DNA of 63,985 nucleotides, filler included, from Reclinomonas americana ATCC 50394 (lineage: Eukaryota), in the NCBI GenBank assembly GCA_048213135.1. It is 7 parts of 4 records of this genome, joined end to end, with 100 filler letters (N's around TTAATTAATTAA, not from the genome) between each part and the next. Parts side by side here need not be neighbours in the genome. Positions count along the whole stretch, not along the records: positions 16,346 to 23,443 come from PS015439.1; positions 23,544 to 29,587 come from PS015439.1; 5 more parts are not named here. The stretch is one strand, 5' to 3'. Positions 1-63,985 of the stretch are shown piece after piece; positions within the stretch are counted from its first letter, which is position 1; each line of letters begins with the position of its first letter. The notes below the pieces were generated by a model. The model was not told the origin of the DNA, searched no databases, and saw nothing but the letters and a program-made list of their open reading frames with translations. The position numbers and the translations under genes are program-made.

Positions 1-7
1 CTCTCAA

Positions 8-2514
8 ATGTCGCGTCGCAGCAGCCTTCCCGGTGGCGGTGGTGCGCCTCCTCCGTCACTTGGAGGCAACAGCAGCGTGACTGGACCGCGTCGTCCTCCA
101 GGAGCAAGTGAGTGATCGCCGCCTCACTTCGTCGCTGTGCTGTGTGTCTCAGACGCGTGCCGTTGTCCCAACTGCTCTCTCTCTCTCTCTCTCGCTGTGC
201 AAAAGGTCGTCCGCCCTCTGCGTCTGTGGGGGTTGGCGGTGGCGGTGGTGGCGGTGCTGGAGTACCGCCGCCAGTGGCCATCCGTCGCGGCCCTGGTGGA
301 GGAGTGATGGCAGGACCGTTCTCGGCCAAGCAGAAGCACCCGGCCGAGGAGAACATTGAGCAGGAGTACATTCACAACCTGCAGCAGCAGATCTACTTTT
401 ACGAGCTGGAGCTGCAGTTCTTGTTGCGTACGCCCTGCTCTCGTTGAAAGATCGCAGCGATCGGCGCTCACACGGTGATCGATCGGTGCAGGCGAGAAAA
501 GGGTCGCAGTCGAGGTGCGCCGCTCAAGTCACGAGGCACAGAGACTCGCGATGAGGTGGAACTGCGCGAGGCGGCGCCGCTGGAGGATGCGATGTACTCG
601 CTGAAGCAAAAGTACGTGGTGCAAGCGGAGGAGCATCGTCGCACCGTGGAGCAGCTGCGCAGGGAGAAGGAGGAGAGTGAGCGACACTCGGCGGCGATGA
701 CACAGGCGGTGCAGACGTTGGAGCGTCAAAAGACCACCATGGAGACGCAGCTGGGCACCGTGCGCGACACGCAGAACCTGCTGAAGGAGAACATGACGCA
801 TGAGGTGGGTGTGGCGTGACAGCAGTCCACGTGTTGACGAGGGCGATCGATACTCATTGAGTGGGCTGGGTGGGCTGGCGGTGTGTAGATTGTACAGTTG
901 CAGAAGATCATCGAGGCGCGCGATGAACAGATCCGAGCGTTGCAGACGCACATGGATCGGCTGAATGCGGAGAAGCAGGAGAACCTGACGGAGAGGGCGC
1001 AGGCGCAGGCGGAGAGGGAGGCACAGGCCGCAAGAGTTGCGCACGAGGCGAATGGTGACGGGGTGGTGCGTACTGCTCACTCTCTCGCTGTTGTGATGCA
1101 CAGTTGATGGAGACGAGTCGGGCACTGGAGGAGGCGCAACGACGAATCGCCGATTTCGAACGCGAGCAGACGTCGACACGTGCAACATTGGAGCGACTGC
1201 AGCGCAGCACACAGGCGACGCCCACGGNNNNNNNNNNNNNNNNNNNNCGGATTCGTGATCGAAGCGGCCAATTCAATCAGCTCGCGCAATACTCTGTCCC
1301 TCTCTGTCCCAGTCAATCAATCGCGCAAACAATGCTCCCGTCAGTCTCTCCGTCGCGGTCGTCTGCGGCGGCGACGGCGGCGGCGACAGGCAAAATGAGT
1401 CCACACAGTGCGCCTCCACATCAGCATGCGCGCGGTGGAAGTCCAACAGCTGCAAGGAGTGTGAGGTGAGTGCGCTGTCACCCTAATGTGTACCTCGATA
1501 TCACGCGACTGGCTTTTCACGCGCTTGCATGCACGCGCACACGCAGTCCGTCTGTCATACCGCGGCACAGCATTGCCACACGCGTGGCGCTGGGCGGTGG
1601 TGGTGGTGGTGGTGATGTGAGTCAGCGAGCGAACGAGCGGGGAGAGCGGGGGAATGCACCCATCGTCAGTTGTTGTTTGTCTCATCACCGGCACACGCAC
1701 ACAGTCGCCTGATCACGGCTCGCCAACACGAGGCATGATGCACGCGCTGCCGCAGCGAGTGACTGTCGAGGATGTGCAAGCGGAGGTACGGGGCCTCGCG
1801 TGTCTTGCCCTCTCCTGCGTCTCATCGCCTCATATCGGTGCATGCATGCATCACACACAGAGACACCGTTTGCGTCAGTATCTTGATGGCCCGGCGCTGT
1901 TGTCGCGACCGCGTGCGGGGTCGGTGCCAGAGACAACGACAACAGTGCAGTTGCCGCATGTGTTGCAGAGCTTGAATGTGGTGCCGCCGGCGAACGAGCG
2001 ACGGTCGGTGTCGCAGTCACCGGTTGCGGCGCGCAGTGCACTGAGGGCCATGGCTCCCGCACCGCTGGTGACAGCCTCGGGGCAGCTGCCGCCAATCAAC
2101 ACGGACGAGCCGGTGTCGCCGACCAGAGCGGTGGCGGCCATGATTGCCGCGCCACCGCCGCTGTCGCCGGCCATGCTGTCGCCGAGTCTGTCGCCGTCGT
2201 CGGCGGCCGCCGCGGCACGCATGGAGGCTTTTCGGCAGCAAAAGGTGGCGGTGGCACAGGAGCTGCGCAGTGTCGGCGGTGGCGGCGGTTTGTCGCCGGT
2301 GCGGAGGAGTCGCGAGGTGCTCGGGCGGGGTCGGCTCAGTGTGGAGCCGGCGTCGCCGAGTGGCGGCAGCGGCGGCAGTGGTCACCCGGACTCGCCGTCA
2401 CACAGCAAGACCGTGTACCCGGCATCGGCACCCGCCGCTCCGCCGCTCTCCGTCGACGGCTTCTCTGCGCAGCGCTTTGAGCGGATGCATGATCATGACG
2501 ACGATCGCGAGTGA
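8..2514 (+). CDS. Multi-exon coiled-coil protein with Pro/Ser-rich C-terminus, function unknown
   Basis: ATG at 8. GT-AG introns 108-205, 423-491, 805-888 and 1036-1103 join in frame: ...EQEYIHNLQQQIYFYELELQFL|REKG...NMTHE|IVQLQKII...AQAAR|LMETSRALEE. Heptad-rich. TGA at 2512-2514. A 20-N gap at 1228-1247 leaves the middle uncertain. Confidence 0.6.
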
Positions 2515-2642
2515 TATTTTTTGGGGATTGTGCGACATGTTGCTGCAATGCGCACTGTCGCCGTGTACGTTGTATAACAATCATGTGGTGGTGAGGAAAA
2601 TGATAATGCGTTCAAGATAAATGTAAAAAAAAGAAAAAAATG

Positions 2643-2649
2643 AAAAAAA
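2643..2649 (-). terminator. RNA polymerase III oligo-T terminator of the tRNA gene
   Basis: Run of 7 T on the minus strand about 15 nt downstream of the tRNA 3' end, with more T runs beyond. Confidence 0.7.
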
Positions 2650-2663
2650 TGGATTTGCAAAGA

Positions 2664-2735
2664 AGCCGACTGTGGGGGTCGAACCCACGACCTTCTCCTT
2701 AGGAGGGAGACTCGCTACCACTGCGACAAGCCGGC
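2664..2735 (-). tRNA. tRNA-Arg(CCT), intronless
   Basis: Reverse complement folds as GCCGGCT TG TCGC AGTGGTA GCGA G TCTCC CT-CCT-AA GGAGA AGGTC GTGGG TTCGACC CCCAC AGTCGGC T. All four stems pair; anticodon CCT. Confidence 0.95.
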
Positions 2736-2851
2736 ATCATTCTATCCCGTTGAATCTAGACCCGCATATGGTGAAACGAAGCACGCCCAAGAAGATATGT
2801 GAGTCACACAACAAACACACACACTCTACACTACACAGCCTCAGTGCGCGC

Positions 2852-3130
2852 ATGTGGCGACACCTGCAGCGGTGCGTGCATTCTGCGCACTCACTCTGCA
2901 CATCCTCACGCATACACTCACTCTTCATGCACAGGTGGCGGCGATTGTTTTCGCAGGATGCCGCGGCGACAGTGTCGGCCTTTCGTGATCGCATCTGCTT
3001 GCCCAGCACGGCCTTCCCGATGCGTGCCGATGCTGCGCAGCGAGAGGCTGCGCTAGCCAAGCGGTGTACGGAGGCACTTTACCGTAGACAGGTGGGCGAT
3101 GAAGAGAAGGGAGGAAGGGAGGGAGAGAAA

Positions 3131-3161
<31 letters not shown>

Positions 3162-6100
3162 AGGAGAGGAGAGGAGAGAGAGAGGATNNNNNNNNNNNNN
3201 NNNNNNNNNNNNNNNNNNNNNNNNNNNNNNNNNNNNNNNNNNNNNNNNNNNNNNNNNNNNNNNNNNNNNNNNNNNNNNNNNNNNNNNNNNNNNNNNNNNN
3301 NNNNNNNNNNNNNNNNNNNNNNNNNNNNNNNNNNNNNNNNNNNNNNNNNNNNNNNNNNNNNNNNNNNNNNNNNNNNNNNNNNNNNNNNNNNNNNNNNNNN
3401 NNNNNNNNNNNNNNNNNNNNNNNNNNNNNNNNNNNNNNNNNNNNNNNNNNNNNNNNNNNNNNNNNNNNNNNNNNNNNNNNNNNNNNNNNNNNNNNNNNNN
3501 NNNNNNNNNNNNNNNNNNNNNNNNNNNNNNNNNNNNNNNNNNNNNNNNNNNNNNNNNNNNNNNNNNNNNNNNNNNNNNNNNNNNNNNNNNNNNNNNNNNN
3601 NNNNNNNNNNNNNNNNNNNNNNNNNNNNNNNNNNNNNNNNNNNNNNNNNNNNNNNNNNNNNNNNNNNNNNNNNNNNNNNNNNNNNNNNNNNNNNNNNNNN
3701 NNNNNNNNNNNNNNNNNNNNNNNNNNNNNNNNNNNNNNNNNNNNNNNNNNNNNNNNNNNNNNNNNNNNNNNNNNNNNNNNNNNNNNNNNNNNNNNNNNNN
3801 NNNNNNNNNNNNNNNNNNNNNNNNNNNNNNNNNNNNNNNNNNNNNNNNNNNNNNNNNNNNNNNNNNNNNNNNNNNNNNNNNNNNNNNNNNNNNNNNNNNN
3901 NNNNNNNNNNNNNNNNNNNNNNNNNNNNNNNNNNNNNNNNNNNNNNNNNNNNNNNNNNNNNNNNNNNNNNNNNNNNNNNNNNNNNNNNNNNNNNNNNNNN
4001 NNNNNNNNNNNNNNNNNNNNNNNNNNNNNNNNNNNNNNNNNNNNNNNNNNNNNNNNNNNNNNNNNNNNNNNNNNNNNNNNNNNNTGCTTCCCCTCCTGAG
4101 AGAGAGAGAGGCAGAGAAGCAACAACAACAAGAAGCTGCAGTCTTGCATCCGTTGCATTTCTCATTCCACTCTCTTCTTCCCTTCCCCTCTCTGCAGTCA
4201 CTGGAGACCTCCCGGCCCCTGTTCGTGCTCCACGATGGCCCACCATACGCCAATGGAAAGCTGCACACGGGGCATGCTGTGAACAAAATCCTGAAGGATA
4301 TCGTCGTGCGACATCGCCTCATGCGCGGCGATCGAGTGAGGTGTGAGGAGAGTGCTGCAAAGAGTGGCAGGCATGCAGCTGACTGAAGTGTCTTCTCATG
4401 CGACAGCTGGGTGTGCGGGTGGGACTGCCACGGCCTGCCCATCGAACTCAAGGCCATCAACGAGCGCAGCAGTCGGCAAATGAGCCCACTGGAGATTCGC
4501 TCCAGTGCGCGGGCGTTTGCGGGGGAGGCCATCAAGGATCAGGCGGCGGCATTTGCCGCGTGGGGCCTCCTCACCGACTGGAACGACGTGTACTTGACCA
4601 TGGATCCGGCGTATGAGGCCATGCAGCTGGATGTGTTTTGGCAAATGTTCAAGACCGGCTACTTGCATCGCGGGGTGCGGCCGGTCTATTGGAGTCCGAG
4701 TTCGCGCACGGCTCTGGCCGAGGCGGTGAGTCTCGAGGAATATAGAGAGTGTGTGTGTGTGGTCTTTCCCACTCACTTGTCGGCGTCGACACAGGAACTC
4801 GAGTACACGGATCAGCACGTGTCGACGTCGGCATATGTGTCGACACCAGTGGTGCGTGCGGACGGCGAGGCTGCTGCTGGTAGGTCAAGTGTCGGTGTAC
4901 ACATTCAATGCCATCCATCAACTGCATTCTTCCCCCGGCGCAGCTCTTCTCTCCCGCTTCCCGGGCCTGCAGATGGCTGTGTGGACCACCACACCGTGGA
5001 CCCTGCCGTCGAATCAGGTTTGCCGAGTGTCGCGCCACTGCTTCACCCACTTCCATTTCGGTTGATGACTGGTGCTTCTGCAGGCCATGTGTGTGCATCC
5101 GGAGCACGAATACTGCGTGGTGACAACTCCATCGTCGAATGTGCCACTGTTGTTGGGGGTCGAGCTGGTGGATCACGTCGCCAAGAGCGTGTTTGGTGGT
5201 GCCCCACTGCAAGTGGTCAGCGAGCCCATTTCCGGCACGCATCTGGCGAACCACATGTGGTGTGCGCACCCGTATTTCAGCACCACTGAAGTTACATGCT
5301 CATACACACGCAGGGGGTGTTTCAATTTCCCCTCCGTCTCACTCACGTACAAATTAGGTGCCGGTCTTGTCGGGGACGCACGTTACGAGTGACAGCGGCA
5401 CGGGCATTGTGCACACGGCGCCGGCGCACGGTCACGACGATTATGAAGTATGCAAGCAGTACGGAATTGAGCCGACGATGCGAGGTGTGGAGTTGAACGT
5501 GTCCACAATCTTGTGCCCTCATCTCATCCTCTCCGTTGCAGTGGACGATCTCGGTCTCTTCTGTCGTGGTACGGCTCCCGAGCTGGACGGCTTGGCCGTT
5601 CTGAAGGAGGGCAATGCGGCAGTGATTGAGAAGCTCAAGGCCGACGGACGCATTCTTGCCACCATGCCGTACCAGCATCGCTACCCCTACGACTGGCGGA
5701 CAAAGAAGCCCGTCATCATTCGTTCGACTCGTCAGTGGTTTGCACGCCTCTCTGATGGCTCTTCTGCGGGCGGACTGAAGGTGTGGACGGGGAGAGCGTG
5801 TGCGGATGATGTTGCGTTGCGTGCGCTCACGCGCTGCTTGTGTGTGTGTGTGCAGGATGCGGCCTCTCGTGTCGTGGAAGATGTGCAGTTTGTACCGCCG
5901 TCGTCTCGTGCACGTCTCGCTGGCATGCTTGGATCACGCTCTGAGTGGTGCATCTCACGTCAACGAGTGTGGGGTCTCCCCATTCCCGCATTTTACCACA
6001 AGGACACTGGTTTGTGCAGAAGCTGACGATGCGATTCCCCGACGCACACTCACTCTCAAATGCACTCTTTGCAGATGAGGTTCTGCTCGACGAATCAACC

Positions 6101-6242
6101 ATTCGTCACCTGCAGTCCCTTGTTCGCAACCACCCACGCGGATCCGACTGCTGGTGGGAGTTGTCCACTGCCGAGTTGCTTCCGGCCGAGCACAGACATC
6201 GAGGTCCGTGTGCGCCTCTCATACATGAGTGCTGACACTGAC

Positions 6243-6287
<45 letters not shown>

Positions 6288-8065
6288 CGCAGCTGCCGAG
6301 TTTGAAAAAGGCAAAGACACACTCGATGTGTGGTTCGACTCTGGCACCTCGTGGGCCGGCGTTCTGCGCCAGCGCAACATTTTCCCGGCCGATGTGTACC
6401 TGGAGGGCAGCGATCAGCATCGCGGCTGGTTCCAGTCATCGTTGCTTACGTCGGGTGCGTTCCAGCAAGATCACGAAAAACCACGCAGATGGTGGTTGAC
6501 TCACTTTTTCTTCCCATGTCGCATGTCAGTGGCGTGCTCCGGTCAAGCTCCGTATCGTCGCCTGGTGACGCACGGTTTTGTGGTGGACTCGGAGGGGCGA
6601 AAGATGAGCAAGAGCATCGGCAACATTGTGGAGCCGCACGTTATTGTGCAAAAGTATTCGGCCGATGTGCTGCGCGGTTGGGTGGCATCGTCGGATTACA
6701 CGGCTGATGTGCCACTCGGCGAGCAGCTGCTCAGTTGCGTTCCCCATGATGTGCATTCTTTTGCTGCTGCTACCACAATACTCACGGCATCGTCTCGCAG
6801 AGCATGTGGCAGAGGGTGTGCGTAAAGTACGCAACACGTGCCGTTTCCTGCTCGGCAATCTGCACGACTTTGTGCCCCTGGCAGTCGAGGAGCCCATCAC
6901 TCATCCACACGATCGCTACATGTTGCACCTGCTGGGTGACTTTGCGCGGCACGTGCAAACCGAGTACGACGAGTATGCCTTTTCACGAGGTTTTGTACTC
7001 TGCAGTTGCCCAGCCTCACGTTGCACGTCGTCGTCGTCACTCATGAGGTGCGCGCAACAGTGTGGACGCGAGTCTCCATTTTTTCGGCGTCGACTCTCTC
7101 CGCATTCTACCTCGACCTGATCAAAGACCGCCTGTACGCCGACGCGCCACAAAGTCACTCGCGACGGAGCGCGCAGCGCGTGTGTGCCAAAGTTACGTGT
7201 TTGTCATATCGGTGTCATCACTGATGCCGTGGACCTCACCGCGGTGACCGACAGATTCTCGAGTACCTCACCAAGTCTGTAGCCCCACTGCTGCCGCACT
7301 TGGCCGAGGACGTGTACCAGCACTTGCCAGCCGGGGCACAGTGGTCAAAGAAGAGTGTCGAGTCCGTCTTCGAAACAGGCTGGATTGATGCGGTTTGTAA
7401 TTCCTGCAGTGGTCCTCTTGCCTTTGCCGTCTCGCTCACCCGCGACGCAGCCATCCGAGTGGACACTGGACGCCGACATGCTTGCCAAGTGGACCGCGGC
7501 ACTGCGACTGCGCGACGCCTTTTACACTGTCGTCGATGTGGCGCGCAAGAAGAAGTTGCGCTGTGTGCGATTTGTGAGTGCATCACTTTTTCGTGAGTCT
7601 TACTTTTGCATGCACAGATTCGTGGGCAACTCACTCGAGTGCATCATGGTGATTGCGGCATCGGATGCAGCCATTCTCGCCGAACTGAAGCTACTCGCCT
7701 CTGAGGTGAATCTGGCCGATGCCGCACTTGTCTCGTCGGTGGAGTTTGCGACAGAGCCGGCACTGACTGGCGAGTATGTGGCATCGATTCCGTGGGCGGC
7801 CGACGCGACTGGTTCGTTTCCATTTGTGTTGTCGTGATTGCGACGGTTGCCGATGTTCACGAGTGCACTCGCAGTGTCGGTTGCTCTCACTCGCTCGACA
7901 AAGCACAAGTGCCCGCGCTGCTGGAAGCATGTGGCAGTCAAGGGTGTGGCATATACAGTTCTCGCCGCAGGTCACTCTCTCCAGTCCACTCATTCTCCTT
8001 TCTATTTCACAGAGAACGAGCTGTGCGGACGCTGTGATGATGTGATGCGCTCGTGGAACCAGTGA
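2852..8065 (+). CDS. IARS2: Isoleucyl-tRNA synthetase, mitochondrial/bacterial type (about 20 exons)
   Basis: Spliced product has an Arg-rich presequence (MWRHLQRWRRLFS), [95 protein letters not shown] and a C-terminal Zn finger (KCPRCWK...LCGRC). An N gap at 3188-4084 lies in an intron-like region. Confidence 0.95.
6246..6284. repeat. Intronic (CT)n microsatellite
   Basis: Pure CT dinucleotide run inside an IleRS intron. Similar runs occur at 175-192 and 3130-3157. Confidence 0.95.
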
Positions 8066-8158
8066 GTGGATACGGAGCGCTCCGATCGTGAGGCTTCTTG
8101 TTTTCATTCGTGAATGCACGCAAGCGGTTGTCTGTGTGAATGCATGTGTTGCGTGAAC

Positions 8159-10266
8159 TCACACCATCGGTCGCTCCTTGCGCGGTCGACCACGCGGTTT
8201 CTTTGGTGGGATTGCTGCTGTTGCTGTTGGGATGTTGGGAGTGGCGGTGGCGGCAGCATTCGGTTTCGCTCGTTTCTCGACGGGCTCCAGCAGAGTGCCG
8301 GCCCCATCTGCGATACGTGTCAGTCTTTCGTTGTTGCCAACATTCTGCGTCAACACTCGACTCCACGACACACCGTCGAGGGTACTCTCGGCCGTCTCCG
8401 TTGACAACAGTGGGAGCGCCAGTGCTTGTGTGAATGTGCGCTTGTGGCCTGCGCACAAATAGTGGTTGGGCCTGGGAACTTGCGAATATCGGAAAGCGTT
8501 CGTACCTGCTCCGAGTGACGTGCGACCGGTGCCCCACTGTGGAGCCACTGAACTGGGACCCATGATGACGCGTTGTGGCAGCGCATTGCTGCCGGGCTCG
8601 AGGCCTCCGAATCGCACGATTGGTCCGTTGCGCACCAGGGACGGGATGTGGGCCTGCGCGAAACAGTCAGGTTCTAGGTAACGGCGTGTGACCTTCGCTG
8701 TCGACGCAACTGTTTCCTCTACCACGCGCTGCGCGAATGTGAGAATGTCGGCTACTTGGCGGCGCGATTCAGCAATCGCTGTGCTCGGCAGGGAGCGCCA
8801 CAACGCTGGCAGCGGATATCTGTTGTCGAGCGGTCAGCCGACGGTTATGATTTCAAGACTCACATCCGACGCAACGTGTAGTGCTCATCTGCGCCCGGGA
8901 AGCGCACCTCCGCATATGCTGGCACTTGCTTGGGGAGATGCACTTGATACTGCGCAGGGAACATTGTTTGTAATCAGTCGCCGTATCCTGGACATTTCAA
9001 GGCTCACCTTGCTCTCCCAGTATGTTCGCACATCGTCGACAGCCCACGGCGCACGCGGAGCCTTGCCAATGCCGACAATCCAGCACTGCACATATGCAGA
9101 GAGAGTGGGGGTGATGAGGAAACGCGGCTGTGCATTCGTTGGCAACCTTTTGCGACGATTCACCACACTCATCATCGGCAGAGCGTAACACGCCCGCTCG
9201 ATATCGCCGTTGGTGGCGTAGGGACCGGAGATGCCCGGGTCATCAAAGTACAGCCAGTGGCCCTGGTCGAAGCGCTCGCGAAACGCGCGAGGCAGATTGA
9301 GGCTCTCCACCGTCACGGGCAGGGCGCGCTTGACGGTGGCCTCCAGTGGCCACATGACTTCGGTGCCGCCTGTGAGAACCGGTGGACACTGTGCGGCCGG
9401 TGTGGCTCTTCCATCAGTCTCAAGAGTGTCTTTTGTTGCCGTACACGCTCACCAGTCGAATCACTGGCGACAGAATCGGGGCGGCGCACGATTTCAGTCC
9501 GTCCGGGAGCTGGAAGAACTCGCAACCACCGGCGTCACCGGCCGACATTGGCAACCAGCAGCGACGGCGAAAGCCCTCGGCGACCATCTGGTACATGGCC
9601 TCGGCCAGCATGGCCGGCGGCACTTCGTTCTCCACGCTTCGCGATTCGCCGCCGTCCGCTGTCAGAGGCGCCACCAGTTGCACCAGCTGGTCAATACTGG
9701 TGCCACCGTCCTGGGTGTTTGGTTCGTGAGACAGTCGAGCAAGAAAGTGACGGAGAAGAGAAAGAAAGAGAGAGGTACCTTGTACAGCACGTGCAGCTGG
9801 TTGCTGGCGTCGACCAAATGCAACCAGTGCTCATCGGCGAGAGGCTGCTGTTTCACTTTGACCGACCACTCGTGTCAATCGTTCAACAACACCAACAACG
9901 AATGAAGTATGCAACGACCGAGATACCTCGCTGTTGCAGCGCACACAGAACCTCAGCTGGCGTGCGTGTCACGCAGGGGAGACTGGCGGCATGCGAGGTG
10001 CCACTTGAAGTGCCACCGCCATCAATCGGACCGACCGATTTCAGCGGCACCGAAAACATGCAAAGGTGGCCTCGTGCAGAATCGCCAGCAACACTCGGCG
10101 TATCTGCCAGTGACAGAGGTAATGCGCAGCGCAAGTGTGCCAGACAGACAGTCATCGTGTGTTTGGCAAAAGTGCCTCTGCTCCTCGAGTGGAAACAACA
10201 ACAACGAAGCACGGGACCAAGGACGCAGGACTCTTTCCATGCACACACACGCCACTGTCTCTGCAT
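8159..10266 (-). CDS. DUF4708/C18orf63-like protein with C-terminal AT-hook; start uncertain
   Basis: Spliced core ERACYALPMMSV|CWIVGIGKAP...DDVRTYWESK|YQVHLPKQVPAYAEVRFPG...HYT|YPLPALW matches the recalled C18orf63 pattern CYVLP...HW...YGYxLP...F...TYPL. Ends in KKPRGRPRK. Confidence 0.6.
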
Positions 10267-10390
10267 TACGTGTGTGCACGATAGAAGAGCTAAGGACACC
10301 TACATGAACGTCTAAACCGGAAACAACAAGCCACAGGGAAACGGAGTACTCGACCGTCGAGGGTCGGGAAAATATGAGTGGAAAAAGCGC

Positions 10391-11472
10391 TCACGACTTG
10401 CCGAGGAAGCTGTACGGCGTGAGACCGCGGTTGAACCTCAAGTACGCGAACGCGAGGATGCACGCCACGCCAACGCCAGCCACCACAGCCTCAGTCCGCA
10501 TGCTGTTCATGTCCAAGCCGGGTTTCAGGCAGCTCACGGCCGGATCCGACGGCTGCATGCGAGTCAGACAGCAGACGCCCTCGTTGCTACCTCCCCACAG
10601 AGGATCGACTGCTCACCGAGTAATAGACACGCACGACCTTGCCTTCGGGAAACTCGTCAGCATCCTCCTGCCGGTTGCTCTCGCCCGCACGCACCGCCTC
10701 GCCCACATACACCACACCATCGACAACGTACTCGTACTGCACATTGGCACGGTGCTCACTGTAGAGGCCGGGTTAGTCGACGAGAGGCGACCTGCAGTGG
10801 GCCACACACACACACCACACGCAACATGATTCGTCGGCCGACGGCCTCGTACTTGAAGCTGGCGGTGATGATTCCCGGAGCCGACGGCCACGATGAGGAG
10901 CGCGTCGACTCAAACACGCGATACGCCGGGTACACCAGCAGGCCGAGTCCCGCAATCAGCCAGAAGAGGTTGGTCGACTCCTCCACGCCATAGTCCTGCA
11001 CACCACAAAGAGAGTGAGTGTGAGTGAGTGGGAACGATTGCTGTGAATGCAAGTGTGAGAGCGCACCCAGTCCAGGCGGCGAGCGTTGATGGCCTCCATG
11101 CTCTCAATGTCACCGCGCTTGTGGTGCGGCTTGGCCTCCACAATGCCCTTGTCACTGCATGCATGCATGCATGTGTGTGAGTGCGAGTGCGTGAAATGCG
11201 AGAGCATCTCTCTCTCATTGCTTGCACGCAACTCTTGCGGCTTTCCGCTGGACGCCGGTGGCGATGATGGTGGTGGAGGCTCAGTGGAGAAGGTGCGCAC
11301 AGCAGCAAAGGTGCCGCGCGGAGCGGTCGCGCAGAGACGAGCACCGACTGTGTGCATCATCAGTGAGCGGCCGCACACACACACACACGCTCTATTGTGT
11401 GTTGGCACATGAGAGAGGGACGCAACGCGACAGCAGACTGCCTGCAGAACGCACTCGCAGCGCTCCCAGCAT
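10391..11472 (-). CDS. DUF3592-like two-TM membrane protein with mitochondrial-like presequence (6 exons)
   Basis: MLGALRVRSAGSLLSLGARLCATAPRGTFAAVRTFST, then a TM (LFWLIAGLGLLVYPAY), SSSWPSAPGII, ANVQYEYVVDGVVYVG, FPEGKVVRVYYSPSDPAVSCL and a second TM. TGA at 10391-10393. Confidence 0.7.
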
Positions 11473-11503
11473 GACAACAATGAGAAAAAATATGACGAGG
11501 ATT

Positions 11504-12791
11504 TCACTGGGACTTCTTGCTGTCCTCCTTGCGCTTGAGACGACGGTTGCGCACGCCCTGCATGACGCTGAGCGACCTCTGCAGCAGCGTCTTGGTCGGC
11601 AGCAGGCTGGAGATGTACTCGATAATGTTATGGCGCCACGCTGGCGACACGCTCACGTCGCGACCGACACGAGCGAGGGTCTCGCGCACAAAGCGATGCG
11701 CCGACACGGTGAAGCCACGCTCGCTGCGGAAGCCGCTCATGCTCGAGGCCACAAAGTACGGCTTGGAGCACATGATCGTCACGCCATCGCGACGGTACCT
11801 GCAGGCTAGAGGTCAGACAAACGACGACGAACAACAAACGACGTGCTCGAATGCTATGCAACTCCTCGCTCATGGCAGTCGACCAGTTATCGATGAACGA
11901 CTTGGTGGCACCGTAGACGGCCATCAGCGGCACCGGGAAGGTGCCAGAGAAGGAGCCGAGGTTGACAATCAGGCCCTGTCATGCACACAAAAACATCAGC
12001 ATCACATTTCTCCGATCGCACTTTGTGTGTGCGTGCGTGTTGTCTCCGCACCAAGCGATTCTCAATCATCTTCGGCAGCACCAGCGACGTCATGCGCAGC
12101 ATCGAGTTGATGTTGACGCGCACGACCGACTCGGACACCTCAATCGCCTGCTCCACATAGCGCTCGGGCGTCTCGGTTGAGTTGATGCCGACATTGTTGA
12201 CGAGAATGGTCACTTGCTTGCCACGCAGTGCGGCCTCAATGGGCGGGTACACGCGATCGTCGGGCTGCGCAAAGTCCACCGCCACCGTCTCCACCTTGAT
12301 CGACGGCGCCTGCTTGCTCAACTCCGCGGCCAGGGCGTCCAACTTGGACGCCGTGCGGCTCACCAGCAGCAGGTTGATGCCGCGGCTGGCCAGCACCTCT
12401 GCAAAGCCTTTGCCAATGCCATCGCTGGCACCCGTGATCACTGCGCGTGTGCATGCGCGCAAGTGTGGGTTCGGAGTTTACACGTGTGCAAGTGATGTGC
12501 ATGTGCACGAACCGGCCCACTTTCCGGCGCCCACGTACTTCTTCAGGCTGACTGGCGGGCGGACAAAGCTGTTGAACAGCCACACTGCAGGCGGAGGAGC
12601 AGGCAGCAGAGAGGCAGAGAGGTAGACGGGCGGGGAGAGGTGTGAGACATTTTCGCTGACCACTCTCACGCGCTCGATCTGTCACACGCACCCAGCAGCT
12701 TGGCGGCGAACACGAAGACGGTGAAGAGACCGACAAAGAGCACAAGGCGACCGACCGTCGAGCCCTCAATGAAGCCAAGCGCCGCGAGCAT
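11504..12791 (-). CDS. Very-long-chain 3-oxoacyl-CoA reductase (SDR; KCR/HSD17B12/Ifa38 family)
   Basis: N-terminal TM, KWAVITGASDGIGKGFA, ILVNNVG, catalytic YGATK, KPYFVASSMS. Four in-frame GT-AG introns. Confidence 0.9.
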
Positions 12792-12924
12792 GGTGAGATT
12801 AGATGAAACGAAAGTGACGCTTCGTCGATCCACCCGCCTGTGGATTTCCAACTACTTCTGCTATTTCAGCACCGCCGCGCGCGTTAACCACTGCTTCTTT
12901 GCTTTAATCACTAAACCAGCAACC

Positions 12925-14011
12925 ATGGTGAGCAGGCGCGCGCCTGACGATTGCGCATAAGAGAGTGTGTGTGTGTCAGAGTGATGGCCCCGCATGTTTC
13001 TGTCCTCTTTTCCTCTGCACACGCACGCACGCTCTGCTCAACCGCCGCTGACTGTGTTGCGTTGCAGGGTATGTCCGGAGTTGAGGCCAACCAGGAGTGC
13101 GTGTCGCAGTTCGCTCGTGTGCGCGCACGAGAGCTCGCCTACGTCATTTTCACTGTGCACATGGAGAACAACCAGGTGAGAGAAGAGAGCGAGAGGAGAG
13201 ACAGTGTGAGCATGTGTGTGGGGGAGGGAGAGAGAGTGAGCGGTGGAGAGAGAGAGAGGCGTGTGTGTCAACAGACATGCTCGGAGAAAAGCACACGCAC
13301 TCTTTTCTCGTTTTTTTGCACGTCGGGGGTCGCGTGTGTTGCGTTGCGTCTCTCGCTGGCCTCTGTGCGCGTTCTCTGACGACTTGTTCACGTCTTGGTG
13401 TGTGAGTTTTTTGGCGTGTGATGTCGCGTCTGGCGGGCCCTCCTCGGTTATTTGTGTGTGCGTGTCTGCCTTTGTGTGTGTGTGTGTTAGCATCAGACAG
13501 TAGTGTCCGCCTTTTTTGTCTTGTCGACGAATGATGAGGGTGTTGGATTTTGTTTGTATGTGAAGCAAGGACATGGCCTCAATATACTCACTCGCTTCTC
13601 CTCTGCAGCCCAAGGACATCCGCCCGGTTGCCGAGGGTGTGCAGGGCGAGTCGCCCGAGGCCACCTGGGACGAGTTCGTCGCCCAGCTGCCGCGCAATGA
13701 GGGCCGCTTTGGCGTGTTTGACCTGCGCAAGCAGACGGCCGATGGTCGTCAGGTGGAGAAGGTCATCTTCGTCACATGGTGAGTCCGGCTCTTCATTCAC
13801 TCGCACTGTTGTCCGCCCCGTATCGCTCATGTTGTCGTCTCGACTGTATAGGGCGCCGTCAGAGGCGTCGGTGCGCAACCGCATGATTGTCGCCTCGTCG
13901 CAGGATGCACTGAAGGCCAAGTTCGACGCTGCTGGCATGCCGCACGTGCAGGCCAACGACGCCGACGAGTTGGTGTACTCGACGGTGGTCGCCAAGGTCA
14001 TCCGCGAGTAA
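12925..14011 (+). CDS. Actin-depolymerizing factor / cofilin
   Basis: ATG-only first exon, then GMSGVEANQEC...YVIF, WDEFVAQLPRNEGRFGVFD, KVIFVTW|APSEASVRNRMIVASSQDALK, VQANDADEL. TAA at 14009-14011. Confidence 0.9.
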
Positions 14012-14219
14012 GCGGCTGACTGAGGCCAGCTGTCTTTTTCTCCTGTGTGTGTGTGTGTGTCTTTGTGTGTGGCTGTGAATCATGTGGTGTGTGAGGGGAG
14101 TCAGGATCAGTGTTGCGCGCGGTAAATCCTCGTCAACCCTTGCAACTTCTGTGTGTGTGTGCGTGGATGAGAGAACTGTGGGGATGCTTCACTGTGCTGC
14201 TGTCGCCGTGCCTGTCCCC

Positions 14220-16058
14220 CTATCCGTCGACGGGCAGCGAGCCGTCGAACCACCACGTCTTGACGAGGCGATCGTCGCTGCATGAGGCGAGTTCGGAGCG
14301 CTTCGAGTGGAACACGGCTGAATACACGATGCCGGTGTGACCCGACAGGCGTTGCAGCGGGGTCTGTCCGCCGGAGCGCAGATCCCACACGTACACATGC
14401 CCGTCCTCGCTGCCGCCAAACACCAAGTCGGCGGGACCAAAGGTGGCGCGCACAAAGTTCTTTGACGTGTTCTGGTGTCCCTTCAGTCGCCGCACTGGTC
14501 GTGACTGCCAAAGCGCGCGAGTGTGCGTGGGTGAGCGCTCAACTGTCAGCAATGGCAAGAGAGTGTGTGATGGCGCAACTGTACGAATATCCCACACGCG
14601 ATTCGAGTTGTCCTTGCTGGAGGAGAGCACCGTGTTGCCGAGCGAATTCATGTCGACCGATGTCACCTCGCCCAAGTGAGCCGTGTACGAGTGGATGCAC
14701 ATGGCGCTGGTGATGTCCCAGAAGCGAATGGTGGAGTCCTTGGAGCCAGAGATGATGAGGTTGCCGTGCGGGTTGAAAATGACCTTGCACACCGAGCCCG
14801 TGTGCCCGATGAGATGCTTCACCAACTCGCCCGTCTGAATGTCAAACAGCTTGACGGTCTTGTCGTAGCCGCCAGTCGCAAAATGTCTCTGAGAAGGGAA
14901 GAAGGATGTGAGGAGAGATCAACGAGTAACACAGTTGTTTCGGCGCACACACACACACCTCCGAAGGATGCACGCGAACACAATACACGTCGGTCTCATG
15001 ACACGCATGCGTCACCACCGAGCTCAGCTTTGGTGACGACGAGTCCGTGTCCGCGAGTGACCACACCTGCACCGCAACATTGTCGGAAATCACCTCTCGA
15101 ACAGCCCACCAAGTGCGCCTCTCACCTTGACGTGCCCGTCGGCACTTGCACTGGCCAACAGCGACCCGGTGCGTGGGGCCACAGACAGGTCCCACACGCG
15201 CGACTCGTGCCCCTCGAGCACAAGGCGACAGTCGCCGCTGGCCGTGTCCCACAGGCGCACCGTGTTGTCGCTGGAGCCCGACGCCAGCAGATTGCCGTGC
15301 TCGCCCACAAACTCCACACACTTGACATTGGCGCGATGGCCGACCATCGAGTGCCGCACGCTGTTGGGAATCACCGGGCACGAGTAGTCCTCCAACAAGC
15401 TGACAGAACGAGAACATGAGCAAGTGAGGACAGAGAGAGGGAGAGTGAGGGATGAACGGCGAACCTCGATACTTGCGGAATGGTCTTCGGGTGGTACTTG
15501 GACGAGGAGACCTGGTAAGCCACGGCCTGTTTCAGCAATTGCACCAGTCGTGCGGGAGGCACTTGCTTGGACGACGCTGCACGCCCATTGCATCCTCACA
15601 GTCAGTCTGAGTGGAGATCATCGCCTCGCGACACACTCGTTCACGCACCGACAGTGAGATCCTCGCTCTCATAATCGAGCATCGACTCGAACTGCTCGAC
15701 GAGCGCCTCACGCGACGATCCCAACACGCCATCCCACTGCCGCCGGAACACTGGTGAATCAGCCACGCTCTTGCACGTGAGCAAGTAGCACAGCTCCTTG
15801 AACTCGTTGGGGTACTGCTCGGCCGTCTCCAGTGGCTTCAGCTTGCGATTGAGAATGCCCAGCGCCTTCAGATGCTCGCCCGACTCCACCAGCTCCAAGA
15901 ACTGCTGCTTGTAGATGCAGTAGAGGAAGCTCTTTTCGTTGTGGAAGCGTGCCTGTTACGTCAACGACGAGCTGTCAGCAGCAGCGAGCGAAGCGGAGAA
16001 GCGCACTACGAGCACAGCACCTTGTTGATGTTGCGCTCCACCTCTGCCCAGTCACCCT
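14220..16058 (-). CDS. CTLH + WD40-repeat protein (WDR47/WDR26/SMU1-like architecture), 5' end missing at the gap
   Basis: GDWAEVE...FLYCIYKQQFLELVE...ELCYLL, PARLVQLLKQAVAYQ, then about 7 GH...WD repeats (for example GHRANVKCVEF...SDNTVRLWD and GHTGSVCKV...DSTIRFWD). Confidence 0.8.
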
Positions 16059-16289
16059 CTGTGACGCGTGGAAAGCAGAGGAGGTCAGCTCAGAGAGGGC
16101 CACTCTTGCACAGCGCTCTGCCTTTCTCGAGGATGAATGCTGCGCTTTCAGTCTGATCTCCTCTTCCTTCTTCGTCTTGTTGTTGATCCTTCTTCCTCTC
16201 TACTCCTCTTCTTCGCCTTCTCCTTCTTCTTCTTCTTCTTCTTCTNNNNNNNNNNNNNNNNNNNNNNNNNNNNNNNNNNNNNNNNNNNN

Positions 16290-16301
16290 TTAATTAATTA
16301 A
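16290..16301. other. Artificial scaffolding linker TTAATTAATTAA (also at 23488, 29632, 39374, 50061, 59573)
   Basis: Identical palindromic 12-mer of overlapping TAA stops, centred in a 100-nt N spacer, six times. Confidence 0.95.
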
Positions 16302-16345
16302 NNNNNNNNNNNNNNNNNNNNNNNNNNNNNNNNNNNNNNNNNNNN

Positions 16346-19300
16346 GTGCCAATGGCGGCTCCCAGGGCCAACGGGGGGACATACGTGCTGGTGGACAGCA
16401 CTGGCGCAGTCGGTATCACATTGCCTGTGGACAAAGAAGCACAAATGAGAACCCTGCAAGCCACGAAACATTGAATGCAGTTCACGCAACTCTCGTTGAT
16501 GATGAATGTAGATGAGCGCGAGCCACCGGCTCCGTCCGACACAGTGAGCTCCACTTCAAGACCATTGCCGCTGAGTCCGTTGACATTGGAGAGCAAGCTA
16601 CTACCAACAACGTAAAAGTCGGACAGATGTGTGCCACCGGTGACTGTGTAAACAAGTGTCTGCGCAGAATTCGCATCAGTGGCAGCCAGTGTGCCGATTG
16701 TGCCGCCCAAGGCCAGTGGTGGCGCATACAGAGAGGTCGAGAGTGTTGGTGCACTCGGGGGCACATTGCCTGCAATCAAGGGACAAGCATTCTGCGAGAG
16801 TGACATCGCGTCTTGGCACAGACTTCAATCACGCAACTCTCGCTGATCGAGAACGTCGTACTGTTGATACCTCCGGCGCCATCGCTGACTTGCACCGTCA
16901 CCTGCAGACTGTTTCCTGTCAAGCCGGCAACATTCGACAGCAGACTTGTGCCGCTGATGCTGAACGACGCCTGATTGCTCCCGCCGGTGATGGAATACGA
17001 GAGCGTCTGTCCCGTATTCGGATCGGACGACGAGAGGGTGCCAATGACACCGTTGAGTGCCAGAGGCGGCGCGTACGTCGAGGGTGACAGGGATGGAGCA
17101 GATGGTGGCACATTAACTGTGTACAGCAGCACCTCATTAGTACCAGCGTTAATGCATTCTGGAAGCACGAAACCGTACCTTCAGTAATGGTAAATGTGCT
17201 GCTGGAGGTGCCACCTGCACCATCACTGACGGTCACAACCACTTGCAAATTGATTCCACTCAGTCCCGCCACATTGGAGCGCAGGTCGGAGGCGACAATG
17301 ACAAACGAGCTTGCGTTGACGCCTCCGGTAATGGTGAACGTCAACGCTTGACCCGTATTGGGGTCTGTGGAGGACAGGGCGCCGATGACGCCGTTGAACG
17401 GAAGCGGCGGTGTGAATGAGAGCGCAGACAGCCCCGGCGCAGTGGGATTCACGTTGGCTGTGCGGTCGTGACAGACAATCAAATCAGCAAACAAAAATGG
17501 GACGTGCAGTCAGAGAGCAGGGTGCATCAGACCTTCGCCAATGACGAATGTGCTGACGTTGGTGCCACCGGCGCCATCCGACACAGTGACCTCCACCGAC
17601 AGATTGTTGCCGGTGAGTCCGGCAACACTGCTTCGGAGGCTGGAACCACTGATGTTGAACAGTGCCTGATGCGCACCACCAGTGATCGTAAACGTCAACG
17701 ACTGCCCGCTGTTGACGTCGGTGGATGACAGGATGCCAATGACTCCATTCGCGGTCAGTGGGGGAATGTACGACGAGGACGAGAGGATGGGTGCGGTGGG
17801 TGGCACGTTGACTGTGTGCGGGAGAAGCATGAGCAACAGCATGCACGACTTGTGCAAGCAAGACACGAGAGCGGCAGCGTGCCACCAACCTTCGCTGATC
17901 AGGAATCTGGCATTTGTCAGTCCGCCGAATCCATCGCTGACTTCGACAATAACCTCCAAATTGTTGCCGGCGAGACCAGCCACATTGGATCGCAAGTCTG
18001 AGCCACTGATGTTGAAGAGCGCCGAGTCGGCTCCTCCCAGAATGCTGAATGTCAGCGTCTGGCCGACGTTCGGGTCCGTGGCCGACAACGTGCCAATGAC
18101 GCCGTTGAGCGCCAGAGGTGGAACGTAAAGCACAGTCGACAACGTGGGCACAGACGGCGGTAAGTTCGCTGTGTTTCACGGAACAAAGTCAGGCAGGCGC
18201 AACAACCAGGAGATACAAAGAGTGAGTGGAATGCAACGCAACAGCTGCCGATTGTAAATGTTGCGGTGTTTGTGCCACCAGCACCGTCGCTAACTTGCAC
18301 AATGACCACCAAGTTGGAGCCGGAGAGGCCGGCAACGTCGGAGCGAAGATTGGACCCGATGATGTTAAACGAGGCTTGATCCGCACCACCCACAATGCTG
18401 AACGTCAAAACCTGCCCAGTGTTTGCGTCTGTCGAGGACAAGACGCCGATAACGTCATTGAAGGCCAGCGGTGGGTTGTACGCAGTCGACGAAATCGTCG
18501 GAGCAGACGGAGGCACATTGGCTGCGCACCACAGACACTAAGTCAGCCACGCGACTGCCATTTAAATGAAAACCTATGCAAACCTTCGCTGATGGTGAAC
18601 GTAGATGTGTTGGTGCCACCGGCTCCATCGCTCACTTGCACAATCACCTGCAGCGCGTTGCCACTCAAACCGGCCACATTGGATCGCAAGTCGGTGCCGC
18701 TGATGTTGAACGATGCCTGACTGGCGCCACCAACAATCGTGTACGTCAGCGTCTGCCCAGTGTTGGGATCAGTGGACGACAGGGTGCCGACAACGCCATC
18801 CATGGCCAGTGGGGGACTGTACGTCGAGGTGGACAGAGTCGGTGGCGTTGGCACAACATTGGCTGTCACAAAGGCAACAGAGTGTGCGAATGAGCGGGTG
18901 CAAAAAAGGAAGAAGCAAACGAACAAGCCACCACACTGACCTTCGCTGATGGTGAATGTGGACGTGTTGGTGCCACCTGCTCCATCGCTCACTTGCACAA
19001 TCACTTGCAGGCTGTTGCCGGTGAGACCAGCAACATTCGATCGCAAGCTGCTGCCGCTGATGTTGAACGATCCCATGCTGGTGCCGCCCGTGATGGTGTA
19101 CGTCAGCGTCTGGCCCGTGTTGGCGTCTGTCGAGGCGAGAGTGCCAATGACGCCATTTGTGGCGAGTGGCGGGATGTAAGTGCTGCTTGACAGTGTGGGC
19201 GCCGTCGGATTCACATTAGCTACGCAAGAGACAAGAACGATGGGTTAACGAGAAACTAGAAGGACGAGCGCAGTGCGCGTCGCTCCAACCTTCGTTGATG

Positions 19301-22300
19301 AGGAATGTCGCTGTGTTGGTGCCGCCTGCTCCATCGTCCACTTGCACAAGCACTTGGAGGTTGTTGCCCGTCAGCCCACCCACACTGGAGCGCAAATCCG
19401 TTCCACTGATGTTGAAGGATGACTGATGAGTGCCGCCAACAATCGAGTATGTCAACGTCTGGCCAGTGTTCGGGTCCGACGAAACGAGAGTGCCGATGAC
19501 GCCGTTGGCCGCCAATGGTGGCGCGTACACACTGGATGACAACGTTGGAATTGACGGCACCACATTGGCTGATTGGGAGATACAGTGAGTACGTCAGCCA
19601 CACAATGATTGACGCCTTCAGAGAGAGACACACCTTCGTCGATGACAAATGTTGCAGTTGTCACACCACCAGCACCGTCGCTGACTTGCACAATCACTTG
19701 CAGCGCGTTGCCCGTCAGGCCAGCGACATTCGACCGCAGACTCGAGCCGCTGATGTTGAACGACGCTTGATCCGCACCGCCCACAACAGTGTACGACAGC
19801 ACCTGACCAGTATTCACATCGGTCGACGACAGCATACCCACGACGCCATTCAGCGCCAAGGGCGGAATGTATGTGGACGTAGACAAGGTCGGTGCCGTGG
19901 GATTCACGTTCGCTGCACGAAACGGGAGTCAGCAAATAGCGCTGGCAGTCGTATCTACAGATACACACTTACCCTCGCTGATACTAAATGTTGTGCTATT
20001 CACTCCTCCGGCTCCGTCACTCACTTGCACAATCACTTGCAGGCTGTTACCCGAGAGAGCAGCAACGTGCGATTCCAAGATATTCCCATTGATCGAAAAC
20101 AGCGCTTGGTCGGCACCACCAATGATGGAAAACGTCAGCGTCTGGCCAGTGTTGGGGTCACTCGACGACAAGGTGCCAACATCGTCACCCATAGCAAGTG
20201 GCGGAATGTATGTCGTTGATGACAGAGTCGGTGCAGTTGGCGTGACATTGACTGCATGCGATGCAACAGAGTGAGGGCGAGAGTGGGGCCCAGCAGACTG
20301 CTTGCATAACATAGGATGCAAACCTTCGCTGATGGTGAACGTGGATGTGTTGATGCCACCGGCTCCATCGCTCACTTGCACAATCACTTGCAGTCCGTTG
20401 CCACTCAAACCAGCCACATTGGATCGCAAGTCGGTGCCGCTGATGTTGAAAGATGCCTGATTGGTACCACCAACAATCGTGTACGTCAGTGTCTGGCCAG
20501 TGTTGGGATCAGTGGACGACAGTGTGCCGACAACGCCATTCATGGCGAGTGGTGGAGCGTACGTCGAGGTGGATAGAGTCGGCGGCGTCGGCACAACATT
20601 GGCTGTAATGAAGATAATAGAGTGTGCGACTGAGCGGGTGCAAAAGGGAAGAAGCGAAAGAACAAGCCGCCACACGGACCTTCGCTGATCGTGAATGTGG
20701 AACTCGCCGTGCCACCTGCTCCATCGCTCACCTGCACAATCACTTGCAGGCTGTTACCGGTGAGTCCTGCCACATTCGATCGCAAGCTGCTGCCGCTAAT
20801 GTTGAACGATCCCATACTGGTGCCGCCCGTGATGGTGTACGTCAGCGTCTGACCCGTGTTGGCGTCCGTCGAGGCGAGAGTGCCAATGACGCCATTTGTG
20901 GCGAGTGGTGGGGTGTAAGTGCTGCTTGACAGAGTGGGTGCCGTCGGATACACATTGGCTACGCAAGAGACAAGAGCGATGGGTCAGTGAGGACAAGAGA
21001 GACGAGCGCAGTGCGAGCCAGTCCAACCTTCGTTGACGAGGAATGTCGCAGTGTTGGTGCCGCCGGCTCCATCGTCGACTGTGACGATCACTTGGAGGTT
21101 GTTGCCCGTGAGATTCGACACTGCTGTCACGAGGCTGTTCCCACCGCTGATTGAAAACAGTGACTGGTCGGTGCCGCCAGAGACATAGTAAGTCAGCGAC
21201 TGCCCCGAGTTTGGGTCTGTCGACGACAGCATGCCAATGACGCCGCCAAGTGCCAGTGGCGGCGCATATGTCGACGACGACAGCGTTGGTGCGGTTGGTG
21301 TCACGTTGACTGCAGCCACGGTGGTGAACAACAACGCGGATAAACAAATAAGGAACAGGATCGACTGACGCAACGCTCATCAATGTCGAATACGAAAGAG
21401 TTCGTGCCACCAGAGCTGGCCGTGACAGTGATCTCAACCTGCAAGTTGTTTCCGACAAGGCCCGCGACGTTGGAACGCAGGTCCGTGCCACTAATGTTGA
21501 AGGATGCTTGGTTGGCGCCACCAGTGATCGAGAATGTGAGCGTGTCACCAGCCACGGCAGGTGTTGCGGAGAGAGTGCCAATCACGCCATTCAGAGCAAG
21601 TGGCGGCGTGTACAGCGTTGTCGACAAGACCGGGACCGTCGGACTCATGTTGGCTGTGAGAGGAGAGTCAGCGCACCAAGGGCGATCTCTTCAAAAATCA
21701 TCTGCATCACGCAAACCTTCCGAAATGTTGAACGTGGACGAGCGAGTTCCTCCAGCTCCGTCGCTGACAGTGACAATCACTTGCAGTCCGTTACCGGTGA
21801 GGCCAGACACACTGGAGCGCAGATCCGTGCCGTTGATGTTGAATGATGCCGAATTGGTACCGCCGGTGATGGAGAAGGTCAGTGTCTGACCGGTGTTGAC
21901 ATCGGTCGACGCCAGAGTGCCGATTACTCCGTTCAGCGCGAGCGGCGCCACGTACAAGTTCGTGGAGAGTGTCGGCGCAGTGGGTACCACGTTGGCTGTG
22001 CTCATAGACATATGTGATGAAGTGGATTAACAGTGAATAAATGCATCGCCTTACCTTCAGATATGTTAAACGTTGTCGTGTTCACACCACCGGCACCGTC
22101 GCTCACTTGCACAATCACTTGCAGGCTGTTGCCAGTGAGGCCTGCCACATTGGATCGCAGGTTGGTGCCGCTGATGCTGAATGAGGCAGAGTTGGTGCCA
22201 CCAACAATGGAAAACACAAGTGTCTGGCCCGTGTTCGGGTCTGTCGACGACAATGTGCCAATCACACCATTCAAAGCGAGAGGCGGGGTGTACGTGGTAG

Positions 22301-25300
22301 ATGACAGAGCCGGAGCAGTGGGGACCACATTGGCTGTGCAGAGCGGCGTCAGGGACTGAGACAGAGAAACACAGTGCGAAGCACAGGATAGCACGCTCAC
22401 CTTCGCTGATGGTGAATGTCGTGCTCGCCGTGCCGCCTGCTCCATCACTCACTTGCACAATCACTTGAAGGTTGTTACCCGTCAACCCAGCCACATTCGA
22501 TCGCAAACTCGTGCCACTGATGTTGAAAGAAGCTGAGTTGGTGCCGCCCGTGATCGTGTAAGTCAGCGTCTGGCCAGTGTTGGGGTCCGTAGACGACAGC
22601 GTTCCAATTGTTCCGTTGAGAACGCGTGGCGGAGTGTAGGTCGAGGAGGACAGCGTCGGAGCACTCGGCGCAACATTAGCTGCAAAATGGTGAGGACGAA
22701 ACCAATACTCGCTGCGTAAAAAAGGCTCAAGGAGCAGAGCGTACACGCACCTTCGTTGATGGTGAAGGTCGAGCTCGCGGTCAGAGTTCCATCGCTCACT
22801 TGCACAATCACTTGCAGACTATTGCCAGTGAGGCCAGCAACGCTGGATCGCAAACTCGTGCCACTGATGTTGAATGACGCTTGATTCGTGCCGCCCGTGA
22901 TTGTGTACGTCAGAGTCTGACCCGTGTTGGGATCCGTCGATGACAGGGTGCCGATCACTCCGTTCGAGGCAAGAGGAGGAGTGTATGTCGACGATGAGAG
23001 CGTCGGTGCAGTCGGTGCAACATTGACTGTATAGTGAGGCGACAAGTAAGGAAAGTGCTAAAAACGACAGCGTAGGGAGAATACTACACACCTTCGCTGA
23101 TGGTGAATGTTGCCGAGCGGTTTCCCACTCCATCGCTCACGCGCACAATCACTTGCAGATTATTGCCTGTCAGGCCGGCCACATTGGATCGCAGACTCGT
23201 GCCACTGATGTTGAACGACGCCGAATTGGTGCCACCGGTGATTGTATACGTCAGCGTCTGGCCAGTGTTCGGATCGGTCGACGCCAGAGTGCCGATCACT
23301 CCATTCGAGGCAAGTGGCGGTGTATACGTTGATGGAGACAATGTCGGCACAGTCGGCAGAACATTGGCTGCAGCAGCAACGAGAATGAGTAAGGCGACAG
23401 GCTAGCCTCGAAAAATTGCAGAAAACAGACCCTCGTTGATCGTNNNNNNNNNNNNNNNNNNNNNNNNNNNNNNNNNNNNNNNNNNNNTTAATTAATTAAN
23501 NNNNNNNNNNNNNNNNNNNNNNNNNNNNNNNNNNNNNNNNNNNCGTATACGTCAGTGTCTGGCCGGTGTTGGCATCTGTGGACGCAAGCGTGCCGATCAC
23601 TCCGTTGGAGGCAAGTGGTGGCGTGTAAGTCGATGACGACAGGGTGGGTGCAGTTGGTGCGACATTGGCTGTGACATCAACACAGAATGATTCAGCCACG
23701 CATGCGTGCATGTCAGCTCTCCCAAAAAGTACTCACCCTCGTTGATGGTGAATGTCGTACTTGCCGTTCCGCCCGCTCCATCGCTCACTTGCACAATCAC
23801 TTGTAGATTGTTGCCTGTGAGGCCAGCCACATTCGATCGCAAACTGGTGCCGCTGATGTTGAATGATCCCATGCTTGTCCCGCCCGTAATCGTGTACGTC
23901 AGCGTCTGACCGGTGTTGGGATCCGTCGACGCAAGCGTGCCGATCACTCCGTTGGAGGCAAGAGGAGGAGTGTATGTTGACGAGGACAGCGTTGGTGCGG
24001 TTGGAATCACATTTGCTAATGCCACCAACCATGTGAGTCGCATAACAATAGGATCAAGCTGGCCAGGCAGAATGGCACACCTTCGCTGATTGTAAATGTT
24101 GTGGTCGCCGTCAGGGATCCATCACTCACTTGCACTATTACTTGCAGGTTGTTGCCCGTCAGCCCAGCTACATTCGACCGCACGCTACTGCCACTGATGT
24201 TGAACGATGCCTGATTCGTGCCACCCGTGATCGTGTAGGTCAGTGTCTGACCCGTATTGGGGTCCGTCGACGCCAGAGTGCCGATCACTCCATTCGAGGC
24301 AAGCGGTGGCACATACGTATTACTCGACAAGGTGGGCGCGGTCGGCGCAACATTGACTACATCATAAGCTCCGTGAGGCGTAGAAGTGACTGGTTTCGAC
24401 GACACGCACAACAGCAAACCTTCGCTTATGGTGAACGTGGTGTTTGCTGTGCCACCAGCCCCGTCGCTCACTTGCACAATGACCTGAAGGTTGTTGCCCG
24501 TGAGGCCAGCAATATTGGATCGCAAGCTGGTGCCGCCGATGGTGAATTTGGTCTGATTCGTGCCACCGGTGATGGTGTATGTCAGTGTTTGACCCGTATT
24601 GGGGTCTGTCGATGCCAGCGTGCCGATCACTCCATTCAAGGCCAGTGGCGGAGTGTACGTCGATGATGACAGCGTTGGTGCAGTCGGCGCAACGTTGACT
24701 TAAGACAATGCAGGATTAATCACGACGCATGCTACTCTGTCGCAGAAACTTCGTGAAACACAACGCACCTTCGCTGATGGTGAACGTTGAGCTTGCTGTG
24801 CCTCCCGCTCCATCGCTCACTTGCACAATTACTTGCAGATTGTTGCCAGTGAGACCGGCCACATTCGATCGCAGACTCGTACCACTGATGTTAAAGGATC
24901 CCATATTCGTGCCACCGGTGATGGTGTACGTCAGCGTCTGACCCGTGTTGACATCGGTTGACGCCAGAGTGCCAATGACGCCATTGGAGGCGAGTGGAGA
25001 AGTGTACGTGCTGCTCGACAGCGTCGGTGCAGTCGGCGCGACATTTGCTGCAACAAGAGCGAAGGAATAGGTTCAGCGAGCAGCAGGACCGAGTGCTGGA
25101 AGTGTGCACCGACCTTCGCTGATGGTGAACGTGGTGCTTGCCGTCCCACCTGCTCCGTCGCTCACTTGCACAATCACTTGCAAGCTATTGCCAGTTAGGC
25201 CAGCCACACTCGATCGCAAGCTCGTGCCACTGATGTTGAAGGAGGCCGAGTTGGTGCCACCGGTGATGGTGTACGTCAGGGTCTGACCCGTGTTGGGGTC

Positions 25301-28300
25301 GGTCGACGATAGTGTGCCAATCACTCCGTTCAAGGCTAGAGGCGGTGTGTAGGTGTTGCTGGACAATGTCGGTGCAATTGGAATCACATTAGCTGATGTC
25401 ATCAACCGTGAGCCACAAGATAAGTCAATCGAGGGCAAACGAATAGCATCAAACCTTCGCTAATTGTAAACGTTGTGGTCGCCGTCAGTGTGCCGTCACT
25501 GACTCGCACAGTCACTTGCAGGTTGTTGCCCGTGAGGCCAGCCACACTAGAACGCAAACTCGTGCCGCTGATGTTGAACGACGCCGAGTTGGTACCGCCA
25601 GTAATGGTATACGTTAGTGTCTGGCCAGTGTTTGGGTCGGTTGACGAGAGCGTGCCGATCACTCCGTTCGAGGCAAGCGGGGGAGTATACGTCGACGACG
25701 ACAGTGCCGGTGCTGTCGGTGCAACATTGACTGCGAGATGTTGCTGAATTGTAAGCGTACAGCAGTGAATCAAACGGATGACTTCAACGAACGCCAAACC
25801 TTCGCTTATGGTGAAAGTCGCGCTTGCCGTTCCGCCCGCTCCATCACTGACTTGCACGATAACTTGCAGATTGTTCCCCGTGAGACCTGCCACATTTGAT
25901 CGCAGGCTGGTGCCACTAATGTTGAATGACGCCGAGCTGGTGCCACCGGTGATTGTGTACGTCAGGGTCTGACCCGTGTTGACATCTGTCGACGCCAGAG
26001 TGCCGATCACTCCATTAGAGGCAAGCGGCGGAGTGTATGTCGATGAAGACAGGGTCGGCGCAGTCGGTGCGACATTGGCTGTAACATCGGTCGTGTGAGT
26101 CACACGATGAAAGGATTGAGAGAGTCCAGAGGAAAACAACACACTGACCTTCGCTGATGAGAAAGGTTGACGTCGCCGTCAGAGTTCCATCACTGACTCG
26201 CACAATCACTTGCAATCCGTTGCCAGTAAGACCGGCCACACTTGATCGCAGACTGGTGCCACTGATGTTGAAGGAGGCTTGATTCGTGCCACCGGTGATT
26301 GTGTACGTCAGTGTCTGACCAGTGTTGGGATCGGTTGATGACAAGGTGCCAATCACTCCGTTCGTGGCGAGAGGTGGAGTGTACGTGTTGCTCGACAGCG
26401 CGGGCGCTGTCGGCGCAACGTTGACTGCGATTCGGCGATGATGTCAGCGACCACTGTCGGCAAGCAATTGCTTCAGAGACATTGCAGAGACGTACAAACC
26501 TTCGCTGATGGTGAACGTGGCACTAGCCGTGCCTCCTGCCCCGTCACTCACTTGCACGATGACTTGCAGGTTGTTGCCAGTGAGACCTGCCACATTGGAT
26601 CGCAAGCTAGTGCCGCTGATGTTGAACGACGCCGAGTTGGTACCGCCAGTGATCGTGTACGTCAGTGTCTGACCCGTGTTGGGATCGGTTGACGAGAGCG
26701 TGCCGATCACTCCGTTCGAGACAAGCGGGGGAGTATACGTGCTACTTGACAGCATCGGTACCGTCGGTGCAACATTGACTGCGTGATGCGGGTGAGTTAT
26801 CAGCGCACAACGGTGAAACGATTGGATGACTTCAACGAAAATACCTTCGCTGATGGTGAATGTGGCACTCGCAGTCCCTCCCGCGCCATCACTCACTTGT
26901 ACGATGACTTGTAGATTGTTGCCCGTCAACCCAGCCACATTCGATCGCAAACTCGTGCCGCTAATGTTGAATGAAGCCGAGTTGGTGCCACCGGTGATTG
27001 TGTACGTCAGCGTCTGACCCGTGTTGACATCAGTCGACGCCAAAGTGCCTATCACGCCGTTCAGCGCGAGCGGGGAAGTATACGTCGACGATGACAGTGT
27101 CGGTGCAGTCGGCGCGACATTGGCTGTAACACCGAACGTGTGAGTACACGATAAGTGGATTGAGAGAGTCCAGAGGAAAACAACACACTGACCTTCGTTG
27201 ATGAGAAAGGTTGTCGTCGCTGTCAGAGTTCCATCACTGACCCGCACAATCACTTGCAAGCCGTTGCCCGTGAGGCCAGCAACACTCGATCGCAAACTGG
27301 TGCCACTGATGTTGAATGATGCCTGATTCGTGCCACCCGTGATGGTATACGTCAGTGTCTGGCCAGTGTTGGGGTCGGTTGACGAGAGAGTGCCAATGAC
27401 TCCATTCAAGGCGAGCGGAGGTGTGTAGGTGCTGCTTGACAGCGTCGGTGCAGTCGGCGCAACATTGACTGACGGACAAGACGGGGAATCAGACGGCAAG
27501 TGATGCAACCAAAGACGTAGAAGTGCTCAAACCTTCGCTGATAGTGAAAGTCGAGGTCGCCGTCAACGATCCGTCACTGACTCGCACAATCACTTGCAGG
27601 TTGTTACCTGTCAGTCCGGCCACATTAGATCGCAGACTCGTGCCGCTGATGTTGAACGACGCCGAGTTCGTGCCACCCGTGATGGTGTACGTCAGTGTCT
27701 GACCCGTGTTGACATCGGTTGACGCCAGAGTGCCAATCGCTCCATTCAAGGCGAGCGGAGGTGTGTAAGTGCTGCTCGACAGCGTCGGTGCCGTCGGCGC
27801 AACATTGACTGACGGACAAGGCTGGATTCAGACGGCTAGCGATGCAACTGAAGACTGACATGGACGCAAACCTTCGCTAATGCTGAACGTCGTGCTTGCC
27901 GTGCCTCCCGCGCCATCGCTCACTTGTACGATGACTTGCAAGTTGTTGCCAGTGAGGCCAGCCACATTCGATCGCAAGCTGGTTCCGCTGATATTAAACG
28001 ATGCCGAGTTGGTGCCGCCCGTGATGGTATACGTCAGAGTCTGACCGGTGTTCACATCCGTCGACGCCAGCGTCCCAATCACGCCGTTCAAAGCGAGCGG
28101 CGGGGTGTACGTGTTGCTGGTGAGAGTTGGCGCAGTCGGTGCCACATTCGCTGCGGGGTGGCACAATGTTAGGACACAAAAACGGATGATGGGTCCCAAC
28201 AATTACCGCAAGCACACACCTTCGTTGATTGTAAACGTCGAGGTCACAGTCACAAATCCGTCCAGGACCCGCACAACTACTTGCAGTCCATTGCCAGTGA

Positions 28301-29536
28301 GGCCAGCCACGTTTGATCGCAAGCTCGTGCCGCTGATGTTGAAGGAGGTTTGATTCGTGCCACCAACAATGGAAAATGTCAGCGTCTGGCCAGTGTTGGG
28401 ATCCGTCGACGACAGCGTGCCGATCACTCCGTTCAAGGCCAGTGGCGGTATGTACGTGTTATTTGACAGAGCCGGTGCCGTCGGCGTAACATTGGCTGCG
28501 TGATGCCACTGAGTTGTCAGCGCACGCAAGTGAATGGCTATTGAAATCGACGACAGATACCACACCTTCGCTGATGGTGAACGTGGCACTCGATGTGCCT
28601 CCCGCTCCATCGCTCACTTGCACAGTTACTTGCAGGCTGTTGCCAGTGAGACCAGCCACATTCGATCGCAAGCTGGTTCCGCTGATGTTGAACGACGCCG
28701 AGTTGGCGCCGCCGGTGATCGTGTACGTCAGTGTCTGGCCCGTGTTCACGTCCGTCGAAGCCAGAGTGCCAATCACGCCGTTCAGCGCGAGTGGCGGAAT
28801 GTACGTGCTGCTCGACAGAGTTGGCGCAGTCGGCGCAACATTGGCTGACGGGGAGAGCGGTGAGTTTCACGACAAACGGTGCGAGGGGGCAGAGAAACAA
28901 CAACAAACTTTCGTTGATAGTGAAGGTTATGCTTGCTGTCAGTGTCCCGTCACTGACTCGCACAATCACTTGTAGGTTGTTGCCCGTGAGGCCAGCCACA
29001 TTCGACCGCAGACTCGTGCCGCTGATGTTAAACGACGCCGAGTTGGTGCCACCATTGATCGTGTACGTCAGCGTCTGACCAGTGTTGGGATCCGTCGACG
29101 ACAGTGTGCCAATTGTTCCGTTCAGGGCCAGAGGAGGAGTGTACGTCGACGAGGATAGAGTCGGTGCCGTCGGTGCAACATTGGCTGCCAACAGGAAATC
29201 ACCAGTGTCAGCCACAATAATCGGACTCAGCTCCTAAACGCATTTGGTGGGCCTGACCTTCGTTGATGAACCACGTCGTGCTTGCTGTACCACCAACACC
29301 GTCGCTCACTTGCACAGTCACTTGCAAGTTGTTGCCAGTGAGGCCTGAAACATTGGACCGCAAGCTCGTGCCGCTGACGTTGAACGACGAAGCATTCAAG
29401 CCACTGGTAATGGTATAGGTCAGCGTCTGGCCCGCATTGCTATCCGTCGACGACAGCGTGCCGATAATGCCATTTAAGGCTAGGGGCGGTATGTACGTCG
29501 TGCTTGACAGGGTCGGTGCAGCGGGGGCAAAGTTGG
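16346..29536 (-). CDS. Giant extracellular protein of tandem cadherin-like domains, one domain per exon; both ends missing
   Basis: 37 complete exons of 276/279/282 nt plus 3 partial pieces (for example 29258-29536, 28909-29184, 28566-28844 ... 16838-17116, 16491-16769). All 38 visible introns are phase 1, GT-AG, 59-78 nt. Consensus NVAPTAPTLSSSTYTPPLALNGVIGTLSSTDPNTGQTLTYTITGGTNSASFNISGTSLRSNVAGLTGNNLQVIVQVSDGAGGTASTTFTISE. No stops or frameshifts seen. Confidence 0.88.
16346..29536. repeat. Tandem exon+intron repeat array, unit about 345 bp
   Basis: Recurring exon DNA at about 340-355 bp spacing. Exons are conserved and introns mostly diverged. Confidence 0.95.
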
Positions 29537-30184
29537 CTACAATCACCAGAGGGTGAGGAAGACGCAAGCAAGCAAAGGAGAGTGAATNNNNNNNNNNNNN
29601 NNNNNNNNNNNNNNNNNNNNNNNNNNNNNNNTTAATTAATTAANNNNNNNNNNNNNNNNNNNNNNNNNNNNNNNNNNNNNNNNNNNNAAATTCAATCATT
29701 CATCGTTCATTGACTGTGTGTTGACGAAGATTCTCAAGCAAGGGAGGGGGGAAAGCTATGTCAAAAAACAAGGAGGAGTAGTACGCGGACCAAGATATAC
29801 ATACATGCGAGAAGGGGGGGTGGGTTGGATGGAGAAACTCTAACGGGGTGGCGGAAACAAGAGCAAGACATGACAACAACAACAGGAGAGGGAGGAGCGC
29901 GCGGCGCTGGGAAAATCAATACCCGCAGCCGACATACACAACAGCTGGGGAGGGACGGCGCGCAGGAGAATTCAGGCTCAGATGCACATGCACGCACGCG
30001 CACACAGCAAAGACACTTACAGGGCAGGTGGCGCGCGGCACAGACGCACACAGGATTTTTTCACCAAAGTACAGGAAAAATTATTCACAGGAGACACACC
30101 AAAGGGGGGAAAAGACTACGGAGTGGAGGCAGAGGGAAAGGAGAGCAGCGGCTCCTCTCCAACCAGCGGTAGCAGGCACGGGAA

Positions 30185-30844
30185 TTACGTGTCGTACACG
30201 CTGACCGCGTTGGACCTGTTCACCAGAAAATGGAGTGAGTCGACAGGAAATGTGGCGAGAGAGCGAGAGAGTGCACGCAAGCGTACCGCTGGAAGAATCG
30301 GAACGACGGAGTGATAATGGACAGGAATCCATCGACCGTCTGGTCGCTCAACAGCACAGCCAGCCGCAACTGAGTACCACGCAGCAATTGCGAGGAAAAA
30401 AAGTGAGCACATTACTGGGAACAGGAAAAAACATGGCCACACGCACCTGCGGGCAGCGTGCACGCTTCCGCTTGCCGAGCTTGAACTTGACAAGCAGAGA
30501 GATCTGCCCCTGCTGCGTCGCAGCATCGAGCTCCACCAACTCGGCCTCGTTGGCAATTACTGGTTCGTCCTCAGCTAATCGAAAAAAACCAAGTGAGTCG
30601 CCTCGCATTGGTATTGTCGGGTGAAGATTTGGCGACGAAACTGCTGAGCAGCGGATCAGCTGGGTTGGTGAGCACCTGCGCCTCCAGGATCGGCTCTGGT
30701 GCACTGCGTTAACACCGTATGTTCAGCTTTTTTCAGACAGAAACGGGAGTTGCGCACAATGACAGCTTCCGCAACATCCACTCCAGCGGCTTCAGTGCCA
30801 GTGCCAGCGACTGCACGACGAGCCCACGGTTCGGCATCACCAAT
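30185..30844 (-). CDS. Uncharacterised multi-exon protein, 3' part
   Basis: Plausible in-frame splice path ...AEDEPVIANEAELVELDAATQQGQISLLVKFKLGKRKRARCPQ|TVDGFLSIITPSFRFFQ|RSNAVSVYDT-TAA. No recognised domain. Confidence 0.4.
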
Positions 30845-31583
30845 CTACACACAGCGCAATCGGATGAGAAAAACGACACAAATTCCTTTTCAGGAAATCA
30901 GTGCGAAAAATAGGTNNNNNNNNNNNNNNNNNNNNNNNNNNNNNNNNNNNNNNNNNNNNNNNNNNNNNNNNNNNNNNNNNNNNNNNNNNNNNNNNNNNNN
31001 NNNNNNNNNNNNNNNNNNNNNTCTCTCCCTCTCTCGCGCGTCGCCACACGACTTTACGGATATGGGAATCTCGAACGCGCGCCACCCATCGTCGATCTCA
31101 TAGAGATTATTGGAGTATCACGCACGCGCGGGGTGAGGAGAGAATAGGTGCCGAAGTGGTTGGACCCCCGCGCACATATGAATGCGAGTGTGCATGTGGC
31201 CGGCACGCGTGTGTCAATGGCGATGATGTAAACGACTGACGCACTAACGGTCGACACGGAAAAACGCGTGTGCGTCGTGGCATTGCGGAGTAAATGGCGC
31301 TGTGTGAGGTGTGTGTGCCAGCTCCCACACCACGTGGCTCCAACTGCATGGCACGCGAAATGCAACAAGAACCGAGGGGACTCGATTCACTCTCCGTCCT
31401 CGTGCGTGCGAATGTAGACAGAATTTCGATATCTCTCTCTTGTCTAATGTCCGACGAACAGTCGATTCTCTCACGCACTCTCGCACTCTTCTGTCTCTCT
31501 CTCGCTCAGTGGCATCGGCGGCAGAGAGAGTGCACACGCGCAGAGTGTGGGTTCTTCTGCAAACACGCGCGCTCTCCTCATTC

Positions 31584-34500
31584 TCAGGCGACAATGTACC
31601 GGTGCAGCAGCTGGCGCGCCAGCGCATGATTGCCCGAGGTGCGGTAGATCAGCGACAGGTTGAAGGCGATTTCCGGCTGCAGCGGGCCGGGGCACGACAG
31701 CGCCCGTTCGTAGAGTGGAGTGGCAAGGTGGCACAAGTCGATTCCCTGTAATGCGCGCGCCAAATTGTAGAGTGCCTGCAAGCGAGGAATCAGCGCCTCG
31801 CTCTCTCTCTCTGTTGTGTGTGCGGCCACTCAAACCTCTTGCAAGTGCGTGCCGCTGTAGCGGTGGTGCAAGTAGTGCAGCAACCAGGCGAATGCCTGCG
31901 CCACAATGTACGGCTGTCGCCGCGCGGTTCGCGACGATGCCGACAGCAAGTGCGCCACGCCTGTGTTTTTTTCGTGACCCCCGTAAATACCGGAGGAGGA
32001 GGAGGAGGGGGGAGGAAGAAGAGTAACGTACCGAGACACAGGTGCACCAGTGGATCGCGCGGTCGCATGCGGTACACCTGCTGATAAAAAGCGATTGCCA
32101 GCGAGTATGACTTGCTGGCGAGGAAGTTATGGGCCACCATCAGCAGACACGGTGGACTGTCCTTGTGAGTCCGCTTGAGGCGTAGCTGCGAGGGAGCATG
32201 TTCAGCGACAGCGTTCAGCGGCACAATGAACACAACAGAACGAAACAACGATGCGCTTCTGTGAGGTAAAGGACGAGGAGCACGGGAGGAGGCTGTTGTA
32301 AAACTGCCACAGTCGCAGCGAGTCCGACTTGAGATTCATGGCCCACGTGAGCTTCTCCAGTGCCTTCTTTGTCTGACCAGCCACGGCCCACACTCCTGCG
32401 AGTGCACACACAGTTGGTGTTTGGGAGCGTGATAAAATGCGAGTATGTGCACACACACGCACCGATCCTCAGAAACATGATGCCGTCGCGAAACTGCGCC
32501 ATTTCTCGGGCCTTGTAACGACCCTCCACAAGCTCGAGCATGGCAAATGCTTCGGAGAGGCGGCCCTTTTGCGCCAGCACGCGCACCGCCTGTGCAGCCC
32601 AGTCAAAGTGTCAGCCTTGCAAAATCAATCAACGGTGACGGTCGAGCTTCGCACCTTGCGCACGAGATCGTCCACATCGGCAGTGGAAATCACTTTGCGC
32701 AGATCTCCCCACGCTGACCGGTGGGCGCCATCTAATTGCCGAATACATGGTGAGCGCCACGACGCTGTTCATCCTTCTCTCCCGCTCTATAGCACCCACC
32801 TACTGCAACGGCGCCGGCATGCTCCTCACGCAGTCGACTGGCCTTGGCGGCACCGCGCTGTCACAAGGTCGCACGGTGCTCAGGCAGGAATTATGCGCGA
32901 AGAACGCGACGATTGACTCACCTCCTCGCGCACAAAGCCCCGCTCGATAATGCGCTTGGCGAGCGACAAGAATTTTTCCCAGTCGCCGGTTCGGTGATGC
33001 ATGAGGGCGGCCTTCCACGTGTCGAGCGGATTCTGTTCGTCTGTGTGTGTATGTGTGCGCATGTCAGCGAGGAGAGAGAGGGAGATTGCCCATGCACACA
33101 ACGTTCACACCATCGAGCTCAGCCGACAAAGCCTCCGCATCAGCACTCCGTCCTAATTGCCTGTACAACTCGCACAACTCCACCTTGCTCTGGTGATCAT
33201 TGATGAGGCGAATGGCTGGAGAGAAGCATACACGCACGCGCGTGAGTCGATACAGCGGTGAGAGTTCAATATCAAAAAGGCCAGCGACGATGCATGTACG
33301 CAACAGCGCCGATAATCCTCCAAGGCTTCCAACACGCGACCAAGTGCTCTCTTGCAATTGGCCATGTGATACGACAGCTGGCGGTACTCGGTTTCAGCGT
33401 ACGGTTCCAGGGCGGCATAATACTGCAGAGCCTCTTCGTGGTGTCCGAGCAGGTGAAAGCTGTCGACGCGACGATTGTGAATGACAACGTGCTACACAGA
33501 CTGTGACGGCGACGCCTTGCCGACGACGCAACGACTCGCCCACTCGAAAGTACATGTCATGGTACTCCACAATCGGTTGCTGCTTCACCAGAGCCAATGT
33601 TGGCGCTGCCTGCGAGACATGTGCGCGCGTGAGAACACACGATCACCGCCGAATGATGACGACTGTACTCGGCACTCACCACTGACAGCTCACCCAGCCG
33701 CGCTTGACAGATGGCGTCGAGAATCCGCAAGTCGCGGTGCCGAGCGGGAACGGGCGTCGCAAAGGCATCCCACACTTCGCGGATGGCCTCTCGTGCCGCC
33801 ATGTATTGCTGTCGTTCCACCAGCAAACGCGACAGCGTGTTGACCATGGTGTTCGCACTGACCACGTCGGGAATGATGGCCACCGGCTGTTGACCTGCAC
33901 CCCGCAATAGCACGCAAATGTCAGCACGATGTCACCCACTCGGTAACTTGCGCGCGCGGGGAGCGAGATGTAACGAGCAGCGCGTGCATTGCGACACACT
34001 AGGCTGAGATGCTCCTTCACGACTTCGATCATGTCGTCCACGTTCTTTGCTCGGTACAGTGTGTCGGCGAGTTGCATCACCAACGTGGGCGACATGGGCA
34101 TGTGGCGGAAGCCGGCACGAAGCACCTGCAGGCGACTCAGCGACATGGAGACGGGCGGGAGTGTGCACGATAGAGAATAAAGACGCACACACCTTTTGTG
34201 CCAATGCTGGTTTGCCGTTCTGCTCGTGTAGCATGGCGGCTTGGAGCCACAGGTGTTCGTCTTGTTTGCGTAGGCGCGCAATCCTGTCGGCACAGTGCGC
34301 TTGGATTGACAGGTTTCCGGCCTACAAACGCGATTCAGGTGGACACACTGCCAAGCAACCGCGCAAGTCTCACACCTGTTGAGCGGCCTCCAGCGCCTCC
34401 GACCACTGGTGCACATCGCGCCGAGAGAGCGTGGCCGCGCAANNNNNNNNNNNNNNNNNNNNGGGAGAGGGGGAGAGAGAGAGAGAGAGCATCAGAGAGT

Positions 34501-34733
34501 TCTATCAAGCCAAGCGCACACACGCGTGCATTCTATTCGTACACACCATCCGCACGCGCACCACGTGAGCGAGACAACTGGCGGGAGTCTGCGGCGATTG
34601 TGTGTGCGGGTGGTGCAGCCGCCGATGCATCTCCCATGGCGGTGAGCAGCGTATCCTCGCCGCCTAATGAGCGCGCCAGACGCACAGCATCACTCGCAGC
34701 ATTGGCATGCCGCGATCTGCGCGCCGAGGCCAT
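31584..34733 (-). CDS. GTF3C3: General transcription factor IIIC subunit 3 (Tfc4/TFIIIC102), TPR protein
   Basis: TPR-like helices. The C-terminus PLVHLCLG...HLQE|ALYNLARALQGIDLCHLATPLYERAL...EIAFNLSLIYRTSGNHALARQLL matches the Tfc4 C-terminal signature. Confidence 0.8.
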
Positions 34734-34785
34734 TGAATAGAATAGAAAGACAAGTTGATGGGACATCTTCGTTCTTTCACTTTAT

Positions 34786-37700
34786 TCACCGCTCCTCCAC
34801 CCTTCCCAGATCAATGACGCCTACAAACATCGCAAAGTCGTCGTAGCGACCACGGTCGGGGGCGTAGGCTTCACGATGTGCAAAGAACGTGGCGGCCTTC
34901 TCTGCAAAGTCCTCCCAGTATGGTCGAACTTCCACGCCTTCCTCCTCGCCCTTGCGGCATTCGGTCCACGCCGACAGCAGGAGCTTGCGCAACTGCTCGC
35001 CCACCCAGTCGTGCTCCTCTTGCTGTGACATAGACTTGTTAGCTTACTGCGCACGAAAGGCACGGCAAGTGAGAGAGAAGAGACGCACCAGTACGAATCG
35101 GTAGCGCGTGCTATCGTCGTGAATGTAGCTCCAGAATCCGTCGCTCGCCATGATGAAGATGACCTGGTGGCGTGGCTTGGTGTAGTGAATCACCTTCCGC
35201 CGCACAACAGCTGGTGCTGCTGAGCCTTGCGGCGCCGACGACGACGACACCGTTGCACCAGCGGGAAGTGCCGGCAGTGGCGGTGGCGGCGGTGTGGAGG
35301 ATGACACCGATGGGGGCGGAGGTGGTGGTGGAGGTGGAGGTGGAGGTGGAGGCGGCGGCGGCGTAGGAAGTTTTCGCGTGTGCGAAGACGCTCGCGTGGC
35401 ACCCGCCGCCGGTGGATCGCCAGAGATGTTGACCAACGTGAACGACGACTTCGCAGCTGTCTTGGATGGACGCGCTTTGCTGCGCTTCCGTGCCGGAGCC
35501 GAACTGGAGTCGTCCGCGGATGCACGGGATCGCTTCTTGGCGGTGCTGGTGGTGGTGGATTTCGTCGCCATCGGCTTGCGCGCCGCCTGCACCACCACTG
35601 CGGCGGCCGGTAACCTCAGCGTCTCGCGCCACTCCAGCTCACCCTCCGAGTCTTCGTCGTCCACCGTGGAGAGCACTTCCAACTGCTGCACCGACCGTGC
35701 GACCTTGAGTCGCAGCATTCCCCTCCGACGCCGGCGGGCACGATTGCGCGCTCGTGCGGCAGGAGCGTCGGAGGCAGGCGATCGTTCCGGCGACGACGTC
35801 AACATCCCCGATGAGCCCGACGGTGACTGCGTGACCAGCGGCGCACTGCTGTCCATGTCCATTGCAGAGGAGATGGACTCGGGAGTCGACTGCGAGGCGC
35901 GATGCAGTGCGCTCTCCGCAGCCGTTGCCGCTGCCGTTGTCGGTGTCGTCGTCGTTGTCGTTGTCGTCGTCGTCGTCGTTGTCGTTGTCGTTTCACTGAC
36001 ATCGGCAGGCACACCGACATTGGTGGCCGCTGATCGCGACGCTGCCATCACAGCGAGCGTCCTTCCCGACCGCCGGGTGTACGACTTCTCGCCTGCATTT
36101 GCACGTCGTGAAGCCGAAGACTTTGCCTTGCGGGCATCGGCATCCCATTCTGCAACACACATGAGCATCGCTGACACTTCTTCTGCGTCTTCTCCCACAC
36201 TGTGGTCAATCGCACGCGTACCAGCACTGTCCGGCAGCGGAGCACCTCCATGGCTCGTGTATTCTACGCATCATCATCATCATCATCGTCACTGACTAGT
36301 GGGGTGGAGAACACAGACGGACAGCAAGTCGCACCTTCCAGAACTCGGTCGGCCGACGGCAATGTGAAATGTGGTGCAACGGAACCTGCTGCGCGAACAA
36401 GAGTGCGTGAGATGAAGCCTGCGAGTTCGCCAGCCGCCAGCACACTTACCATACTTGCCTCCGCGTGGTTTAGCACCGACAGCGTTGTCGACAGGTGTTG
36501 CTCTCGACGATGCCGACGCCGAGTGTCCCTCACCGCCAACGGCGACGACTGGCATGCTCATCTCCACGTCGCCACCGCCGCCGGACAACGCTACCAGTTG
36601 CTCCTGCATCTGGAGTCGCGCGTCCGCTACATGAGCAGACGGTGGCAACGACGGAGATGGAGGTGAAGAGAGCTCGTCCACCTCCGGCATTGGCGACAGC
36701 GGTGCGACGAACTCGTCAGACGACGGCCCGGATCCTTGAGTTGGTGGGTGCACGTCGTCGGCCGACGGCACATACGCGTCGTAAAGCGCCGCTACAAGGT
36801 CATCGGCATCCATACCTACGCCAGCATTCAGTCTCATACAACCACAACAAGAAAACGTGCACCACAAACACACCAATATGCCGATCGGGACCATGCTCAT
36901 GGCTGTCGTGCGGCTGTGCGCACTCCTCGGATCGCTTCTCGTCGTCTGGAGACGGACCTGGCAGAGAGCAATAAAAAGAGTCAGCAGAAATGCAACCATA
37001 AGCGGCAGAACATTCACCCGCCTCTCACGCAACTCAGACCCTGCCGATAAATATCCGATGTCGGCGGCGCTGGACCGGCGGACGGAGGAAACGGCAAGCG
37101 CATCGGATTCGCTGCTGTGTACAGCATGCACAAGTGAGTCCATCTCGTGCATCACACTCGTTCGTCTCTTTTGCCATCCATCACGCAACGCCAGGAAAAC
37201 GCATTAGTCTCCGGCTGTGGCAAGTTCACGGCGGTCGGCGACTGCCACTGCAACCGGCTCCCCGTCAACCAGCCGGCCTGCGGGCCAGAAGCTGGCGTCA
37301 TCGTCGTCTGCGTGGTGGCAGATGGCACCAAGGAGTACATTGGCGTCGATGATGGCGGAGGAACATGAAATCCCTCTCCAAGGGACGGCAAGCCTCCACC
37401 TGCCACAGCCGCGAACGGGTGTCCCATGGAGCCTCCTACGCCAGCACCACCAATCACCGCCATATTAAACTGTGCACCGAGAACGGGCAGCGGGTAGCCA
37501 CTATCAGCCGTCATACGACGAGAGGTGGGCGCCAGAGTCGAATTTGGTTGATGAGCAATGTACGACGGTCCAGGTAGAACTGGCGGCGGGCGCATGACCG
37601 TCGTCGGCAGCGCAGTCGCCGTCACGTGAACACGCTCACCCACAGGCGTCAACGACGCAAGCTGTGGCGGCAGCGGGACAGGAGACGCAAGCACCATGGA

Positions 37701-37963
37701 CTGATGCCCCGGCGGCGAAGACACCGATGGCGAGAGAGAAGCAGAACTCAAGCCAGCTGGAGCGCCTGTCGGTGCAGACGGCGGCGACAACCGGAGCCCA
37801 AAGTCGCCCTCCAGCCCCGTCGACACCAGTTGCACCATCGTACCACTGCCGGCGGAACCGGCGGGCGATCGAGGACCCGAACTGGCTGGTTGTACGATAG
37901 GCAACGGCACCGGCGGTGGAAGGTTGATGGTCGGTGTCGCCACTCCCTTCGGCACTGCCGCCG
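34786..37963 (-). CDS. C-terminal part of a PP2C/PPM-type phosphatase with long low-complexity insertions
   Basis: SAGTRAIDH (SRAxGD-like), QVIFIMASDGFWSYI and RYDDFAMFV motifs separated by Thr/Ser/Pro-rich tracts. TGA at 34786-34788. Confidence 0.7.
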
Positions 37964-38490
37964 NNNNNNNNNNNNNNNNNNNNNNNNNNNNNNNNNNNNN
38001 NNNNNNNNNNNNNNNNNNNNNNNNNNNNNNNNNNNNNNNNNNNNNNNNNNNNNNNNNNNNNNNNNNNNNNNNNNNNNNNNNNNNNNNNNNNNNNNNNNNN
38101 NNNNNNNNNNNNNNNNNNNNNNNNNNNNNNNNNNNNNNNNNNNNNNNNNNNNNNNNNNNNNNNNNNNNNNNNNNNNNNNNNNNNNNNNNNNNNNNNNNNN
38201 NNNNNNNNNNNNNNNNNNNNNNNNNNNNNNNNNNNNNNNNNNNNNNNNNNNNNNNNNNNNNNNNNNNNNNNNNNNNNNNNNNNNNNNNNNNNNNNNNNNN
38301 NNNNNNNNNNNNNNNNNNNNNNNNNNNNNNNNNNNNNNNNNNNNNNNNNNNNNNNNNNNNNNNNNNNNNNNNNNNNNNNNNNNNNNNNNNNNNNNNNNNN
38401 NNNNNNNNNNNNNNNNNNNNNNNNNNNNNNNNNNNNNNNNNNNNNNNNNNNNNNNNNNNNNNNNNNNNNNNNNNNNNNNNNNNNNNNNNN

Positions 38491-39329
38491 ACCAGCGCCG
38501 CCGGCACCGCCGGCATTGCCTCCTCTGTTGGAGACCGGAGCCACAGGCAGTCTGCCGCCCCTGCCGGAGGTGGTCCCTGCTGGGGCTGGTCCGTTAGGTG
38601 GAGAAGTGATCGTCGATGTATCGCTTGTCAGCGTCGACTCTGTTGCTGTGGAGACCCCTGCAGCGGGAACCGCAACGCCACCGGTGAGTGTTGCGACTGC
38701 AGCAGCATTGATGAATCTGTGACACGCCACTTACTGGTCGTCTGTTGTGTGCCCCGTAACACAGACTGCAGAAGTGCAGATGGTGTGTGTGTGTGTGTTT
38801 GCTTGTTGACCATCCTTCTCATTCTGTGCAACATTTTTCACTGCGTTGTCGTGCAGGCGGAGTCAGCGCATGTGTCACCGGGAAAGCCTTTACCGGCGAC
38901 AGTGGAGCAGGTCACCGCAACAGCTGCCGTCCCAACTGCCGTCTCACGCCCAGTCGAGGTCAGTTTTTTTGTTGTTTTGTCTTGCCATGTTCGCTGCCAC
39001 CCATGTTACTGGCGTGCAGGACGCTGATGACGAGTCCGACAAGAGCATCCACGATGAAAGTCAGCCACCTGCTGTTTCCCGACCTGTGCGACGCACCGAG
39101 CGAACTCCGAAGCCAAAGTCCAAGGCTCTTCCGGCCTCGAAGCCTCCACCGCGCAACAGCCGCTCGGCAATTGCCCAGTTGTCTTCGTCATTACTGACAG
39201 TAACGCGAGCGTCCTCGTCCCCGGAGAGTGTTCGCGATGCTGACGACGAGACGCCACCGCCGCCACCACTACCACTACCACCACCATCACCGCCGCCACC
39301 GCCAACGGCGGCACCGCTGGCGACAATGG
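38491..39329 (+). CDS. Pro/Ser-rich coding fragment (3 exons) between assembly gaps
   Basis: Plus-strand GT-AG introns (donors ccg|GTGAGT and gag|GTCAGT) join open Pro/Ala/Ser-rich frames. No start or stop visible. Confidence 0.55.
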
Positions 39330-39429
39330 NNNNNNNNNNNNNNNNNNNNNNNNNNNNNNNNNNNNNNNNNNNNTTAATTAATTAANNNNNNNNNNNNNNN
39401 NNNNNNNNNNNNNNNNNNNNNNNNNNNNN

Positions 39430-41380
39430 GCAAATGCAACAACAACGACGGTAAACAAGTGCACCACCATCGACTGCCGGAGTACAAGTGGAATCACCAT
39501 GTGCTCGATATCAGGTGTTGGCACTGCCCGCTGATGCGACTCCTCGTCGTCACCATCGTCATCGGCAGCACCCGCACTCTCGTCGTCATCGTCAGCCAGT
39601 AGCTCACCGAGTGTCGGTGGTCGTCTCTTGCTGCGCACATCTGCCTTGCGCGATTTCTTCAGTGGCGGCTGCGACCGGTCGTCATCGTCGCGCGAGTAAA
39701 TGTTGCCGATGATGTTGCCGCCGCGGTTCTCGAAGGCGCCGCCGTGGTGGGCAATGCAATTGGTCAACGGGCGCAAACCCGGTGTCTGATCAATGGTCGA
39801 GAACAGCAGAGGCAGCCCCAGCTTGCGCGACGTCCACGTCTCCGGGAACGAGGCGTACATGCCAAATCGCGAGTCGCCCACATTGCATGTAATCACCCAC
39901 TGCTGGTACACGACGGCAATAAGCAGTGTAGTGCCATCGTCGACCGGCAAGTCGAGAGTCGGTGCCACGGCCCCTGCAGCCTGTGCCAGCGACGAAAAAG
40001 ACATGCGTCAGCTACGATACGCAGATGCGAAAAGCGAGACAATGGGCGCACCATTGCACTCTCTCGCTCCGCAGCTATCCGCTCCAATGCCGCCCTCCGT
40101 TCATCGAGGAATTCGCAGTCGAGCCGAAACACCAACTGCAGCAACAAAGCGCGCAGATGCTCACGCGCCTCGACCGATTCGAGGCGGGCCTGTTCCTGCC
40201 ACCACGCCTCCTGCTCAAGTTTGCTGATCAAGTCGTGTACGTTTTCCGACGCACGAATCGACAAGACACGTGCGGCTGCTGGCGAACCATGGCCGTCGGC
40301 AACCACCTACCAGCAATGACACAATTGACGATCAACGAAACACATACACACACGCACACACACTCTCTCGCACACAATCGTATCTGACACATACCAATAC
40401 GTGGTACTCGGCAACGTGCGGCAACGAACTGATGCAGTACCGATAGACGGTGCGGTCCTCCATCGGCTTGTGCACACGCAAACGTGAAGTGCGAGCGCCC
40501 TCGTACGCGTAACCCGGAAGAGTGGCACGACACAAGTGCAGTCGTGGGAATGTGGTGACAATGTCGGACGACGGTGTCGGTGGCACGTACTGCGGACTTG
40601 CTGCTTCGGATTCGGCATCCACCACTGGTGCATCGCTTGATCCTGCGACATTTTCTGCCACGGCCGTCGTGGTAGTGGTGGTGGTGGAGGAGGAGGATCC
40701 AGTAGCAGCAGCGAGCCGCCGCGACTCGCGTCGCTGTTCAGGCGGCGGAGGCGGGTCGTAAAACGTGCACAGTACGTCGATCTGCAGTGGTAGCGGTTCC
40801 GCGACTGATGGTGTAAATGGAGTCAACTGGCTGTCCATGCTGCTCTGTGCGCCACCGCCGGCACTGCGCACAACCACTGCACGTCAACAGACGACTGGAG
40901 AGGGGGGGAGGTGAGGGCAGAGGAGACGAAACTCGGCAGACGCTCGGCGCCTCGGCGCACTACTCTGTGAGTGTGAATGTGACTGGGATTGGGAATGGGA
41001 CTGGGACTGTGACTGGGACTGAGTCTGGGAGTGCGGGCGTGGTGGACGAGGCTTGGCACTCTCTGATGGTCTGTTCGCGGGGCGCAGGGTCAGTGCAAGA
41101 AACGCAGACAACTCAACGCCTCACAATCCATAGTCAGTCCACCTTGGTGGTTTTCGCACAATGGTGGTACGAGTGGCCCAAGTGGCCAACACGAACGAGG
41201 CGGCGCGCCGAGCGTCCACCAGCGTCTGTGGATCGCCACCAGTTCGACGCGGCCGCACGCGGTGTTGCGCGGCAAATCTGTCAGCTACACCCCAGGAGAT
41301 CAATAACGAAGCGCACACGCACGTGTTGAAGCGCACTGTCCACGCAACTGCACGTTCTCAGCCATTCTCCCGTCCGCGGG
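39430..41380 (-). CDS. N-terminal part of a PP2C/PPM-type phosphatase domain
   Basis: KPMEDRTVY, HVL|VVADGHGS, DDGTTLLIAVV, ITCNVGDSR and STIDQTPG...IAHHGG, in canonical PP2C order. Confidence 0.8.
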
Positions 41381-41400
41381 NNNNNNNNNNNNNNNNNNNN

Positions 41401-44400
41401 AAGAGCGGCGAGCTTGACGGTCGGCCAACAATCGCTCTTGCATGTGCTCCTCACGCTCCATGGCATCCTGCAGCATGCCCAGTTCGGCGCTCTGTCCCGT
41501 GATCAGTGCAGCGTCGACATTCTCCGTCTCCTCGCGAGCGACGTAGCGTCGGCTCTTGCGCAGCTCGGTCAGCGACGGACTCTTGACGTCCTCCAACGGA
41601 TGCATGGCCACCGACTTGGCCATTCTGCGGGAACGCCTCGGTACGGGGAGCACAGCACACACACACACACAAGTGGTGGTGAACGCAACTCGAGCGCATT
41701 CGCCGTCTCCAGCAGAATACCGTCGCTTACAAACCCGTCGCCGAGTGCGTGGTCGAGAGCACCCGACTTATGATCGAATTTGCTCTCGAGGCTCCAGTCT
41801 TCCACGGGAAGTGGTGGATCGGTTGCTGGCGGCTGCGTACTCTCTTCCGCAGCTGCGGCTGTCGTCACTGTCAATGGCGGCGGTGGCGGTGGCGTGTGTG
41901 GCGGTTGCTCATCGGCAGAACCAGCAGCTGCAGGCGCGGCTTCATGGTCGCCGGTCACCGCAATTGCAAAGTGTTCGTGTGCACCAGGCGGCTCCGGCAT
42001 TGCCTCATACAGCTCGATGGCTGCCTGTGCTTCGTGCATGTAGGCCAAGGTGAGGAAGTTGTGCGGCATGGCCGGTTTCACAGCGAGGCCACGCCAGTCG
42101 GGAGCCTTGCCCCGACTTGTCTCGCGGAACTGAAGCAGCTCGTCCGACGCACGTTGCAGCTCCTGTACAAGGAGCAAGTTGCGTGCGCGCAACACCTCGA
42201 CCGCTCGCTCCAGTCGCCGAGTCTTCTCCACCTGCGACAGTGAAATATGTACGTTGGCACACGTGCGACGAGTTCGCAATATCGAAATCGGTGCACCTTT
42301 TGTTGATACATGTCGCGAAACTCGTCTCGGGCCTCGCGAATCTTGGCCACGGCGCGCTCGGTGACGTCTCGCTCCACAGCACGGGCCTTGGCCTGCCAAA
42401 ATGTGACTTCTGCTGACAGCTGCTCCACACGGCCCTCGTCGGTTTTCATCAATTCGCTGGCGGCCTGTCGTCGCGTCTGGCTGACTTCTTGCTCCAGGGC
42501 CTCGAGTTGGCGTTGCTTCTCGGCCACCTCAATGTTCAGTGCAGTCCCTGCAGGGGGGCNNNNNNNNNNNNNNNNNNNNNNNNNNNNNNNNNNNNNNNNN
42601 NNNNNNNNNNNNNNNNNNNNNNNNNNNNNNNNNNNNNNNNNNNNNNNNNNNNNNNNNNNNNNNNNNNNNNNNNNNNNNNNNNNNNNNNNNNNNNNNNNNN
42701 NNNNNNNNNNNNNNNNNNNNNNNNNNNNNNNNNNNNNNNNNNNNNNNNNNNNNNNNNNNNNNNNNNNNNNNNNNNNNNNNNNNNNNNNNNNNNNNNNNNN
42801 NNNNNNNNNNNNNNNNNNNNNNNNNNNNNNNNNNNNNNNNNNNNNNNNNNNNNNNNNNNNNNNNNNNNNNNNNNNNNNNNNNNNNNNNNNNNNNNNNNNN
42901 NNNNNNNNNNNNNNNNNNNNNNNNNNNNNNNNNNNNNNNNNNNNNNNNNNNNNNNNNNNNNNNNNNNNNNNNNNNNNNNNNNNNNNNNNNNNNNNNNNNN
43001 NNNNNNNNNNNNNNNNNNNNNNNNNNNNNNNNNNNNNNNNNNNNNNNNNNNNNNNNNNNNNNNNNNNNNNNNNNNNNNNNNNNNNNNNNNNNNNNNNNNN
43101 NNNNNNNNNNNNNNNNNNNNNNNNNNNNNNNNNNNNNNNNNNNNNNNNNNNNNNNNNNNNNNNNNNNNNNNNNNNNNNNNNNNNNNNNNNNNNNNNNNNN
43201 NNNNNNNNNNNNNNNNNNNNNNNNNNNNNNNNNNNNNNNNNNNNNNNNNNNNNNNNNNNNNNNNNNNNNNNNNATGCGAGGATGAGAAGAGAGTTTGCAA
43301 GAGAGACTTTTTCTATCGGCGCAACTCCGCTGCTCCAGTTCCTCGATCTGTTGCTGCAACGCCGACACAATTTCCTCGTCCACTGGCGGCGGCTGCGCAC
43401 GCGGTAGTGCTGTGGACGACTTTGTGCGCGACACAACGGCCTTTTGTGCATGCGCTCCGCTGTTGCTCACGTCGACAGTGGCACGTCCGTTCGGCGATGA
43501 AAGCGGCAACGACTCGACGGTCTGATCGGACTCGTCTGAGCTGCCATGTTCACGCTGCTTTCTGTTGGTGCGACAGCACAAGAAGGCAAGCGTGTTGGCA
43601 AGAAAGAGGGCTCAAGGGTGGGAAACACCCCAGCGAACGCAACTCGATGCATTCGTCGACGTACGATTCGTACACGTTCATGACTTGCATGAATACAGGT
43701 TCGTACGAAGCGAATCGATCCATGAAAATCCCTGACGAAACCGAGATCAACACAACTCAGTCGTGAAAAGGATGCCTACATACAAAAACACAATTGTACT
43801 CACGAAGCACTTCCCGCACGGCTTCCAGTCGACTGTGACGAGAGGCAGGCGAGTTGCTGCGCAAATTTTAATTTTTCAGTATTGCTGATATCGCGCGCCG
43901 GTCCCACTCACAAACCTTGGTTGCTGTTCAGCGACGATCTCGCCCTCGATGAGCACGTGCTCCAGGTGCTGTGGAAACTCGCTGCGCAGCAAGCGGTTTC
44001 GGAAGCTGAATGTATCGAAACCGGGCACTCGCACAATTTGTGGTCTGCGCGCATGCGAGCATGCTCAGTGCGACAGCTATCGTGTGTGTTCCATGAGCGC
44101 GACGCAACGATCGTGATTTGTGACGAAGGCCGGTGGGACTGTCGCCGGTGGGACTTGATTCGCCCCGAGAACGGCTGTGGTGCAGCGGCGGCGACGACGG
44201 CGGCGAAGCTGAATGGTCCGGCAACGCGGAGCCGCCAGTTATCAGCGACGCAATGCTCACACTTGGTCTCCGACTGATGACGGTGCTGGGTGGCGGCATG
44301 GGTGTCTTGGAGATGACGCTGCTCTTGATGGTCTCCATGCGACTGGCACCGGTGAGCGCACCGTTCGCCACCTGCTGTGGTGCGGTAGTGGCCCCGAGTT

Positions 44401-45606
44401 CGGCGGTGTGTGCCAGCGGGGCGAGGGGAGTCGGCGACGGCGATCGGGATTTGGCTCGGCGGTTGGTCTCACGATCGCCGCCAGCCAGCCGCGAGATGTT
44501 GTCGGTCTCGTGCTGCAACAGCTTGTCGATCACTCGCGTGGGAGGCTTCGTGCTGGCGTCTCTGGTGGCGTCAGGCGATCCTGTGCGACAGCGATCAGCA
44601 ATACATAAACATGGGTGTGCAAAACAGAGGACGACCAACCTGCGGGCAACAACGACGGCGACGACGACGACGACAGAGCTGGTACTGGTCGCTTCTTGTT
44701 CAACGAGCGCATCACGTCGTGCGAGTCGCGACCGAGCAACGGCGACGCACGTTGCTCTGCAGCGTCTCGCAGCTCAGTCTGTTGTTGTGGATGTGACGAT
44801 AACTGGCGCCGCTTGGAAGCTCCCGCCTGCTGCTGCTGTTGCTGCAACGCAGCCGTCGCAGTCGGACCCGCGGTACCGCTGAGAAAGGACGCTGGAGGCG
44901 GTGGCGATCGACGCATGGACATGACGGTCGGTGAACGCCGAGTGGCGCCGGCTGTCGCCACCGGCAGGATCGACGAGTCGAACGACTGTGAAACAAGAGT
45001 CCTGCCCCTCTCCGCCGGCTCCAGCAGTAGCAGTGGCGAGGAGGTGCCAGTGCCCTGTTGCTGCCTCTGCGGAGACGCCGAGTGCGCCGCCGTCGACGGC
45101 GAAACAGTGCCGCTGTGGTGCGATTGTCGACTGCCGACAGGCGGTGCATTGACCGCATGTGAGATCCACATGGCGGCGAAATCAGCGGACGATGCTGGCC
45201 CTCCGTTGGCCGCCGCTGCGGCACTGGATGAGCCGCGACTCACTGGCTTGCTGGGCGACGATGACCGCACGGAGCCAGGGGCAGGAGAGGTTGTCCGTGC
45301 GCTGGCTGGTTGCGACGCCCGACTCCGCGACGGCGACGAGTTGGCCGACACCGGATCGTCCCAGCCATACAAACCTGGAGACAGGTCACCGACGTGCTCA
45401 TCGCTGCCGTGCATCACTGCCGCAGCTACGTCGTCGGCCGTGCGCACTCGGGTGGTCGAGTGTGAGTGCGAGTGCACTGCGGTGATGGATGAATGTGTGG
45501 ACTGAGGGAGACGTGAAGGAGACAACTGCGACTCGCCTGCTGTCACTCCACCTCCACCGCCACCGCCTGGTGGCGGAAGAGAGGGGGGCACCAGCGCTGG
45601 AAACAT
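41401..45606 (-). CDS. Ser/Pro-rich and coiled-coil protein with a TSNAXIP1 N-terminal-like domain
   Basis: Spliced EFPQHLEHVLIEGE...SRLEAVREVL|RIFMDRFASYEPVFMQVMNVYESYVDEC resembles the recalled TSNAXIP1_N pattern RLQxxREIFxxFIEDFKTYxPLLxxIKNxYE. Coiled coil follows. No stop before the gap at 41381-41400. Confidence 0.55.
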
Positions 45607-45884
45607 GAGAGGGGAGGAAACGGACAGTTTTACTGTAGACGGCTTGGTTACACAAAGATCGGTGGTGCTCGAAAGTGGCGGCAGTGCGACGAGAGACCGC
45701 GCATGCACATTGCATCGGGGCTGGGTGCATGAGCGTGGCCACACGACAACCCCGTAGAGCGACTTCATGATCCCATAATAGTTGCCGTGCAAGCAGGGGT
45801 CGAGGTGGTGCACCCAGATTCTTCCTGGTTTTTCGTCGACTATTTTTTTGTTCTCGTGCCGTACGCCAACCCCACCCCGCCAAC

Positions 45885-46007
45885 ATGGACAAGAAAGATA
45901 TCAACGACGACAACTTTGTGATGCGCGAGACGCGCATGATGGAGGAGACGCGCTACGGCCGCCGGTTCGTCGACATGGTCGAGGCGCCCGGATCGCTCGT
46001 GAGCACG
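45885..46007 (+). CDS. First exon of a small uncharacterised gene; the rest lies in a gap
   Basis: caacATG followed by coding-like MDKKDINDDNFVMRETRMMEETRYGRRFVDMVEAPGSL, then a donor and a (GT)n intron. Confidence 0.4.
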
Positions 46008-46794
46008 GTGCGCTTGCATAGCACGTGTGTGTGTGTGTGTGTGTGCGTGCACTCGTGTCACCATCTCCATTCTGATCGCTCCTCTCGTCATCTGTNNNNN
46101 NNNNNNNNNNNNNNNNNNNNNNNNNNNNNNNNNNNNNNNNNNNNNNNNNNNNNNNNNNNNNNNNNNNNNNNNNNNNNNNNNNNNNNNNNNNNNNNNNNNN
46201 NNNNNNNNNNNNNNNNNNNNNNNNNNNNNNNNNNNNNNNNNNNNNNNNNNNNNNNNNNNNNNNNNNNNNNNNNNNNNNNNNNNNNNNNNNNNNNNNNNNN
46301 NNNNNNNNNNNNNNNNNNNNNNNNNNNNNNNNNNNNNNNNNNNNNNNNNNNNNNNNNNNNNNNNNNNNNNNNNNNNNNNNNNNNNNNNNNNNNNNNNNNN
46401 NNNNNNNNNNNNNNNNNNNNNNNNNNNNNNNNNNNNNNNNNNNNNNNNNNNNNNNNNNNNNNNNNNNNNNNNNNNNNNNNNNNNNNNNNNNNNNNNNNNN
46501 NNNNNNNNNNNNNNNNNNNNNNNNNNNNNNNNNNNNNNNNNNNNNNNNNNNNNNNNNNNNNNNNNNNNNNNNNNNNNNNNNNNNNNNNNNNNNNNNNNNN
46601 NNNNNNNNNNNNNNNNNNNNNNNNNNNNNNNNNCCAGACGAACCACTGGCACTTCCCGCTGCGGAAGCTGCTGCTGCTCGTCGACTCGCCGATGCCATGG
46701 CAAACTTCTACGCTTCTCACACACACGCACACACACTCGTACGACAACGCGCGGACACCGACTGTGCAGGACATTGTGATTGCGATAGACAGAC

Positions 46795-47526
46795 ATGGGC
46801 AAGGATGACGAGGCGACTCAGCTGCCGCTCGCTCGCGTGCGCAAGGTGTGCAGCACCGACCGACACGTGCGCCCACCTGTTCGCTCACTGCATCATGTGC
46901 GTGTGTGTGTGTGTGTGTGTGCAGGTGATGAGGACAGACCCCAACATCAGCGCCGTGTCACAGGTGTGCTTGTTGTTGTCGTGCTTGTTTGTCGCTCGCC
47001 TGTGTGCTGATGTGTATCGCTTGTGCGTCTGTAGGACGGAGCTGTGCTGATGGCCAGAGCCACTGTTGAGTGCATGATGAAATCATGGGAAACCCCCCTC
47101 ACTTGCACTCGCTCACTGTCATCTGTGCCACAGGAGCTGTTCCTGCAACAGCTGCTCACTGACTCACTCGAACACACACACGCCGATCGACGCAAGGTCG
47201 TGCAGTACAAGGACGTTGGTGCGTGCACTCGCCTGTCACTTGTCTGTGTTGCCGCTCTCTCTTTTTCTCTCTCTCTCTCTCTCTCCCTTCTCTCTCTCGT
47301 TCCTCCCGCGTGTAGCCACAAGTCAGCACATCCGTGCACTCACCAGCGACCACAGCAAATGCCGTCAAGAGGGAAGAAAAGTACTACTTCCTCTCCGGTT
47401 CGTGTGCTTTCTTCTCTGGTTTCCTGCTGTGCGTCGGCTCACACTCGGCGTCTTGTCTGTGCAGACATGGTGCCACAAAAGATCAGCAAACGTGACCTTG
47501 ACGAAATGTCCAAGGGCATCAAATGA
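46795..47526 (+). CDS. H2A-like histone-fold protein (POLE4/Dpb3/CHRAC1 family)
   Basis: Six exons give MGKDDEATQLPLARVRK|VMRTDPNISAVSQ|DGAVLMARAT|ELFLQQL...RKVVQYKDV|ANAVKREEKYYFLS|DMVPQKI. Confidence 0.9.
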
Positions 47527-48348
47527 GGCTGCGTCGACAACAACTTGTGGGAAAGTGAACAGCAACAGCATGTATACGCAAGAAGCACTGCCGCGGCGGC
47601 GACGTCTTGTATATTACAGAGTATGTTACACACACACACAGGGGTGGGAGAAAGGAGGGAGACGTCGCCGCGGGGGCGTGCTTGTTCTGTAGGGTTGTCG
47701 CAGCGCTGCGATGCAGCAGCTTATTCGAAGGGGCACATGGCCCACGACATCTCCTCGGCCAGTGGGGGTGCGAGGATGATTCTGTGCAGTTGCGAGTGAG
47801 TTGCGAGACAGGAAGAATACCACGAGGCAACACGGGTGAGGGAATCTTTCGCACCTGGTCCGAGATGACAATGGTCTGTGCGGTGGAGACAGCGAGGACN
47901 NNNNNNNNNNNNNNNNNNNNNNNNNNNNNNNNNNNNNNNNNNNNNNNNNNNNNNNNNNNNNNNNNNNNNNNNNNNNNNNNNNNNNNNNNNNNNNNNNNNN
48001 NNNNNNNNNNNNNNNNNNNNNNNNNNNNNNNNNNNNNNNNNNNNNNNNNNNNNNNNNNNNNNNNNNNNNNNNNNNNNNNNNNNNNNNNNNNNNNNNNNNN
48101 NNNNNNNNNNNNNNNNNNNNNNNNNNNNNNNNNNNNNNNNNNNNNNNNNNNNNNNNNNNNNNNNNNNNNNNNNNNNNNNNNNNNNNNNNNNNNNNNNNNN
48201 NNNNNNNNNNNNNNNNNNNNNNNNNNNNNNNNNNNNNNNNNNNNNNNNNNNNNNNNNNNNNNNNNNNNNNNNNNNNNNNNNNNNNNNNNNNNNNNNNNNN
48301 NNNNNNNNNNNNNNNNNNNNNNNNNNNNNNNNNNNNNNNNNNNNNNNC

Positions 48349-49976
48349 TGTGTGCTCTCGTTCGCAGTCAGTCGCTCGCTCACCGCTTGTTGCTGTTGCT
48401 GCAGCATCGCCGATGGCTGCGCGTTTGCGTACGACGAGCCGCTCTTGAAAGTCGTGGAGATTACGTGGTCGACAGAGAGCGACGAGGCAGAGGAGAGGGT
48501 GCGAGTGGCAACCATGTTGGCGCATCGAGCGGCTGCGTTGCGCGATGGAGATCAGATTCTTGGCGCTCTTGCGCACTCGCCGGCGACCTTGGCACATCTG
48601 GAGGCTGTGGTCGAGCGGGTGAGCACGCAGGCCGCTCAGCAAATGTCGGCCGACGATGTTGTTGCGCTGGTCAACGCAGCCGCGCCGCCGGCGGGTGGTA
48701 AGCGCGACGAGAGTGACAGCGATGTGGACAAGGACGACGCTGGAGAGGAGGACGACGATGACGACGACGATGGCGCTGGCGCGGGCGGTGCGAGTGGGGC
48801 CGGTGGTGAAGATGGCGACGAGTTTGACGAGTCGTACTTTTTGACCGACCGTGAGCGCCGGAAGAAGGAGCGAGCGGGTCCTCGTGGAAAGGGAAAGGCC
48901 GCAGGCAACACCGCAGCTGCGGCGGGCAAGAAGAAGCAGAAGGTAGAGAAGCGCAAGGGCGGCCGCGCGTCGTCCTCGTCGGCCGGCAGTGGAAGCGTGT
49001 CGCAGCAGAACTCAACTGAGAGCGAAGTGGTGCGGTGTTGCCTTTCTTCGGTTCTGCAAGCTGCCTGGTCGTGTTGTGTATTTGACCCTTTCTTTGTGCG
49101 CAGAAAAATACTATTGTGCCAGTGACATTGACACTGACGGCGTACGATCCCGACGTGTCGGTGGACAAGGTCTGCGTGCGCGTATCCTCGGCGTGGAGGC
49201 GATCGGGAACTTACCGCTTGTTGCGACGCAGACATTCACGTGCTACGTGCTGGAGAATCGTGTTCGAGTCGTGACACAGCGGCACGAGCATCTGTTGCTG
49301 CTGGGCACACCCATGAACATTGGTGGCCATGTGCTGGATCCGGATGATGAGGGTCCGTCGCCGCCCATGCATATCAACAAGGAAATGCTGCTGAGTATGG
49401 CTGGTCTGGTGGCTCACTATGCCGGACAGCAAGTCGGAAACATGCCACCATCAGTCACCGCCGCCTGCCGTATCGATGTTGCAGTGGTGCGTATGTGTAT
49501 GTGAGAGAGAAGCGGGAGCAAAGGCTGCTCTCTTCTCGACACACCAGGGAGCTCACTGCACGCTTCTGCGTGCACACAGATTCCACACATCAAGCAGCAC
49601 AAGCTGTCGTTTGATCCCGTGATTGTGGACGTCAGGATGTTGACTGTTGCGTATGTGTGCCTCGCTTCCCCTGCCCAGGACACGAGTGTTGATGCTGTCG
49701 CTTTGTGCGCATGCAGGCTGCAGACATGGCCGTGATGCATTCGCCACCTGTGGGTGTGGAGCTGTTCACACCGCAGCCCGAGGCCGATGGACCACCGCCA
49801 TGTTGAGTGACTTGTCGCTGTGTGTGCGGCCTGCTACTTCACTTCATCTCATATGTTCACATCGCGCAGTTACCGTGCGGATCCGAGCGCAGTCGCTCAC
49901 CGAAGCGTCGGCCCACGACATCCTCAACGTTCTCCCGTACGCCTATTTCGACAAGCTGGCCGACTTTGCCAAGAGA
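48349..49976 (+). CDS. Uncharacterised multi-exon protein fragment with acidic and Lys-rich tracts
   Basis: Open coding-like frames (DEPLLKVVEI..., EEDDDDDDD, KKKQKVEKRK, ...ILNVLPYAYFDKLADFAKR) joined by short GT-AG introns. Bounded by gaps. Confidence 0.5.
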
Positions 49977-50153
49977 GTAGTGGTTTGTGTGCAGAGGCAG
50001 TAGTCATGCATTACTCNNNNNNNNNNNNNNNNNNNNNNNNNNNNNNNNNNNNNNNNNNNNTTAATTAATTAANNNNNNNNNNNNNNNNNNNNNNNNNNNN
50101 NNNNNNNNNNNNNNNNGTGTGCCTGTGTGGCGATTGCTCACCCTTCTGTCCAG

Positions 50154-51245
50154 CTGTCACCATCGGCCTCTCACATGTACTCGTCTGATGTGGTGCGTGA
50201 TAATTACAACGACTCCACGCTTCCGCCCTATGCTCTGTCTCATATTCCGTTGCAGTCCGCGGCGGCAGCAGCCGGACGTGGACGTGAGGAAGACAGCGAC
50301 TCGTACTCCTCCCACGAGAGCCACACACTGTCGGCCAAGACGGTGAGCTCTCTCTGTTCTCTCTCTCTCTCTCTCTCCACTCCTCTTCTTCGTTCTCACT
50401 CCACTGCGTGTGTTTAGGTGGTCGACTGGGAGAGCCGAGAACTGGTGTTCTCGTCGCCGGGAGTGTATGCGCCGTTGGTGGTGGAGAAGGGAGTGGTGGA
50501 GCAGCCACCGTATGCTGGAGAATTCCGCATTTTTGTCCAGCCTCTGGAGGAGCTCGTTGGTGCGTTTGCCGACAAAGAAAGGCTCTCTTTCTGTGTGTAT
50601 GTTTCACCTCACATGTTGATGTGCACACGCAGGCAACACTCTGGCACCCGTCTCGCTCATCATTCGCGACAACGCATCGGTGGCTGCGCTGAAGCGCGCC
50701 ATTCACTTGGCCTTCCTCGATCCGAGCCAAACCCCCGTGGATGGCAAGTACGGCATGAGGACCATTCATCACTCGCAACAGCGACTGTTCTACCCGCACC
50801 CATCGCAAGAGCTGGTGCGCGCGTTCACTCGTTGCACCGACTTGTTTTTTCTTGCATGATCTCACCTGTGATCTCTCGATTTCAGAACGATGACGACTCG
50901 CTGCCTCAAGTGGGCATTGTGGTGCGTGTCTGTGTGGAGGCAAAGAAAGAAAAGTGACGTGCTTCATGTCTGACGCACGGTTCCGATTGTGCAGAATGGG
51001 GCCCGCGTATTCCTCGGTCTGCAGTTTTTCCTGGCACCTCAGTTCCGCGGCAGGCACACGTATCACATCAAGTGCTTGTGGCATGGTTCGCTGTATGCAC
51101 AACCACACACTTGCATGCATGCATACACACATACACGTGAAGAACAGCCTCCTCACATTTTACCTCTTCACGGCAGGACTGGAGCACGACATCGAGGCCG
51201 ACGGCGACGATCTGGTGGAGACTCTCAAGGAGAAGATTCGGCAGG
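50154..51245 (+). CDS. Protein with tandem ubiquitin-like domains, partial
   Basis: Spliced FRIFVQPL...SVAALKRAI...QQRLFY...EL|NDDDSLPQVGIV|NGARVFL, then YHIKCLWH|GLEHDIEADGDDLVETLKEKIRQ. Both follow the ubiquitin beta-grasp pattern. Confidence 0.65.
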
Positions 51246-51889
51246 TGGACCGCTACGCTACGCGCGCCAAGTTTTCACTNNNNNNNNNNNNNNNNNNNNN
51301 NNNNNNNNNNNNNNNNNNNNNNNNNNNNNNNNNNNNNNNNNNNNNNNNNNNNNNNNNNNNNNNNNNNNNNNNNNNNNNNNNNNNNNNNNNNNNNNNNNNN
51401 NNNNNNNNNNNNNNNNNNNNNNNNNNNNNNNNNNNNNNNNNNNNNNNNNNNNNNNNNNNNNNNNNNNNNNNNNNNNNNNNNNNNNNNNNNNNNNNNNNNN
51501 NNNNNNNNNNNNNNNNNNNNNNNNNNNNNNNNNNNNNNNNNNNNNNNNNNNNNNNNNNNNNNNNNNNNNNNNNNNNNNNNNNNNNNNNNNNNNNNNNNNN
51601 NNNNNNNNNNNNNNNNNNNNNNNNNNNNNNNNNNNNNNNNNNNNNNNNNNNNNNNNNNNNNNNNNNNNNNNNNNNNNNNNNNNNNNNNNNNNNNNNNNNN
51701 NNNNNNNNNNNNNNNNNNNNNNNNNNNNNNNNNNNNNNNNNNNNNNNNNNNNNNNNNNNNNNNNNNNNNNNNNNNNNNNNNNNNNNNNNNNNNNNNNNNN
51801 NNNNNNNNNNNNNNNNNNNNNNNNNNNNNNNNNNNNNNNNNNNNNNNNNNNNNNNNNNNNNNNNNNNNNNNNNNNNNNNNNNNNNNNNN

Positions 51890-54843
51890 CAAGTCCGTGG
51901 ATGAGTGCACTCGTCACACGAGCTCACCATTCGCGAAGCGTCTCGCTCGAATGCGGAGAGCGCCAGCGTGACGTGCAGTGTGCGCAGTAGGTCGGCAGGG
52001 AAGCAACCGCCAATCACAATTACCAGCTCGTACAGGCGAGTCTTGCTCAGGATGCGCGGACACTGGCCCGGCGCCTCGTGTGCATCGAGGACGGAACGCA
52101 GGCATTCGACATAGAGCGGAATGCGCCGCGCGTGCTGGCTCTCGTGGCAGGTGAAGGTGAAACTGGAGCTGTTCCAGAAGCTGCGAGAGAAACGGGGTGC
52201 GGTGACAACGTGTACATGGGCAAGAGGGGGTGTGCAGTCAGGATACATAAACGCAACGCGCGGTAGTTCTGCTCGTGAAATTGTTGCAGCGTGGCAGCAT
52301 ACGCTTGGCCGCTCTCGCGTTCCGCTCGAGTCGACATATCGCGAGCCAGCTTCCCCAGAGCGATATCGTCGGCGGCGTGTGCCTCGATGAGCGTCGGGAT
52401 CACCTTGCCGAAAGTCAGCAACTTGTAAAAGTTGCGCAGCACAAATGTCGAGGCCTGCGCATGGCACACAATGAGCAGCAGACAGCGAGGTTAACCGCAA
52501 CTGCAACATCATGCGCACGCACTCGACGCAGGTTATCCGGATCTGCCAGACTGATGCCAAAGGCCCAGTGCAATATTGTCGTACCTGCACATGCACACAG
52601 TTGTTGGCATCGTTCTTGGGACAGCAGAGAGAATCGAGAGCACCAACGAAACTGAACACGGTGGACATGAAGCGGCTTCGACGCAAATTGGTGATCAGCT
52701 TGTTGAGGAGCCACGCTCGTTCCTGTATGCATCACAGCAGTCAACAGACGACAGTCTTGATGGCACAAGCTTCTCAATCACCAACCAAAGCGAGGGTTGT
52801 TGCCTGCACCAGATTGTCGCTGCCAATGCGCCACACCAGCGATGTGTTGCGGTTGACCAGCAACACGGCCGGTGGCAAGCGTCGTGTGTTCTGATTCATG
52901 TGTCGCGCCTCCGGCACAATTATGATCGGATGCCACTGCTCTTCTCCTGTGCGGAGAATGGCGTGGTCAGCACACTGAGAGAACAAAGATGCCGCTCTGC
53001 AAGAACTCACTGGTTTTGAGAGCGTCTGCATCCTGCTCCAGTGGCTTCTGTGGTTCGTCCAGATCCCTCGCGTCGAGATGCAAGTGCAAGCGCTGCACCT
53101 GTGCAGTAGCACGACCGCGAGATGCCGGCAGCTGCGGCGAAGCAAACACGGTGGTTTCCGAGGGCGTCAGAGTCGGTGTTGGCACGACAGTTGTCGGGGT
53201 GGCTGCGACTGCGTGCGCGACGCCATCGGCGTTGGTGTTGGTGGCGGCAGTGGCAGTGGCAGTGGTGGGGGTAGTAGTAGTTGTTACAGCTGTGGACGCG
53301 GTGGCGGTGGCGGTGGCGGCGGCGGTGGCGGGTACAGTTGGGCGTCGCTCCGGTCGTCGGCCAGAGAGAAGGCCTACGCTGGCCTGTGGCGGTGCGTGGA
53401 TATCCATGCCGAACTCGAACGACGACGGGGGTGCCAGCAACTCGCGATCGGGGTGTGCATGGCCGACGGGTGGCGAGTACACCACAAACTGCGACGTTGC
53501 AGTGCGCGGCGACGAGACGGCTGTTGTCGACAAGTCGCGATACACAAACTCGAACGAGGTATCACGCGAGAGCACCAGCACGAGCGAGTCCATTGTGTTT
53601 GCACCGGCACTGTTGGCTCCTGGCGACCACACTTGACCCTGACCTGCAGGCAGGAGCATAGATGAATCACTCACAGCATCACCAGAGAGAGCGTATGTGC
53701 GCTCGTTGCTCACCGCTTTTGAATCGAAAGAGTGGAGGTGTGGAGGCAGCCGGTGATGGCATGTCAGTTGTCGAGTACCGCACTCCTCCTCCTCCGGATC
53801 CTCCTCCTTCACCCCCTGCTGCTGCTGTCGTTGCCGCCGCCGCCGCCGCCGCCGTTGCTGCCGCCAACGCTGTGGCTGCCACTGCGGCATTGAAGGTGCT
53901 GTCGCCGACACTCGAGCTTGCACGGTCACCGACGACGTCATCTCGATCATCTCCGTCACATTCGTCGCGTGCGCTGCCACCGTGAAAGTCTTCGTCGTGG
54001 ATCAGTCCGTCATCTGCGCGACCGCTGTCGATGGAGAGCCGGCCACTCGATTCCTCCCCCTGCTCCTCCCCATGGTCTTCCTCGCCGAATGCCGCGTCTC
54101 CTCCGACGCCACTGCCCGTATGGAAGAAGCAGGAGCGCGGGCGACTGCTGCGAGTGATGTGAGTACACCACGAGAACATCACTTCCCACACGCTGACGCA
54201 ACACTTCCACCCTGCTGTTGTTGTTGTGGTTCTGCCGCTTGACCGCCGGCTGAAATTCGTCCCCGAGGTCGAGGACGGAAGGGTGGCCTGCGACTTCCGT
54301 CGCACTGCCGTCGGCAACGTTGGAGAACAGTCGCTTCAGGGCACCCTGTGGATGGTGTCGAACAAACTACGAACACGCATGAAACCGGACGGGATTGGTC
54401 GGTATTCTGGTCCGAAAAAGGCACTTTCGACTCACATGTTCCGCCAGGCGCGATGTCGCCTCAGCCAGTGGCGACTCGATCTCTGGCGCGCCACACACAG
54501 GGACAGCATCCGCCTGGTCACCATCCACGGCGGCCGCGGATGGCGCGACAGTGCGCGAATGATCCTTGCCGATCGCCCGCCTGTCGACACATTGGCGACA
54601 TGCAAACCCCCCGAAACAAACACACGGACGATGAGCACGCAACTCTGCTTCACAACCCGTCGTGTGATCACCACCACCAACTACGAGGCACGCACACACA
54701 CACGCCATTCGCAACACCACAGTCAGCAGGAAAATCGAACAGGCGAGTGTGATCAAAGTGCCCGCACCATCATCCAGCGCGCATTCAGCGACCTCTGCCT
54801 CTCCTTCTCCACCTCCTCCTCGTCGTCCTCCAGCGCAAGACTT
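51890..54843 (-). CDS. Uncharacterised low-complexity multi-exon protein, ends in gaps
   Basis: In-frame splice path through ...SRLAEH|GALKRLFS..., poly-Ala/Thr tracts, EEQWHPIIIVP and FVLRNFYKLL. No domain recognised. Confidence 0.5.
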
Positions 54844-55956
54844 CTATGCGCATGTGTGTGTTTGTCACTACCCATCGACGGCATCCAGGGCGACACAAAC
54901 ACACAAAGATACAGCCACGCACCACCACCACCATCGTCGGCTTGTCGCTCGCAGATGCCGCCACCACAGAGCGCGTTGTGTATCGGCTGCGACAAGGCCA
55001 CCAGCAGTGTCACAGAGAGAGAGAGAGAGCGACACTGTGCTCTCTCTCTCTTCCTCACTTACCCTGCCGCTNNNNNNNNNNNNNNNNNNNNNNNNNNNNN
55101 NNNNNNNNNNNNNNNNNNNNNNNNNNNNNNNNNNNNNNNNNNNNNNNNNNNNNNNNNNNNNNNNNNNNNNNNNNNNNNNNNNNNNNNNNNNNNNNNNNNN
55201 NNNNNNNNNNNNNNNNNNNNNNNNNNNNNNNNNNNNNNNNNNNNNNNNNNNNNNNNNNNNNNNNNNNNNNNNNNNNNNNNNNNNNNNNNNNNNNNNNNNN
55301 NNNNNNNNNNNNNNNNNNNNNNNNNNNNNNNNNNNNNNNNNNNNNNNNNNNNNNNNNNNNNNNNNNNNNNNNNNNNNNNNNNNNNNNNNNNNNNNNNNNN
55401 NNNNNNNNNNNNNNNNNNNNNNNNNNNNNNNNNNNNNNNNNNNNNNNNNNNNNNNNNNNNNNNNNNNNNNNNNNNNNNNNNNNNNNNNNNNNNNNNNNNN
55501 NNNNNNNNNNNNNNNNNNNNNNNNNNNNNNNNNNNNNNNNNNNNNNNNNNNNNNNNNNNNNNNNNNNNNNNNNNNNNNNNNNNNNNNNNNNNNNNNNNNN
55601 NNNNNNNNNAGATAGATGAGAGAGAGAGAGAGCAGAGGTCATCAAAGCGTTGTGACATGAGGAAATTGCGACGGCGAATGGTGGAAGGCGCAGAAGAGAG
55701 GTGCTGAACACGCTCCACAGACCCCCTCACCAAACACCGTCGCCCAGCGAACAAGAAATGGGATGAAGAAACAGAGAATGGGGAGAGACAAGGACAGGGC
55801 GAGAAGAGGAGGAGGAGCGGAGGCGAGGGGCAAGGGAAGAGGAACTGCAGCAAACACATAATAACTCGCATATTCCTCCTCTTTCCACTTGCTTCCCTCC
55901 CCCGCTCCGCTCACGACACCTTCCTCGACCCACAGGTCACCACCGACTGGAGCTGC

Positions 55957-57182
55957 TCACGTGGAGAACACACCCAGCTCCGAGTCGTACGTGACGCGAC
56001 ACCGCCGAGCGCGTGATGTGGCCGCATCAAAGCACAATGCCTCCTCAATCGGCGGCGCATACAAGTGCAGAGTCACCGCCGGCACCGCTCCCGTGTTGCT
56101 GACCTTATGCACGCCGAGTTCATCTGCAACATGCGCGGTGTGCGTGAGACACATGAACATCGATACAGAATCTCAAATTGGATAACCCGACAAAGCACCC
56201 TCCCCCCCTGATGCCACGCACCCTCAATGTAGACACATCGCTGGTCGACTTGCGGCGAGAACGTCATGCTGGTGGTCTCCATCGCCACCATCGGGCGGCT
56301 CATGCGCTCATCCTCGTCAGTGGGGTACGCGTATCTCGTCTCCACCAACTCGCCCTGCACGTGGCGCATCCAGCACTGCGAGCCTCCGTGCGCGTGGATG
56401 GAGCTGCGTGTACGTGCGTTGCACGAGTGAGGATTCCGAGATGCGGCATATGCGAAACGAATGTCACGAATGACGTTGCACAGAGCGCACCTCTCGACTC
56501 CCGAGTGCCAGCAGAGGAACAGCAGCGCAAACTCGTCGGTCTTGTACACCAAGTTGCGCGTGTACCTGGACGGATCAAACTTGAGGTACTTGCGTTGGTC
56601 TTCCTCTGTAATGTCCGTGCGCGCCATCAGGTGGCGCACGCGCTCCGCATTCACTGGGCCCCCTCGTGCCGCCGCAAACTATTCCCACACAAGCGAGGAG
56701 GAAGAAGCAGAAGAGAAGAAGAGAGCGCGTCAGTCGTGGTGCCATGAGCAACACCCCAAATCAGCTCTCCACTCGCACACACACATGGATTTGATGTAAC
56801 GCTCTTTCCACCACTAATACACACCCGCACTCACCTCCTGATGGAGCTCAGCAATGAGCTTCTCCATGTTGCGCGACGGCGCCGGCGCCACCAAACGCAT
56901 CACGCCATCCGTGCACTGACATGCGGGACTCACGACGCCACCCAGTGCCAGCGGCATGGGGATCAAGAGTCGCACAGGCGACTCATCCGCCTCCCCATCC
57001 ACATCCATCATCACCGCCGACGACTTGTTGCCGCTCGCGTCGTCCTCCTCAATGAGCATGATGCTCTCGCCCAGGCAGTCTCGCGTCGTCGTCATTGTGG
57101 TGGTGGTCGCTTTCGCGCTGATGGCGACATCACCGCCGCACATCACGCCCTCGTCATCATCACGGGGAATCAAGCTGAACAT
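55957..57182 (-). CDS. CDO1: Cysteine dioxygenase type 1
   Basis: YTRNLV (Arg60 equivalent), LCWHSG, SIHAH (two His ligands), SQCW (crosslink Cys), HKV (third His), LHLYAPP (Tyr157 equivalent). Three introns. Confidence 0.92.
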
Positions 57183-57600
57183 TTGTCGTTGCTGTGTCGC
57201 ACGCGCGCTGCTTTCTCTTGTGATGCTCTCTTCCGCTCTTCACGCTCTCGAATGATCACACACACGTTTGTCCGTGACAAATGGCGCGCGAGCGCTCCCG
57301 CAAAAAACACACTTTACTTTCGCGTTTGCACCGCCAGAGGTATGCTTCAATTGCTCCTCACACACACACACACTTTCGCGCGCTCTCCCTTTCTCGCGCT
57401 CTTTGCATGCTGTTGTGCACACACACACGCGCATGTGAAATGTTTTTTGTGTGTGCATGTTGTGCACTTTCCTCTTGTGGCGCGGGAATAACGTCATCGC
57501 ATGTCATGCATCCGAGAGAGACTCTCTCTTTCTCTCTTTTCTCTTTTCTCTTTTCTCTCTTTCTCCGCCTCTCTCACACGTGTGTGCGCACACAGGAGAG

Positions 57601-59528
57601 ATGACCGCTCAGCAGCAGCGGCTGAGTGAGCTCGATGGTCCCTCGCCGCTGTCCTCTCCGCGCTCCTCCGGAGGCGGCGGCGGCGGTGGCAGTGGCGACC
57701 TGCAGTTGCGTCCTTGCCTTCACACACTTCCGTGTCACGCTCGCCGATTCTCACTGACAGTGGGAGGAGCAGGGAGTTGAGTCAAGTGAGCTTGTCGTCC
57801 ATGGGCTCGTTTCTCAGCGGCAAGCGACCGGTGACCCGCATGCACATTGACGGAGTGGACCTGCTGAGTGACTCGCCACCCTCTTCCTCGTCAATGCTGA
57901 TGGGGTCGGCGTCACCACCGCCGCCACCTCCACCACCAGCCGCAGCACCGGCGCGCCTGTCACCTGCTGCGCACTTGGATGACGACGATGGCCACCACCA
58001 CGACGACGACGACGTCGGTGACGACATTGATGAGGGGAAACACGATCCCGCCATGAGGCGAGCCTACGAGATGCTGGCGCGCACGAGTAGCCAGAGCTCC
58101 CAGCCGATGGCGTCACACAAGCGGGAGAGTGCAGCTCGGCAGGCACTGTCGTACGCGCCGACCATTCCAGTGTACTCGTCCGAGGAAGAGGACGACGGGG
58201 TGAGTGATGGAGAGGGCGTTCTCCGCTCCGGAGCACAGGGCAAGCACAAGACGACGCGCGGCAACGCACGCCATCGCATGTCGTTCACTCTCGACTCCTT
58301 GGCCGCCTCTGTTGCGTTTTTCGAGCAGCTCATCTCGTTTCCTACATTCTCCTCACTCCCTCGCAGGCGTTGCAGAATCAGAATCAGTACTCTTCCGGAT
58401 TCATGGTCGATGTCGACATTGGCGACGACGACGATGACGATGAGGATGATGACGATGATGACGACAACGGCCCCAAGGGCGGTTGCGGTGACCATGACAC
58501 GATGATGCATGAGGCGGGGGCGGGCGCATTCGATAATCGCCACTCGCCAACCTTCTGCTTGGGCTCAGTGGCGGGGCTCGGGTCGCTTGGCGAGTATTTC
58601 GATCACATTCCTGAGATGAGGTACCATCGCCGAACGGCTTCCTCGCTGTCGGCGTCCTCTGGCGCCGGCATGACCACCGCCACCACGCCGGCTGCGGGTG
58701 CTTCGGCAAGTCAGCCTGATGTGGCTCACGGCGTGGTGGGCTCGTCGGTGAACCCGCTGACACCGCAAGCCGGTTTCACCTTCCCCAATCCGTTCGCGCC
58801 GACCGCGGCACCCGTTTTTCCCACCATGTCCGCTTCGTCTTCGTCGTCGTCAGCAGCAGCGACAGCGGCAGCAGTGGCTGTAGCGGGTGGCAGGGGTGGC
58901 GGTGGCAAGAGCAGCAGCAGTGGCAGTCTCCTGGACCGGTTGGCCACGGTGGCAGTTGCCGCACAGAAACAGCGGCCCTCGGCCAAGGCCGTTCGCGGCG
59001 GCGCACCTGCCGGCCGGCACGGAGGACGGGGTGCTCTGCTTGTCGAGGATGACGATGACGACGACGACGACGATGACTCCGGGTACAGCGAGGGGGATTC
59101 TGACGACGACGACGACGACGACGACGATGAGGATGAGCAGGGGATGAAAGCGGATGACGACGACGATATTGTCGACGACGGCGACGAGGATGACGATGAC
59201 GACTCGGATTACCGCGGAGGCAGACGGCACACGAAGAAGCGAACGACGCCGCGTGGAAAGGCGGTAGCCGCCACTGCTGCTTCTGTTGGTGCCGCCGCCA
59301 CCGGCGCTGGTGGTGGTGGCAAGCGAGGAAAGAAGGGCTCCACTCAGGCGCGAGTGTCGATCGCGTCCTTGGAGCCGCCACGGGGAAAAACGCGACTTCG
59401 TGGCCGGCCCAGCAAGTCCACGGCAACGACAACAACAGTGCACAATGGCGACATTAGCAAGGCCGTGCGCGCTGCCGCGGTCAGCTCGCCGCCGGACAAG
59501 TCGCAGTCGTCGAAAAAGACGGCCAAGT
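57601..59528 (+). CDS. Acidic, low-complexity, probably nuclear protein, 3' end in gap
   Basis: ATG at 57601. Introns starting at 57705 and 58311 keep the frame. Poly-Asp tracts, basic clusters and RGRPSK. Confidence 0.6.
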
Positions 59529-59628
59529 NNNNNNNNNNNNNNNNNNNNNNNNNNNNNNNNNNNNNNNNNNNNTTAATTAATTAANNNNNNNNNNNNNNNN
59601 NNNNNNNNNNNNNNNNNNNNNNNNNNNN

Positions 59629-59670
<42 letters not shown>
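59629..59670. repeat. (GA)n microsatellite at a contig edge
   Basis: Pure AG run directly after the N spacer. Confidence 0.95.
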
Positions 59671-59674
<4 letters not shown>

Positions 59675-60107
59675 GAGAAAGAGAGAGAAACGCACGCACA
59701 CGCAGGGAGACAGTGATGCAGGAGGCAGAGAGAGATGCGCGCGCGAGTGTCTGTGTGTGCAAGACAAGTCGCAGAAGCACAGCGTGGTGACACCCTCCCC
59801 CACGCACCATGGGCACAGCAGCCCAGTGGCCAAACTGACGGCCAGTGACACAGCGGGTGGCAGCCGGCGCAAACATTGCAAGACAAGTGATAAACAAAGT
59901 CCGTTGATCACGATTTCATCTCCGTCTTGTAACGGTCTCGAATCTCCCGCCAATTGGCTTCACTTTTTCTTTGCCACTCCCGCGTGCGCGATGCTCGGCC
60001 GCTGAGCCTCTGAGTTGCACGACGCTTTCTGTTGGTGGTGCAACACATACACACGCATACACGCACGCAAGAAGAACATTCTACTCTTGTGAAATCATCT
60101 TCACATC

Positions 60108-61028
60108 ATGGACGTGCTGCGACAAGTACTCGGTGAGTGACCATTGCTCTCTTACTCTCCCTTTTCCCTCTCTCTTTCTCTTTCCCCTGTTCCTGCACAC
60201 GCGCGCTTGTCTGTTGCAAGTGCGTGTGTGTGACATGCATGTCAATGTCTCTCCCTTTTTTTTTTCTTCTTCTTGCACTTCCCTCTCTCTTGCCTGCACG
60301 GTTCCATGTCAAGCAGATTGCTGCACTATTATACATTGTGTGCGGACAATCACAGATGGTTAACCAAGAATAGCGTGATGCGAACATATAGCACGCGCAA
60401 GTCACTCGAGATTGTGTGTGGGTTTTCCGGGGTGGGCGCGCAGTTTTTTCTGCGTGTCTCTCCGGGGCCCCATCAGTGTTCCTTGTACCACGTGTGCATC
60501 ACTGGTGATGCGCTTTCTCCCTGATTGTGGCCTGACATTCTTTCACAACAATCTCTCTCTCCTCTTTGTTGCTGTGTTGTTGTCTGTTGCTCATGAATGC
60601 ATTCGTGTGAAATGCAGGATGGATTGACGCGTTTGCTTTCGGCCAGTCGCGCTGGAGTGCCGCCAGTCTTGTTGCTGTGATTGGCGCCTTTCTGGTTCAT
60701 CGATGGCTCGGCACGTGGCGTCGTGGATCTGCTGCCTCGGCAATGCCGCCGACGGCCACGACCAGTGTCGGGCGACGCATTCTCAGTGGTCTCTTTGAGG
60801 TAATGCCTCCTCCCCTTTCCTTGTCCCCCTCCATGTCCATTCTCCCGCCCCTCACACACACGCACGTCCCCGCAGTCGCCACTGTTTGACGACGATGAGG
60901 AGCTGAAGCTCAAGCCGGTGGCGGTGCACACGTATGTGTATGTGCATCCGACGCATCACAATGAAGACGGCGTGTTTGTGCGACTGCTGGTGGAGAACAC
61001 CAGTGAGCTGGCGACACATGAGCGCTGA
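60108..61028 (+). CDS. Small uncharacterised protein (about 120 aa) with one hydrophobic segment
   Basis: Three exons: MDVLRQVL|GWIDAFAFGQSRWSAASLVAVIGAFLVHRWL...GLFE|SPLFDDDEELKLKPVAVHTYVYVH...HER-TGA, with strong donors GTGAGT and GTAATG. Confidence 0.55.
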
Positions 61029-61086
61029 GAGCAATGGAATGAAAACAAGCAAACAATCTGTGCATTATGGATTTGTTTTTAATTGA

Positions 61087-63864
61087 CTATGTTCTTCTCC
61101 TCTTCTCGGGTGGCTCCGACGTCGGTGCCGCGGACCCGACTGGCGCGCGCTTCCGAGTGGATCCAAGCAGAGACACTCCACTGCTCCCCCCTCCACCTCC
61201 TTGTCCGGTCAGCGTGGAGCTGGCGCTGCCGCCCGACGACGAAGAGCCGTACGACGATGATGAGCCGGCAGAGGTTGGCGACGGCACGCCCTGCGTGGCC
61301 ACATTCCAGCCGTACGGATTCTGCCTGCGCGCCTCACTGTTGGCCGTGCTTACCACGGACACTGGCAGCTCCAGCGCACGCTCACGGCAGCCCTCCAACA
61401 CGCGCCACAGTCGTGAGACCATGCGTTCGCGGTCCGTCGATGGCGGTGGACCAAAGCGCACAGGCGTTGCGGCGGCCGACGGCGCAGTCACTGTGGTTTG
61501 CTGCTTGGCGGCGCCCACCAGCAACTTGGAGATGATGGTGGGAGGCGTGGCGGCCGCCGGCGTCGGTGTTGTCGCGCTGAGATCCGGTGTGCCGCGGGCG
61601 ACCGAAAGAGCTGCCGGCGTCTGTGGACCTCGAATCAGCGCCTGCGTCTTGCTGCTCTTGCGACCGACCGCCGAAGAGGACGCCCCCGACATGCTGCTGC
61701 CGCCGACCACCGACATTTTGCGCGGAGGATTCTTGGCGCCCTTGCCGGCTGGCCAGCCACCACCGTCGCCACCGGGAGTGAGCGCTCCTTGCCCACCAGC
61801 CCCTGTGCCTTGCGATCCCGAGTTCCCCACACCGCCGCCGTTCGCAGACGCCAGCGCCAGAGTCGCCTGGCAAAAAGAGAGATTTAGTGCAGTGGTCGAC
61901 GTGTGAACTGTGTGTGTGGGTGTGCACAAACCTCACGAAAGGCAGCATCTCGCGCCAGGGCCACGGCGGCTCGCCGCTGACGACGCAGGTCGCTAATCTT
62001 CACATTCTTGTCGGCCAACTCGGTCGCGGCGGCAAACACCTCCCACGCCCCCACAATGCTGTCGAAGCCGTCGGAGACTTTTGGCGCCACATGCTCTCCC
62101 GCGCGCAGCACGACTGTCGCGCCACCCGCGTGCACATACAGCAAGTGCAGCAACTGGACGCCGAGGGCGGAGCACAGCGAGTGCATTGTGTGTGCGCGCG
62201 GTGCTGCCAGCAGTCGGAACAGCATCTCCGCCTGCGTGCTGGTACCGCTGGCGGAGCCGCAGCTGTCGTCCGCGCCGAGCTCACCACACAGAACCCACGA
62301 CGGCACCGCAAACGGCTGCACCAGCGACAGCACCGGAGCCGTGACTGCGGCAAGGCACGTGCACATGGCCTCAAACGACAGCGTCAACCACGTCTGCTGC
62401 TCCAACTCCACAAAGGGCTCCGGGGTCGACAGCAGCGGACGCAACTGGAGCGAGAGAGCGCAAGAGAAGAGTGAGACACCACCCACCCACCAATCACAGG
62501 CACACACCAAGCAACTCACCAGCGCCAACTCGAGAAACACGAGGTGAGCGAGATATGTCAAGCTGTCGTCGAGCACATGCTCGCTCTCATCCGTGACCGC
62601 CGACGCACACAGTTCGGTAGCGTGATCGTGCAGCGCTTGCGCCACATGACCCAACGTCGGTCGCAGCATCTCCAGCGGCGTACCAGCAGTCAGCGTACGC
62701 GCCCATGCAGCGAGCGCGGCCGATGCCACTTCACGGCAGCCGGGGATGCCGGTCGAGTCGTCGCGATGCCTACACCACCATAGTTAGCGACATGTGCACG
62801 GTGTACACAGGCACACGCCAGCAGAGTCGGTGTACGCACGGCAATTCAGCGCTTTCCTCCACCGGCGGGCACACGGCGAGTTGCACGAGGTACGACAGCG
62901 TCTCCGCCGGCGAGCAATTCAGTTGCTTGAGAGCACTGACAAGCGCGTGTGCCATCGAGCCCGGCAGCGACAGACTCAACGATTTCCACAGGTGCGGCAC
63001 AAACGGTCCCTGCGGGAGTGATTTGCGTTCAGAAGAGAGCAGGGAAAGGCACGGAATATTGTGATTGTCTCGCCACACCTCCTGCTCTGTGGCTTGTACG
63101 GCACGCCACACCAGACGACGGGCACGCCAGCAACCGCGCGCGCACAACAAAATCGTTTCGCTGACCGAGGCGACTGAGTGACCGAGCTGCAACGGGACGA
63201 GACCCGACAGCGCCGTGACAACTCGCGGAGCCACTACAATCGCACAGAGGTGAGAATACTGCGCACAGACACTCTTCCTCATTTACCACTCCCTCACCGT
63301 CGTGATGTGATGACTCGACCAGTGCAGTGACCGCGATCTGCGTCAAATCTGCCAGCACTTCCGGCGACTCGTTGGAACACTGACCACCCCGCATGCAGGC
63401 CACGGCCAACTGGCACTGTTGGCAAAAAAAAAAAAAAACAACGTGAGCAGACACGCATCACAGAAGGTGTGATGGCCAAACGCACCACCAGTGGATGTGA
63501 CATGTCACACGGAGCACTGTTGTCGACACGCCAGTCCAACACATGCTTGCTGCTCAAGAAGGCACTGGCCACGTCGGCCAACAGGCGCACTTGCACCGCG
63601 GCCAGCAATCGGGAGTCGACGAGAACCGGTCGCAGACACACACTCCACCATGTGCCACGACTCATGCCGGCCGCCAGCCGCAGACCAACCAGCCATGTCC
63701 AGAATGCCGCGTACTTTTCAATCGACTGTGGCGTCGCACAGCACCGCGATGAATACAAGAGACGAGATGGGCGAGACAGCATCGCACGGGGCACAGCACC
63801 TGGCTAAAGAGTCGCACGGCGAGATCAGTAATCGCAGCGGCCACTTGTTCACGCAGTCGTAACC
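61087..63864 (-). CDS. Uncharacterised Leu-rich helical protein with Gly/Ser-rich tail; 5' end outside window
   Basis: Successive minus-strand ORFs (63294-63794, 62770-63282, 61884-62729, 61087-61929) separated by intron-like tracts. Stop at 61087. Confidence 0.55.
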
Positions 63865-63928
63865 TGTAATCGGTAGGCAACTAACAACACGTCGCAACTC
63901 GACAGTCAGCAGCAGCCACACACACAAA

Positions 63929-63929
<1 letters not shown>

Positions 63930-63985
<56 letters not shown>
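63930..63985. repeat. (CA)n microsatellite
   Basis: Pure AC run to the end of the window. Confidence 0.95.

Follow-up and report, generated by a model that had tools for sequence, protein, structure and literature searches.

The question raised by this stretch of Reclinomonas americana ATCC 50394 DNA (GCA_048213135.1) is whether its introns share a single kind of 5' splice site, or whether exons ending in a base other than G are followed by a second kind of donor. The window, i.e. the whole stretch analysed, spans 63,985 nt, filler included, and is made of 7 parts from 4 records, joined by filler and not necessarily neighbours in the genome; 59 kb of readable sequence were analysed. Noncanonical U1 registers are rare exceptions in human, whereas here one such architecture would serve a fifth to a quarter of the introns.

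A preliminary description of the window had reported 34 donors which, following A, C or T, start with GTT and continue with the usual consensus moved one base downstream, and the motif is indeed present at all 34 positions. Specifically, the heptamer is GTTGCGT at 22 of them, GTTGCGC at 3, GTTGCAT, GTTGAGT and GTTTCGT at 2 each, and GTTACGT, GTTACAT and GTTGCGG at 1 each, while the preceding base is A in 17 cases, T in 9, C in 8 and never G. On both strands together, GTTGCGT occurs 34 times, as compared to 15.93 +/- 3.95 in 100 dinucleotide-preserving shuffles (largest count 27; 0/100 reach 34). Among the 43 predicted donors without G at +5, the composition is T at +3 in 37, G at +4 in 32, C at +5 in 36, G at +6 in 36 and T at +7 in 38; at the matching positions the 97 donors of the ordinary class show G at +3 in 54, C at +4 in 31 and T at +6 in 56, with A at +4 not favoured (24/97). 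The G and U usual at +5 and +6 are found at +6 and +7 in the second class, which agrees with a consensus moved by one base. The G at +6 is usual at shifted donors, as had been reported, but not general: site 5291 (GTTACAT) carries A at this position.

Junctions were assigned by custom gene models, GT-AG and reading-frame logic, and homology at 19 junctions. A custom donor-blind gene finder, which holds no donor motif, predicted 148 short introns, and a mixture model, i.e. a two-component donor model with scoring limited to +3..+8, predicted 140; since the latter was seeded with both donor classes, its counts are biased towards them and the donor-blind counts are safer. The second class accounts for 26/148 short introns in the donor-blind set and 33/140 in the mixture set (18-24%), in line with the earlier estimate of roughly a fifth to a quarter, and is present in 15 of the 22 gene models. 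In the donor-blind set, 37/148 donors belong to neither class, many of these probably being miscalls, and the commonest donor heptamer is GTTGCGT (16/148). This model uses 16 of the 34 copies of the heptamer as donors, while it takes 161 out of 8251 GT sites (odds ratio 49, p = 3e-19). The donor-blind and mixture models recovered 19 and 27, respectively, of the 34 proposed sites. Site 7192, absent from both, ranks top by IleRS homology. In total, 28 of the 34 are supported; the other six are 1036, 9915, 47065, 52501, 54202 and 54643.

It could be argued that the true donors are nearby G|GTNNG sites and that the enrichment of GTTGCGT has some other cause. Some of the proposed sites had been picked among alternatives, six stand outside the supported set, and a single-matrix donor model swapped 17 of the 34 for adjacent GTGTGT-type sites. 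However, the second class is recovered by a model without any donor motif, and a homology test equally blind to the motif, in which profile-HMM scores were computed for all frame-compatible GT..AG pairs at 19 junctions of IleRS, SMU1 and KCR, favoured the proposed site at 5/5 testable junctions. A|GUU(G/A)C(G/A)U came top at exactly the proposed sites 5291, 6734, 7192, 14579 and 11862; of the other junctions, 13 have G at -1, 11 of those with G at +5, and 1 was tied. With the IleRS profile, the plus-strand introns 5291..5357 (a|GTTACAT), 6734..6800 (a|GTTGCGT) and 7192..7254 (a|GTTACGT) ranked first of 33 GT..AG candidates (71.9 vs 47.2 bits), first of 19 (77.3 vs 71.1 bits) and first of 35 (90.1 vs 78.2 bits for c|GTGTGTG at 7180, the site taken by both gene models). 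On the minus strand, 11799..11862 (a|GTTGCAT) ranked first of 39 with the KCR profile (94.4 vs 81.4 bits), and 14505..14579 (a|GTTGCGC) first of 29 with the SMU1 profile (162.2 bits vs 145.2 for the next different donor). The single-matrix model picked the wrong IleRS site, 7180, and the wrong SMU1 site, 14597, over which 14579 is preferred. At these five sites GT-AG, frame and homology would place the junction at N|GT, the DNA alone being compatible with a one-base slide of both ends. Moreover, 20 of the 33 second-class introns have no in-frame alternative GT with G at +5 within 45 nt, 7 have no in-frame alternative GT at all over that distance (donors 6734, 7555, 30641, 37189, 44108, 49802 and 58311), and in 23 of its 34 copies GTTGCGT serves as a donor on the sense strand of a gene model. 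We regard an artefact of donor choice, already largely ruled out, as very improbable. A practical consequence is that second-class junctions are misplaced by gene finders relying on one donor matrix.

Both models agree on further introns of this class. On the plus strand these are 423..491 (t|GTTGCGT), 7555..7617 (a|GTTGCGC, in IleRS, outside the profile coverage), 49802..49869 (t|GTTGAGT), 57705..57772 (a|GTTGCGT) and 58311..58366 (t|GTTGCGT); on the minus strand, 8820..8875, 37112..37189 and 44045..44108 (c|GTTGCGT) and 41625..41689 (a|GTTGCGT), as well as 30575..30641 and 52585..52652 (a|GTTTCGT) and 36958..37033 (a|GTTGCGT), the last three being additions to those proposed. The mixture model alone predicted, on the minus strand, 32186..32246 (t|GTTTCGT), 33216..33304 (t|GTTGCGT), 33460..33532 and 52181..52257 (c|GTTGCGT), 40877..40932 (a|GTTTCGT), 43562..43643 (a|GTTGCGT) and the newly found 8654..8710 (a|GTTGCGT). 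At another new plus-strand intron, 49646..49716 (t|GTTGCGT), it differed from the donor-blind model, which took t|GTGTGCC at 49655. The proposed minus-strand donor at 41342..41348 (a|GTTGCGT) has an uncertain acceptor, the mixture model giving it an intron of 342 nt, beyond the usual range. As for the sites that had been placed in KCR, 11862 does belong there, but 11426, 11232 and 10825 lie past the end of the KCR coding sequence near 11506; the corresponding minus-strand introns 11348..11426 (c|GTTGCGT), 11155..11232 (a|GTTGCGT) and 10759..10825 (t|GTTGCGT), downstream of the KCR stop, are predicted by both models.

Four proposed introns, also predicted by both models, lie on the minus strand in a giant repeat gene: 16425..16490 and 16770..16837 (a|GTTGCGT), 18169..18242 (t|GTTGCGT) and 21310..21374 (c|GTTGCGT). 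Their donors share the exon end (..SE|xNV..) with G|GT donors of sister repeats. Since their paralogues at the same tandem-repeat position are G|GT introns, they suggest that the donor type changed in place, which argues against a descent of the second-class introns from one mobile introner family with a GTTGCGT 5' end. Many introns alike in length and with one sharp terminal motif do have the look of a young family; nevertheless, the 33 introns share only positions +1..+7, with no common sequence recognisable by eye beyond +7, and in other respects they are as the ordinary ones: the median length is 68 nt against 70 nt, the GC content is alike, and both classes have a CTNAY branch motif about 20 nt before the 3' end and a YAG 3' end. 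We therefore consider a common mobile origin extremely improbable. U12-type introns have an RTATCCTT donor and a TCCTTAAC-like branch near the 3' end. These minor introns are likewise a minority with a far more rigid 5' splice site, and they set a precedent for a dedicated snRNA. The second class is not of U12 type, since its donor is not RTATCCTT, its branch is CTNAY, and branch distance and 3' end are as in the majority class.

The coupling of the donor to the exon-terminal base, put forward in the preliminary description, was tested within the window. In the donor-blind set, G ends the exon in 72/85 donors with G at +5, compared to 2/26 donors of the GTT..G(+6) type (Fisher, 6.3e-13), and the difference persists when the giant repeat gene is excluded (43/54 vs 2/22, p = 1.2e-8). 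In the mixture set the values are 80/97 for the ordinary and 2/33 for the second class (Fisher, 1.8e-15), or 50/65 and 2/29 without the repeat gene (p = 9e-11). From codon-position composition, 8.75 second-class donors with G at -1 would be expected (n = 29) against the 2 observed (P = 0.002). Conversely, 80 of the 86 donors that follow an exon-terminal G have G at +5. The reported absence of G|GTTGCG donors also stands, no credible one having been found in the window: the base before the 34 GTTGCGT copies is A in 13, T in 12, C in 9 and G in 0, and the sole G|GTTGCG candidate, at 58482, probably does not mark an intron. The two second-class members with G at -1 are this one and 6990 (G|GUUUUGU, homology-supported), both atypical. 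It had further been claimed that the few non-G exceptions carry a perfect GTGAGT; this is correct for 108 on the plus strand and 43803, 53010 and 54435 on the minus strand, but GTGCGT is found too at non-G exon ends with G at +5, and N|GUGAGU and N|GUGCGU together make up only about 7 of the 17 listed donors of that kind. In conclusion, judging from the genomic sequence, the second class does exist, serves as a donor, goes with a non-G exon end and occurs in introns that are ordinary in other respects.

With regard to its recognition, the reading that we favour, and deem reasonably probable, is that the window contains two GT-AG 5' splice-site architectures, and that the second is read one base out of the ordinary register. 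The common one is (A)AG|GUNNGU, which has G both at -1 and at +5; the second is N|GUU(G/A/U)C(G/A)U, with GUUGCGU as its modal form, after an exon-terminal A, U or C. In the displaced register the intronic G+1 would substitute for the exon-terminal G, U+3 for U+2, and G+6/U+7 for G+5/U+6, cleavage would still occur before GU, and the last exon base would be released from being G. Candidate readers of this register are ordinary U1, a U1 variant, and U6/U5 together with proteins. In its -1 composition (A.40, T.27, C.24, G.08), the second class is close to the ordinary class at -2 (A.34, T.32, C.17, G.17) but not at -1 (G.75). Such a pattern is consistent with the +1 register and speaks against a simple bulge. 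In terms of log-likelihood, the shifted exon columns reach -117.0 vs -154.3 for the unshifted ones, although they exceed the codon-position background (-121.2) by only 4.2 log units.

A bulged register, in which first U1 and then U6 keep the ordinary alignment, G+1 facing C8, while one U of +2/+3 is bulged out, has some appeal. Adding one U to GUGCGU, the modal donor of the ordinary class, gives GU-U-GCGU. The homology-supported G|GUUUUGU at 6990 resembles a bulged G|GUUUGU with G at -1, and bulges of this kind are documented at human sites in the account of Tan et al. 2016 (PMC4856993). In that case, however, the -1 base would face C9 of U1 and G would be favoured as in ordinary donors (75-82%), whereas the two second-class cases fall below the coding expectation and are both atypical; besides, a bulged base need not be U, yet T is found at +3 in 37/43. 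Bulge +2/+3 (Roca et al. 2012) accounts for 68 of 201,541 human sites as tabulated in PMC4856993, Table 3, where all validated noncanonical registers together amount, by the same paper's figure, to 1.5% of sites. The donors described here resemble those sites in having GUU and then the ordinary +3..+6 signal one base late, but differ in their share of introns (26/148 to 33/140) and in avoiding G at -1, so that an assignment to the bulge +2/+3 type fails (2/33 vs 80/97 in the ordinary class). We accordingly regard a bulge as quite improbable.

The displaced register itself has a precedent in the atypical human 5' splice sites that pair U1 snRNA in a shifted (+1) register (Roca and Krainer 2009, as cited in Tan et al. 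2016, PMC4856993). As in those sites, GU is kept at +1/+2, no G stands at -1 or +5, the consensus lies one base further in, and the role of the exon-terminal G falls to G+1; the poor canonical match is seen here as G at -1 in 2/33 and C at +5 in 36/43 donors without G at +5. Unlike those sites, atypical in human, the second class makes up 18-24% of the introns in the window, and the moved consensus is GCGU instead of AAGU(AU), so that a helix with standard U1 would be interrupted and is predicted to be weak. With the 5' end of human U1, assumed to be conserved although the host's own may differ, the second class indeed pairs weakly in every register (mean -1.5 vs -6.4 kcal/mol), and RNAduplex with the same human stand-in chose the G+1:C9 / G+6:C4 register for 3/33. 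The C at +5 is a mismatch in the displaced U1 register, and its near-invariance is accounted for by neither U1 nor U6 as usually conserved.

A different guide, namely a dedicated variant snRNA (a U1 paralogue or another small RNA) with a 5' end complementary to GUUGCGU, so that two recognition particles feed one major spliceosome, would account for the C at +5 as well as for the fact that pairing with standard U1 is predicted to be weak, and would suit a heptamer that is far stricter from +4 to +7 than the ordinary donor. On the other hand, a scan at Rfam gathering thresholds found no snRNA gene in the window (one tRNA only), a guide one base longer that placed a C against -1 should prefer G there, the reverse of what is observed, and branch site, length and 3' end are alike in both classes. 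We hold such an RNA to be unlikely. Distinctly unlikely, too, is a second dedicated, N|GUUGCGU-specific 5'-splice-site reader for about a quarter of the introns, be it a U1-like variant snRNA or a reshaped U1/U6 interface. If it were true, the requirement for an exon-terminal G would be gone, introns could occupy codon positions that the ordinary donor does not admit, and a third kind of 5' recognition would stand besides U1 and U11.

Two major 5' splice-site classes are reportedly also treated in a 2022 study (PMC9803359) and in a study of LUC7 classes (PMC11842720). They are given as AG//GUNNN and NN//GURAG in an Open Biol 2025 paper (PMC11732430). Here as well, one class leans on the exon and one on the intron, with anti-correlated signals, as the Fisher tests above indicate. 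Unlike AG//GUNNN, the exon-leaning class of the window keeps G at +5, and the intron-leaning one is not NN//GURAG, being GUU-RCRU, one base out, and not GURAG in the normal register.

Returning to the displaced register, a genome with a frequent and nearly invariant heptamer of this kind would be a natural system in which to ask what defines the point of cleavage while the helix is out of register, by what means +4 to +7 are read, and whether freeing the last exon base alters where introns persist. The codon phase of the introns points in this last direction. With the repeat gene excluded, phase 2 is found in 12/29 second-class introns vs 9/65 ordinary ones (p = 0.006), and phase 0 in 6/29 vs 36/65 (p = 0.002); a last exon base released from G would explain this excess of the second class at first and second codon positions.

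The donors of the second class, which follow a non-G exon end and read N|GTT(G/A/T)C(G/A)T with GTTGCGT as the modal form, hold as an observation in the window, well beyond chance. All donor statistics refer to the 59 kb of readable DNA, which has a GC content of ~0.58 (excluding 4966 masked N) and in which short introns are densely packed. Specifically, the 34 second-class sites listed in the preliminary description (hereafter, claimed sites) all carry GTT at +1 to +3 after a base other than G (A 17, T 9, C 8, G 0), with GTTGCGT as the heptamer at 22 of them, and the four non-G exceptions that it named all read N|GTGAGT, as described. On both strands together, 34 copies of GTTGCGT are present, compared to 15.93 +/- 3.95 in 100 dinucleotide-preserving shuffles (maximum 27), none of which reached 34; the base before these copies is A in 13 cases, T in 12, C in 9 and never G.

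Genes were modelled with a generalised hidden Markov gene finder, whose three-periodic coding model was trained on the window itself and which combined explicit GT..AG introns, cross-junction stop-codon checks, an acceptor matrix, a CTNAY branch bonus and a length prior. Early passes with flat signals and no acceptor model gave 64 introns, many of them long and false, and the model was refined. Several genes are cut by the 23 N runs of the window, which limits the gene models: these comprise eight pairs of 44-base runs with 12 readable bases inside each pair (e.g. 16246-16289 and 16302-16345) and longer masked blocks of 448-897 bases.

In the donor-blind version of the gene finder every GT received an equal score, and 148 introns were counted in the 40-130 nt range. 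Exon-terminal G preceded 72 of the 85 donors with G at +5 (+5G), compared to only 2 of the 26 donors with T at +3 and G at +6 but lacking +5G (Fisher 6.3e-13); among the 37 donors falling in neither class, miscalls are probably frequent. The suspected covariation of the -1 base with donor class is thus present in the window, a non-G exon end being coupled to GTT..G(+6). GTTGCGT was the most frequent donor heptamer (n = 16), so that 16 of its 34 copies were called as donors, compared to 161 of 8251 GT sites (odds ratio 49). When a giant repeat gene with ~38 paralogous introns was excluded, -1G was still found in 43/54 +5G donors vs 2/22 second-class donors (p = 1.2e-8).

A second version, the mixture model, used a two-component donor score limited to positions +3 to +8, which kept -1 as an unbiased read-out. 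It returned 140 short introns (97 +5G, 33 second class, 10 others), with G before 80 of the 97 +5G donors and a second-class -1 composition of A 14, T 9, C 8 and G 2 (Fisher 1.8e-15; 9e-11 without the giant repeat gene). As this model was seeded with both classes and is biased towards them, the donor-blind model gives the conservative figures. The claimed sites were recovered in 27/34 cases by the mixture model, in 19/34 by the donor-blind model and in 17/34 by a single-matrix donor model, which swaps the remaining ones for neighbouring GTGTGT-type sites. Six claimed sites (1036, 9915, 47065, 52501, 54202 and 54643) are without support, lying in weak coding signal or within dropped gene models. 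With the acceptor given, an alternative in-frame GT within 45 nt is lacking for 7 of the 33 second-class donors, and one with +5G is lacking for 20. The reported absence of G|GTTGCG donors also stood: the sole candidate is at 58482, the other six GGTTGCG copies being located in exons or antisense to genes. This candidate is an 87-nt stretch, in frame, with no stop and no evident CTNAY in the sequence shown, and it need not be an intron.

An assessment of the junctions in which donor sequence is ignored was obtained by scoring all frame-open GT..AG pairs at 19 junctions with profile HMMs built from homologues of the mitochondrial-type isoleucyl-tRNA synthetase (IleRS), the spliceosomal WD40 protein SMU1 and the very-long-chain ketoacyl-CoA reductase (KCR). 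The claimed site ranked first at all five testable junctions. In IleRS, A|GTTACAT at 5291 scored 71.9 bits vs 47.2 for the runner-up, A|GTTGCGT at 6734 scored 77.3 vs 71.1, and A|GTTACGT at 7192 scored 90.1 vs 78.2 for the GTGTGT site at 7180, which had been the pick of both gene models. A|GTTGCGC at 14579 in SMU1 reached 162.2 bits vs 145.2 for the next different donor, and A|GTTGCAT at 11862 in KCR 94.4 vs 81.4. At the remaining 14 junctions -1G was found in 13, 11 of these with +5G, and one junction was a tie (6210 vs 6204); the margins of this test were sometimes small (2.3 bits at 4880, 1.2 bits at 14958). The two homology-supported donors with -1G and without +5G are G|GTTTTGT at 6990 (plus strand) and G|GTGCTGT at 16020 (minus strand), and a third donor of this kind, G|GTATTTT, was noted at 26844 (minus strand). 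Judging from their sequences, these three resemble ordinary donors (G|GTNNG) in which an additional base precedes the G, and they are candidate cases of a true bulge register.

The second-class heptamer is rigid. Among the 43 mixture-model donors without +5G, T at +3 occurs in 37, G at +4 in 32, C at +5 in 36, G at +6 in 36 and T at +7 in 38, while the matching positions of the 97 ordinary donors are looser (+3G 54, +4C 31, +6T 56). Past +7 the second-class introns share no sequence and are otherwise ordinary: their median length is 68 nt vs 70 nt, their GC content 0.55 vs 0.53, and they carry CTNAY ~20 nt from a 3' end terminating in GCAG or ACAG. On these grounds they are neither U12-type introns, given the ordinary branch, 3' end and length, nor an introner family, whose members would be alike beyond the donor. 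Hand-picking was likewise rejected as the source of the class. Of the 22 gene models, 15 contain the class. Outside the repeat gene, second-class introns show an excess of phase 2 (12/29 vs 9/65 ordinary, p = 0.006) and a deficit of phase 0 (6/29 vs 36/65, p = 0.002); therefore, the class sits where the last exon base is codon position 1 or 2 and is not freely G. As for the ordinary donors, +3 is a purine in most eukaryotic donors, whereas here A at +3 is rare (6/97), G, T and C each occur there, and +4 carries T, C or A. This rarity of +3A may reflect a change in the U1 or U6 interface.

The second-class pattern is as predicted by a one-base displacement, in which G+1 would take the place of the exon-terminal G, U+3 that of U+2, and G+6/U+7 those of G+5/U+6. 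The -1 column of the second class (A.40, T.27, C.24, G.08) is near the ordinary -2 column (A.34, T.32, C.17, G.17), and over three exon columns the log-likelihood was -117.0 for the shifted assignment, -154.3 for the unshifted one and -121.2 for the codon-position background. An ordinary U1 alignment with one U bulged out would leave -1 facing C9 of U1 and so favour G, but -1G is rarer than in the coding background (2 observed, 8.75 expected, P = 0.002). Together, the -1 composition and the log-likelihoods argue against such a simple bulge in the ordinary register.

The pairing data count against the simplest form of the displaced register. The standard U1 5' end is ACUUACCU. Our test used the human U1 5' end AUACUUACCUG, as given in the consulted portion of PMC4856993, its conservation in this organism being assumed. 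This end pairs weakly with the second class in any register (mean -1.5 vs -6.4 kcal/mol), only 3 of 33 donors fold with both G+1:C9 and G+6:C4, and the duplex energies do not favour the shifted register. In addition, C at +5 would mismatch U1 and likewise the ACAGA box of U6. Therefore, recognition by a variant snRNA or with the assistance of a protein stays a live rival. All together, the shifted register proposed in the preliminary description is plausible in outline and fits the -1 column, but it is unproven and the standard-U1 pairing test speaks against its simplest form.

According to Tan et al. (2016, PMC4856993), rare human sites are established to use the shifted register or a bulge +2/+3 register, the latter at 68 of 201,541 sites, with all validated noncanonical registers together amounting to 1.5%. 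By comparison, the second class makes up 18-24% of introns in the window, in line with the fifth to a quarter estimated beforehand. Donors are also known to split into exon-leaning AG//GUNNN and intron-leaning NN//GURAG types, as described in PMC11732430 (see also PMC9803359 and PMC11842720); in the window, the intron-leaning class is displaced by one base from the normal register and has its own rigid heptamer. The second class is a variant of known noncanonical donor recognition, from which it differs in its rigid heptamer and high share. No such donor class was described in the literature searched, beyond which a genome paper could mention one, and the class is worth following up through transcripts and the full-genome snRNA complement.

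The best protein matches of the genes concerned are scattered across Amoebozoa, fungi and animals, with identities below 50% for IleRS and of at most 58% for SMU1. The gene called WD40 in the preliminary description (14220-16245, minus strand) is an SMU1 orthologue, with 53-58% identity across a 232-residue exon to fungal and Amoebozoa SMU1-named proteins; its 5' end is truncated by an N run. A metagenome scan with this exon found 49 loci (best identity 53%), none close enough for an orthologous-intron comparison. The KCR frame ends near 11506 (11506-11515, minus strand) with ..KRKEDSKKSQ*, a C-terminus of the dilysine type expected for an ER membrane reductase. Because of this stop, the donors at 11426, 11232 and 10825 lie downstream of it and do not belong to that gene; the gene model had wrongly joined KCR to the next gene via a false intron at 11507.

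The giant repeat gene (16346-29587, minus strand) encodes at least 38 tandem Ig-like repeats, and two of its ORF pieces match Pfam Big_9. One exon of ~276 nt encodes one repeat of ~92 residues, and phase-1 introns of 60-78 nt lie between the exons; the gene is broken by masked N at 23444-23543 and has N at both ends. Four claimed donors occur in it at the same exon end (..SE|xNV..) as the GAAG|GT of sister repeats, and therefore paralogous introns have switched donor type in place. When one exon of this gene was used to scan metagenomes, 598 pattern matches were obtained and no relative was confirmed.

An Rfam gathering scan of the window returned one tRNA only and no snRNA. This tRNA-Arg (CCT) maps to 2664-2735 on the minus strand, after an upstream gene model and before the first IleRS exon that could be recognised. 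Finally, two tandem overlapping copies, GTTGCGTTGCGT, were noted on the plus strand at 5811-5822, within the ordinary IleRS intron 5781-5855, and at 13338-13349, upstream of a cofilin-like gene; these sites may be cryptic or alternative donors.

Follow-up and report, generated by a model that had tools for sequence, protein, structure and literature searches.

A predicted tandem array of bacterial-type cadherin-fold exons in Reclinomonas americana

Arrays of the cadherin fold are familiar mainly from animal adhesion and giant bacterial adhesins. The repeat array described here, which lies in a 63,985-nucleotide stretch of R. americana DNA (the window, meaning the whole of the DNA analysed), is, to judge from its sequence, the central portion of a very long protein-coding gene with short introns, from a GC-rich eukaryote; the assembled part encodes some 3,500 aa or more, in at least 39 modules. 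We consider it reasonably probable that the gene is a bacterial-type cadherin-fold array, built from tandem-duplicated exon units, whose product is a calcium-independent secreted or surface rod.

Results

Array extent and gene architecture

The array lies on the minus strand in two gap-bounded contigs joined by artificial linkers (Table 1), and its copy number, order and adjacency are given as assembled only. The 5′ and 3′ ends of the gene both fall in linkers of the form N44-TTAATTAATTAA-N44 and a third such linker splits the array, making three assembly breaks in or at it; copies that are nearly identical may be missing from the contig ends. A scan for splice sites and open frames called 36 complete exons and a 37th was placed by hand, giving 27 exons of 279 nt, nine of 276 nt and one of 282 nt, with three partial exons, all at contig ends. 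The first two bases of each exon and its last base belong to split codons, so that all introns are phase 1, and every one of the 37 complete exons carries one module with a phase-1 intron on both sides, as an earlier note on this DNA had described for exons of these three lengths.

The 38 predicted introns are 59–78 nt long, GT..AG and phase 1 throughout. Among the 35 that separate complete exons, all begin with GT and end with AG, position +5 is G in 31 and position −3 is C in 30, the length is not a multiple of three in 20, and read-through would meet an in-frame stop in 17; the three complete introns bordering partial exons measure 68, 63 and 66 nt. Introns are T-rich and A-poor, in contrast to the exons. 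A WD40 gene on a neighbouring piece has introns of 59, 70, 75 and probably 73 nt (read by eye), which match those of the array in signals and lengths. Splicing in silico yields 3,431 aa with no stops, in agreement with the earlier figure of more than 3,400 aa with both termini missing, and neither a signal peptide, an anchor nor a non-repeat domain occurs within the assembled part. A repeat-profile search of the 64-kb window gave 39 domain matches, all on the minus strand within 16346–29587, and none in the rest of the window, so the earlier count of at least 39 repeats is correct.

Table 1. Coordinates of the contigs, linkers and complete exons of the array, counted along the window
Feature	Coordinates	Strand	Length (nt)	Remark	Basis
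Contig A	23544..29587	-		51 nt of upstream intron (29587-29537), E01-E17, partial 18th exon (23668-23544, 125 nt); spliced E01-E17 = 1,573 aa, 0 stops	
Contig B	16346..23443	-		13-nt exon tail (23443-23431), E18-E37, partial last exon (16424-16346, 79 nt); spliced E18-E37 = 1,858 aa, 0 stops	
Linker	29588..29687	.		Hides gene 5′ end	
Linker	23444..23543	.		N44-TTAATTAATTAA-N44, inside array	
Linker	16246..16345	.		Hides gene 3′ end	
E01	29258..29536	-	279	First complete and most 5′ assembled exon	scan
E02	28909..29184	-	276		scan
E03	28566..28844	-	279	First sequence of repeat alignment; source of structure model	scan
E04	28220..28495	-	276		scan
E05	27872..28150	-	279		scan
E06	27533..27808	-	276		scan
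E07	27193..27468	-	276	Following intron 90% identical to that after E10	scan
E08	26845..27123	-	279	Versus E11: protein 97% identical, four-fold sites 0.53	scan
E09	26500..26778	-	279		scan
E10	26149..26424	-	276		scan
E11	25800..26078	-	279		scan
E12	25455..25730	-	276		scan
E13	25114..25392	-	279		scan
E14	24769..25047	-	279		scan
E15	24420..24698	-	279		scan
E16	24081..24356	-	276		scan
E17	23737..24015	-	279		scan
E18	23092..23367	-	276		scan
E19	22751..23026	-	276		scan
E20	22401..22679	-	279		scan
E21	22055..22333	-	279		scan
E22	21717..21995	-	279		scan
E23	21375..21653	-	279	Most divergent repeat; lacks conserved D31 and D79	scan
E24	21028..21309	-	282	Sole exon of this length	scan
E25	20680..20958	-	279	DNA 92% identical to E30; within five-unit segmental duplication	scan
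E26	20324..20602	-	279	DNA 92% identical to E31	scan
E27	19973..20251	-	279		scan
E28	19634..19912	-	279		scan
E29	19290..19568	-	279		scan
E30	18941..19219	-	279		scan
E31	18584..18862	-	279		scan
E32	18243..18521	-	279	Ends ...TIGS, donor T|GTTGCG; missed by strict scan	by hand
E33	17890..18168	-	279		scan
E34	17533..17811	-	279		scan
E35	17179..17457	-	279		scan
E36	16838..17116	-	279		scan
E37	16491..16769	-	279	Last complete exon	scan

Fold and relationship to animal cadherins

An AlphaFold2 model of one repeat (E03) reached pLDDT 95.2 and pTM 0.83, two of the five models being poor (pLDDT 64 and 59). The best 50 matches in an exhaustive structural search are all EC domains of cadherin, protocadherin, CELSR or FAT, with Z of 9.7–11.6, rmsd of 1.8–2.5 Å and 85–92 of 92 residues aligned; Foldseek returned no match at E≤0.001, its top rows being cadherins (best E 1.1e-3). 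The model and the structural search bear out the earlier description of the repeats as cadherin-like: by fold, a modelled seven-strand beta-sandwich that superimposes on EC domains, the module is a member of the cadherin superfamily, and each exon is predicted to encode one such sandwich of 92–94 aa.

At the level of sequence, all eight PDB matches at E≤1 belong to the cadherin family (CELSR1, PCDH15, CDH23), the best being CELSR1 at E 3.3e-4, whose whole-protein score of 23.9 bits is the highest of the solved animal cadherins. None of the 37 repeats matches Pfam PF00028 Cadherin at E≤0.01, and the other Pfam cadherin profiles all stay under their cut-offs: Cadherin_5 (E 0.083), Cadherin-like (E 0.11) and Cadherin_CELSR2_9th (E 0.0081, in one repeat).

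Bacterial-type relatives

PF17963 Big_9 matches 24 of the 37 repeats at E≤0.01 (best 2.3e-5, 25.6 bits against a cut-off of 23.6), and since most repeats lie near or under that cut-off the module is a borderline member of Big_9; the repeats have no match to PF17803 Cadherin_4. A profile search of 1.84 billion representative proteins returned 8,519 matches, the best scoring 810 bits over 34 stretches. The organism names among the relatives listed are all bacterial (Chitinophagales, Silvanigrellaceae, Rhodopirellula, Stieleria, Flavobacterium and others), the databases searched being mostly bacterial sequence. The closest proteins are giant bacterial "cadherin domain-containing" proteins with 40–47% identity per domain, a pairwise comparison with a bacterial repeat gives 45% identity over 96 columns (E 4e-14), and the clusters nearest to it in a protein atlas consist of cadherin-domain proteins recorded as Bacteria. 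When the top matches were scanned for domains, PF00028 and Cadherin_4 were found together in 7 of 7 and a type IX secretion sorting domain in 2 of 7; homology of the array to PF00028 cadherins would run solely through these PF00028-bearing bacterial relatives, that is, transitively.

These similarities assign the module, on sequence, to a bacterial-type branch of the cadherin superfamily, comprising Big_9/Cadherin_4-like repeats of giant bacterial surface proteins, and the eukaryotic lineage may have acquired it from bacteria. Because the domain is far closer to bacterial repeats (45% identity, 810 bits) than to solved animal cadherins (23.9 bits for CELSR1), the earlier proposal that the filament was independently built gains support. 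The gene is not a giant bacterial adhesin proper, which would be an intronless prokaryotic gene bearing a bacterial sorting or secretion signal such as type IX secretion CHU_C or RTX; the array holds 38 spliceosomal-type introns. Four single-domain ORFs from other assemblies are 46–68% identical to array repeats, with similarity that stops exactly at the 3′ exon boundary of the array gene and is followed by G in three of the four. Such putative single-domain exons elsewhere suggest that a whole lineage may use the module.

Calcium motifs, sequons and composition

Only three columns, D31, D79 and E93, are acidic in at least half of the repeats (36 of 37 each), and none of them coincides with the E that the bacterial relatives carry in '..AEN..', 'GD' or 'GDxDN'. 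The place of LDRE-type residues is occupied by 'LRSNVAGL' and that of DxNDNxP by '..SE-A/V-NVAP'; xEx and DxD are further cadherin calcium-binding motifs. 'True' cadherins are defined by LDRE and DxND calcium motifs in an excerpt of PMC2926784, and the array falls outside this calcium-dependent class, its acidic calcium-binding motifs being absent. As to the recurring N-x-S/T sequons reported earlier, an N-I-S site is kept at one column in 28 of 37 repeats, whereas other sequons are sporadic and the total, 54, falls short of the composition-based expectation of 81.6 ± 7.8, so that the claim stands for the one site. The 3,394 repeat residues (37 repeats without split codons) are 30% Ser+Thr, with no Cys and a single Lys.

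Selection and duplication history

The repeat alignment has a mean column identity of 83%. Over 666 repeat pairs mean pS is 0.64 against a mean pN of 0.18; identity at four-fold sites averages 0.425 against 0.28 expected at random, and intron identity averages 0.585 against 0.533 for shuffled introns. These values put figures on the earlier observation that amino acids are conserved while synonymous sites and introns vary, and repeat pairs with 93–97% protein identity share only 0.41–0.58 of their four-fold sites. The dN/dS comparison among repeats that the earlier note had called for gives a median of 0.13, with values below 1 in all 588 calculable pairs. The copies are under strong purifying selection, and their silent sites and introns have drifted almost to saturation.

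Because some intron pairs remain alike (0.90 after E07/E10, 0.83 for E25/E30 and 0.81 for E24/E29, with a shuffled maximum of 0.67), the array must have grown by old tandem duplication of the exon-plus-intron unit. It arose by repeated duplication of one exon and one phase-1 intron, some events copying blocks of three or five units, and the symmetric 1-1 phase is a by-product. The earlier note had called phase 1-1 modules the hallmark of exon-shuffled extracellular domains in animals; in the array this phase is no sign of shuffling between genes, for the retained intron similarity shows tandem duplication instead, and the module has no matches outside the array in the one 64-kb window examined.

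Discussion

The product of this gene would be a rod well over 100 nm in length that is secreted or anchored at the surface, needs no calcium and is probably glycosylated. An extracellular location and a part in adhesion are suggested by analogy, from the fold and the relatives alone, and the rod could serve either as an extender or as a fibre for adhesion, much like the tandem Ig-like repeats of giant bacterial adhesins. A bolder reading, which we put forward tentatively, is that a eukaryote gained a bacterial cadherin-type adhesin module, which came to be flanked by a phase-1 intron and was multiplied one exon at a time to yield a rod of more than 3,400 aa that needs no calcium, with selection keeping the proteins alike as silent sites diverged. 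Protein identity of up to 97% would have been kept while silent divergence neared saturation, and this divergence would effectively shield the array from homologous recombination.

Symmetric phase-1 exons that splice in frame in any subset, the more recent duplication of one five-unit block (E25/E30 and E26/E31, each pair 92% identical in DNA) and three assembly breaks of the kind expected with further similar copies are all consistent with a length-tunable filament, in which copy number varies among isolates by unequal crossover and isoforms arise by exon skipping. We nevertheless consider this unlikely, as the DNA identity of neighbouring exons is just 67–76% and none of the 666 exon pairs shares 50 or more identical bases (median 14). 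The longest shared run, 41 identical bases, argues against copy number tuned by unequal crossover, a mechanism raised in the earlier note that is disfavoured for the assembled part; with four-fold sites close to saturation, that part has been stable for long, without signs of concerted evolution.

It is likewise improbable, though compatible with the favoured explanation, that the product, instead of acting as an adhesin, forms part of a matrix, wall, cyst or scale, or binds carbohydrate, its modules attaching to polysaccharide as some bacterial cadherin-like (Ra/CHDL) domains are reported to do. It would accord with nearest relatives that are bacterial cadherin-like repeats and with an excerpt of PMC9298526 in which Rap proteins carrying Ra/CHDL cadherin-like domains are said to interact with exopolysaccharide, and the extreme Ser+Thr, Cys and Lys composition also fits; but the sequence has no feature indicating a sugar-binding site, and the reported bacterial examples bind calcium whereas the array lacks the acidic motifs.

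More doubtful still is a true calcium-dependent cadherin of vertical descent, homologous to those of animals, choanoflagellates, Thecamonas or Pythium and serving cell-cell or cell-prey adhesion. The EC fold match (Z up to 11.6), the identity of the sole PDB sequence matches (CELSR1, PCDH15 and CDH23) and the cadherins reported from non-animal eukaryotes (excerpts of PMC4265756 and PMC2926784) would all accord with it. Set against these are the failure of any repeat to reach PF00028, the lack of the LDRE and DxND motifs of the PMC2926784 excerpt, with D31, D79 and E93 the only conserved acidic positions, and a bacterial match of 810 bits over 34 stretches where the whole of CELSR1 scores 23.9. 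Finally, a non-working gene (a repeat in decay, an assembly error, or a bacterial gene with spacers misread as introns) is highly improbable, for although the contigs are all repeats and end in linkers, there are no stops in 3,431 spliced codons against in-frame stops in 17 of 35 introns, dN/dS is 0.13, the GT..AG introns, with +5 G and −3 C conserved, differ from exons in being rich in T and poor in A, the same intron type recurs in the neighbouring WD40 gene, and the copies are too diverged in DNA for assembly duplicates.

Among known systems, the giant bacterial cadherin domain-containing proteins (Planctomycetota, Bacteroidota and others, with PF00028, PF17803 and PF17963) are likewise tandem arrays, of 10–36 repeats of about 95–100 aa, and share with the array an N-x-A-P-T start and a T-F-T-I end. 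Their genes are without introns, whereas the array has 38, and their repeats are 3–5 residues longer, keep the acidic E in 'AEN', 'GD' and 'GDxDN', and reach Pfam Cadherin, as no repeat does here. Cadherin-23, protocadherin-15, FAT and CELSR have the same fold (Z 10–11.6, rmsd about 2 Å over about 90 residues) and, like the array, long unbroken series of EC-type modules making up a rod, but their sequence similarity to it is marginal (best E 3.3e-4) and their calcium linker motifs are missing from it. According to an excerpt of PMC1553488, exon junctions fall in the linkers of animal cadherin repeats significantly less often than expected; an intron lies in every linker of the array, which is therefore laid out unlike animal cadherin genes, as the earlier note had held. 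Cadherins of Pythium ultimum, Phytophthora, Thecamonas trahens, choanoflagellates and Capsaspora have cadherin-fold repeats with no catenin-binding tail (excerpts of PMC2926784 and PMC4265756). The Pythium genes, compared here by description only, have LDRE and DxND motifs and 2–17 Pfam-significant EC domains in the PMC2926784 excerpt, and the array has neither.

Animal Ig, EGF and FN3 arrays share with the array symmetric phase-1 exons of one module each, and the PMC1553488 excerpt describes an excess of exon junctions in Ig and EGF linkers and a duplication of these domains singly. These belong to other domain families, and the pattern in our array is explained by tandem duplication of one unit.

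RTX-type extender repeats are often nearly identical in DNA. They are also calcium-rigidified, whereas the array is highly diverged in DNA, is without calcium motifs and has no head domain assembled. The analogy with the extenders of RTX and other giant bacterial adhesins is a functional one: many near-identical beta-sandwich repeats serve there as a spacer rod, tandem Ig-like repeats that project a ligand-binding head (excerpts of PMC12077191 and PMC8092209).

The gene joins a bacterial-type module to a wholly eukaryotic architecture in which each module has its own exon, and so bears on how extracellular repeat proteins are assembled outside animals. It also bears on the need for exon shuffling, since tandem duplication of one unit suffices for the symmetric phase-1 exons seen here. 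With up to 97% protein identity against about 50% silent-site identity across dozens of copies, it offers an unusually clean case of selection acting on every copy and a natural setting in which to ask whether long arrays are made stable by silent divergence. Should the bacterial origin prove true, a transferred adhesin module has been rebuilt into a very large eukaryotic protein, and the exon-by-exon amplification of an acquired module would mean that a giant cadherin-fold surface fibre had evolved independently and outside animals.

Gene structure and setting of the array

Both contigs of the array consist of repeats only. The 37 complete exons (E01 to E37 in gene order), of which 36 came from scanning for phase-1 open exons flanked by AG and GT and one was added on reading the DNA (T followed by GTTGCG at its donor), measure 279 nt in 27 cases, 276 nt in nine and 282 nt in one. 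All 35 introns between complete exons are bounded by GT and AG and span 59–78 nt, with G at position +5 in 31 and C at position −3 in 30; they are T-rich and A-poor, with a GC content of 0.51 compared with 0.57 in the exons. Three further complete introns (68, 63 and 66 nt) adjoin partial exons at contig ends. Spliced accordingly, contigs A and B encode 1,573 and 1,858 amino acids with zero stops. A profile of the repeat matches the window 39 times, always on the minus strand and inside the array, and nowhere in the window outside it. The one-domain-per-exon array described in the earlier note is thus borne out. That the spacers are in-frame linkers of a bacterial open reading frame is ruled out, since reading through them meets stops in 17 of 35 and shifts the frame in 20 of 35. 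Introns of 59, 70, 75 and probably 73 nt in a WD40 gene on a neighboring piece carry, by eye, the same signals; those of the array are accordingly of the usual kind in this genome.

Identical 100-nt artificial linkers of the form N44-TTAATTAATTAA-N44 hold the pieces of the window together; gene neighborhood across any of them is not to be trusted, and the adjacency of the array to its flanking genes is not certain. Gaps of other sizes (20–897 N) occur within the pieces, and the dinucleotide repeats GA, TC, CT, AG and CA are common throughout. The other pieces carry ordinary eukaryotic genes, namely those for an organellar-type isoleucyl-tRNA synthetase, a short-chain dehydrogenase, cofilin, a WD40 protein and cysteine dioxygenase. 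An exon of the synthetase finds only matches of 50–58% identity, mostly bacterial with a few scattered eukaryotes (Acrasis, Naegleria, Monoraphidium), and the gene is probably the organelle-targeted copy. Among matches to a cofilin exon, actophorin and yeast cofilin come first (E 3e-4 to 1e-2) and apicomplexan ADF is far weaker (E 0.56–0.75), which is no more than a hint of affinity. Rfam and ARAGORN detect nothing in the window besides one tRNA-Arg, and an open frame with long poly-Thr and poly-Pro runs has no Pfam match.

Features of the array and of the surrounding window
Feature	Position	Strand	Remarks
Array, contig A	29587-23544	minus	E01-E17
Array, contig B	23443-16346	minus	E18-E37
Exon added on reading the DNA	18521-18243	minus	complete
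Artificial linker	16246-16345		bounds or splits array
Artificial linker	23444-23543		bounds or splits array
Artificial linker	29588-29687		bounds or splits array
Artificial linker	39330-39429		
Artificial linker	50017-50116		
Artificial linker	59529-59628		
Isoleucyl-tRNA synthetase	4387-7117	plus	several exons
tRNA-Arg	2664-2735	minus	anticodon CCT; ARAGORN and Rfam, 63.8 bits
Open frame, 408 aa	35047-36270	minus	

A cadherin fold of bacterial type

The 37 repeats align easily, with a mean column identity of 83% and 14 invariant columns. Searched singly against Pfam, they match only Big_9, a family of bacterial Ig domains, which 24 of the 37 reach at E ≤ 0.01 (best 2.3e-5), and none matches Pfam Cadherin. 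Among PDB sequences, a profile of the repeat finds eight chains at E ≤ 1, each from CELSR1, protocadherin-15 or cadherin-23 (best 3.3e-4). Given the repeats as an alignment, AlphaFold2 produced a confident beta-sandwich (pLDDT 95.2, pTM 0.83), two of its five models being poor. Foldseek against the PDB ranked cadherins first with E values of only about 1e-3 and gave no match at E ≤ 0.001; with an exhaustive structural aligner, all 50 matches listed were EC domains of the cadherin family, superposing 85–92 of 92 residues at about 2 Å rmsd with Z scores of 9.7–11.6. These structural matches make "cadherin-like", the term used in the earlier note, correct as regards fold.

The closest named relatives of the repeat are bacterial. 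Searched with the profile, 1.84 billion representative proteins yielded 8,519 matches at E ≤ 1e-3, the best scoring 810 bits across 34 stretches, and all organisms that the sources name are bacteria (Chitinophagales, Silvanigrellaceae, Rhodopirellula, Stieleria, Flavobacterium and many others); a protein atlas agrees, its nearest clusters being bacterial cadherin-domain proteins. Each of the seven top matches scanned has numerous Pfam Cadherin and Cadherin_4 domains, and in two of them the protein terminates with a type IX secretion sorting domain. Pairwise identity of a repeat reaches 45% with a Stieleria protein (E 4e-14) and 42% with P0007, another of these relatives, whereas the whole nine-EC chain of CELSR1 scores only 23.9 bits. 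The far stronger bacterial matches place the module, as judged from sequence, in the bacterial-type branch of the superfamily. Bacterial entries predominate in the databases searched, and a transfer of the module from bacteria is thus only an inference from these matches.

Closer relatives are found in P0391–P0394, four single-domain open reading frames on short contigs of other assemblies, with 46–68% identity. Their similarity stops exactly at the 3′ exon boundary of the array gene, the boundary being judged from the point where the frames lose similarity, and in three of these frames a G comes next, which suggests that related organisms share the exon-per-domain build. Three of them (P0392, P0393 and P0394) have N-C-C in place of the N-T-G of the window repeats, an adjacent cysteine pair in the loop after a conserved Asp that could form a disulfide or metal site without counterpart in the window gene. 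A metagenome scan with one repeat found eight loci at 32–41% identity, no close relative among them.

Only three acidic columns, D31, D79 and E93, are conserved in the repeats. Where bacterial relatives have a Glu (in AEN), a GD and a GDxDN loop, the array has P, L or N, a GQ and a deletion, respectively. In Lévesque et al., LDRE and DxND motifs set true cadherins apart from bacterial cadherin-like proteins (PMC2926784); by that distinction the array falls outside the true cadherins, and its inter-repeat linkers are accordingly predicted to be calcium-independent.

Ancient amplification under constraint

Across the 666 pairs of exons, pS averages 0.64 and pN 0.18; dN/dS has a median of 0.13 and lies below 1 in all 588 computable pairs. 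Even pairs with 93–97% protein identity agree at only 0.41–0.58 of four-fold sites (overall mean 0.425, compared with 0.28 expected from composition), and mean intron identity is barely higher than that of shuffled introns (0.585 versus 0.533). A few introns are still clearly related, those after E07 and E10 (0.90), E25 and E30 (0.83), and E24 and E29 (0.81); at the DNA level, exon pairs E25/E30 and E26/E31 share 92% identity, and similarity within contig A peaks at lags of 3 and 6. Together these patterns show that an exon with its intron was the unit of duplication, that some events copied three or five such units at once, and that most duplications are old. Recent concerted evolution of the assembled part is ruled out by the divergence of four-fold sites, the divergence of exons and introns, and the shortness of exact matches between exons.

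The earlier note calls phase 1-1 modules the hallmark of exon-shuffled extracellular domains in animals. Here tandem duplication of exon plus intron explains the phase, because an internal exon duplicated in tandem survives only if it is symmetric; the uniform phase follows from this history and does not speak for shuffling between genes. Of the two ways of tuning length proposed in the note, exon skipping would keep the reading frame whichever exons are joined. For unequal crossover the assembled array is a poor substrate: neighboring exons are only 67–76% identical, and the longest stretch that any pair of exons shares exactly measures 41 nt (median 14; none of 666 pairs reaches 50 nt), with the proviso that the assembly breaks three times at or in the array and copies more alike than those assembled may be missing. 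The interpretation in the note is thus partly supported, among other points as regards the cadherin fold and a layout that departs from animal cadherin genes, in which, according to Björklund et al., linkers between repeats hold fewer exon junctions than expected (PMC1553488).

Composition and likely function

The 3,394 residues of the 37 repeats, split codons excluded, include no Cys, one Lys and one Trp, with His and Met almost absent. Bacterial relatives do have Lys, so its near-total loss is specific to the array. Ser and Thr make up 30%, acidic residues outnumber basic ones (139 versus 46) for a net acidic charge, and one N-I-S sequon is conserved in 28 of 37 repeats. Since the assembled sequence of the gene is repeats only, at least 39 EC-type modules in a run, function is argued by analogy, here with repeat regions in the giant adhesins of bacteria. 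Going by these features, the product would more likely than not be a secreted or surface-anchored, glycosylated rod, acting as an extender or adhesive fiber; a component of a matrix or wall, or one that binds polysaccharide, cannot be separated from such a rod on present data. Full-text literature searches brought up no paper on a protist array of cadherin-like domains with one exon each, though such work may exist. In sum, the array is built from a cadherin-fold module of bacterial type that a eukaryote carries with each domain on its own exon; its amplification is ancient and its conservation strong.

Follow-up and report, generated by a model that had tools for sequence, protein, structure and literature searches.

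Introns in this 63,985-nt stretch of Reclinomonas americana ATCC 50394 DNA (hereafter the window) appear to follow a two-form donor code that is tied to the last base of the exon and that may involve a one-base shift in recognition register. In the main form, the exon would end in G and the intron would carry G at +5, with the consensus G/GTGCGT (slash, exon-intron boundary) and otherwise loose requirements. In the second form, an exon ending in A, C or T would be followed by a near-invariant GTTGCGT, in which the TGCGT element has moved one base inward and the intron +1G fills the slot of the main form's exon G. The cut would remain at GT, so that exon length and reading frame stay constant. 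We place the probability of this statement as a whole at roughly 0.6. That two donor classes exist and that they are associated with the -1 base is very probable; for the register-shift reading of the GTTGCGT class, taken by itself, the odds appear even.

The value of one large repeat array is that paralogy pins its junctions to the base. This Ig/cadherin-like array of 39 units occupies 16346..29587 on the (-) strand, with one phase-1 exon per unit; tblastn with one unit as query places the 39 units between 16345 and 29534. It is cut by gaps at 16246-16345, 23444-23543 and 29588-29687. The exons, of 276, 279 or 282 nt, are all phase 1 and are open in 37/37 units uncut by gaps, and the introns are 59-78 nt long. 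A Pfam match to Big_9 is weak (E=2.7e-4) and lies under the curated cut-off. Searching metagenomes with the repeat alignment gave 42 loci with best-segment identities of 31-62%; those aligned over most of the unit are 31-48% identical, and the 42 loci were judged too distant to represent an orthologous array.

All 38 readable array donors lie at a single homologous codon position. G precedes 33 of them, and 32 of these 33 have G at +5, the sole exception being G/GTATTTT after unit 8 (26838..26844, (-)); none of the 33 starts with GTTGCG. The 38th donor, GAGG/GTCTGTT, stands at the end of gap-cut unit 18, just past the gap (23424..23430, (-)). Five donors follow a base other than G, and four of these are GTTGCGT, all on the (-) strand: A/GTTGCGT after unit 38 (16484..16490; junction codon A/GC, Ser), A/GTTGCGT after unit 37 (16831..16837; A/GC, Ser), T/GTTGCGT after unit 33 (18236..18242; T/CG, Ser) and C/GTTGCGT after unit 24 (21368..21374; C/TC, Leu). 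The fifth, A/GTTTGTT after unit 2 (28902..28908, (-)), lacks the exon G, keeps +5G and is in the ordinary register. The counts of the original prediction (38 donors, 33 after G, 32 of them with +5G, no GTTGCG among them, and five non-G donors) are thus reproduced exactly.

The exons upstream of the four GTTGCGT donors are 279 nt each, like their paralogues, which bears out the earlier claim that exon length and frame are unchanged. Three of their introns have lengths that are no multiple of three (65, 74 and 68 nt), and the remaining one measures 66 nt. Constant exon lengths also uphold the earlier view that this is not simple intron sliding, which was ruled out on that ground. An intron starting at TT, shifted by one base at both ends, was rejected as well, as it would make both ends non-canonical.

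Within the array, GTTGCGT occurs at 4/5 non-G donors and 0/33 G-preceded donors (Fisher, p = 5/73815 = 6.8e-5), a value that sets a ceiling on the weight of this evidence because paralogues are not independent. Leaving out the 38th donor gives p=7.6e-5 (4/5 versus 0/32). Many of the 33 G-preceded donors are recent duplicates; the array gives few independent data points and is weak as a tally of independent events.

How often the four array donors arose was addressed with exon trees and intron interiors. The maximum-likelihood exon tree requires four changes, and no fewer than two are imposed by branches with good support; it is poorly resolved, with support below 80% on 17/34 inner branches. 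In AU tests a clade uniting all four upstream exons is rejected (p=0.010), but not the upstream-exon clades {24,37,38} (p=0.34) and {37,38} (p=0.27) or the downstream-exon clade {25,34,38} (p=0.46). The interiors of the four GTTGCGT introns fall at percentiles 16-86 of 666 intron pairs, no closer than random; true duplicate introns in the array have identities of 0.75-0.90. On these sequence comparisons, more than one origin of the array donors is favoured. The earlier suggestion that the switch happened "possibly more than once" stands for at least two origins, given the rejected upstream-exon clade and the unlike interiors, and no number above two is forced.

The association extends across the window. 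It contains 34 copies of GTTGCGT, against 15.9 +/- 4.0 expected, a number reached in 0/100 shuffles. The preceding base is A in 13, T in 12, C in 9 and G in 0; GTT is preceded by G in 16% of cases overall, giving a binomial p=0.004 for 0/34. A purpose-built gene finder was run on the window in a donor-agnostic manner, that is, with no donor model. It used 14/30 non-array GTTGCGT copies as donors versus 108/8251 GT sites (1.3%), and the next-best heptamer was called as a donor in 3/32. A G at -1 was found in 0/14 of the GTTGCGT calls versus 28/58 of the other donors (Fisher p=4.9e-4). This finder recovered 25/37 array introns exactly and tends to overrun to the next in-frame GT. An unsupervised three-component motif mixture yielded GGTG.Gt (67%) and aGTTGCGT (29%). 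The coupling of non-G exon ends to GTTGCGT, first noted for the array, therefore holds beyond it, both in the 34 window copies and in the donor-agnostic calls. Descent of all four array donors from one duplicated ancestor, with no wider association, was the outcome set against the original prediction; what was found is a rejected four-unit clade (p=0.010) and a window-wide association. A mobile or introner-like intron family was ruled out, as the interiors are unrelated and the 34 contexts, compared by eye, share nothing past +7.

Pfam, applied to 148 long open frames of the 64-kb window, named six gene regions, and an Rfam scan of the window returned one tRNA and nothing else. In two of the window's genes, donors of this kind are confirmed by protein homology at the level of sequence: an exact GTTGCGT at 6734 and a near-variant at 14579. 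The former begins a predicted 67-nt intron, A/GTTGCGT, in an organellar-type isoleucyl-tRNA synthetase gene (6734..6800, (+)). Removing 6734-6800 leaves 11 residues between conserved anchors, which equals the homologue spacing; the frame-compatible alternatives leave 12 or 16 residues or delete aligned residues. GT-AG pairs were enumerated between the synthetase homology blocks, where 5/8 junctions were unusable, the BLAST segments having crossed in-frame introns. The near-variant, A/GTTGCGC (one mismatch), begins a predicted 75-nt in-frame intron in a WDR5/SWD3-like gene (14505..14579, (-)) that coincides with a 25-residue gap against a WDR5 homologue. As a control, a 75-nt main-class intron of the synthetase gene, G/GTGCGTT (6455..6529, (+)), coincides with a 25-codon gap against homologues. 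A further 45-nt in-frame intron is predicted in the same gene (5811..5855, (+)), with donor T/GTTGCGT in tandem GTTGCGTTGCGT; it falls within a stretch absent from homologues. The best matches of the synthetase exon are 46-56% identical, those named including cyanobacteria, Naegleria, Acrasis and a green alga. For the WDR5-like exon the best match is 56% identical and the named matches are mostly early-diverging fungi.

The final gene-finder run used a donor model trained on its own calls and produced a set of 84 non-array introns of <=130 nt. None of the 18 exact GTTGCGT donors and none of the nine one-mismatch donors has -1G, against 42 of the 50 donors of the +5G class; the remaining other donors number seven. 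The p values for this set (1.2e-7 and 5e-14) are partly circular because the donor model was self-trained, and the same applies in part to the resulting anticorrelation between exon -1G and intron motif strength (42/50 in the loose +5G class versus 0/27 in the GTTGCGT type). The commonest +3..+6 sequence of the main class is GCGT (14/50). GCGT occupies +3..+6 in the main G/GTGCGT and +4..+7 in GTTGCGT, a one-base displacement. At +5, GTTGCGT-type donors have C in 26/27; the matching main-class position has C in 25 and A in 13 of 50. Eight non-G donors stay in the ordinary register and start GTGAGT, GTGCGT, GTGCGC or GTGTGC.

Beyond the donor, the two classes look alike. A CT[CGA]A[CT] branch motif is present in 10/18 exact GTTGCGT introns, 16/27 with variants included, and 30/50 main-class introns. 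In every class its median distance to the 3' end is 18-20 nt and the median intron length is 68-70.5 nt. Codon phase differs: 11/18 exact GTTGCGT introns are in phase 2 versus 9/50 main-class introns (p=0.0017). Changing -1 to G would alter the protein at 16/18 exact donors and 21/27 with variants, and the argument from coding constraint rests on the phase difference because a figure near 16/18 is expected at non-G coding positions generally. The second form would be used mostly where a terminal exon G would change the protein. Such an arrangement would have two fitness peaks: where a terminal G is permitted, donors would drift to the loose main form; where it is not, exact GTTGCGT alone would function.

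The mechanism to be drawn from this would be a single snRNA that reads both forms in two registers. Since GTTGCGT forms hardly any pairs with the standard U1 5' end, such reading would need a GCG-complementary U1 5' end, or else a second reader would be required. Pairing was computed with the standard U1 5' end printed in PMC4856993, from which the host's own may differ. Duplex energies average -0.91 kcal/mol over 22 GTTGCGT-class donors versus -6.56 over 81 main-class donors, and the shifted register (U1 C4 opposite +6) is the best fold in 6/22 of the former. On this modelling, GTTGCGT may be read by a U1 that has changed, by an additional U1 or by some other factor. The "register switch" of the original prediction fits the geometry, TGCGT lying one base inward, but as a pairing mechanism it is conjectural, predicted standard-U1 pairing with GTTGCGT being negligible. 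A more specific proposal is that the RNA reading the 5' splice site has changed, either through a U1 5' end that complements GCG-type donors or through a second U1 that complements GTTGCGT, such that the shifted register is mainstream. We offer this tentatively and regard it as doubtful.

Two competing explanations accept the class and differ in how it is read. In the first, U1 would read GTTGCGT in the ordinary register: C8 faces +1G, one U of +2/+3 bulges out and TGCGT pairs as in the main class, the exon end staying unshifted. The intron pairs are then identical to those of the shift model, and the excerpt of PMC4856993 lists a +2/+3 bulge for human 5' splice sites (68 predicted, 54 curated). 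An exon G would, however, add a G:C pair under such a bulge and should be favoured or neutral, yet -1G occurs in 0/34 copies and 0/27 called donors; +1G is paired to C8 in just 1/22 best folds with standard U1. A bulge is unlikely. The absence of -1G is predicted from pairing alone by neither the shift nor the bulge. Alternatively, the motif could have a reader of its own, independent of the main U1, with the one-base offset being incidental: a U1 variant with a 5' end complementary to the motif, an snRNA of the minor type or a sequence-specific protein. Seven bases are near-invariant and yet predicted standard-U1 pairing is almost nil, and the +5 C preference (26/27) is unexpected from such pairing. 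Against this, the likeness of branch motif, 3' distance and intron length in both classes offers nothing to suggest a second spliceosome, the donor differs from the U12-type motif, and the Rfam scan, which covers the 64-kb window alone, contains no snRNA gene. Separate recognition of this kind is, in our estimation, distinctly unlikely.

Two further explanations would dispense with the class itself. The four array donors might be copies of one ancestral intron and the window pattern a product of chance or base composition; the poorly resolved exon tree and the survival of {24,37,38}, {37,38} and downstream {25,34,38} in the AU test are compatible with one ancient origin for three of them. The four-unit clade is nonetheless rejected (p=0.010), the -1 bases differ (A, A, T, C) and the interiors are unrelated; moreover, the 30 non-array copies never follow G, 14 of them are called as donors without a donor model, and homology backs one exact and one variant donor. 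Chance and copying together are thus very improbable. The other possibility is a gene-modelling artefact, in which the GTTGCGT sites are unused, with the true junctions close by or the introns left unspliced. The introns at 5811-5855 and 14505-14579 are in frame and stop-free, and an open frame cannot prove removal. Paralogous exons nevertheless set the array boundary to the base, three of the four array introns are not multiples of three, homologues lack exactly the 25 codons of 14505-14579, and the synthetase spacing fits solely the 6734/6800 pair, which together make an artefact highly improbable.

Non-canonical U1 registers are usually regarded as rarities, invoked to account for a handful of unusual human splice sites. 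The one-base-offset donor described here appears instead to be used regularly, as a near-invariant class linked both to the base that ends the exon and to codon phase. If the proposal of a changed reader, which we regard as doubtful, holds true, a shifted register would for the first time in any genome be a major, selectable class and not an exceptional one, serving a fifth to a third of introns and chosen by whether the protein allows a terminal G. Should the offset donor itself be borne out, it would provide a natural system for studying cleavage-site choice under a displaced first recognition helix, and it would make a definite prediction, open to checking, about the U1 5' end. A donor model built as a single weight matrix would then mis-score about a quarter of introns in this organism.

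U12-type introns have an RTATCCTT-type donor and a TCCTTRAY-type branch site near the 3' end. Like them, the GTTGCGT class is a further donor type whose long intron motif is near-invariant and which does not depend on an exon G. In contrast, its donor is not RTATCCTT and its branch motif and distance are those of the main class; a U12-type class was ruled out on both counts, donor and branch site. Among the literature matches listed for GTTGCGT or GTTGCG, none concerns splice donors by title or abstract.

A parallel to the main class is found in the Mamiellophyceae (Micromonas, Ostreococcus), whose donor consensus is given as AG/GTGCGT in the excerpts of PMC3879977 and PMC2483917 used here; the main-class consensus in the window is likewise G/GTGCGT. 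In the same excerpts, Irimia and Roy suggest that snRNA changes may complement a divergent 5' splice site, the branch motif lies 43-52 nt upstream of the acceptor, compared with ~18-20 nt here, and a GTTGCGT class goes unmentioned. Parker et al. (bioRxiv 10.1101/2022.04.05.487178, cited from the portion available) describe two major 5' splice-site classes in which the potentials for U5 loop 1 and U6 ACAGA interaction are anticorrelated. As in that account, exon- and intron-anchored donors in the window are alternatives with anticorrelated strengths. The eight non-G donors in the ordinary register fit this pattern; the intron-anchored GTTGCGT class differs from it: instead of matching more strongly in the same register, it is a 7-mer that hardly varies and lies one base off, which makes it something extra.

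A further comparison is with atypical human 5' splice sites, as far as the parts of PMC4856993 drawn on here describe them. The human +2/+3 bulge register likewise begins with GUU and continues into a consensus-like element; under it an exon G should be beneficial, opposite to the pattern here, and it is rare in human (68 predicted). A shifted (+1) U1 register is also known at human sites, with all helix pairs moved by one position and cleavage kept at GU. The likeness extends to the lack of a terminal exon G and to a conserved intron element one base inward. In the window, cleavage would likewise fall at GU, as indicated by the 279-nt array exons and by the homologue spacing restored on removal of 6734-6800, and the intron element is exactly one base off the main consensus. 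The differences lie in the motif, GUUGCGU having negligible predicted pairing with standard U1, and in scale: human non-canonical registers together account for a few thousand predicted sites, and the class described here makes up about a fifth to a third of called window introns (18 exact plus 9 variants of 84).

The coupling of a non-G exon end to the 5' splice site GTTGCGT, originally predicted from a tandem repeat array, is present beyond the array and is real at the scale of the window. Counting both strands, there are 34 copies of GTTGCGT, against 15.9 +/- 4.0 in shuffled sequence (0/100 shuffles reach 34). None of the 34 follows a G: the preceding base is A in 13, T in 12 and C in 9. 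Across all GTT sites, 16% follow a G, so that the binomial p for 0/34 is 0.004. Close relatives of the motif, GTTGCG followed by A, C or G, are G-preceded in 7/52.

Splice junctions were predicted with our own dynamic-programming gene finder, which draws on codon usage and a matrix for acceptors and admits GT-AG introns between 40 and 400 nt. With no donor model, 14/30 non-array copies of GTTGCGT were called as donors, as compared to 108/8251 GT sites; the runner-up heptamer reached 3/32. Among the 72 non-array short introns called in this way, an exon-terminal G (-1G) precedes 0/14 GTTGCGT donors versus 28/58 others (p=4.9e-4), with a finder that is noisy in this mode: 25/37 array introns are placed exactly, and the typical error is an over-run to the next in-frame GT. 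When a three-component motif mixture, trained on introns that the finder itself had called, was returned to it, the mixture converged on GGTG.Gt (67%) and aGTTGCGT (29%), and the number of array introns placed exactly rose to 32/37. The final set of 84 predicted non-array introns (<=130 nt), partly circular given a donor model trained on the same calls, comprises: 18 exact GTTGCGT donors, none with -1G; nine one-mismatch variants (GTTTCGT x4, GTTGCGC x3, GTTACGT and GTTGAGT), also none; 50 donors with G at +5, 42 of them with -1G; and seven others, two with -1G.

Individual junctions can be compared with homologues in two genes. The first, at ~4100-8100 (+), encodes an isoleucyl-tRNA synthetase of bacterial/organellar type, whose closest named relatives are from cyanobacteria, Naegleria, Acrasis and a green alga (46-56% identity); short introns, some from each donor class, interrupt the gene many times. 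Here, the pair 6734/6800 (A/GTTGCGT, the slash marking the exon end) is the sole choice that leaves the homologue's 11 residues between two conserved anchors, while other frame-compatible pairs leave 12 or 16 residues or lose aligned residues. The main-class intron at 6455-6529 (+, G/GTGCGT) of the same gene equals a 25-codon gap against the homologues. Likewise, in the second gene, a WDR5/SWD3-like WD40 gene at 14220-16243 (-), a predicted 75-nt intron at 14579-14505 (-, A/GTTGCGC) equals a 25-residue gap against a homologue. The top match of its product is 56% identical and its named matches are mostly from early-diverging fungi; a collection of 5.8 billion proteins contained no near-identical relative, which suggests that the host's proteome is absent from it. 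The predicted synthetase-region intron at 5811-5855 (+) lies inside a stretch that is absent from homologues and exceeds the intron in length. A tandem GTTGCGTTGCGT holding the donor motif occurs at 5811-5822 (+) and 13338-13349 (+), with two possible donors 5 nt apart.

The array itself occupies 16346-29587 on the minus strand with a period of ~345 nt, and tblastn with one translated unit as query identified 39 units. Each is a single exon, starting two bases into a codon and finishing one base into the following one. All 37 units uncut by gaps are open, at 276, 279 or 282 nt, and the introns (59-78 nt) end in AG: TAG in five, AAG in one and CAG in most. The match of one unit to Pfam Big_9 is weak (E=2.7e-4, below the curated cut-off), and relatives of the repeat domain at 42 loci in metagenome contigs are distant: identity along the best segment is 31-62%, or 31-48% for alignments that span most of the unit. 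The window is gapped, with 23 runs of N. At 16246-16345, 23444-23543, 29588-29687 and five more places the gap comprises 44 N, a 12-letter spacer and 44 N; the spacer was read directly as TTAATTAATTAA at 29588-29687, with the other places assigned by this layout. Its stop codons in all six frames, between runs of N, suggest that the stretch consists of contigs chained by an artificial spacer. Because gaps interrupt the array at three places, the total may exceed the 39 units seen.

The donor counts originally reported for the array were reproduced: 38 donors, of which 33 follow G, with +5G in 32/33 and GTTGCG in 0/33. The 38th (GAGG/GTCTGT, 23430, -) lies directly past an assembly gap, and G/GTATTT at 26844 (-) is the sole G-preceded donor that lacks +5G. 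The five non-G donors, all on the minus strand, also match in sequence and position: A/GTTGCGT at 16490 and 16837, T/GTTGCGT at 18242, C/GTTGCGT at 21374, and A/GTTTGTT at 28908. GTTGCGT is found at 4/5 non-G donors versus 0/33 G-preceded donors, a difference with a face-value Fisher p of 6.8e-5 (7.6e-5 with 37 donors), and many of the 33 are recent copies of one another. The array thus pins down the splice position with great precision but is weak as a count of independent events. Simple intron sliding, already discounted in the original prediction, is rejected, as each of the four exons that end at a GTTGCGT donor measures 279 nt, a length shared with their paralogues. Main-class junction codons encode Ala or Val (G/CN, G/TN), whereas those at the GTTGCGT donors encode Ser in three cases and Leu in one. 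The array donors at 27864-27871 and 21709-21716 (-) read G/GTTTGCGT, which is found eight times in the window and can be preceded by any base. As this sequence is GTTGCGT with one extra T, placing G at +5, insertion or deletion of a single T could convert a donor between the two classes.

How often the GTTGCGT donors arose was addressed with an exon tree of 37 units, excluding the final six exon bases. The tree requires four changes, at least two of them forced by well-supported branches, and is weakly resolved: 17/34 inner branches fall below 80% support, and long branches lead to units 24, 36 and 38. A single clade of the four upstream exons is rejected by the AU test (p=0.010); {24,37,38} (p=0.34), {37,38} (p=0.27) and the downstream exons {25,34,38} (p=0.46) are not rejected as clades. 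With donor and acceptor trimmed, the interiors of the four introns fall at percentiles 16-86 among all 666 intron pairs; identity reaches 0.75-0.90 in introns that are identifiably duplicates. Taken together, these results favour multiple origins and force two or more. The suggestion that the switch occurred more than once therefore stands for two, while a higher number is not forced.

The two classes differ in sequence and coding context. The main class (n=50) has the consensus G/GTGCGT, with -1G in 42, +3G in 36, C or A at +4 in 25 and 13, and +6T in 32; GCGT is its most frequent +3 to +6 sequence (14/50). GTTGCGT contains the same GCGT displaced one base inward, such that the two heptamers, GGTGCGT with cleavage behind base 1 and GTTGCGT with cleavage ahead of it, differ solely at base 2. 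The eight main-register donors that lack -1G all begin in canonical fashion (GTGAGT x3, GTGCGT x2, GTGCGC x2, GTGTGC), which is the ordinary compensation reported for two-class 5' splice sites (bioRxiv 10.1101/2022.04.05.487178). Phase 2 accounts for 11/18 introns of the GTTGCGT class versus 9/50 of the main class (Fisher p 0.0017), and phase 0 for 26/50 of the latter (p 0.012 between classes). A G substituted at -1 would change the protein or introduce a stop at 16/18 exact donors (21/27 with variants), about the expectation for any non-G coding position, so that an argument from coding constraint rests on the phase difference. G at -2 is enriched in the GTTGCGT class (9/18 exact, 11/27 with variants, versus 7/50), probably reflecting the phase-2 excess, as -2 is then the first codon base.

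Nothing points to a second spliceosome, since the branch motif CT[CGA]A[CT] lies 8-45 nt from the 3' end at similar rates (10/18 exact, 16/27 with variants, 30/50 main class), at a median of 18-20 nt, in introns with median lengths of 68-70.5 nt across classes. Many short introns contain short (TG)n, (CT)n or (CATG)n runs, as at 5830-5850 (+), 6246-6284 (+) and 10800-10815 (-).

One explanation is a shifted U1 register, which at atypical human sites moves every 5' splice site/U1 pair by one position (PMC4856993); the geometry of GTTGCGT is the same. The most evident alternative is another register from that source, in which a U at +2/+3 is bulged. With the standard U1 5' end taken from PMC4856993, the best predicted duplexes average -0.91 kcal/mol for 22 GTTGCGT donors versus -6.56 for 81 of the +5G class, and the shifted register is the best predicted fold in 6/22, on a U1 end from which the host's own may differ. 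The "register switch" originally proposed is an apt description of the motif, but unproven as a pairing mechanism, and pairing leaves the absence of -1G unexplained. The near-invariant heptamer, near-zero standard-U1 pairing and strong preference for C at +5 (26/27 GTTGCGT-type donors) suggest a different reader: a U1 5' end complementary to GCG, a second U1 type, or another factor that reads TGCGT. An Rfam scan of the window found no snRNA genes, its sole match being a tRNA gene at 2664-2735 (-, 63.8 bits). The favoured reading of the absence of -1G from GTTGCGT donors is evolutionary: where the exon ends in G, any of hundreds of loose donor sequences would be functional and the donor would drift off the exact motif; without that G, the exact motif alone would function.

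Searches with the motif strings as whole words listed no splicing paper by title or abstract among the matches, and open-access text on shifted registers and GTGCGT donors yielded no account of such a class; one may exist in the host's genome paper. For the Mamiellophyceae, a donor consensus G/GTGCGT is reported, as in the main class here. In the available parts of PMC3879977 and PMC2483917 a GTTGCGT class is unmentioned, and the branch site lies far further upstream than in the introns described here.
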